Shown here: positions 1 through 27,330 of the stretch, piece after piece | How positions within the stretch are numbered: position 1 is the stretch's first letter | Layout: each line of letters begins with the position of its first letter | NCBI GenBank assembly: GCA_020061725.1 | Contig: JAGUXS010000068.1 | Span: 1-27,330 of the forward strand | Direction of reading: 5' to 3' | DNA length: 27,330 bases | Origin: Patescibacteria group bacterium | GTDB taxonomy: Bacteria > Patescibacteriota > Patescibacteriia > UBA2591 > PGYQ01 | Position numbers and translations under genes: made by a program | The notes under the pieces: model-generated | What the model was told of the DNA's origin: nothing | The model's database searches: none | Seen by the model: only the letters and a program-made list of their open reading frames with translations

Positions 1-88
1 AAAATTTATTAACGTTTTAGTAATAAAAATAATTTAATATTAATTGTCAGTTAATTGTTATAATATTTTTACATCCAAAAAAGAGAGG
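1..88 (-). other. Putative second 16S insertion in V3 (or break in the gene)
   Basis: After ...GTAGAGGAACAAG the sense strand becomes AT-rich non-rRNA sequence. The universal 515-533 motif expected at about 9-27 by E. coli spacing is absent. Confidence 0.65.
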
Positions 89-440
89 CTTGTTCCTCTA
101 CAAAAGATTTTTACACCCCGAAGGGCTTCATCAATCACGCGGCGTCGCTTCGTCACCCTTTCGGGCATTGCGAAATATTCTCGACTGCAGCCTCCCGTAG
201 GAGTCTGGGCAGTGTCTCAGTCCCAGTGAGACGGGTCATGCTCTCACACCCGTTACTCATCATAGCTTTGGTAAGCCATTACCTTACCAACAGGCTAATG
301 AGCCATAGGCCACTCCTAAAGCCCCTTGCGGGTTTAGTTCAATAAAAGTATTATCGGACCACATGAGGAATTAGCTTCGATTTCTCGAAGTTATGCCTCT
401 CTTTAGGGTATGTTACCAATGTGTTACTCACCCGTTTGCC

Positions 441-583
441 GCGCGCTTCGCTTTTGCTTCGCTAAATGTAAAATGTAAATAGGTAAAATGTAAAATTATG
501 GAGTAAAAAATTTTTATAAAAATTTTTACAAAGTTTTTTAATTTTTAATTTTAAATTTAGCGTGAAACGAAAGCGAAACGCGC
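441..583 (-). other. Extended helix 6 (V1) insertion in 16S: GC-rich stem clamping an AT-rich loop of about 87 nt
   Basis: 441-467 GCGCGCTTCGCTTTTGCTTCGCTAAAT pairs imperfectly with 555-583 ATTTAGCGTGAAACGAAAGCGAAACGCGC; the loop contains AAATGTA/AAAATGT units. The 27F-to-338 distance is about 107 nt longer than in E. coli. Confidence 0.85.
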
Positions 584-602
584 ACGACTTGCATGCCTTA
601 AA

Positions 603-641
<39 letters not shown>

Positions 642-731
642 AAGTGATTTTTATGCTTTAAATAACATAAAATAATAAATTCCTATCACTATTTAAGTGT
701 CAAAGATCATTTATAAAAATATATTGTTCGT

Positions 732-760
732 ATAATAAAGAATTGTAAATAAAAAGTCAA
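732..760 (-). promoter_or_regulatory. Sigma70-type rRNA promoter
   Basis: Minus strand TTGACT (760-755), 17 nt spacer, TATTAT (737-732), about 85 nt upstream of the 16S 5' end. Confidence 0.65.
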
Positions 761-824
761 ATTTTTTTAATAATATTTATCCACAATTTTAATTATTAAA
801 TTAATTTAATAAGTTTTATTAATG

Positions 825-833
825 TGTTAAAAT
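825..833 (+). promoter_or_regulatory. Extended -10 promoter, probably giving a leaderless rfbA mRNA
   Basis: TG-T-TAAAAT at 825-833, followed by 7 nt and then ATG at 841. Confidence 0.45.
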
Positions 834-840
834 TCTATTT

Positions 841-1635
841 ATGAAAGGAATAATTTTGGCTGGAGGAACAGCGACGCGTCTTTTTCCATTAACAGCCACA
901 ACATCAAAACAACTTTTACCAATATACGATAGACAAATGATTTTTTATCCTCTGAATGTTTTAGTAAAAGGGGGGATAAAAAATATTTTGATAATAATCG
1001 CTCCAGAACATTCTGGACATTTTGTCAATCTTCTTGGTTCTATTTTTGATAAACACGATATTCATCTTGAATTTAAAGTTCAAAAAATTCCTCGTGGATT
1101 AGCCGACGCTTTTATTATTGGCGAAAATTTTATTGGCAATGATAATGTGGCAATGATTTTAGGCGATAATATTTTTGAAGATGATTTTTCAAAAGATATT
1201 AAAAATTTTAAAAGTGGAGCAAAAGTGTTTGCAATAAAAGTTTCAGATCCAGAAAGGTTGGGCGTAGTGGTTTTTAATAAACAGATAAAAGCAATTAAAA
1301 TAGTAGAAAAGCCAAAAGAATGGATAAGCGATTATGCTATTACTGGACTCTATGTTTATGATAATCGTGTTATTAAAGCGGCAAAAGCAATAAAACCAAG
1401 CGATCGTGGTGAAATTGAAATTACTGATTTGAATAATTGGTATTTAAAAAGAGGGGAATTAAAAGTTGGATTAGTTAAAGGCAAATGGTTAGACGCTGGA
1501 ACTTTTGATTCATTGTTGGAAGCTGGAAATTGTGTTAAAGAAAAAAAATTATACGAAAATTTTCATCCCGCAATCAATGAAGCGATTAAAGAATTTAATG
1601 AAGAATTAAAAATGTTGACCAAAAAAAAATTATAA
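841..1635 (+). CDS. rfbA: Glucose-1-phosphate thymidylyltransferase (RmlA/RfbA)
   Basis: MKGIILAGGTATRLFP, SKQLLPIYD, LGDNIF, EKP, SDRGEIEITD, WLDAGTFDSL motifs; no rmlBCD adjacent; 6-nt convergent overlap with valS. Confidence 0.9.
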   Translation: MKGIILAGGTATRLFPLTATTSKQLLPIYDRQMIFYPLNVLVKGGIKNILIIIAPEHSGHFVNLLGSIFDKHDIHLEFKVQKIPRGLADAFIIGENFIGNDNVAMILGDNIFEDDFSKDIKNFKSGAKVFAIKVSDPERLGVVVFNKQIKAIKIVEKPKEWISDYAITGLYVYDNRVIKAAKAIKPSDRGEIEITDLNNWYLKRGELKVGLVKGKWLDAGTFDSLLEAGNCVKEKKLYENFHPAINEAIKEFNEELKMLTKKKL

Positions 1636-4236
1636 TTTTAAATTTTTTAATTCTGTTTGATATAATTTTAATTTTTCTTTTTCATTTTCAACAATATTAG
1701 CTGGAGCTTTATTGATAAATTCTTTGTTTAATAATTTTCTTTTTAAATTAAAAATTAATTTTTCCAATTCAATAATTTTTTTATTAATTCTCGCCTGTTC
1801 TTTTTCTTTGTCTTTTGCGTCAATTAAATAAATTTCAATATCGTCAATAATAATACGAATCACTCGATCATCTTGCGTTTTTACATCGCAAGATTTTTTA
1901 ATTTCTAATTCATTAATATTTGTTTTTAAATTTTTAATTAATTCTTTATTTTTTTCAATTAAAGCAACGTATTTTTCAGTACAAATTATTGTTTTAATTT
2001 TTTTACTTGGTTCAATTTTATTTTCCGATCGAGCGTTACGAATGGCGGAAATAATATTTTTAATTATTTCAAAGTTATCAATATTAATATTAGTGAATTT
2101 ATTTGAAACGGTTGGCCATTTTTCTATCATTAATAAATTATTTGTTTTTATCTCTTGCCAAATAATCTCTGTTACAAAAGGAATAAATGGATGCCAAAGT
2201 TTTAATAAATTTTTTAAAATATAGAATAATATTTCATTTTTCTCTTCATTTTTTTCAAATTTGCTGATTTCTAAATACCAATCCGCAAAATCATCCCAAG
2301 TAAATTTACGTAATTTTTCACCAGCTTGTGAAAAATTATATTTTTTTAAATCATCGTTAATTTTTTTAATTAAATTATTAAATTTATTTAAAATCCATTC
2401 ATCGGCCAAAGTTAAATTTTGATATTTAACATTTAACATTTGACATTTAACATTTGACAATATATATCTTGCGATATTCCAGAGTTTATTGATAAATTTT
2501 TTAAATCCTTCAATTTTTTCTTCGCTTAATCGGCTGTCATTGCCCGGAGTACTTCCAATTAACATTGATAAACGAACAGCATCGGCACCGAATTTTTCAA
2601 TCATATTAATTGGATCAATTCCATTACCTTTTGATTTGCTCATTTTTTTGCCATTTTTATCTAAAATCATTCCGTGTAAATAAACATTTTCAAAAGGAAT
2701 TTCTTGTAAGGCAAATAATGACATCATAATCATTCGCGAAACCCAAAGTGTAAGAATTTCATATCCAGTTTCCAAAATTTGCGTTGGGTGAAATTTTAAT
2801 AGATCTCCAGATTTTTTATTTTTTTTAAAATTATCTGGCCATCCTAAAGTTGAAAAAGTCCACATTCCAGACGAAAACCAAGTATCTAAAGTATCAGGAT
2901 CTTGAGTCCAATTTTTACTTTCTGGTTTTTTAACGCCAACATAAATTTCTTGTTTACGATAATAAACAGGAATTTCGTGTCCAAACCAAATTTGACGAGA
3001 AATGCACCAGTCGCGCAAATTTTCCATCCAATCCAAATATCTTTTTTTAAATCTTTCTGGAATAAATTTTATTTCTTCTTTTTCTGCTACTTCAATTGCT
3101 TTTTCTTTAAGTGATTTATTCCCTAATTTTTTTATTTTTTTATCAACGCTAATAAACCACTGTTTTGATGGTAAAGGTTCAATCGATGCGCCGCATCGAT
3201 AGCAAATTGATAAATTGTTATTAATTTCCTCTTGTTTTTCTAATAAATTTTGTTCTTTTAATTTTTTAATAATTATTTCTCGAGCTTGTGTTGTAGTTTT
3301 ATTTGAAAATTCATTAAATCCTTTATATATTTTTCCCTCTTCATTTATAACTTTTTTTATTTCTAAATTATTTTCTTCCGCCATTTTCCAATCAGCCATA
3401 GAATGAGCGGGTGTAACCCCTAATACCCCTGTTCCAAAATTCATATCAACCTCGCGATTAGCAATAATTTTTAATTTTAAAGGAATTTCGCAAAAATTTA
3501 TTTTATAAATTTTTCCAATATATTTTTTATATCTTTTATCTTTTGGATTTACTGCCACGGCTGTATCGCCTAATTTTGTTTCTGGTCGAGTGGTAGCGAT
3601 TATAAAAGGAAAATCTTTGCTATACTTAAAAAAGTATAAAATCGCTTTTTGTTCTTTGTATTCAATTTCATCATCAGCTAGAGTGGAATGGCATCGCGGA
3701 CACCAATTTACAATTCTTTCTCCTTTGTAAATTATCCCTGCTTCATACATATCAACAAACATTTGCGCGACTGCTTTTTTTCTTTGTTCGTCTAAAGTAA
3801 AAGCTTCGCGAGACCAATCCAAAGAAGCGCCCATTTTTCTGGTTTGGCGCAAAATTGTCGCTTGAGTTTGTTTTAAAAATTTCCAAATTTCTTCAAGTAA
3901 TTTTTCTTTTCCTAAATCGTGACGAGTTATTCCTCGTTCTTTAAATATTTTTTTCTCAACAGCATTTTGTGTGGCAATAGCCGCGTGATCAGTTCCTGGT
4001 AACCACAACGTTTGATATCCTTTCATTCTATGATAACGAATCATTAAATCTTCAATAGCTAACATAGCAGAGTGTCCTAAATGTAATTTAGCTGTTATGT
4101 TTGGCGGGGGTAAAATAATAGTATAAGTGGGAGCGTTTTTAGATAAATTTAAATTATCAGGATTAAAAAATCCTGATTTTTCCCATTTTTGATAAATTTT
4201 GTCTTCGTAATTTTGTGGATTATAAGTTTTGTCCAT
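1630..4236 (-). CDS. valS: Valine--tRNA ligase
   Basis: PPPNIT..LHLGH (HIGH), PGTDHA, TTRPET, DWCISRQIWFGH, DTWFSS, KMSKSKGN; C-terminal coiled coil; 868 aa. Confidence 0.97.
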   Translation of the reverse strand: MDKTYNPQNYEDKIYQKWEKSGFFNPDNLNLSKNAPTYTIILPPPNITAKLHLGHSAMLAIEDLMIRYHRMKGYQTLWLPGTDHAAIATQNAVEKKIFKERGITRHDLGKEKLLEEIWKFLKQTQATILRQTRKMGASLDWSREAFTLDEQRKKAVAQMFVDMYEAGIIYKGERIVNWCPRCHSTLADDEIEYKEQKAILYFFKYSKDFPFIIATTRPETKLGDTAVAVNPKDKRYKKYIGKIYKINFCEIPLKLKIIANREVDMNFGTGVLGVTPAHSMADWKMAEENNLEIKKVINEEGKIYKGFNEFSNKTTTQAREIIIKKLKEQNLLEKQEEINNNLSICYRCGASIEPLPSKQWFISVDKKIKKLGNKSLKEKAIEVAEKEEIKFIPERFKKRYLDWMENLRDWCISRQIWFGHEIPVYYRKQEIYVGVKKPESKNWTQDPDTLDTWFSSGMWTFSTLGWPDNFKKNKKSGDLLKFHPTQILETGYEILTLWVSRMIMMSLFALQEIPFENVYLHGMILDKNGKKMSKSKGNGIDPINMIEKFGADAVRLSMLIGSTPGNDSRLSEEKIEGFKKFINKLWNIARYILSNVKCQMLNVKYQNLTLADEWILNKFNNLIKKINDDLKKYNFSQAGEKLRKFTWDDFADWYLEISKFEKNEEKNEILFYILKNLLKLWHPFIPFVTEIIWQEIKTNNLLMIEKWPTVSNKFTNINIDNFEIIKNIISAIRNARSENKIEPSKKIKTIICTEKYVALIEKNKELIKNLKTNINELEIKKSCDVKTQDDRVIRIIIDDIEIYLIDAKDKEKEQARINKKIIELEKLIFNLKRKLLNKEFINKAPANIVENEKEKLKLYQTELKNLKL
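2417..2458. repeat. In-frame heptamer array ATTT(A/G)AC x5 plus one degenerate unit in valS
   Basis: Units read directly at 2424-2458; encodes LSNVKCQMLNVKYQN in the linker after KLWNIARYI. Confidence 0.9.
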
Positions 4237-4262
4237 AAAAAAGTTTAAATTAAATCATTTAA

Positions 4263-4291
4263 AGATTAACAAAAAATAATTAAGAAATCAA
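4263..4291 (-). promoter_or_regulatory. Putative valS promoter
   Basis: Minus strand TTGATT, 17 nt spacer ending TGT, TAATCT; leaves a leader of about 20 nt, too short for a T-box. Confidence 0.4.
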
Positions 4292-4322
4292 ATTTTAGAC
4301 GAATAAATGCTATTTAATAAAA

Positions 4323-4350
4323 TTGCTATTTTATAATTTTTTTGTATAAT
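4323..4350 (+). promoter_or_regulatory. Putative gpmI operon promoter
   Basis: TTGCTA, 16 nt spacer, TATAAT, 34 nt upstream of the ATG at 4385. Confidence 0.55.
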
Positions 4351-4384
4351 TTTAAAATGAATTAAAATTATGTGAATTAAAATT

Positions 4385-5953
4385 ATGAATTATAAATTTA
4401 AAAAAACGCCTATTGTTTTAATTATCCTCGATGGTTGGGGAATTGCTCCAGCATCAAATGGAAACGCGATTACTTTGGCAAAAACACCAACAATGGATTT
4501 TTTATATAAAAAATATCCATACACAACTTTAAAAGCGCATGGAAAATATGTTGGTTTGTCTAATGAACAAGATGGTAATTCTGAAGCTGGGCATATGAAT
4601 TTAGGAGCTGGTAGAATAGTTAAACAAGACGCTGTTTATATTTCAGAAAGCATTGCGGATGGAACATTTTTTAAAAACACAGCTATTTTAGAAGCAATAA
4701 AACACACTAAAAAATATAACACAAATGTTCATTTATTAAGTTTGCTTTCGGGATCGCAAAGTCCTCATACTAATTTAAATCATCTTTACGCTTTTTTAGA
4801 ATTAATTAAACGACAAGAAATAAGTAGTAATAAAATTTTTTTGCATTTTTTTACTGATGGTCGCGATTCTTCACAATATGGGGCTTTGAAATATTTAAAA
4901 AAAGTTGTTTCTAATTTTCAAGGTGAAGAAAAAATCGCCACAATTTCTGGACGATTTTTTGCAATGGATAGAAAGAAAAAATGGGAGAGAATTGAAAAGG
5001 TTTATAATGCTATGGTTTTAGGAGAAGGGGAGAGAGCGGAGAGTTCAGAGCAAGTTATTTTGAGGGCTTATAATAAAAAATTAACCGATGAATATATTTT
5101 GCCGACAGTAATTACAAAAAATGGAAAACCGATTAGCGTAATTAAAGACAATGACGCGATTATTTTTTCTAATTTAAGATCGGATCGCGCTCGAGAATTA
5201 ACTAAAGCGTTTATTCAAAAAGATTTTAATAAAATGAATCCCGGATCATTCAAAAGAAAAAAAGTTCTTCAAAATATTCGTTTTGTGGCAATGACTGATT
5301 TTGGACCAGACCTGCCTCATATTTTTACCGCGTTCCCTTCTCGCGATATAAAAATGAGTTTGCCTGCTGTTTTAAAAAATTTAAAACAAGTTTATATCGC
5401 TGAAACAGAAAAATACGCTCATATGACTTATTTTATAAATGGCGGGTATGCTGATCCGATTGATGGAGAAGAAAGGATAAAAATTTCTTCATTGGATATT
5501 CCTTATTACGACAAAGAGCCAAAAATGAGCGCGCCAGAAATTACAAAAACAGTTTTGAATAAATTACAAGAAAATAATTATGATTTTATTGCGATTAATT
5601 TTGCTAATCCGGATATTATTGGTCATACTGGAAATTTAAAAGCGGCAATTCAAGCCGTTGAATGTGTTGATCAATGCGTGGGAGTGATTGTAAAAAAAGT
5701 TCAAGAAAAAAATGGTATTGCCATAATAACAGCCGATCATGGGAATGTTGAAGAAATGATCAATTTAAAAACCGGAGAAATAGACACAAAACATTCAAAA
5801 AATCCCGTACCGTTTATTTTAGTTGACAATCAAAAAAGAAAAATAAAATTAAAAGATGAGGGAAATTTAGCTGATGTCGCTCCAACAATTTTAGAATTGT
5901 TTCAAATAAAAAAACCAAAAGAAATGAATGGGAGAAGTCTTCTTATTAACTAG
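4385..5953 (+). CDS. gpmI: 2,3-bisphosphoglycerate-independent phosphoglycerate mutase, paralog 1
   Basis: ILDGWG, GNSEAGH (catalytic Ser), DGRD, GRFFAMDR, RSDRAREL, ETEKYAH, NFANPDIIGHTG, TADHGN. Confidence 0.93.
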   Translation: MNYKFKKTPIVLIILDGWGIAPASNGNAITLAKTPTMDFLYKKYPYTTLKAHGKYVGLSNEQDGNSEAGHMNLGAGRIVKQDAVYISESIADGTFFKNTAILEAIKHTKKYNTNVHLLSLLSGSQSPHTNLNHLYAFLELIKRQEISSNKIFLHFFTDGRDSSQYGALKYLKKVVSNFQGEEKIATISGRFFAMDRKKKWERIEKVYNAMVLGEGERAESSEQVILRAYNKKLTDEYILPTVITKNGKPISVIKDNDAIIFSNLRSDRARELTKAFIQKDFNKMNPGSFKRKKVLQNIRFVAMTDFGPDLPHIFTAFPSRDIKMSLPAVLKNLKQVYIAETEKYAHMTYFINGGYADPIDGEERIKISSLDIPYYDKEPKMSAPEITKTVLNKLQENNYDFIAINFANPDIIGHTGNLKAAIQAVECVDQCVGVIVKKVQEKNGIAIITADHGNVEEMINLKTGEIDTKHSKNPVPFILVDNQKRKIKLKDEGNLADVAPTILELFQIKKPKEMNGRSLLIN

Positions 5954-5974
5954 TAACTAATAATTTAGCTTGTA

Positions 5975-6057
5975 GAAAATTAAAATTAAGAACACAAAAT
6001 ATAGAAAATTAAAAATTAGAAATTATTTTTTTAACTTTTAATTTTAAATTTTATTTC
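5975..6057. repeat. Intergenic inverted heptamer-like arrays (A-rich arm then T-rich arm)
   Basis: AGAAAATTAAAAATTAGAAA followed by TTTTAACTTTTAATTTTAAATT, an imperfect inverted repeat between the gpmI copies. Confidence 0.55.
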
Positions 6058-6070
6058 ATAATATGAAAAT

Positions 6071-7645
6071 ATGAAGTCTCCTATTGCTCTTATTATTCTC
6101 GATGGTTGGGGAATTGCTCCGGCGTCGAGGGGAAATGGAATAAGTTTAGCCAAAACTCCAAACTTTAATAAATATATTACTACTTATTTTAGCGCTGTTT
6201 TGCAAGCTTCTGGAGAGGCTGTTGGATTACCTTATGGCGAAGTGGGAAATTCAGAAGTTGGACATTTAAATTTAGGAGCTGGAAAAATTATTTTTCAAAA
6301 TTTGCCTCGAATTAATAAATCTATTTTAAATGGAAGTTTTTTTAAAAATAAAATTTTTTTAGAAGCGTTTAGTCATATTAAAAAAAATAATTCCTCTTTA
6401 CATCTTTTAGGATTGGTTTCAAATGGCGGAGCACATAGTTTTAATGAACATCTTTTTGCTCTTCTAGAATTAGCAAAAAAAGAAAAATTAGATAGGGTTT
6501 TTATTCACGCATTTTTAGACGGTAGAGACACTTCTTATAATAGCGGATTGGATTTTATAAAAGAATTGGAAGAAAAAATAAATCAAATTGGCATTGGAAA
6601 AATCGCTAGCCTTTCCGGAAGATTTTTTGCGATGGATCGAGATAATCATTGGGACAGAATTAAAAAAGTTTATTTAGCGCTTACAGAAGGACAATCTGAA
6701 GAAAAATTTAATAATTCCATTGAAGCCATTCAAAATTCTTATGATCAAAATATTTTTGATGAAGAATTTTTACCAACAGTTTTATTAGATGAAAATAAAA
6801 AACCAATCGCTACTATACAAGATAGCGACGCGATTATTTTTTTTAATTTTAGATCAGATCGCGCTCGAGAATTAACTCAATCTTTTGTTTTGCCAAATTT
6901 TGAAAAATTTAAAAGACCGACATATTTAAAAAATTTATATTTTACGACGATGACCGAGTATGAAGAAAATTTTCCTGTAAAAATAGCTTTTCCGTCAGAA
7001 AAAATCGAAAATTCTTTATCAAAAATTTTAAGCGATTTAGGATTAAAACAACTTCATATCGCCGAGACAGAAAAATACGCTCACGTGACTTATTTTTTTA
7101 ATGGCGGCAAAGAAGAGCCTTTTTGGGGAGAGGATAATGTTGTCGTTCTTTCTCCTCAAGTCTCTTCGTATGCCGAAAAACCTGAAATGAGCGCGTTAGA
7201 AGTGACTAAAAAATTAATTCAAGAAATTTCCAGAGACGAATACGATTTTATTGTTTGTAATTTTGCTAACACTGATATGGTCGGACATACCGGAAATTTA
7301 AAAGCGGTTATTCAAGCTGTTGAATGCGTTGATCAATGTTTAAAAAAAATTGTTGATCAAATTTTATTAAAAAATGGAATTATTTTAATAACCGCCGACC
7401 ATGGCAATGCCGAAGAAGTAATAAATTTATATACTGGAGAAATTGACAAAGAACATTCTGTTAATCCAGTTCCTTTTATTTTGATTGGCAAACAATGGGA
7501 GGGTGAAGCTAAAAAATTGAGTAGAATTAATCCAGATTTAAGTGGACTTATTTCAACTGGCGTTTTAGCTGATATTGCTCCGACAATTTTGAAAATTATG
7601 AATATCCCAGAACCAGAAGAAATGACAGGAAATAGTTTGATTTGA
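6071..7645 (+). CDS. gpmI: 2,3-bisphosphoglycerate-independent phosphoglycerate mutase, paralog 2
   Basis: ILDGWG, GNSEVGH, VSNGGAHS, DGRD, GRFFAMDRDNHW, ETEKYAHVTYFFNGG, NFANTDMVGHTG, TADHGNAE. Confidence 0.95.
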   Translation: MKSPIALIILDGWGIAPASRGNGISLAKTPNFNKYITTYFSAVLQASGEAVGLPYGEVGNSEVGHLNLGAGKIIFQNLPRINKSILNGSFFKNKIFLEAFSHIKKNNSSLHLLGLVSNGGAHSFNEHLFALLELAKKEKLDRVFIHAFLDGRDTSYNSGLDFIKELEEKINQIGIGKIASLSGRFFAMDRDNHWDRIKKVYLALTEGQSEEKFNNSIEAIQNSYDQNIFDEEFLPTVLLDENKKPIATIQDSDAIIFFNFRSDRARELTQSFVLPNFEKFKRPTYLKNLYFTTMTEYEENFPVKIAFPSEKIENSLSKILSDLGLKQLHIAETEKYAHVTYFFNGGKEEPFWGEDNVVVLSPQVSSYAEKPEMSALEVTKKLIQEISRDEYDFIVCNFANTDMVGHTGNLKAVIQAVECVDQCLKKIVDQILLKNGIILITADHGNAEEVINLYTGEIDKEHSVNPVPFILIGKQWEGEAKKLSRINPDLSGLISTGVLADIAPTILKIMNIPEPEEMTGNSLI

Positions 7646-7737
7646 ATTTGATGGGGATTATGAATAAAAAAATAATTTAATTAAATTTAATCAAAATCGC
7701 GCCAAATTTTATTTTATGTTCATTTTACCTTTTATTT

Positions 7738-8778
7738 ATGCAGCTTTTGAGATTTCAAAATTCGGGGACTGTTCCTTTAAATGAAGAACAAAAAAATGCG
7801 GTGACTTATAAAAATGGTCCTTTGCTTATTATTGCCGGAGCTGGTACAGGAAAAACCACGGTTATTACCACAAGAATAGCTTGGTTAATTTTATTTAATC
7901 AAATTAAACCAGAAGAAATTTTAGCTCTAACTTTTACCGATAAAGCGGCAGAAGAAATGGAAGAAAGAGTGGATCGACTTTTACCTTATGGTTATGTTGA
8001 TTTATGGATTTCTACTTTTCATTCTTTTGCCGAGAGAATTTTAAAACAACACGCCATTGATATTGGCTTGCCGGATAATTTTAAATTATTAAATCAAACA
8101 GAACAAAATTTTTTAATCAGGCGAAATTTTGATCGATTTAATTTAGATTATTATCGTCCATTAGGAAATCCAACAAAATTTATTCAAGCGATGATTAAAC
8201 ATTTTTCACGAGTCAAAGATGAAGAAATTTGGCCAGAAGATTATTTGGAATACGCCGAGGGATTAAAATTAGATAGAGATATTGAAATGTCAAATGTCAA
8301 ATGTCAAATGTCAAATGCGAATGAAATAAAACGAATTAATGAAATAGCTAACGCTTATCATGTTTATCAACAACTTTTATTAAAAAATAGCGCTTTGGAT
8401 TTTGGAGATTTGATAAATTATACTTTAAAATTATTTCGAACAAGGCCGCAAATTTTAGAAAAATACAGAAAACAATTTAAGTATATTTTAGTTGACGAGT
8501 TTCAAGACACAAATTGGGCTCAATATGAATTAATAAAACTTTTAGGCGCGCCAAAAAATAATATCACTGTTTCCTTTGATGATGATCAATCAATCTATAA
8601 GTTCCGCGGGGCTTCGGTGAGCAATGTGATGCAATTTAAAAAAGATTATTCAAAAGCAAAACAAATTGTTTTAATAAAAAATTATCGCTCTAAACAAAAT
8701 ATTTTAGATTTGGCTTATAATTTTATTCAAAAAAATAATCCTAATCGTTTAGAATGGCAATTAAAAAATAATCAGTAG
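7738..8778 (+). CDS. uvrD: UvrD/PcrA-family helicase, N-terminal half only (346 aa)
   Basis: LNEEQ (Q motif), AGAGTGKT, LTFTDKAA, STFHSF, VDEFQDTN, DDDQSIYKFRGA, NYRS. The ORF ends before the 2A/2B domains and no continuation is seen in other frames. Confidence 0.85.
   Translation: MQLLRFQNSGTVPLNEEQKNAVTYKNGPLLIIAGAGTGKTTVITTRIAWLILFNQIKPEEILALTFTDKAAEEMEERVDRLLPYGYVDLWISTFHSFAERILKQHAIDIGLPDNFKLLNQTEQNFLIRRNFDRFNLDYYRPLGNPTKFIQAMIKHFSRVKDEEIWPEDYLEYAEGLKLDRDIEMSNVKCQMSNANEIKRINEIANAYHVYQQLLLKNSALDFGDLINYTLKLFRTRPQILEKYRKQFKYILVDEFQDTNWAQYELIKLLGAPKNNITVSFDDDQSIYKFRGASVSNVMQFKKDYSKAKQIVLIKNYRSKQNILDLAYNFIQKNNPNRLEWQLKNNQ
8285..8319. repeat. In-frame heptamer array AAATGTC x4 plus AAATGCG in uvrD
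   Basis: Read directly; encodes EMSNVKCQMSNA in the 1B-domain region. Confidence 0.92.
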
Positions 8779-8814
8779 CCCCCAATGAATAATCTGTAAT
8801 TAGTTGATGATTTT

Positions 8815-9855
8815 ATGTTAAATGAAAAATCAAAAATTGTAATATTAAAAAGTTTAGCGATATTTTTATCAACAATGTTTTTTTGGCAGTTAATAAATTT
8901 GTTTACCACGTTAGAAAATCCTGCTATTTATGGCGAATTTGTAGAAATTCAACAGAGAGAACCTCTACATGTTTTTTCAAAAAAAAATACTTTATCAAAA
9001 TTGAGCGTTCCAATAAAACAAACGGAAAAAGAAAAAGAAAAGAATGAAATAATTATAAAAGAGCCAATCAAAATTAATAAACAAAATTTAGAAATAGAAA
9101 TGATGGCGACAAATGGAATTGTTATGGATTTAAAAACAGAAAAAATTCTTTGGCAAAAAAATTCTCAAGAGAAAAAAAATATCGCTAGCTTAACTAAATT
9201 AGTCAGCGCTTTAGTTTTTTTGGAAACAAATCCTGATTTGGAGAAAAAAATAAAAATTATCAGAGAAGATGAAATAGGCGGCGCTCGATTAGATGTAAAT
9301 TTTGAAGAAGAAATTAAAATTAAAGATTTATTTTATGCCGGTTTGATTGGTTCAAAAAATAACGCAATTTTAGCTTTAGTTAGATCTACTGGTTTAAGTA
9401 AAGAAAATTTTGTTAAAAAAATGAATGAAAGAGTGACAAAAATGGGATTTAAAAATACACGTTTTGTTGATCCAACAGGATTAAATCCTAGTAATTTATC
9501 CACGGCTTATGAAATAGCAAAAATAGCCAAACAAACTTTTGAAAATCAAGAAATTAAAAAAATTTTAGTTATTAAAAGATATAATTTTTATACTTTTCAA
9601 GGAGAGAAAAAAATAAGAGAAGTGATAGTAAAAAATACTAATGAACTTTTAGAAAGTAGCCTTAAAATTAAAGCTGGAAAAACCGGATTTTCAAATGAAG
9701 CAAATGGTTGTTTGGTTATTCAAGCGGAAAATGAAAAAGGAAATGAAATTGTTGCTGTTTTATTGGGAAATAGAACAAAAGAAATAAATTTTAAAGAAAT
9801 GGAAGCATTAATTAAATGGATTTTTCAAAATTATCAATGGATAAAAACAAATTGA
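8815..9855 (+). CDS. D-alanyl-D-alanine carboxypeptidase (peptidase S11) with N-terminal membrane anchor
   Basis: IASLTKL (SxxK), SKN (SxN), FVDPTGL, KTG motifs; hydrophobic N-terminus. Confidence 0.88.
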   Translation: MLNEKSKIVILKSLAIFLSTMFFWQLINLFTTLENPAIYGEFVEIQQREPLHVFSKKNTLSKLSVPIKQTEKEKEKNEIIIKEPIKINKQNLEIEMMATNGIVMDLKTEKILWQKNSQEKKNIASLTKLVSALVFLETNPDLEKKIKIIREDEIGGARLDVNFEEEIKIKDLFYAGLIGSKNNAILALVRSTGLSKENFVKKMNERVTKMGFKNTRFVDPTGLNPSNLSTAYEIAKIAKQTFENQEIKKILVIKRYNFYTFQGEKKIREVIVKNTNELLESSLKIKAGKTGFSNEANGCLVIQAENEKGNEIVAVLLGNRTKEINFKEMEALIKWIFQNYQWIKTN

Positions 9856-9909
9856 CAAAAAAACAAAAAAATATTATTTTAATTTGTTATTTTAATTTTT
9901 AATTTTTTT

Positions 9910-10680
9910 ATGTTTTTTATCGCTAATTGGAAAATGAATCTTACTAAAAAAGAAACTTTAGAATTAATAAAAGAAATTATAAAAGAAATAAAAAAAATAA
10001 CCCTTTGCGGCAAACAAAAATTGGACATAATTTTATGCCCATCTTTTACCGCGCTTTCAGATGTCCAGAAATTTTTATCTAAGAAGCTACAAATTACAAA
10101 CTGCAAGCTATCCCTTGGAGCGCAAGATGTTTTTTGGGAAGAAAGAGGGGGGTTTACTGGCGAGATTTCAACTTCTATGCTTAAAGAGATTGGATGCCAA
10201 TATGTGATTATTGGACATTCTGAACGTCGACAATATTTAAAAGAAACGGATAAAATGATAAATAAAAAAATAAAAAGTTGTTTAAAATTTAACTTAAAAC
10301 CAATTCTCTGTGTTGGAGAAAAATCATTAAAGACCAATAAGCCGTCAATTATTGAACAAATAAAAAAAGATTTAAATGGAATTTCTCAAAAAGAAATCAA
10401 AAAAGTGATTATTGCATATGAACCAATTTGGGCAATTGGGGTGGGAAAAATTTGTTCTTTAGAAAGAGCGGTTGAAAAAATAGAAATTATAAGAAAAACA
10501 ATTTTTGATTTTTTTAATTTAACACAAAATCAAAAAATTAAAATTTTATACGGCGGAAGTGTTGATAGCGCGAATATTAAATCAATGACCGATCAATCAG
10601 AAATTGATGGAGTTTTAATTGGCGGAGCGAGTTTAAAAATAGACGAAGTCGTAGAGATGATAAAAAAAATTAGTTTATAA
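9910..10680 (+). CDS. tpiA: Triosephosphate isomerase
   Basis: ANWKMN, GAQD, IIGHSERR, CVGE, AYEPIWAIG, YGGSV, LIGGASL. Confidence 0.97.
   Translation: MFFIANWKMNLTKKETLELIKEIIKEIKKITLCGKQKLDIILCPSFTALSDVQKFLSKKLQITNCKLSLGAQDVFWEERGGFTGEISTSMLKEIGCQYVIIGHSERRQYLKETDKMINKKIKSCLKFNLKPILCVGEKSLKTNKPSIIEQIKKDLNGISQKEIKKVIIAYEPIWAIGVGKICSLERAVEKIEIIRKTIFDFFNLTQNQKIKILYGGSVDSANIKSMTDQSEIDGVLIGGASLKIDEVVEMIKKISL
10085..10112. repeat. Degenerate in-frame heptamer array in tpiA (AGCTACA AATTACA AACTGCA AGCTATC)
   Basis: 7-nt periodicity visible; encodes KLQITNCKLS just before LGAQD. Confidence 0.65.
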
Positions 10681-10806
10681 TTTATAGTTTTATAAACTTT
10701 TAGTTTTGGAAATAATCCGGCAATAGATAGTATTTAATTTTTTATAATTTGTCATTTTAATTTTAATATTGGGATTTATAAAATTTATTTCATAAATTTT
10801 TATTTT

Positions 10807-11601
10807 ATGTTTATAAATATCCTTCTCATTTTAATTATTTTGGTTAGTTTTGGGATTATTTTGAAGATTGTATTTTCTAAATTTTCTAGACTTTCTTTAA
10901 TTGAAATAGAAAATTTACCCAGAGAACAACAAGGAAAAGTAAAAAAAGAAATTATCAAAAATAGATTAGAAAAAAAATTAGAAAAAATTTATAAAAAAAT
11001 TTTATATTTTTTGAAATTTTTAGAACCTTTTGGTTTAAAATTAAAAGAATTTTTTTGTAAATATAGAGAAAAATTTTTAATCTTGGAACAAAAATATATT
11101 TTTAAATATCGGCATTTAATAAAAAAAGAACCCGAATTAATTCAAAATAAAATTAAAAAATTATTTATTCAGGGGAAAGAATTGATAGAGAAAAAAAATT
11201 TTATAGAAGCGGAAAAAAAATTTATTGAAATTATTAGTTTTGATTCTAAAAACATTGAAGCATATAAACAATTAGTTGAAATTTATTTTCAACAAAATGA
11301 CTTTGAACACACAAAAGAAATTTTATATTTTATTCAAAAAATAAATCCAAACGATGAAACAATTTCCACTCAATTAGGAGTTATCAATAAATCATTGGGA
11401 CAACATAAAGAGGCGATAAATAATTTTAAAAAAGCGTTATTTTTAACCCCAAATAATCCTAAAAATCTTGATTTACTTATAGAAGAATATATAATTGTAA
11501 AAAATCAACTTTTAGCGGAAAAGGTTTTAAAAAAATTAGAAGAAGTTAATCCAGAAAATCAAAAAATAAAAGAATTTAAAGATAGAATTAAAAAAATGTA
11601 A
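10807..11601 (+). CDS. Membrane-anchored tetratricopeptide-repeat protein
   Basis: N-terminal hydrophobic helix; TPR-like helices (AEKKFIEIISFDSKNIEAY, AINNFKKALFLTPNNPKNL). Confidence 0.7.
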   Translation: MFINILLILIILVSFGIILKIVFSKFSRLSLIEIENLPREQQGKVKKEIIKNRLEKKLEKIYKKILYFLKFLEPFGLKLKEFFCKYREKFLILEQKYIFKYRHLIKKEPELIQNKIKKLFIQGKELIEKKNFIEAEKKFIEIISFDSKNIEAYKQLVEIYFQQNDFEHTKEILYFIQKINPNDETISTQLGVINKSLGQHKEAINNFKKALFLTPNNPKNLDLLIEEYIIVKNQLLAEKVLKKLEEVNPENQKIKEFKDRIKKM

Positions 11602-11781
11602 AATATAAAAAATAAAAAAATGTGAAATTTAAATGTTGTTATTGCGCGAGGAAATTTATTTAAAATTATAAACAAAGTTCCATTATTTGTTAAAATTAAT
11701 ACGATAAATACACTTTTTTATATAACAAGTGAACGAGGAAAGCGAATATAATAATTTTGCATTTTACATTTTAAATTTTTT
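11593..11781. repeat. A-rich heptamer array (11593-11637) and complementary T-rich array (11753-11781) between the TPR gene and tRNA-Thr
   Basis: AAAATGT AAAATAT... overlaps the TPR stop codon; ATTTTGC ATTTTAC ATTTTAA ends just before the tRNA. Confidence 0.7.
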
Positions 11782-11782
11782 T

Positions 11783-11854
11783 GCCGATGTAGCTCAGTGG
11801 TAGAGCAACTCCATGGTAAGGAGTAGGTCCGCGGTTCAAATCCGCGCGTCGGCT
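11783..11854 (+). tRNA. tRNA-Thr(GGT)
   Basis: Acceptor GCCGATG/CGTCGGC, D arm, anticodon stem ACTCC/GGAGT with loop ATGGTAA, T loop TTCAAAT; CCA not encoded. Confidence 0.95.
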
Positions 11855-12031
11855 AATTTAAACATCCTAAATGTTTAAGTTAAATTTAATTTTAATTAGG
11901 ATTAAACTTTGGCAAAATTTTGAACAATATTGTTAAATTTTTTATTTTAGCCATTTTTTTATTTAAAAGAATAAATGGTTTTTTAGGAAAAATTAATAAA
12001 ATTTATTAAAGTAACTTACTTTATTTTTTCC

Positions 12032-12065
12032 TAATTCATAATTCATAATTTTAATTCTTAATTTT
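12032..12065. repeat. Heptamer array TAATTCA/TAATTCT/TAATTTT just upstream of tRNA-Thr(TGT)
   Basis: Read directly: TAATTCATAATTCATAATTTTAATTCTTAATTTT. Confidence 0.65.
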
Positions 12066-12070
12066 ATTCT

Positions 12071-12146
12071 GCCGTCCTAGCTCAGCTGGTAGAGCAACAG
12101 TTTTGTAAACTGTAGGTCATCGGTTCGAATCCGATGGACGGCTCCA
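12071..12146 (+). tRNA. tRNA-Thr(TGT)
   Basis: Acceptor GCCGTCC/GGACGGC, anticodon stem ACAGT/ACTGT with loop TTTGTAA, T loop TTCGAAT, encoded CCA. Confidence 0.96.
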
Positions 12147-12191
12147 AAAAAATAAATTTTTTTTATTTAAAAAATAAAATGAAAAGAAAAA

Positions 12192-12317
12192 ATGTGTTCT
12201 TTATTAAAAGATAAAGAAATAGAAAAAATATATTTTTATTACACAACCTGTCCAAAATGCGCTAAGTTATATGGTAAGAATTACACTGTTATTTTCGCGA
12301 AAATTTTAGAAAAATAA
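12192..12317 (+). pseudogene. Unannotated 41-codon ORF, probable 3' remnant of a gene ending in a YTTCPKCAK.YGKNY motif
   Basis: Translates as MCSLLKDKEIEKIYFYYTTCPKCAKLYGKNYTVIFAKILEK; in-frame TGA at 12180-12182 blocks extension. From recall (unverified), the motif is the C-terminus of a longer conserved bacterial/archaeal family often labelled 'hydrolase'. Confidence 0.6.
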
Positions 12318-12319
12318 TT

Positions 12320-12997
12320 ATGCCAACAAAACAAAATAATATTCAAATAATTAAAAAATTAAAATCTTTGAGTGATAAAAAAAATCTTGAAGGAATGAAA
12401 AGATTTGGCATTAATCCTAAAAATGCTTTTGGTGTAAAAATTCCTTTGTTGAGAAAAATGGCAAAAGAAATTGGCAAGGATCATTTGTTGGCATTAAATT
12501 TATGGTCATCAGGAATTCATGAAGCAAAAATTTTAGCCAGCATGATCGCTGAAGCCGAAAAAATGACATCAGAACAAATGGATAAATGGATTTCTAATTT
12601 TGACTCGTGGGATGTTTGTGATCAAACTTGTTTAAATTTATTTAATAAAATTTCAAGCGCTTTTAAAAAAGTAATTGAATGGGTAAAAAAAGAATCAGAA
12701 TTTGAAAGACGCGCCGGATTTGCTTTAATGGCTTGTCTTGCTTGGCGCGATAAAATTTCTTCTGATGAAAAATTTTTAAAATTTTTTTCTTTAATCAAAA
12801 AATATTCAACTGACGAAAGAAATTATGTTAAAAAAGCTGTAAATTGGGCGTTGCGACAGATTGGAAAAAGAAATAAAAATTTACGCAAAAAAGCAATTAA
12901 GCTTGCCAAAGAGATTCAAAAAATTGATTCAAAATCAGCAAAATGGATTGCCTATGATGCAATAAGAGAATTAACAAAATATAAATTTAAAAAATAA
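12320..12997 (+). CDS. DNA alkylation repair protein (AlkD-like HEAT-repeat glycosylase family)
   Basis: FDSWDVCD, EFERRAGFALMA, ERNYVKKAVNWALRQIGKRN. Confidence 0.85.
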   Translation: MPTKQNNIQIIKKLKSLSDKKNLEGMKRFGINPKNAFGVKIPLLRKMAKEIGKDHLLALNLWSSGIHEAKILASMIAEAEKMTSEQMDKWISNFDSWDVCDQTCLNLFNKISSAFKKVIEWVKKESEFERRAGFALMACLAWRDKISSDEKFLKFFSLIKKYSTDERNYVKKAVNWALRQIGKRNKNLRKKAIKLAKEIQKIDSKSAKWIAYDAIRELTKYKFKK

Positions 12998-13007
12998 TTT
13001 TTATTTT

Positions 13008-13691
13008 ATGAAAAAAGGCAAGTTAATTGTAATTGATGGATTAGATGGTTCTGGCAAAACCACTCAAATTAAATTATTAATAAAAAAATTAAAAAATAAT
13101 GGCTATAAAACAGCTATTATTGATTTTCCTCAATATTATTCTTCTTTTTTTGGTCAAATAGTCGGAAGATATTTAAAAGGGGAATTTGGCAAAGCTAAAG
13201 ATGTTAGCCCGTATTTAATTTCTATTTTATATGCGGCGGATCGTTGGTTGGCAAAAAATAAAATGGAAAAATGGTTAAAACAAGGGAAAATTATAATTTG
13301 TGATCGTTATGTTTCTGCTAATCAAATTCATCAAACTGGCAAATTAAAAACAAAAAAAGAAAAACAAATTTTTTTAAAATGGTTAGATAAATTAGAATTT
13401 GAAATTTTTAAAATTCCCAAGCCAGATTTAATTTTATTTCTTCATGTTCCTTATAAAATAAGCCAAAAACTTATAAAAAAAAGAGGAAGTAGGGGGTATC
13501 TTGGAAATAAAAAAGATATTCATGAATCAAGTTCTTCTCATTTAATCGCCGCTCAAAAACAATCATTAGAATTAGTAAAAAAAATTAGTAATTGGATAGA
13601 AATTAGTTGTGTGGAAAATAATAGAATTTTATCAAAAGAAATAATTTCTGAAAAAATTTGGCAAACATTACAAAAACATTTAAACAATTAA
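13008..13691 (+). CDS. tmk: Thymidylate kinase
   Basis: IDGLDGSGKTTQ P-loop, LYAADR, IICDRY, PKPDLILFL. Confidence 0.88.
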   Translation: MKKGKLIVIDGLDGSGKTTQIKLLIKKLKNNGYKTAIIDFPQYYSSFFGQIVGRYLKGEFGKAKDVSPYLISILYAADRWLAKNKMEKWLKQGKIIICDRYVSANQIHQTGKLKTKKEKQIFLKWLDKLEFEIFKIPKPDLILFLHVPYKISQKLIKKRGSRGYLGNKKDIHESSSSHLIAAQKQSLELVKKISNWIEISCVENNRILSKEIISEKIWQTLQKHLNN

Positions 13692-13820
13692 ACAATTTAA
13701 GTAATTTATAATAAGCAATAAGTACATTCTATAATGAGATTGCTTGTTATTCGTTATTTTTATTATTTTGTTAGATATTTTATTTTTATTATTTATTTTA
13801 TAAATAATAAAAATTTTTTT

Positions 13821-14372
13821 ATGAAAAAAACAACAAGTATTTTACAACCAAGAAGGGCAGGGGATATTGATAAAAAATTTATTAAAGGACAAAAAGAAAC
13901 AATTCTGTGTCCTAAGTGCAAAACTGTTTATTATGATAAATGCTGGCATAAAAATTTAAAACTTCTTGAAAAAAATATAAAAAACGCGAAAAAATTTTTG
14001 TGTCCAGCTTGTAAATGGACAAAAACAAATTTAGCTGAAGGGGTGATTGTTTTAAATTTAAAAAATAATCTTAGAGAAAAAGAAATTTTGAATTTGATAA
14101 AAAACGTGGAAGCTAGAGCTAAATTACGCGATCCAGAAGATAGAATAATAAAAATAAATAAATCCCGCGTTTTTATTTATTCACCTTCACAGCAAATTGT
14201 AGAGCATTCTGGGAAGATGCGCGACAAAGAAAAAAACAAAATAACCATTTTAACAACTGAAAATCAATTAGCCGTAAGCATTGCCAAACAAATTAAAAGG
14301 GCGTTTAAAGGCGAACTAAAAATAAAGTGGTCTCACAATGAAGATGTGGTTAGAATAGAATGGACTGAATAA
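13821..14372 (+). CDS. Zn-ribbon protein resembling the BCAM0308/NMD3-like family (start probably 13821, not 13734)
   Basis: CPKC...W and CPAC...EGVIVL, then TTENQLAVSIAKQI..AFKG.L.I.WS..ED.VR..W. ATG 13821 has the TTTTATG context shared by other genes; the upstream extension is low-complexity. Family from recall. Confidence 0.6.
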   Translation: MKKTTSILQPRRAGDIDKKFIKGQKETILCPKCKTVYYDKCWHKNLKLLEKNIKNAKKFLCPACKWTKTNLAEGVIVLNLKNNLREKEILNLIKNVEARAKLRDPEDRIIKINKSRVFIYSPSQQIVEHSGKMRDKEKNKITILTTENQLAVSIAKQIKRAFKGELKIKWSHNEDVVRIEWTE

Positions 14373-14473
14373 AATGAAAAATTAAAAAATCAAAATATAA
14401 AATGACAATGCAAAAAATAAAAATTAAAAAATAAAATAAAATAAATATAATTTTAATTTGTTTTTACGCTTTA

Positions 14474-16591
14474 ATGTTTTTTGTTATGCAAAGGTCTTTA
14501 TTAAAATTTTTTTCTCCCAATTCAATAGCTGTTATTGGCGTTTCACATCAGCCGGGAAAGATTGGATATGAAGTTGTTAATAATTTAATTAAAGGACAAT
14601 ATAATGGGGAAATTTTTTTGATTAATCCAAAAGCGGGAAAAATTTTTGGAAAAAAAGTTTTTAAAAGTCTTTTAGAAATAGATAAAAAAATCGATTTAGC
14701 GATTATTATTGTTCCGGCAAAAATTTGTCCTGAAGTTTTAGAACAAATTGGTCAAAAAAAAATAAAATACGCGATTATTATTTCCGCTGGTTTTAAAGAA
14801 ATTGGAAAAGAGGGGATAGAATTAGAAAATGAAATTAAAAAAATTTTTAAAAAATATAAAATTTCTTTACTTGGTCCAAATTGTTTAGGTTTAATTAATC
14901 CTTTTCAAAATTTAAACGCTTCTTTTGGACCAGAACTTCCGCAAGAAGGAAATATTTTTTTTATTTCTCAATCCGGCGCGATTCTTTGCGGATTTTTAGA
15001 TTTAGTTCATCAAAACAATCTTGGTTTTAGTAAAATTGTTAGTTTAGGAAATAAAGCCGATCTTTCAGAAAATGATTTTTTGGAATTTGCTTTAAAAGAT
15101 TCAGCGACAAAAGTAATTTTGATGTATTTAGAAAGTTTTACTGATGGTAAAAAAACAATTAAAATTTTAAAAAATCATTTTAAAAAACCAATAATTTTTT
15201 TAAAAGCTGGAACAAGCGAAAGAGGGAAAATGGCCGCTTCATTGCATACTGGCAGTTTAGCTGGATCAAATGAAGCGTTAGAAGCGTTTATTAAAAAAAC
15301 AAATATTATTAAAGCGAATTCTTTAAAGGATTTATTTGATTTAGCAAAAGGATTTAGTTTTCAAAATTTTTCTCAACAAAAAGGAATTGCGATTTTAACT
15401 AATGCCGGCGGATTGGGAGTTTTAGGCGCAGACGCTATAGAAAAAAATAATTTAGAATTGACAGAATTAAATAAAAAAACAAAAAATTTTTTACAAAAAA
15501 ATTTACCAGTAACTTGCAGTTTGAAAAATCCAATAGATATTATTGGCGACGCAAATACCGAACGATATAAAATTGCTTTAGAGGCTATTTTAAAAGATAA
15601 AAATGTTTCAGTGGTTTTAGTTTTTTTAACTCCGCAAAAAATGACCGAACCAGAAAAAATAGCAGAAATTATTGTTTCATTTTTTAAAAAATATAAAAAA
15701 TCTATTTTAACTTGTTTTTTTGGCCAAAAAAATGTAAAAAAAGCGATTGAAATTTTAGAAAAGAATAAAATTCCAAATTTTGATTCGCCTGAAAAAGCCG
15801 TGGAAATAATTCAAAAAATACAAGAAAACATTAAAACATTAAAATATAAAAATACAAAAATACAAAAATACAAAAATACAAAAATGTTAGAACAAATTAA
15901 AAAAATTTTAAATAAAACAAGAAATCAAAAAATTTTAGAACCAGAGAGAGTATGGAAAATTTTAAAAATTTTAAAAATTTCTCATCCAAAATTTAAAATC
16001 GCCTTTTCGGAAGAAGAAGCCATAAAAAAAGCTCAACAACTTTCTTATCCTTTAATAATGAAAACAGCTTATTCAAAAATTTTGCATAAAAAAGACATTA
16101 ATGGAGTAAAATTAAATTTAAAAAATAAACAAGAAGTAAAAAAGGCTTATCAGGAAATTATTGAAAACGTAAAAAACGTCGTAAAAGAAAAAAATAACAA
16201 AGAAATTAAAAAAGTAATTATTCAAGAGACGGTTAAAGTTAAAGAGGGGACTAGTGTGATTATTGGAATGAAAAGAGATAGACAGTTTGGGCCGTTAATT
16301 ATGTTTGGTTTGGGTGGAATTTTTGTTGAAATTTTAAATGATGTTTCTTTTGGAATTGCCCCTTTAAACCAAAGCGAGGCGGAAAAATTAATTTCTTCAA
16401 TAAAAGGATACAAAATTCTTAAAGGAGTTCGAGGAGAAAAAGAAAAAGATATTAATTCAATCATTGAAATTCTTTTAAAAATTTCCGAATTAAGTTTGTG
16501 TTTTCCGCAAATTAAAGAAATAGATCTAAATCCAATAAAAGTTTTTGAAAAAGGTTATTCTGCTATTGATTTTAAAATTATTTTATTTTGA
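14474..16591 (+). CDS. ADP-forming acetate/acyl-CoA ligase, fused alpha+beta (CoA-binding, ligase, ATP-grasp)
   Basis: IAVIGVS..PGKIG, GPNCLG, SQSGA, SLGNKAD, HTGSLAG (phospho-His), TNAGGLGV, NPIDIIGDA, FGPLIMFGLGGIFVE, EIDLNP. The start may be 14487. Confidence 0.9.
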   Translation: MFFVMQRSLLKFFSPNSIAVIGVSHQPGKIGYEVVNNLIKGQYNGEIFLINPKAGKIFGKKVFKSLLEIDKKIDLAIIIVPAKICPEVLEQIGQKKIKYAIIISAGFKEIGKEGIELENEIKKIFKKYKISLLGPNCLGLINPFQNLNASFGPELPQEGNIFFISQSGAILCGFLDLVHQNNLGFSKIVSLGNKADLSENDFLEFALKDSATKVILMYLESFTDGKKTIKILKNHFKKPIIFLKAGTSERGKMAASLHTGSLAGSNEALEAFIKKTNIIKANSLKDLFDLAKGFSFQNFSQQKGIAILTNAGGLGVLGADAIEKNNLELTELNKKTKNFLQKNLPVTCSLKNPIDIIGDANTERYKIALEAILKDKNVSVVLVFLTPQKMTEPEKIAEIIVSFFKKYKKSILTCFFGQKNVKKAIEILEKNKIPNFDSPEKAVEIIQKIQENIKTLKYKNTKIQKYKNTKMLEQIKKILNKTRNQKILEPERVWKILKILKISHPKFKIAFSEEEAIKKAQQLSYPLIMKTAYSKILHKKDINGVKLNLKNKQEVKKAYQEIIENVKNVVKEKNNKEIKKVIIQETVKVKEGTSVIIGMKRDRQFGPLIMFGLGGIFVEILNDVSFGIAPLNQSEAEKLISSIKGYKILKGVRGEKEKDINSIIEILLKISELSLCFPQIKEIDLNPIKVFEKGYSAIDFKIILF
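15848..15879. repeat. In-frame octamer array AAAAATAC x4 in the acyl-CoA ligase linker
   Basis: Read directly, with degenerate flanking units; encodes KYKNTKIQKYKNTKM. Confidence 0.88.
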
Positions 16592-16662
16592 TATAAATTT
16601 AGTAGATGATTCAATTAGTCAAAATAAAAATAACAAAAGTAAAAATAGTTGAGGGTTGTTTG

Positions 16663-18186
16663 TTATTGATCGTTTTTAATTATTTTTTGATTTTTCCAAA
16701 TCCATAAAATAATCAAACCATAAATTAAAAACACAATTAGCCAATGAATTTCTATTTTTATAGAAGCAAAAGGAATTTCGGAAAAAAGTTTAATGGTTTT
16801 AATTTCATAAGCCAAAAATATCCAAGCAATAAATCCAATAATTTTAGCCAACCAAAGCCAAAAAAAACTAATTATTGTCGTAATAAAACCCCAAAACATA
16901 GACAATGGGACGACTGGTAAAATAAAAACATTTACGATTGGCGCGATCAAAGATAATTGTCCAAAATTATAAACAATAATTGGAAAAGTCATAATTTGAG
17001 CCGAAACAGTCATTAAAAGAGATTCTCTAAATTGTAAAATATTTGAGATTTTATAAAATCCTTTTTTAAAAAGAATAGGGGATAGATAAATAATTCCCAA
17101 AGTTGCCAAAAAAGACAATTGAAAACCGATGTCATAACGTAAAATTTTAGGATTAAATAAAAGCATTAAACAAGCGGTAAAAACAACGGCATTGGTTATA
17201 TTTTTTAAGCGTCCAATTTTTTTAGATAATAAAACCAAAATTCCCATAATTGCCGCTCGAACAACCGAAGCTTCAGCCCCGGTTAAAATTACAAAAAAAA
17301 TAATTCCAGTAATTGTTAAATAAAAACTTGATGATTTAGAAAAATATAAAATGTAAAATAAATTCATTAAAAGAATACCAATAATTGTTATATTATAACC
17401 AGAAAGCGCGATAAGATGAGTGGTGCCAGTAATATTAAAAGAATTTATTAATTGAAAGGGGAAATCTTTACGATCTCCAATTAAAAGTCCGGATAAAAAA
17501 AATGACTCTGGCGAAGATAAAATAGTTAAGATTTTTTCTTGAAATTTATCTCTAAGTAAAAATAAATTTTTTTGAATAAAATTTCCTTTATTTTGAGCTA
17601 AAAGTTTTATTTTAGGATAATAAGCGATTGAATGAATATGATATCTATCTAAATAATTTTTATAAGAAAAATCTTTAGATTCAAGAGGAGTTTTTAATTT
17701 TGTTTTGATTTCTAATTCATCGCCATATTGATAATCTGTTTTAGATGACAAGTAAAGCAAGATTTTTTCTTTAATTTTTTTTTGAGAATTTGAAAATGAA
17801 ATTTCATAAACTTCAAAAATAATTTTTTTTGAAGTTTTTTTATTTCCCAAATCGCCGATTATAATTCCTTTTAAAATTATTTCTTCTTTTGTTTCATTAT
17901 AAGATTGTAAAAAATATTGTTTTGAATAATTTTTTTGAAGATAAAAAATTCCAAAAATTAGAGAGAAAAAACAAAAACCAATAATTGTCATTTTAACATT
18001 AAAAATTTTATTTTTATCCCAGCTAAAAATTTTTTCATTTTCTCGCGGCCATAAAAAAATAATCCAAAAAATTCCTAAAACAAAAACCCCTTCTAAAATA
18101 TTAGAAGGAATTTTTATCCACGAACTTATAAAAATACCTAAAATAAAAGCTAAACAAATAAAAAGAAAAATTTTTGATTTTCTCAT
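16663..18186 (-). CDS. comEC: ComEC/Rec2 competence protein (OB-like plus competence domain, no metallo-beta-lactamase domain)
   Basis: HLIALSGYNITI, GAEASVVRAAIM, DIGFQLSFLAT, NVFILP motifs; multiple transmembrane segments. Confidence 0.88.
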   Translation of the reverse strand: MRKSKIFLFICLAFILGIFISSWIKIPSNILEGVFVLGIFWIIFLWPRENEKIFSWDKNKIFNVKMTIIGFCFFSLIFGIFYLQKNYSKQYFLQSYNETKEEIILKGIIIGDLGNKKTSKKIIFEVYEISFSNSQKKIKEKILLYLSSKTDYQYGDELEIKTKLKTPLESKDFSYKNYLDRYHIHSIAYYPKIKLLAQNKGNFIQKNLFLLRDKFQEKILTILSSPESFFLSGLLIGDRKDFPFQLINSFNITGTTHLIALSGYNITIIGILLMNLFYILYFSKSSSFYLTITGIIFFVILTGAEASVVRAAIMGILVLLSKKIGRLKNITNAVVFTACLMLLFNPKILRYDIGFQLSFLATLGIIYLSPILFKKGFYKISNILQFRESLLMTVSAQIMTFPIIVYNFGQLSLIAPIVNVFILPVVPLSMFWGFITTIISFFWLWLAKIIGFIAWIFLAYEIKTIKLFSEIPFASIKIEIHWLIVFLIYGLIILWIWKNQKIIKNDQ

Positions 18187-19325
18187 ATTTTATTAAAAAT
18201 TAAATTCCAAACTTCATAAAGAATTCCCAAGAAAAAAATAGCGATAATAAAATAGGCAAGAAAACGAGGAATGTTTATGGAGTATGCTGGTGTGTCGTCA
18301 CATTTCTTTTTTGCTTGCCAATATATTAAAATAATCAATATTCCATCTAAACCGCCAATAAGCAAACCGGTAATGCCAATAATTTTAATAAAATTAGTCC
18401 AACCACTTAAAAAAAGAAATAAAGGAACAAAACAAACTAATATTGTTGAAATAGTTTTATTTAATTTATAATCGTAATGATAAATTTGTTTCAAGGCGAG
18501 ACCAAGACTTAAAAAAGAAGTACTGACCGTAAAAAATCCAAAAATTGATCCTAAAAATAATATTTCTTTTCCTAAAAAATTTCCTAAATCAATAATTGCA
18601 TTTTCTGAAATTATTTTACCAACTACGCCAACGCCGACTAAACTAAATAAAATATAGATAATCAAAGGAATTAAAGTTCCTAAAATAATCGCTTTTTTTA
18701 ATAAAAATTTTTTTTCTTTCAAAACTATTTCCATAATCGGAATTGCCGAAACTCCACCTAAGGCAAAAAGAATTACTCCAAAAGGAAGAAAAAAATAATT
18801 TAAATCAATTGATATTAAATTTTCAAATTTTATTTGTGGAAATCCAAAAACAAAAATTATTGAAATAATTATTAGCAAGAAAATTATTATTAATAATTCT
18901 ATTTTTGGAATAGCTTTTATTCCAAAAAAAATTACTATAGTTGTGCAAATAGAAAAAATTAAACTGTAATCAAAAGGAGATAAAGAGAAAAAATTTCCTA
19001 AAATTGAATACAAAAAATTTCCAGCTATAATAAGATAGGCGAGTAGGGCGCCGTAAAAACCAAAATAAACCGCGAAAATTGTCGCTAATTCTCCCCATTT
19101 TCCAAGATAGATTTTTGCGTAACCGATTAGTTGATGATTTTTTTTTGTTCTCAAAACAACTTCGCCATAACAAAGATTTAAAACAAGAATAATTAATCCT
19201 AATCCAATTAAATATAAAAATCCCGGCATAAAACCGATTTTAGCGATTACATAAGGTATGCCAAAAATCCCTACCCCAATAGTTGTCCCTATTAAAACAG
19301 AAGTAGCGATAAAAAAAGATTTCAT
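18183..19325 (-). CDS. Amino-acid permease (aromatic amino acid/AAAP-like)
   Basis: IGTTIGVGIFGIPY, YGALLAYL, PFGVILFAL; about 11 hydrophobic segments; ATGA overlap with comEC. Confidence 0.75.
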   Translation of the reverse strand: MKSFFIATSVLIGTTIGVGIFGIPYVIAKIGFMPGFLYLIGLGLIILVLNLCYGEVVLRTKKNHQLIGYAKIYLGKWGELATIFAVYFGFYGALLAYLIIAGNFLYSILGNFFSLSPFDYSLIFSICTTIVIFFGIKAIPKIELLIIIFLLIIISIIFVFGFPQIKFENLISIDLNYFFLPFGVILFALGGVSAIPIMEIVLKEKKFLLKKAIILGTLIPLIIYILFSLVGVGVVGKIISENAIIDLGNFLGKEILFLGSIFGFFTVSTSFLSLGLALKQIYHYDYKLNKTISTILVCFVPLFLFLSGWTNFIKIIGITGLLIGGLDGILIILIYWQAKKKCDDTPAYSINIPRFLAYFIIAIFFLGILYEVWNLIFNKI

Positions 19326-19448
19326 AAAAAAATATAAAATATAGTATATTTAAAATATAAAAAATAAAATTTAGTAATTTTTAATTAAATAAATAGTTTT
19401 ATAAACCAAATAAATAATTTTTATATTTTCTTAAAATTAAAAGGAATA

Positions 19449-20243
19449 TTAATTTCCAAAAGTTATAAAATTAGAACTTTCATATTTTTTAACTGCTCTA
19501 TTAAATATACTTATTGAAATTATAAACCAAAATATCGCAAGTGAGCCGACTAATAAAAGTTTTTCTAAAGAAACATCTCTTACTATTTCAACTGGCAAAG
19601 CACCAATTAAAAGCGATGGAATTATAAATGTAAAAATAAATCGCATTACCCCTTGAAAAGCGCCTCCGTGGAATAATGAGGGGGTTAAAAATAATTCAAA
19701 TAAACTTCCTGTTACTAAATTGGCGTCCACAAAGAAAAAACTCATCGAGTAAATTGTTATTATTGCCGTCAAAAATACAATTACTGAAATTATAACGAGT
19801 AAACCAATCAATAAAATTTGATAAATAGTTGCATGAATTGAAATTATATAAATAACTAAACATACAACTCCAAAAACTATATCTCCAAGAGCGGAAACGC
19901 TAAAAAATGACGTTGCGGTTCTAATAAGTAAATTTTTTGGCGAAAGCATAAAACGATCAAATATTCCTGTTGCGACATAATCAGCCAGTTTTCTAATTCC
20001 AGCTCCAATAGAAAATACAATTCCATAAGATAATGCGCCAAAACCCAAAAGGCCGATAATATCCATCGCAACCCAACCATTAATAACCCCAACAGATTTT
20101 ACAAAAAATATCCACAAAATTATAAAAGCCGTATTATTAATACTCATTCCAATAATATTTATTAAAAAACTTACGCGAAGTTCAGCGCTATTTTGAATAT
20201 TCTTTTTTATTGCGTATAATGCAAAATAAAATTCTTTTATCAT
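19449..20243 (-). CDS. ABC-2 type exporter permease 2 (start probably 20243 rather than 20258)
   Basis: Hydrophobic; G.FDRFML.P, FIFTFIIP, KKYESS C-terminus; follows an ATPase and a permease. Confidence 0.75.
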   Translation of the reverse strand: MIKEFYFALYAIKKNIQNSAELRVSFLINIIGMSINNTAFIILWIFFVKSVGVINGWVAMDIIGLLGFGALSYGIVFSIGAGIRKLADYVATGIFDRFMLSPKNLLIRTATSFFSVSALGDIVFGVVCLVIYIISIHATIYQILLIGLLVIISVIVFLTAIITIYSMSFFFVDANLVTGSLFELFLTPSLFHGGAFQGVMRFIFTFIIPSLLIGALPVEIVRDVSLEKLLLVGSLAIFWFIISISIFNRAVKKYESSNFITFGN

Positions 20244-20247
20244 AAAA

Positions 20248-21048
20248 TTATCCTCCATTTACAGAAATTTTTTGTTTTGCTTTTTTAAATATAAAATAAA
20301 CAACCAATCCAAGTAAAACAATCCAAAATAATTGAATTTCGATAAGTTGATACCAATTTGTTTGCCAAGTTTCGTAAACTGTATGCGTTACAAATTGAGA
20401 CGCGCCAAAAGGACTCCATAAAGCAATTTTAAACATAAACGTAGGAAATAATGCAATAGGAAGATATGAACCTCCAAGTATCATCACGGTTTTATCTACA
20501 ATCCAAAATATTGGATTTATATCTTCTATCCAAAAAGATAAAAGGCCAATAATTGTATATAAAAATAGTGAAAGAATTATTCCGCAAAGAAAAGTTAAAA
20601 TTAATGTTGGTATAAAAATACCAATTGTCATTGTTGGCGGAAGACCGATAATAAAAATTAAAGCGATTATCATTGATAACGTTATAATAACAAAAGAATA
20701 TATACCTAAGCCGATTTGCCACCATATACGATATGAAAGATAAAAAATTGGCTTGCTAAATAATATTTCAATATTTCCTTTTTGAACATCTTGCATAATT
20801 TCCTTAGAAATATCACGCAATTTCAATATCGAAAACGAAAAATAAAAAAATATACTCCACGCAACAAAAAGAAATGTCGTGTTATTTATAACACCATCTC
20901 TTAATTTAAAAACATATGAATATAAAATTAGTAATATTCCGCAACGCGCAAGAATTCCAATAGTATCCACGATAAATCTATTAGGATATTGAATACAATC
21001 TTGAAAGAGTGTTTTAAAAATTTTAATTGCTAGTCGAGCTTCTTTCAT
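20248..21048 (-). CDS. ABC-2 type exporter permease 1
   Basis: [27 protein letters not shown] motifs; C-terminal NGG. Confidence 0.78.
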
Positions 21049-22021
21049 AAATATGTCTAATTACTGTTTCAAGGTCGGCATTATATACATCAATATCCTT
21101 GACTTCAAACAAGTCTAATAATTTTTTTAAAGATTCTTGAACATTAATTTTATTAATATCAACAACAACAGTAATTTTATTTTTATCTTTTGAGGAGTAG
21201 GTTATTCCTTCTGGAAGTTTAGGAAAAATAGTAAAATTACTTAACGCGACAAGATCAATATATTTTTCATAGATAAAAGTTTTTGTTAAATTTTTCGTTG
21301 GTAAATCTTTTATAATCACTCCGTGATTGATAACTATTGTTCTATTGCAAAGAGATTCAATATCGCCGACATCGTGAGAAGTTAAAAATATTGTTGTATT
21401 TTCTTCTTTATTTATTTTGAGTAACAAATCACGAAGCATTTTTTTTGCCACAACATCAAGCCCGATTGTTGGTTCGTCAAGAAATATAATTTTTGGTTTA
21501 TGAATCAAGGAAGCCGCAACTTCCGCCCTCATACGTTGACCGAGCGAAAGTTTGCGAACTGGTTGCGCAATAAATGAACTAAGATCAAAAAGTTTTACAA
21601 GTTCGGCAATTCTTTTCTTAATTTCTTTTTCAGGCATATCGTACATCACCCCAAAAAATTCAAGAGAATCGGTTAGCGGAAGGTTTGGCAAGAGTTGTGA
21701 ACGTTGACCAAAAACCGTGCCAATTTGGTAGGCAAGTTTCTTTCTATTTTTTGTTGGATCAAAACCAAGAATATTTATTTTACCAAAAGTTGGAAAAAGT
21801 ATACCCGTAAGCATTTTAATTGTAGTGGATTTACCTGCTCCGTTGGGACCAATAAATGCTATGCGTTCACCATGTTTAACTGAAAAAGAGATGTCATTAA
21901 CCGCGACAATTTTTTTAGTTTCGGGAAAAAATAAATTTTTTACCCAACCAACTGAAGGATTTTTAACTGGAAATGAAAATTTTTTTGACAGATTAGAAAC
22001 AATAATAGAATTTGGGTTCAT
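21023..22021 (-). CDS. ABC exporter ATP-binding subunit (DrrA-like)
   Basis: [39 protein letters not shown]. Confidence 0.92.
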
Positions 22022-22029
22022 AAAAATAA

Positions 22030-22059
22030 TATAGGGAACAAAAATTTTTGTTTCCTATA
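22030..22059. other. 30-nt near-perfect palindrome between rmuC and the ABC ATPase
   Basis: TATAGGGAACAAAAA/TTTTTGTTTCCTATA, one G-T mismatch; ends 9 nt from the ATPase start codon. Confidence 0.65.
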
Positions 22060-22085
22060 ATTTCGCGAATAAATATAAATAAATT

Positions 22086-23150
22086 TTATTCTGTTTGCGG
22101 TTTGTCTAATATTAATGGTTCAATGTTTTTTTCGCTTCCAGTTATTTTTGTTATATCTTTGTCAATTTTAACAAATTCTTTATAGGCGTTATTGTAATGA
22201 TTAACAGAGGTAGACATGCTTAAACCTAAACGTTTAAAAAAATCTTCATAACTTAAAATGTGTTTACTTAATTTTTGAACATTAATTGAAATTTCCTTGG
22301 CGCTTTCTTCAATTTGTAAAGCGCGTAAACCTTGCAAAACTGTTTGTAAATAAGCCAAAAATGAAGTTGGTGAAACAATAATTACATGTTTATCTTTAAA
22401 AGCGTATTCAATTAAATCGCGAGTATTTATTTGCACAGCGCCAACTTTATTAATTAATAAATCATAATAAATCGCTTCGCTTGGAATAAACATAAAAGCA
22501 AAATCCATAGTTTTCTCGGCTAGTTTAATATATTTTGAAGTTTCATCAATGCGTGTTTTTAAATCTGTCTTAAATTTCCGTTCTAATTTTTCTCTCTCTG
22601 TTGGATCGTTAGTATTTAAAATTTTTTCATAATTTTCCAAACTAAATTTTGAATCCACTGGAATAATTTTATCTTTAACTAATATTATTGCGTCAACGAT
22701 TGTGCCATCTTTAAATCCGTATTGCATTTGATATGAATTTGGAGGTAAAACATTTTTTAAAGTTTCTTCTAAAAAATACTCCCCTAAAACCCCGCGTTGT
22801 TTTGGATTTTTTAAAATATCTTGTAAATTTTGCAATTGACTGGAAAAATTTATTACTTGTTTATTGGTTTCATCTAATTTAATTAATTTTTCAGTCACTT
22901 GAGTAATTATTTTAGTTGTCTGTCCGAACTGAACTTGATTAGCGCGATGAGTTTCAGATAATTTGTTATCTAAAGTTTGTCTAAGTTCGTTATTCTGTTC
23001 CTTAAGTTGTGTTAGTCGTTCCATCATAGTTACTAATTTTTCTCCATCGCTAGTATTTTTTAGCTTAGTTAATAAAAAAATTATCACAGCAAACCCAGCG
23101 ATCAATAAAATAGCGATTATGATGATAAAAATCATAATTGAAATTTGCAT
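22086..23150 (-). CDS. rmuC: DNA recombination protein RmuC
   Basis: N-terminal transmembrane helix plus coiled coil; NPKQRGVLGE..LE, VDA, IPVDSKF, DFAFMFIPSE, IVSPT. Confidence 0.92.
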   Translation of the reverse strand: MQISIMIFIIIIAILLIAGFAVIIFLLTKLKNTSDGEKLVTMMERLTQLKEQNNELRQTLDNKLSETHRANQVQFGQTTKIITQVTEKLIKLDETNKQVINFSSQLQNLQDILKNPKQRGVLGEYFLEETLKNVLPPNSYQMQYGFKDGTIVDAIILVKDKIIPVDSKFSLENYEKILNTNDPTEREKLERKFKTDLKTRIDETSKYIKLAEKTMDFAFMFIPSEAIYYDLLINKVGAVQINTRDLIEYAFKDKHVIIVSPTSFLAYLQTVLQGLRALQIEESAKEISINVQKLSKHILSYEDFFKRLGLSMSTSVNHYNNAYKEFVKIDKDITKITGSEKNIEPLILDKPQTE

Positions 23151-23223
23151 AAGATAATAATTAAAAAATAAAATATTTTAAAATTTATCAATGTGAAAAT
23201 ATATTTACAGATCTAAACATCAA

Positions 23224-24375
23224 TTATCTTAAAATCACTTTATACGCTACGCTTGGGGTGGTAATTATAAGATTTAATCCATATTCTCGACGTAAACGTT
23301 CTTGAATAATTTCTAAATGTAACATTCCTAAAAATCCGCAACGGAAACCAAACCCTAAGGCTTGAGAAATTTCCGGTTCATAAAATAAACTTGCGTCAGT
23401 TAATTTTAATTTATCCAACGCTTCTCGAAATTTTGAATAATCACTTCCATCTTTGCAAAATAACCCGGCAAAAACCATTGGTTTTATCTCTTTGTATCCA
23501 GGCAAAGCTTTTATTTTATAATCGCGAGCTATATTTTGTATTATTATTGTATCTCCAACTTTACAGCTTTTTATATCCTTTAAACCAGTTGCAATATAAC
23601 CAATTTCACCAGTTTCTAAGCTGTTTTTTGGAAAAAAATTAGGTTTAAAAATTCCTACTTCTAAAATTTCAGCTTGTTTTTTTGTTTCCATAAATTCAAT
23701 TTTGTCGCCCTTTTTTATTTTTCCGTCAATAATACGAACGTAAACAATCACTCCTTTATATTCATCATAAACCGAATCAAAAATTAAAGCGCGTAAAGGT
23801 TTATTTGAATTATTAGCCGGAGGGGGGATATATTTAATTACTGAACACAAAAGTTGTTCAACTCCTTCGCCTGTTTTTGCGGAAATAAAAAGTGGTTTAC
23901 AGCAAATATTTGACGATGATTCGTAATTTAATAACTGTTCTATTTCTTTTACTGTTTTTTCTAATTGAGCGTTAGGTAAATCAATTTTATTTATTACTGG
24001 AATAATAAATAAATTTTGTTCCAAGGCTAGGTGTAAATTAGTCAAGGTTTGCGCTTGAATTCCTTGTGTAGCGTCTACTAATAAAATAACCCCTTCTACA
24101 GCGGCCAAAGATCGCGAGACTTCATAAGTAAAATCAACATGTCCGGGAGTATCAATTAAATTTAACTTGTAGTTTATGGTTGATAATTGGTAGTCAAGTT
24201 GAACTGGTTGAAGTTTAATTGTAATACCTTTTTCTCTTTCCAAATCCATTTGATCTAAAAATTGCGAACGCATTTTTAGTTTATCTATTGTTTTTGTTAA
24301 TTCTAAAAAACGATCGGCAAGAGTCGATTTTCCATGATCAATATGCGCAATAATACAAAAATTTCGAATATTCAC
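23224..24375 (-). CDS. lepA: Elongation factor 4 (LepA), N-terminal 383 aa only
   Basis: IRNFCIIAHIDHGKSTLADR, EREKGITIK, LIDTPGH, NKID, GFRCGFLGMLH; GTG start. Stops after TTPSVAYKVILR, whereas LepA is normally about 600 aa. Confidence 0.9.
   Translation of the reverse strand: MNIRNFCIIAHIDHGKSTLADRFLELTKTIDKLKMRSQFLDQMDLEREKGITIKLQPVQLDYQLSTINYKLNLIDTPGHVDFTYEVSRSLAAVEGVILLVDATQGIQAQTLTNLHLALEQNLFIIPVINKIDLPNAQLEKTVKEIEQLLNYESSSNICCKPLFISAKTGEGVEQLLCSVIKYIPPPANNSNKPLRALIFDSVYDEYKGVIVYVRIIDGKIKKGDKIEFMETKKQAEILEVGIFKPNFFPKNSLETGEIGYIATGLKDIKSCKVGDTIIIQNIARDYKIKALPGYKEIKPMVFAGLFCKDGSDYSKFREALDKLKLTDASLFYEPEISQALGFGFRCGFLGMLHLEIIQERLRREYGLNLIITTPSVAYKVILR
24167..24194. repeat. Degenerate in-frame heptamer array in lepA (coding ACTACCA ATTATCA ACCATAA ACTACAA)
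   Basis: 7-nt periodicity; encodes YQLSTINYK in the hairpin before LNLIDTPG. Confidence 0.65.
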
Positions 24376-24429
24376 AGAAAGAAAATTAAAAATTAAGAAT
24401 CACTTTAAATTACAAAATGCAGTTTTTAT

Positions 24430-24530
24430 ATTGTTGCGAGACTAGTGATGTTATATTAGAAAACATTTGACAATTTTATAGTTAAGTTCTTCAGTAATAT
24501 AGACTGCCCTACAAATATGCTCGCAATGAC
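24430..24530. repeat. Degenerate palindromic element with TTGCGAG...CTCGCAATGAC ends
   Basis: ATTGTTGCGAG (24430-24440) pairs with CTCGCAATGAC (24520-24530), 10 bp with wobbles. It resembles REP/RPE-like GTCATTGCGAG elements (from recall). Confidence 0.45.
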
Positions 24531-24553
24531 AAATAGGGGATTTTACATTAAAA

Positions 24554-25462
24554 CTACAAGCTAATTTTCAATAGCTCATTCCATTCTTGATCTATTTTTT
24601 CTTGAATAGCTTTAATGGTTTTTTTATTTTCTGGCTTGAAAAGATGAGAAAATCTTTTTTGTGTTTTTAAAAATTCCTCAATTGGAAGTTTTTCTTTTGG
24701 TTGATAATTTAATTTATATTTTCCATTTTCTATCTCATATAAAGGCCAAAAACAAGAAGCAATTGCCATTTTTGAAATTTGAATTGTTGAATCAAAAGAA
24801 AATTTCCAATTTAATGGACAAGGCGAAAAAATATTTAAAACTGCCGGACCTTTGATTTGAAAAGCTTTTTCAGCTTTTTGATATAAATCAGCCCAATGAT
24901 GCACAGCGGATTGAGCTGCATAAGGAATATTATGAGCTGCGATAATTTTAATTAAATTTTTTTTAAAAACTTTTTTTCCGGCAGGCGTTGTAGATGTAAT
25001 GGCGCCATAAGGTGTTGCTGAAGATCGTTGATTGCCGGTGTTCATATAAGCCTCATTATCATAACAAACATAAACAAAATCGTGTCCTCGTTCTAAAGCG
25101 CCGGATAAAGATTGTAGTCCGATATCATATGTTCCACCATCACCGCCAAAAACCACAAATTTAATTTGTTTTTTTATTTCCCCTTTTTTCTTTAAAAAAT
25201 TATAAGCGCTTTCAATTCCAGAAACCGTTGCCGAAGCGTTTTCAAAAGCGTTATGTATCCACGGTACATTCCATGAAGTTTGCGGATAAACGCTTGAAAC
25301 AATTTCAAGGCATCCGGTAGCGTTCACAACAACAACCTGATGTTTACTCGCGGCTAAAATTGTTCTAACAATAATAGGAATAGAGCAACCAGCGCATGTC
25401 CGATGCCCGCTAGCAAAATAATTTTGTTTTTGAATTTTTTGAGTTAAGGATTTTAAATCCAT
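24554..25462 (-). CDS. porB: Pyruvate/2-oxoacid:ferredoxin oxidoreductase beta subunit (TPP-binding)
   Basis: GHRTCAGC, NATGCLEI, GGDGGTYDIGLQ, YDNEAYMNTGNQRS, PCP motifs. Confidence 0.9.
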   Translation of the reverse strand: MDLKSLTQKIQKQNYFASGHRTCAGCSIPIIVRTILAASKHQVVVVNATGCLEIVSSVYPQTSWNVPWIHNAFENASATVSGIESAYNFLKKKGEIKKQIKFVVFGGDGGTYDIGLQSLSGALERGHDFVYVCYDNEAYMNTGNQRSSATPYGAITSTTPAGKKVFKKNLIKIIAAHNIPYAAQSAVHHWADLYQKAEKAFQIKGPAVLNIFSPCPLNWKFSFDSTIQISKMAIASCFWPLYEIENGKYKLNYQPKEKLPIEEFLKTQKRFSHLFKPENKKTIKAIQEKIDQEWNELLKISL

Positions 25463-25482
25463 AAAATAAACAAAAATTTATT

Positions 25483-26016
25483 TTATTTTAAAAAAATTTT
25501 AAACAGATTTTTATTTTTAAGCACATAATCTTCTAACTCTTCTAACGCTTTTATAAACGGCATGCCGTTTATAACTTTTAATTTTAGTTCTTCAATTTTT
25601 TGTTTGCGACTTATAAAATCTAATAACCTTTTTAAAAAACTTGGATCAAGAAAAGCTGGATTTTTAGAAAATGCTCTAGCATTTTTTATTATTGCTATTA
25701 GATTTTCTGGATCTGCTACTTTTGGATATAGATCAAATGGAAGGTGATACATTGACGTAAAGCTTTCATCAATTTCTTTAACTTTTTCCCATATTCCTCT
25801 AATTAATAAACCTATTAATATCTTAGGTCTCTTGAATATATCAACAGGTTGAAGATTTAATTTCTTAATTAGATTTAAATCTATAATTTTTAATGGTCTA
25901 AAATGGAAATTATTATTTAATAATCTTGAAATAGACATATCATCATATTCTCTTGTTATTTCTGTTATTAACATAATGAAACTACTAAAACATATTTTAT
26001 ATTTTCCGTCTTCCAT
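25483..26016 (-). CDS. Hypothetical protein (177 aa)
   Basis: Long ORF co-oriented with its neighbours; no recognisable motif. Confidence 0.6.
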   Translation of the reverse strand: MEDGKYKICFSSFIMLITEITREYDDMSISRLLNNNFHFRPLKIIDLNLIKKLNLQPVDIFKRPKILIGLLIRGIWEKVKEIDESFTSMYHLPFDLYPKVADPENLIAIIKNARAFSKNPAFLDPSFLKRLLDFISRKQKIEELKLKVINGMPFIKALEELEDYVLKNKNLFKIFLK

Positions 26017-26094
26017 TGTTTGTTGAGTTGAATATAAAAAATTAATTTGATCTAATAATCCATCTTTTTTTAATTTATCTTTTAACTTTCCTGT

Positions 26095-26313
26095 TTATTT
26101 TAAAAGAAATATTCCTTCTAAAATTTCTTCAAAAATTTTACACTGCGCAATTGGATCATTGTCTGTAAAATCTTCTTGGAAAAGACCTAAAAGATTATTT
26201 TTTAATTCTTGTGGTATATTATAATGACTAAACTCTTCTTTAAAAATTTTTTTTGTTATGACAGATTTTTTCTGGTTCTTCTTTACTAAAGGCAAGCCAC
26301 TTATAATACTCAT
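26095..26313 (-). CDS. Small hypothetical protein (72 aa), possibly the 3' half of a frameshifted gene
   Basis: ORF with TTTTTATG start context; overlaps ORF 26240-26404 in the +1 frame. Confidence 0.4.
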   Translation of the reverse strand: MSIISGLPLVKKNQKKSVITKKIFKEEFSHYNIPQELKNNLLGLFQEDFTDNDPIAQCKIFEEILEGIFLLK

Positions 26314-26404
26314 AAAAATTTCTGTTTTTTCTTGCTTTATTTATTTTTTCTTCCATTTTTGTCATAATTTTGTCATTTGTTTTTTCTTTTATTTCATTGC
26401 TCAT
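26240..26404 (-). CDS. Small hypothetical ORF (54 aa), not in the supplied track
   Basis: MSNEIKEKTNDKIMTKMEEKINKARKNRNFYEYYKWLAFSKEEPEKICHNKKNF*; stops just after an A8 tract (T8 at 26247-26254). Confidence 0.45.
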   Translation of the reverse strand: MSNEIKEKTNDKIMTKMEEKINKARKNRNFYEYYKWLAFSKEEPEKICHNKKNF

Positions 26405-26498
26405 ATTTTAAACTTGGATATCCCTCCCTGTCCAAGTAATACATAAATAAAATAAATATTTTATAATTCGATTTTCGCTAATTAAAAAAATATTAAAT

Positions 26499-26518
26499 TT
26501 TAGCTAATCTTAGCTAAA
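26499..26518. promoter_or_regulatory. Operator-like palindrome TTTAGCTAA-TC-TTAGCTAAA
   Basis: Perfect 9-bp inverted repeat made of two TTAGCTAA units; a related TTTTAGCTGAAA lies at 26563-26574. Confidence 0.4.
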
Positions 26519-26600
26519 GAAATTCACTATAACAAATACCTCCATAAAATGATTCTGTGTTATTTTAGCTGAAAAGTATAATTTTTCAGTGAGAGTTGGG

Positions 26601-27330
26601 TTATAAATATTTTATCATATATTCATCTCTTAGTCTATATCCTAATTTTCTATAATATTCGCGGACACCGATGCCGGAGATTACGGCTATTTTTTTAATT
26701 TTAAAATTTTTTGTTTGTTTAAATTTTTTAAAAGAAAATTTTAACGAACGAACAATTTTTTCCGCTTCAATAATTAATTTTTTTCCAAAACCAAAATGTT
26801 GAATCGCTTTTTTGTCTTTTTCTCCAATGGCAACCATCTGTCCATAAGTATGAACTTCGCGAATAATCGCGCAATCTTTTAAAATTGTTAATTGTTGATT
26901 GTTAATTGTTGATCGAAATGATGGTATTCTTAATCGCAAAAAAGCATATAATTTTTTTCGTTTTAAATCTTCAAAACTTAAAAAATATTCTATACCTCCA
27001 GACGCTTCATATTTTTCAACAAATATTTTTAAATTTTGCATTTTACATTTTACATTTTGTATCTTTTTTACCTGTCTGCATCTAATGCATTGGCATTTTA
27101 AATTTTGTTTTTTCATTTCTTGTTGAACTATTTCTCGTAAATTTGAAACCTTGCTCCCAGCCTCAATGTTAGTTGATGGAATATCGCGAATCACTCGAAT
27201 AATTCTTACATATCGTGGAATAATTGATTTGATTTTAATCAAAAGATTTGTTAATTGTTTAGTGGAATATGGTTTATATTTTCCTTGTTTCCAAAGTTGA
27301 TAAAGTTTTGAATTTTTTGTCACAACGCAA
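26601..27330 (-). CDS. elp3: Elp3-like radical SAM/GNAT tRNA U34 acetyltransferase, C-terminal part (5' end outside the window)
   Basis: YVRIIRVIRDIP, CQCIRCR, FLRLR, IREVHTYG, QHFGFGKKL..EAE, VISGIGVREYYRKLGY; the frame is open to the window end (CVVTKNS). Confidence 0.9.
   Translation of the reverse strand, partial: CVVTKNSKLYQLWKQGKYKPYSTKQLTNLLIKIKSIIPRYVRIIRVIRDIPSTNIEAGSKVSNLREIVQQEMKKQNLKCQCIRCRQVKKIQNVKCKMQNLKIFVEKYEASGGIEYFLSFEDLKRKKLYAFLRLRIPSFRSTINNQQLTILKDCAIIREVHTYGQMVAIGEKDKKAIQHFGFGKKLIIEAEKIVRSLKFSFKKFKQTKNFKIKKIAVISGIGVREYYRKLGYRLRDEYMIKYL
26884..26911. repeat. In-frame heptamer array ATTGTT(A/G) x4 in elp3
   Basis: Read directly; encodes STINNQQLTI. Confidence 0.88.
27033..27060. 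repeat. In-frame heptamer array ATTTT(GC/AC/AC/GT) in elp3
   Basis: Read directly; encodes QNVKCKMQN. Confidence 0.85.

Follow-up and report, generated by a model that had tools for sequence, protein, structure and literature searches.

Does a 16S rRNA gene of a Patescibacteria genome carry an inserted element at the tip of helix 6 and, if so, to which kind does it belong and what becomes of it in the RNA? The window, i.e. the whole stretch of 27,330 nt that was analysed, is contig C15 (1-27330) of an assembly labelled G000, which with its 0.62 Mb, 27.7% GC and 88% completeness fits the CPR/Patescibacteria type. The start of the contig truncates the 16S gene (Table 1). A search with RF00177 over the whole genome gave no match, whereas cmscan detected the gene in the window, a difference that we ascribe to tool sensitivity.

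The extended helix 6

In the Infernal alignment to RF00177, the tip of helix 6 exceeds the bacterial consensus by 116 nt, which correspond to window 454-569 and fall between model positions 79 and 83. An earlier note on this DNA had described here an imperfect GC-rich stem of about 27 bp around an AT-rich loop of about 87 nt, and had proposed to fold 430-600. The minus strand of that region folds as a single unbranched hairpin of -45 kcal/mol (z = -4.98), equalled by none of 200 shuffles. The stem is recovered in this fold as a clamp of 27 bp (15+5+7), in which 584-555 pairs with 469-440 and the arms have 47-53% GC. The stretch between the arms (470-554, 85 nt) is AT-rich as described, with 10.6% GC versus approximately 49% in the flanking rRNA, but it is no open loop, as another 27 base pairs are predicted there. 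On the model, 440-584 is a single hairpin of approximately 54 bp, which in principle would be co-transcribed within the 16S gene.

Two arrays of 7-nt units form the two sides of the interior helix, and a palindrome of the A5T5 type forms its tip (Table 1). The AAATGTA/AAAATGT units of the earlier note were found again by Tandem Repeats Finder (TRF). The opposite side is T-rich, as had been claimed; its units are complementary to the first array only in part (TGTAAAA versus TTAAAAA), and the two arrays pair imperfectly. Over the copy as a whole, periodicity at lag 7 reaches only a modest z of 2.0. The sense and antisense strands of the insert fold almost equally well (-43.5 versus -42.6 kcal/mol), so that selection at the RNA level is not supported by the G000 copy alone. 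The insert (116-143 nt) contains no ORF, hence no gene for a small four-helix-bundle protein (PF05635) in its loop.

Table 1. Positions of the helix 6 hairpin, its parts and related copies. Positions without a contig name refer to the window.
Feature	Position or site	Strand	Basis and remarks
16S rRNA gene, 5' part (5' third)	648-1	minus	cmscan RF00177, 371 bits, E 8.9e-115, model positions 1 to ~531
Entire extended helix 6 hairpin (GC clamp and AT-rich interior)	440-584	minus	cmscan, predicted fold, match to covariance model R1
5' arm of GC clamp (RNA sense)	555-584	minus	holds CGUUUCGC motif; pairs with 440-469
3' arm of GC clamp (RNA sense)	440-469	minus	holds GCGAAGCG motif; pairs with 555-584
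AAATGTA heptamer array, x4.6 including one 8-nt unit	464-496	plus	TRF, direct repeat; in the RNA the 3' side of the interior helix, UUUUACA
TTTTTAA heptamer array, x3.4	535-558	plus	TRF; in the RNA the 5' side of the interior helix, UUAAAAA
Apical A5T5-type palindrome, AAAAATTTTTAT x2.9, period 12	506-540		hairpin tip; TRF, inverted repeats
23S hairpin at the GGAAAAGAAA site	C72:8159-8346		R1 42.7 bits; lag-7 identity 0.54
23S hairpin at H25	C72:7619-7810		R1 20 bits; lag-7 identity 0.53
23S hairpin, clamp sharing CGUUUCGC/GCGAAGCG with helix 6	C72:8342-8647		lag-7 identity 0.45 (weak)
23S hairpin	C72:6271-6469		lag-7 identity 0.39, no peak
Clamped copies in 23S	H45, H25, H78, between GGAAAAGAAA and ATTCCC, at least four further sites		flank motifs, Rfam in part
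Other 23S-linked clamped copies	just upstream of the 23S 5' end; within another 23S insertion
Clamped copies at further 16S sites	h9/h10, h17
Clamped copies in RNase P RNA	two sites

Clamped hairpins in relatives and in other stable RNAs

The earlier note had also proposed a comparison with the 16S genes of relatives. Among 55 genomes of the order the helix 6 region is assembled in about 43, and its length was taken between the anchors CATGCAAGTCG and ACGGGTGAGTAA. This distance is 20-49 nt in most relatives and 78-198 nt in 12 of the approximately 43. The distribution is patchy, with long and short forms occurring within single genera (g16, g18 and g29). All of the long inserts fold as one hairpin that extends helix 6. 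Several display 7-nt periodicity, the lag-7 z being 5.5-6.9 in G033, G038 and G021 and 2.6-3.5 in G029 and G030; it is absent in five others. A long helix 6 conserved throughout the clade and free of heptamers, the case that the earlier note had held against an insertion, is not what the relatives show. In the class-level sample about 35 of the 258 genomes with a match had split matches; in all five that were inspected helix 6 is a hairpin of 72-163 nt, and in G162 it has clear A4N3 heptamers.

The sense strand folds better than the antisense strand by 14-25 kcal/mol in six of the 12 long inserts (G029, G038, G037, G021, G047 and the class-level G122), and these six hold 4-14 G.U pairs. In G033 the difference amounts to 11-12 kcal/mol and in four others to approximately 5-6 kcal/mol; in G030 it is reversed. 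In these predicted folds the strand bias and the G.U pairs are taken as a sign of selection on the RNA in the relatives.

Five inserts (from the congener G005 and from G029, G033, G038 and G021) have common ends, ..GCACAAGGAAATT.. and ..GATTTTCT(C/T)GCG... The helix 6 insert is old and shared among members of the order rather than a recent event, and only the AAAATGT arm of the G000 copy looks lineage-specific. In four relatives a contig (G001:C50, G004:C70, G027:C6 and G035:C43) stops precisely where 16S helix 6 begins, which fits a repeated insert that interrupts assembly. The short helix 6 of L026 (G009; CTTGTG-loop-CACAAG) and of L015 (G025; CCTTGTG-loop-GCAAGG) resembles the 5' clamp arm alone and may be what remains where an insert was lost.

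The termini of the homologous copies read 5' CCUUGUGC-n4-CACAAGGAAAUUC ... GGAUUUUCUCGCGC-n4'-GCGCGAGG 3'. Metagenome contigs were scanned for CACAAGGAAATT followed after 65-125 nt by GATTTTCTCGCG, a pattern of 24 fixed bases for which less than one match is expected by chance (by a rough estimate that takes the collection to hold some 1e12 bases). It yielded 64 matches on 57 contigs, located at no fewer than 14 sites in 16S, 23S and RNase P RNA, as judged from flank motifs and partly from Rfam (Table 1). Six matches lie in 16S helix 6 with both anchor motifs, and one more with the 5' anchor only. A scan of genome contigs with the 15-mer GGATTTTCTCGCGNG gave chance matches in unrelated genomes, and its two matches in Patescibacteria were coding sequence.

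From 51 distinct copies the consensus is CCTTGTGC-n4-CACAAGGAAATTC, A-rich heptads, T/G-rich heptads and GGATTTTCTCGCGC-n4'-GCGCGAGG. RNAalifold joins the two ends, with compensatory changes at 11 of 30 pairs; columns of n4/n4' are altered on both sides in 21, 9 and 32 of the 51 sequences. Because the clamp ends covary in this end-to-end pairing, two separate local hairpins at the ends are ruled out. The search pattern itself imposes the invariance of both boxes and of their two A.C mismatches, but not the conservation of CCTTGTGC and GCGCGAGG. The interiors have a mean lag-7 identity of 0.535 versus approximately 0.29. We also considered that the 5' clamp arm is the native helix 6 hairpin and that the element was inserted 3' of it, an idea that was dropped because the same arm is found at other rRNA sites.

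Copies at different rRNA sites of the same contig are 98% and 100% identical in two of six pairs, versus a median of 50% for random pairs. Such near-identity at different sites points to copying within genomes. Rfam has no family for the clamped element, and the only matches are sub-threshold hairpins of plant miRNA precursors.

Some of the individual locations deserve mention. In related metagenome organisms the RNase P RNA genes at L194:1313-1757, L206:3047-3227 and L220:198-356 contain one or two clamped copies each, and an RNase P RNA gene with two copies drops under the RNase P threshold of Rfam. The copy at L177:322-496 ends 5 nt ahead of the 23S 5' end, within the leader; the 23S leader is the usual place of RNase III processing stems.

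A covariance model, R1, was built from the 51 copies. It scores the helix 6 inserts of G021, G033, G038, G029 and G005 at 167, 155, 131, 108 and 59 bits, respectively, and it also finds copies in or beside the 23S genes of G033 and G038. Approximately 30 dispersed loci in G021 score up to 91 bits against model positions 24-154, which cover the interior but not the clamp. These clamp-less loci sit in spacers of 150-250 nt between ORFs, whereas among the genomes examined clamped copies occur only in or directly beside stable-RNA genes.

The copies and heptamers of G000

The helix 6 copy of G000 lacks the conserved boxes CACAAGGAAAUU and GAUUUUCUCGCG. Canonical paired boxes were found nowhere in G000, and they appear as deletions in the R1 alignment of 433-591; in the congener G005 they are present. 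The clamp of G000 is instead of the CGUUUCGC/GCGAAGCG type, which G030 has as well. R1 nevertheless matches 433-591 (minus strand) from end to end, weakly, at 28.8 bits (E ~1e-4 in a 1-kb search with filters off); with default filters the match is missed. The sense strand outscores the antisense strand.

The 23S gene of G000 (C72:3995-8792) measures 4798 nt versus 2925 nt for the model and contains at least four GC-clamped, AT-rich hairpins (Table 1). Three of them occupy sites of canonical copies, and two of the four have a clear lag-7 peak. Larger low-GC insertions are also present in this gene, at sense positions of approximately 2895-3336 and 3766-4217. In the 16S gene, the cmscan alignment degenerates past model position ~460. 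Here, at helix 17 (V3), window 1-88 (minus strand) is AT-rich with 7-nt units and runs off the contig end. At the same position of 16S the congener G005 has a full-length R1 match (L002:2057-2226, 52.7 bits) with a GC clamp and AATTTTA/GGAAATT arms, and on that ground window 1-88 is read, from its sequence, as the start of a second insertion of the same kind and not as a truncated gene. A metagenome copy (L202) also lies within the first 539 positions of a 16S gene, in helix 17 as judged from its flanks.

The 14-mer AAATGTAAAATGTA occurs seven times in the window with at most one mismatch, versus 0.14 expected. The occurrences include 27037-27057 and 11758-11778, the latter at the AAATGTA-type unit that the earlier note had pointed out beside tRNA-Thr(GGT). 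Searched against G000, the interior of the helix 6 hairpin gave eight matches of at least 45 bits at other AT-rich hairpin loci, the best at C9:1053-1143 (63.5 bits); arm-wise shuffled controls reached 39.5 +/- 3.6 bits with 0.04 matches of at least 45 bits, and since these keep only the mononucleotide content per arm the significance is overstated for A/T runs. The hairpin at C9:1053-1143, the closest intergenic one to the helix 6 interior, lies approximately 500 nt upstream of the RNase III gene. The earlier note had favoured an insertion of the heptamer element over an intron, and this view is upheld by the homologous hairpins, by the ends that are shared with copies elsewhere, by the dispersal of the interior in the spacers of G021 and by the resemblance to intergenic hairpins of G000, with which the copy has the AAAATGT unit in common.

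Heptamers are a general property of the non-coding DNA of G000, which is periodic at lags 7, 14 and 21 (lag-7 0.357 versus ~0.33); tandem-repeat periods peak at the same three values. The genome contains 77 strict heptamer arrays, versus six in a shuffled genome. They are built from many different units, of which AATTATG (15), AAAATTG (7) and AAAATGT (6) are the commonest. Dimers of AAAATGT (at most one mismatch per 14-mer) number 40 in G000, 111 in G021 and 6 in the congener G005. Given the 40 in G000 versus the 6 in its congener, the AAATGTA arm seems to have been written over an older insert specifically in this lineage.

As a rule, the idea that the helix 6 unit is the commonest heptamer of its own genome fails, with a match in G000 only: GGGATTT is rare outside 16S in G038, and G021 is rich in AAAATGT, yet its helix 6 insert is built of CGAAATT/GGATTTC. 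Nor do AAAATGT arrays usually have an inverted partner built of their own unit: within 300 nt this is so for only 6 of 35.

Origin and fate of the insert

We give a probability of about 0.6 to the reading that 440-584 is a gene-less, GC-clamped and diverged member of a family of hairpin insertions with heptamer arms, shaped by spread, drift and RNase III excision. In this family both arms consist of 7-base units in tandem, those of the 5' arm being A-rich and those of the 3' arm U/G-rich. The element would spread by copying between sites within a genome (transposition or gene conversion), and its AT-rich interior would then drift via slippage of the 7-nt units; it is by such drift that the G000 copy may have gained the AAAATGT unit of its own genome. 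The hairpin would be transcribed within pre-16S, and the RNase III of the genome would cut the long duplex, as in the classical rRNA intervening sequences (IVS). The AU-rich part would be degraded and 16S would be left as a 5' fragment of approximately 70-100 nt plus the remainder, with the GC clamp and the normal tertiary contacts keeping the two pieces together. The consequence for ribosome function would be neutral or nearly so.

A gene for RNase III is present in G000 (PF14622, 136.9 bits, C9:1656-2057). By analogy with the known IVS, we put excision of the insert by this enzyme at slightly better than even odds, and consider it likelier than retention. Public sequencing runs shared at most 0.34 with the whole 5' part of the 16S gene, and the insert alone matched none of the public runs listed; four RNA runs that were aligned to the region have the short helix 6 of other organisms in place of 440-585.

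In the alternative that survives best the origin is the same and the hairpin is retained in the mature 16S, as an expansion segment that extends the solvent-exposed "spur" (helix 6) of the 30S subunit by approximately 150 Å and that may serve ribosome packing, hibernation or protein binding. We regard this as possible, at odds well below even. Insertions are reportedly tolerated in helix 6 (PMC2441807), and the sense-strand bias in G.U pairs indicates that the RNA helix is under selection in the relatives. Moreover, the clamp is conserved beyond the needs of pairing, including two A.C mismatches in all pattern-selected copies, and could be a binding site and not a cleavage site; the A.C conservation, however, is in part imposed by that pattern. 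A retained segment is harder to reconcile with a distribution that is patchy even within genera, with an interior of intergenic-like composition inside GC-richer rRNA, with long near-perfect duplexes in a genome that encodes RNase III, and with the same element in spacers, where no ribosomal role is possible. In addition, most CPR rRNA insertions are missing from transcripts according to later reviews (PMC9297842).

It is improbable that helix 6 (V1) simply grew in place by 7-nt replication slippage, with no inserted element and with the likeness to other loci due to a shared mutational bias. The general lag-7 signal of the non-coding DNA and the excess of strict arrays with their many units would fit such growth, as would the clamp of G000, the exact 26-mer of whose 3' arm occurs nowhere else in the five congeneric genomes covered by the search. 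Slippage does not account for the 24-base termini, which recur at no fewer than 14 unrelated sites in rRNA and RNase P and are carried at helix 6 by G005 and four other families, nor for R1 matches of 108-167 bits between the helix 6 inserts of different families. The near-identical copies at different sites of one 23S gene and the intergenic loci of G021 that match the interior argue against it as well.

It is very improbable that the insert is a spliced intron, be it of group I, group II or another type, or a self-cleaving ribozyme, with re-ligation of 16S afterwards. CPR rRNA genes often contain group I and II introns (PMC11270868), but the insert is short (too short for a group I intron, as the earlier note had argued), ORF-less and a simple unbranched hairpin, and it matches no Rfam intron (RF00028/RF00029) or ribozyme, whether at the gathering score or with E values as high as 5. 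The intron sites that the text of PMC11270868 names do not include helix 6. Least probable of all is an assembly chimera or a misjoin at a repeat: the contig does begin inside 16S and the contigs of relatives break at helix 6, but correct 16S lies on both flanks in the right order and strand, the ends pair over 27 bp, and the same architecture recurs at the same position in independently assembled relatives, which also speaks against the chimera that the earlier note had considered.

The protein family associated with some IVS is well represented in this order. PF05635 (23S_rRNA_IVP/S23p) genes were found in 39 of its 55 genomes, often in multiple copies (20 in G017, 16 in G028 and 13 in G002), and in only one of 14 control genomes. 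Several of the PF05635 genes of the order have internal stop codons. G000 has a single such gene, encoding 122 aa (C1:1989-2291, minus strand). Heptamer arrays bracket it (C1:1900-2370), with ATGAATG/TAAAATG on one side, which is AAAATGT-like, and GAATTCT/AAATTCT on the other. Inverted heptamer arrays likewise flank approximately eight of the 12 PF05635 genes examined in relatives, and none of these 12 has clamp boxes beside it. A tentative extension, which we hold to be a good deal less probable than the main reading, is that there is one superfamily of mobile elements in CPR/Patescibacteria, clamped in the loops of stable RNAs and unclamped in operon spacers, of which the classical IVS with PF05635 would be the gene-carrying form. 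The clamp with its A.C mismatches might then be the site of a dedicated processing or mobility factor, and the 7-nt periodicity a footprint of copying or binding.

Comparison with known insertions

Insertion sequences in the rRNA of CPR/Patescibacteria were reportedly described by Brown et al. in 2015 and by Tsurumaki et al. in 2022 and 2024. 

Insertions at recurrent sites are present in 48% of the 16S and 82% of the 23S genes of CPR bacteria (PMC11270868). Those characterised so far belong to the group I/II introns and come with homing endonucleases, unlike the helix 6 hairpin. Short insertions (<200 bp) that are neither introns nor ORF-bearing have been labelled "uncharacterized", and IVS of the RNase III type were suggested for them (PMC11270868). 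The texts consulted on CPR rRNA insertions, in which site positions are given in figures only, describe no hairpin family with conserved termini and no heptamer periodicity, and we found no published description of a heptamer-armed hairpin element.

Palindromic repeats that invade genes include the Rickettsia palindromic elements, Correia/NEMIS (which are processed by RNase III), REP/REPIN, the mitochondrial GC-clusters and the double-hairpin elements in rRNA genes. Like the present family they are small, non-autonomous hairpins that are dispersed in spacers and tolerated in structured-RNA or protein genes; unlike it, they have arms of unique sequence and not of tandem heptamers. We know of no link between these elements and PF05635.

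Inserts of the present kind have practical consequences. They appear to break assemblies at rRNA genes, as at the four contig ends in helix 6, and they lengthen V1 and V3 amplicons, which would bias 16S surveys of these organisms. The covariance model R1 can be used to annotate them.

The closest known counterparts are the rRNA IVS, which have been known since 1990 and whose origin and means of spread are, to our knowledge, unexplained. In bacteria they occur in 23S helices 25 and 45 of Salmonella, Leptospira and Coxiella and in the 16S of Clostridium paradoxum, Helicobacter and Campylobacter; some of them carry a small PF05635/S23p gene and others have none. The IVS of C. paradoxum is said to have been located in V1 by Rainey et al. 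in 1996. The 23S IVS of Coxiella, which RNase III excises, has a terminal stem of 28 bp and includes heptameric repeats in tandem, the number of which varies between strains (PMC4990558). The helix 6 insert and its family resemble the IVS in that extra sequence is placed at the tip of a peripheral helix, in the complementary termini with a stem of approximately 27-28 bp, in the sporadic occurrence among close relatives and in the presence of family copies in 23S H25 and H45. Excision is known for the IVS, and for the G000 insert it is proposed by analogy. The differences are that the G000 copy sits in 16S helix 6, that its whole interior consists of 7-nt units on both arms, that conserved clamp boxes mark a subfamily which occupies at least 14 sites, some of them in RNase P RNA, and that clamp-less copies are found between genes. 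The kind of element is thus already known, as rRNA IVS or palindromic insertion elements; what is new is a GC-clamped subfamily with conserved termini, present at many sites in three stable RNAs, with evidence from covariation and a usable model. The family gives a concrete handle on the origin and spread of the IVS, and on the short ORF-less insertions of CPR rRNA genes.

Follow-up and report, generated by a model that had tools for sequence, protein, structure and literature searches.

Heptamer Arrays in the Window

The window (the whole stretch of DNA analysed, 27,330 nucleotides) comes from a groundwater bacterium whose AT-rich genome, G000, comprises 620 kb in 99 contigs (27.7% GC). It was compared with five congeners (G001–G005; six genomes of the genus in all), among which G003 shows ~97% DNA identity to G000 and was assembled independently. 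A sequence-only reading had described six 7-nt tandem arrays written in frame into five housekeeping proteins: those of valS and uvrD and the two of elp3 were clear, but those of lepA and tpiA were weak when taken alone, with clear arrays at the corresponding loops of congeners. The valS array (positions 2418–2459, minus strand) consists of five to six AAATGTY units with 89–95% matches (sense TCAAATG/TTAAATG) and encodes the peptide LSNVKCQMLNVKYQ. It lies in the anticodon-binding domain, in the loop joining the first two helices, and stands in for an equally long loop of Thermus thermophilus ValRS; the same site bears five TACAAGC units in G004 and ACGCATA/AAGCTAC in G002. The uvrD array (8285–8317, plus strand) is a perfect (AAATGTC)x4.7 encoding MSNVKCQMSN, and it belongs to an 11-aa insertion with G001 and G005 as reference. 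The uvrD array keeps its length in G003 with three substitutions, and the loop of G002 contains an unrelated AAAATTC array and is 47 aa longer.

In elp3, array 1 (27027–27058, minus strand) is formed by 4.6 copies of AAATGTA/AAATGCA (sense CAAAATG TAAAATG TAAAATG CAAAATT; peptide QNVKCKMQN). It must be old, since a related peptide is present in 6/6 genomes of the genus; in G003 it reads (CGAAATG)x3 at equal length, a concerted unit change. Array 2 (26883–26913, minus strand; AACAATY x4, sense YAACAAT x4; peptide STINNQQLT) does not differ between G000 and G003, and its G002 counterpart contains a 39-nt GC-rich palindrome. The loops of lepA (24167–24194, minus strand) and tpiA (10085–10112, plus strand; CTACAAA TTACAAA CTGCAAG) show a weak lag-7 periodicity, with 14/21 and 13/21 matches, respectively. 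Since neither was called by TRF and scores at least as high occur in 1.3–2.5% of the 28-nt windows genome-wide, these two loops are not significant by themselves. They are probably decayed arrays, because clear heptamer arrays occupy the lepA loop in G002 ((TACAAGC)x4) and G004 (CAGTTGY units) and the tpiA loop in G002 (TACAAGC units interrupted by an 81-nt in-frame palindromic element). Across the five congeners, the valS, uvrD, lepA, tpiA, and elp3 loops contain other units or none. The 81-nt palindrome of G002, which resembles Rickettsia palindromic elements and sits inside heptamer arrays, is a mobile element inserted into pre-existing arrays, with no duplication of the target, and G000 yielded no copy in a match search. 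An in-frame octamer array (15841–15885, plus strand; (AAAATACA)x5.6, peptide KYKNTKIQKYKNTKM) was found in the linker of an ADP-forming acyl-CoA synthetase-like gene, the same kind of site as that of the heptamer arrays, so period 7 is dominant yet not exclusive.

Other arrays of the window lie outside these loops. T-rich arrays in the sense of the gene end 2 nt ahead of the tpiA start codon (9877–9907, plus strand) and 3 nt ahead of the start of a permease gene (array 19329–19370, minus strand; gene 18183–19325), and a short one (24382–24400, minus strand; sense TAATTTT) precedes the lepA start by 6 nt. On the plus strand, (ATTTTAC)x3.7 (11754–11779) ends 3 nt ahead of tRNA-Thr(GGT) and (TTCATAA)x5.3 (12028–12063) ends 7 nt ahead of tRNA-Thr(TGT). 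An A-rich, imperfect array (5976–6025, plus strand) follows the stop codon of the first of two iPGM genes, with T-rich repeats (6029–6056) between it and the second; its fold was no stabler than those of shuffles. Another A-rich, imperfect array, of period 7/14 (14371–14436, plus strand), begins at the stop codon of ORF 13734–14372. Finally, an AT-rich loop of the 16S rRNA (464–558, minus strand) is built of heptamers, AAATGTA units followed by T-rich ones, within a GC-clamped insertion (z = −7.2); positions 1–531 of the 16S model occupy 648 nt here.

Period-7 Excess and Diversity of Units

In G000, TRF called 75 period-7 arrays, against 1–4 in each of five local dinucleotide shuffles of the 620 kb, together with 109 arrays of period 14 (~30 in shuffles) and 42 of period 21 (~8). 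The neighbouring periods 6 and 8 gave 7 and 15 arrays, and exact runs of at least three copies numbered 31 for period 7 and 7, 9, 2, and 3 for periods 5, 6, 8, and 9, respectively. The family proposed from the window is therefore dispersed and non-random. Its density is ~12–13 period-7 arrays per 100 kb in the genus, and 3 and 1.9 in G007 and G022, from heptamer-poor families of the order.

The proposal that one and the same unit recurs was too strong: G000 contains more than 40 different heptamers (AATTCAT being the most frequent non-coding one), although they have in common a motif, T-N-(A/C)-A-T-T-(T/A), of 5.4 bits against 4.35 ± 0.16 in GC-matched random heptamers. No conserved flanks, terminal repeats or target-site duplications were found around the arrays of G000; given also the number of units, the arrays are not copies of one element. 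(AAATGTC)3 was present in 8/401 genomes of the phylum, in seven families besides the source family, and its reversed control in 0/401. This recurrence, together with the likeness of units above chance, suggests that certain sequences may be preferred, which plain slippage would not lead one to expect.

MutS domain V had no match in 31/31 genomes of the order, with matches in 11/14 control genomes; since the match is lacking in the heptamer-poor families too, loss of mismatch repair cannot explain the lineage-specific density. The four-helix-bundle IVS proteins (PF05635), suggested earlier as a co-occurring family, did not track array density: searches of G003 and G005, equal in density, found none. 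It was the one family tested, and no enzyme or candidate gene for writing heptamers was found.

Coding and Leader Arrays

The coding arrays, taken as the core of the phenomenon by the sequence-only reading, are the minority: most arrays of G000 are non-coding and lie directly upstream of genes. Leader arrays are T-rich in the sense strand and end 0–13 nt ahead of start codons or of the 5′ ends of tRNAs. In the 40 nt preceding starts, T-rich arrays numbered 38 and A-rich ones 12, and arrays 0–13 nt ahead of true starts were found at rpsL, rplV, gatB, a HIT gene, mreB, and dnaA, as well as at two tRNAs. A Shine-Dalgarno-like motif precedes 5% of genes, which is background level with the crude ORF starts used, and the folds of spacers were no more stable than those of shuffles.

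About 40 arrays (39 in the strand count) are translated in frame as added or rewritten loops of essential enzymes. Their density is ~8-fold below that of non-coding arrays and their length is 24–39 nt, with a ceiling at ~40 nt, against up to 129 nt for non-coding ones. As had been proposed, the housekeeping proteins concerned hold them in variable loops or linkers, and unrelated proteins have peptides in common: peptides of the NVKCQMS type were seen in ValS, UvrD, and no fewer than three others. The A-rich strand, said to be always the coding one, is so throughout the window but in only 32 of the 39 coding arrays genome-wide; the orientation of both coding and upstream arrays tracks the local AT skew. 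Coding arrays are stop-free, and in valS and elp3 C variants occur exactly at the positions where a T would create an in-frame TAA. AAATGTY arrays of 31–36 nt are found at five loci; G000 has perfect ones at three, all of which are imperfect, at identical length, in G003.

Comparison of G000 with G003 revealed how arrays change. Orthologs were compared at 33 non-coding sites, 26 of them strictly intergenic and seven overlapping a gene boundary. Indel differences occurred at 23 of the 26, and eight differences over the 33 sites were clean multiples of 7 nt, from −7 to −35 nt (including −7, −14, and −35). Over 349 kb, exact tandem indels of 7 nt amounted to seven events, all in or beside non-coding arrays, and those of 4, 5, 6, 8, and 9 nt to 0–2 each. 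At orthologous coding sites, 26 of 28 arrays had exactly kept their length and none showed a 7- or 14-nt change, with a substitution rate of 5.0% against a background of 3.2% (p = 0.007). Among same-length arrays, 18 of 51 differences were the identical change at the same unit phase in two or more units; the null expectation was 5.9 ± 3.0, and 18 was attained in 0/2000 permutations. These unit-sized differences, the 7-nt indel peak, and the concerted changes indicated that slippage had been dismissed too early.

Origin of the Arrays

Several explanations were weighed. A reading as chance in low-complexity AT-rich sequence, or as an assembly artefact, might appeal to the 27.7% GC and the 99 contigs, but it is refuted by the shuffle comparison and by the orthologous arrays of the independently assembled G003, and we give it practically no credence. 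It is very unlikely that a lineage-specific enzyme (e.g., a reverse transcriptase, a nuclease or a template-switching polymerase) adds or overwrites units at many loci. Such a dedicated system, favoured by the sequence-only reading, would agree with a density that is lineage-specific although the searched genomes of the order lack MutS matches, with the motif common to the units, with (AAATGTC)3 across the phylum and none of its reversed control, with concerted unit change at constant length, and with identical loops bearing different units in congeners. However, no candidate gene for it came to light, and PF05635, the one family tested, was not found in G003 and G005 at equal array density; the differences between close genomes are ordinary gain and loss of units, the placement and orientation of arrays track local base composition and stop-codon avoidance, and an octamer occupies a comparable site. 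Little probability, likewise, attaches to miniature blocks of ~30–35 nt spread between loci by ectopic gene conversion or a tiny mobile element. The five AAATGTY loci, perfect in G000 at three of them, and the narrow length range of coding arrays would fit this explanation, but the flanks show neither conservation nor terminal repeats or target duplications, units and lengths grade into one another, and the only true mobile element seen is the G002 palindrome, without a G000 match. Moreover, since arrays were chosen in G000, ascertainment bias accounts for part of the asymmetry with G003; the reverse is seen in elp3 array 1 and at C76:3143, both better repeats in G003.

Somewhat less improbable, though still unlikely, is that the arrays are selected leader or promoter elements, for instance unstructured stretches rich in U on which S1 or cold-shock proteins land and whose copy number tunes expression, the coding arrays being spill-over. 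The array positions ahead of rpsL and the other starts listed above, their T-rich bias, the background level of Shine-Dalgarno-like motifs, and a parallel with the TAACTGA repeats upstream of start codons in Beggiatoaceae, where one CspB binds per heptamer (PMC4679880), argue for it. Against it, unit and copy number vary freely at 97% identity, untranslated tRNAs are also preceded by arrays, the orientation is that of a general upstream AT skew, and spacers fold no better than shuffles. It would account for the sites where arrays persist, but not for period 7.

We consider it likely that the arrays are heptanucleotide simple sequence repeats (SSRs; 7-nt microsatellites) of the class described by Mrazek et al., akin to the STRRs of cyanobacteria, born by misalignment and filtered by selection. 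The arrays look less like a novel system that writes DNA than like slipping microsatellites of a known type, found in unusual surroundings. A dedicated writer is not needed: the recurrence of units, thought to require one, has an alternative in the compositional motif, stop avoidance, hydrophilic peptides, and phylum-wide (AAATGTC)3. The earlier observation is partly confirmed and its interpretation partly supported.

We infer that arrays arise and are remodelled at the DNA level, irrespective of reading frame, when, in the course of replication or repair, the newly made strand pairs with its template out of register by one 7-nt unit or several. By a simple slip, whole units would be gained or lost; if the strand slipped and then came back into register, it would copy the variant of a neighbouring unit at constant length. 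Selection would then set which arrays survive. Intergenic ones would become long and variable in copy number, mainly in U-rich leaders abutting start codons and tRNA 5′ ends; coding ones would persist if stop-free, A-rich in the sense strand, net in frame, no longer than ~40 nt, and placed in surface loops or linkers tolerant of length. An A-rich sense strand means that hydrophilic peptides rich in N, K, Q, and S are encoded, and such a filter would lead to different heptamers in the same permissive loops across species. A difficulty is that every single 7-nt step shifts the frame, so that a perfect array within an essential gene could hardly grow stepwise; the model has to invoke events that span several units or are compensated. 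Slippage also does not account for the preference for 7 nt, and the polymerase footprint as its cause is a published hypothesis only.

Comparison With Known Repeats

According to the accounts of Mrazek, Guo & Shah (2007, PNAS 104:8472) given in PMC4679880 and PMC4692102, heptanucleotide repeats are the commonest long SSRs of 5–11 nt in the majority of prokaryotic genomes, with polymerase slippage put forward as their cause. As far as those accounts go, the arrays of G000 agree in the 7-nt excess among periods of 5–11 nt, the mostly non-coding location, and the variation in unit number between relatives. They differ in a very high density for so small a genome (~12 per 100 kb in 0.6 Mb) and in coding arrays that are length-locked yet evolve in concert; coding repeats are described there as mainly multiples of three, against ~40 in-frame heptamer arrays in essential genes here. 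The likeness to cyanobacterial STRR heptamers noted previously was borne out: those of heterocystous cyanobacteria, and the GGGAATC and GGGGA(C/T)T repeats of Xanthomonas and Nostoc (PMC4692102), are also dispersed, with several types of unit in each genome, mostly located between genes, and variable in length and sequence among close relatives. The units here, however, are unrelated to them, AT-rich (T-N-M-A-T-T-W), and without G-quadruplex potential, belong to another phylum, and have prominent in-frame coding copies. TAACTGA repeats of marine Beggiatoaceae, some Cyanobacteria, and Bacteroidetes (PMC4679880) resemble them in preceding start codons by no more than a few nucleotides, in two to tens of copies, and in their patchy phylogenetic distribution, but they have one fixed unit instead of dozens, and the arrays here also occur ahead of tRNAs and within genes.

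The contingency loci of Haemophilus and Neisseria (phase-variable SSRs; PMC2651432) are likewise short tandem repeats in or beside genes, prone to gain and loss of units. They act in surface-antigen genes, whereas the coding arrays here belong to essential housekeeping genes and do not switch frame (0 of 28 compared with a 7- or 14-nt change).

Rickettsia palindromic elements are selfish mobile insertions of 100–150 nt, palindromic, in frame, and conserved in sequence. Like the heptamer arrays of G000, they show that housekeeping proteins can accommodate added peptides in their surface loops; the G000 arrays, in contrast, have neither a palindrome nor conserved sequence or flanks.

Period-7 arrays in the genome

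The window is an entire contig (C15) of the genome G000, which has 619,658 nt in 99 contigs and 27.7% GC; its relatives have 0.5–1.3 Mb, and it probably belongs to the candidate phyla radiation (Patescibacteria). In G000, the best-scoring non-overlapping set of TRF calls contained 75 period-7 arrays, compared with 1–4 in five local dinucleotide shuffles; taking every TRF period-7 row gave 140 arrays, or 138 once overlaps were merged. Periods 14 and 21 yielded 109 and 42 arrays, against about 30 and about 8 in shuffles, and the neighbouring periods 6 and 8 yielded only 7 and 15. Exact runs of at least three copies numbered 31 at period 7 versus 7, 9, 2, and 3 at periods 5, 6, 8, and 9, respectively, and period 7 was favoured over its neighbours in the congeners G003 and G005 too. 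The excess over shuffles and over other periods is thus real, and the peptides that the sequence-only reading of this DNA had found shared by unrelated proteins are not conserved in distant orthologues; neither of the two outcomes that this reading had named as refuting it was seen.

That reading had described the repeats as a family written in frame into loops of five housekeeping proteins, an observation that is real but narrower than the whole phenomenon. On the basis of crude ORF calls, with a coverage of 81% of the genome, the 75 arrays were divided into 40 intergenic arrays, nine straddling a gene boundary, and 26 coding arrays (about 39–43 coding arrays if all TRF period-7 rows are counted). 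Most arrays are therefore not coding, and coding loops were not borne out as the core of the phenomenon: per kb, coding arrays are depleted about 8-fold inside genes. The overall density is about one array per 3–8 kb, the value depending on the inclusion of period 14 and 21 arrays.

More than 40 canonical units occur in G000, and no flanking sequence is common to the arrays of one unit. The units align to T-N-(A/C)-A-T-T-(T/A) with 5.4 bits, compared with 4.35 ± 0.16 bits in GC-matched random heptamers. Among 401 genomes of the phylum (0.4–2.1 Mb), (AAATGTC)3 was present in seven other families and its reversed control in none. An in-frame octamer array, (AAAATACA)x5.6, which lies at 15841–15885 and encodes KYKNTKIQKYKNTKM, showed that the phenomenon extends beyond heptamers. 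It occupies the linker that joins the CoA-ligase domain to the ATP-grasp domain in an ADP-forming acyl-CoA synthetase-like gene, and its length is identical in G003.

Across the order, the density of period-7 arrays per 100 kb was 12.1 in G000, 12.6 in G003, and 13.0 in G005, all of the same genus. In other families it was 3.0 (G007), 1.9 (G022), 1.7 (G010), 0 (G027), and 5 (G009), and a value of 15 for G021 (41% GC) comes from 20 kb only. The density in the genus is four to six times that of sister families, and in every genome with arrays period 7 comes first among the short periods. Searching for the same DNA elsewhere, 5–6% of sampled window words were found in each of three groundwater metagenome runs, and an 8-kb stretch matched no DNA run among the sequencing runs searched.

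Genes of the window and their coding arrays

The gene names proposed from the sequence alone agreed with Pfam: valS (1630–4236, reverse strand), the N-terminal half of UvrD (7738–8778, forward strand; an ORF of 346 aa), tpiA (9910–10680, forward strand), the N-terminal part of LepA (23224–24375, reverse strand; an ORF of 383 aa without the C-terminal domains), and the C-terminal part of an Elp3-like radical-SAM protein (26601–27329, reverse strand). In all six genomes of the genus the UvrD and LepA ORFs stop at identical positions, which marks them as conserved half-genes and not assembly artefacts. A tandem pair of full-length genes for cofactor-independent phosphoglycerate mutase lies at 4385–5953 and 6071–7645; it is kept in congeners, and it is odd for a 0.6-Mb genome. 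About 940 nt (25504–26443) are absent from the otherwise collinear G003 contig (C77), and the missing segment takes in a 177-aa ORF (25483–26016) without a Pfam match.

By TRF and direct reading, four of the six loop arrays initially reported are clear heptamer arrays: valS at 2418–2459 (sense TCAAATG/TTAAATG), uvrD at 8285–8317 (a perfect (AAATGTC)x4.7), elp3 array 1 at 27027–27058 (sense YAAAATG, a rotation of AAATGTA/AAATGCA that is one base from the uvrD unit), and elp3 array 2 at 26883–26913 (YAACAAT). The lepA and tpiA stretches, with 14/21 and 13/21 lag-7 matches and no TRF call, are not significant when taken alone, lag-7 scores as high occurring in 1.3–2.5% of all 28-nt windows of the genome. 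Congeners carry heptamer units at the same loops: in lepA, (TACAAGC)x4 in G002 and CAGTTGY units in G004, and in tpiA, TACAAGC units in G002. For this reason the two stretches are probably decayed arrays.

Coding arrays are A-rich on the sense strand (32:7), the opposite of leader arrays, and sit in length-variable segments of proteins. The valS array forms the loop after the NKLWN helix, in place of an equally long loop of Thermus thermophilus ValRS. That of uvrD belongs to an insertion of 11 aa compared with the congeners G001 and G005, in a segment that does not align to PcrA. Unit variants of valS and of elp3 array 2 have C exactly where T would create an in-frame TAA (codons TGT-CAA and TAT-CAA in valS, AAT-CAA in elp3), as expected of a frame-blind DNA repeat that selection has patched. 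With two exceptions coding arrays are 24–39 nt long, and non-coding ones reach 129 nt. The possibility that coding lengths are quantised, as a seed plus three units, was discarded, as the coding and non-coding histograms both peak at 24–35 nt and only their upper tails differ.

In the deeper congeners, at 77–80% protein identity, the same loops hold different units or none. The valS loop contains TACAAGC x5 in G004 and ACGCATA plus AAGCTAC in G002; the uvrD loop is free of arrays in G001 and G005, and in G002 it holds an AAAATTC array together with 47 additional aa. At elp3 array 1 the peptide QNxKxKxQN is found in all six genomes, and this array is old.

Arrays upstream of genes

In arrays within 40 nt upstream of starts, the sense strand is T-rich (38:12). 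Many end 1–13 nt before recognisably genuine starts, for example those of rpsL (MPTINQLI), rplV, gatB, a HIT protein gene, mreB, and dnaA; in rpsL, gatB, dnaA, and mreB the start codon, which is certain, is directly preceded by a U-rich heptamer array. In the window, arrays end 2, 3, and 6 nt before tpiA, a permease gene, and lepA, respectively, and 3 and 7 nt before two tRNA-Thr genes. GGAG, GAGG, or AGGA was present at -20 to -4 of 5.3% of predicted starts versus 4.8% in the background, start calls being crude; at this background rate, leaders appear to be without Shine-Dalgarno sequences. Translation initiation in G000 thus seems, within the limits of such crude start calls, to be largely Shine-Dalgarno-independent.

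A pairing of A-rich arrays with complementary T-rich arrays into spacer stems was also considered and rejected: the folds of six window spacers are no more stable than those of dinucleotide shuffles (z from -1.8 to +1.2), and only a GC-clamped insertion in the 16S rRNA gene was significant. The 5' part of this gene occupies window positions 1–648 on the reverse strand, where model positions 1–531 are spread over 648 nt; the insertion, at about 441–583, has an AT-rich loop made of heptamer units and a fold z of -7.2 against shuffles. Between the two tRNA-Thr genes lies a dispersed AT-rich element of about 110–170 nt (11871–12012) that contains an imperfect hairpin, TTGGCAAAAT...ATTTTAGCCA, and has no Rfam match. 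G000 has about 12 copies and G003 more than 25, and since the copy at window position 19417 is present in G003 and not in G000, this element has been gained or lost between close genomes.

Divergence of arrays between G000 and G003

G003 has about 97% DNA identity to G000, and almost the whole genome (502 kb) could be compared. Non-coding arrays were found at 33 orthologous sites, 26 strictly intergenic and seven overlapping a gene boundary. Indel differences were present in 23 of the 26 intergenic arrays, and eight differences among the 33 sites were clean multiples of 7 (-7, -14, or -35 nt). Over a 349-kb alignment, exact tandem indels of 7 nt numbered seven, compared with 0–2 for each of 4, 5, 6, 8, and 9 nt, and all of the 7-nt ones were in or beside non-coding arrays.

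The 28 coding arrays compared showed a different kind of change: 11 were identical, 15 had substitutions only, none differed by 7 or 14 nt, and every host ORF was intact. Their substitution rate was 5.0% against a background of 3.2% (p = 0.007), which fits relaxed constraint rather than hypermutation. Among arrays of the same length, 18 of 51 differences consisted of an identical change recurring at one unit phase in at least two units; the null expectation was 5.9 ± 3.0, and 18 was reached in none of 2000 permutations. The clearest case is elp3 array 1, with TAAAATG x2 in G000 and CGAAATG x3 in G003 at the same length. Units are thus copied onto their neighbours with the length unchanged.

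A palindromic element at array sites in G002

The congener G002 contains a GC-rich palindromic element of about 81 nt (CTCCGAC...GTCGGGA), of which 10 copies were detected, at L043:2838–2919 (tpiA), L063 (two sites in elp3), and L182–L190. It lies inside a heptamer array wherever the flanks are readable, and three copies, two in Elp3 and one in TpiA, are translated as part of the host frame. This palindrome is an RPE-like selfish element, RPE standing for Rickettsia palindromic elements, and no match to it turned up in a search of G000. At the occupied tpiA and elp3 sites of G002 the unit count equals that of the empty G000 sites, so no 7-bp target duplication accompanies the element. Taken together, the comparison of occupied and empty sites and the lack of a copy in G000 ruled out arrays as transposon footprints. 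The simplest reading is that the same tolerant sites collect both the element and the arrays, or else that the element has a preference for arrays.

Origin of the arrays

The best-supported interpretation is that these are heptanucleotide microsatellites that arise and are reshaped through out-of-register misalignment, with selection acting as a sieve. Such a sieve would leave U-rich leaders and, within proteins, hydrophilic loops that are stop-free and fixed in length. Simple slippage cannot yield the same-length concerted changes in essential genes, because each 7-nt step is a frameshift; we infer instead short templated copying, in which a return to register follows the slip, and which would copy the unit of a neighbour and keep the length. 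The dedicated mechanism for adding or rewriting units that had been proposed from the sequence alone found no support in the evidence obtained. We consider it unlikely that a lineage-specific process working in a 7-nt register repeatedly overwrites permissive sites with T-N-M-A-T-T-W units; candidates for such a process might be a property of the replication or repair machinery of the clade, or an unrecognised factor promoting short templated copying.

Two candidate causes of the lineage-specific density were weighed against the distribution of arrays. MutS domain V had no match in 31 genomes of the order, and 11 of 14 control genomes were matched. Since the match is missing from heptamer-poor families as well, loss of mismatch repair is at most permissive, and MutS loss was rejected as the discriminating cause. 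Association with IVS proteins (four-helix-bundle family PF05635) was one of the checks suggested earlier, and copy number did not track array density: one in G000, none in G003 and G005, 13 in G002, and seven in the heptamer-poor G007. The single PF05635 gene of G000, which belongs to the 23S rRNA IVS four-helix-bundle family (C1:1989–2291, reverse strand), is directly flanked by arrays, of AATTCAG units upstream and ATTTTAC/ATTTTGC units downstream, which are not complementary. Without a correlation with density, and without a stem bracketing this one copy, IVS proteins were rejected as the responsible or linked gene.

Essential enzymes (ValRS, UvrD, EF4, TIM, Elp3, and others) can, as this genus shows, take up DNA repeats that are blind to frame, and the loops concerned are remodelled by unit copying at fixed length, a simple route to rapid local turnover of protein loops in minimal genomes. 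The genus is an unusually dense natural data set, with several sequenced congeners and three selective regimes (leaders, trailers, and coding loops). Arrays cause spurious peptide similarity among unrelated proteins, are likely break points in metagenome assemblies, and in leaders bear on translation start if Shine-Dalgarno sequences are little used, as the crude start calls suggest. Were the 7-nt-register process true, loops of essential proteins would be continually rewritten with their length kept, and local peptide novelty would have a built-in generator; the process would also offer a handle on the heptamer-repeat preference of bacteria. The question why long bacterial microsatellites prefer 7 nt dates from 2007, or from 1990 in the case of the short tandemly repeated repetitive heptamers (STRRs) of cyanobacteria.

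Comparison with known heptamer systems

According to Mrazek et al. 2007, as cited in PMC4679880 and PMC4692102, heptanucleotide repeats are the most abundant long SSRs of 5–11 nt in most prokaryotes, polymerase slippage was proposed to produce them, with 7 nt corresponding to the DNA segment held by the polymerase, and long SSRs in coding regions mostly have units divisible by three. Heptamers are also known from cyanobacterial STRRs, from GGGAATC repeats in Xanthomonas and Nostoc, and from Beggiatoaceae, where TAACTGA repeats closely precede start codons (PMC4679880, PMC4692102). Our literature search retrieved no paper on heptamer repeats in Patescibacteria/CPR.

The characteristic STRR units of heterocystous cyanobacteria (such as CCCCAGT or GGGGAYT types) are not those of G000, whose AT-rich T-N-M-A-T-T-W units resemble them in kind only. 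With the TAACTGA-type repeats the G000 arrays share a position a few nt upstream of starts, but the single unit TAACTGA does not appear in the G000 unit lists. Unlike phase-variable contingency loci, none of the 28 coding arrays compared between G000 and G003 had a frame-shifting unit change. Nor do the arrays have the conserved sequence with palindromic ends of RPE-like or MITE elements, and they have no common flanks; of the IVS-protein-associated heptamer hairpins, neither the gene co-occurrence (in the genomes searched) nor the hairpin arms (in G000) were found.

The closest likeness is to the long SSRs described by Mrazek et al.: head-to-tail 7-nt units beyond what composition predicts, a preference for period 7, and unit-number differences between relatives, these last in the non-coding arrays, whereas coding arrays are length-locked. 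The G000 arrays thus have the defining features of the general heptanucleotide SSR class and belong to no sequence-defined family. They differ from the known heptamer class in their density within 0.6 Mb, in some 40 translated copies in essential genes, and in a concerted turnover that is locked in length.
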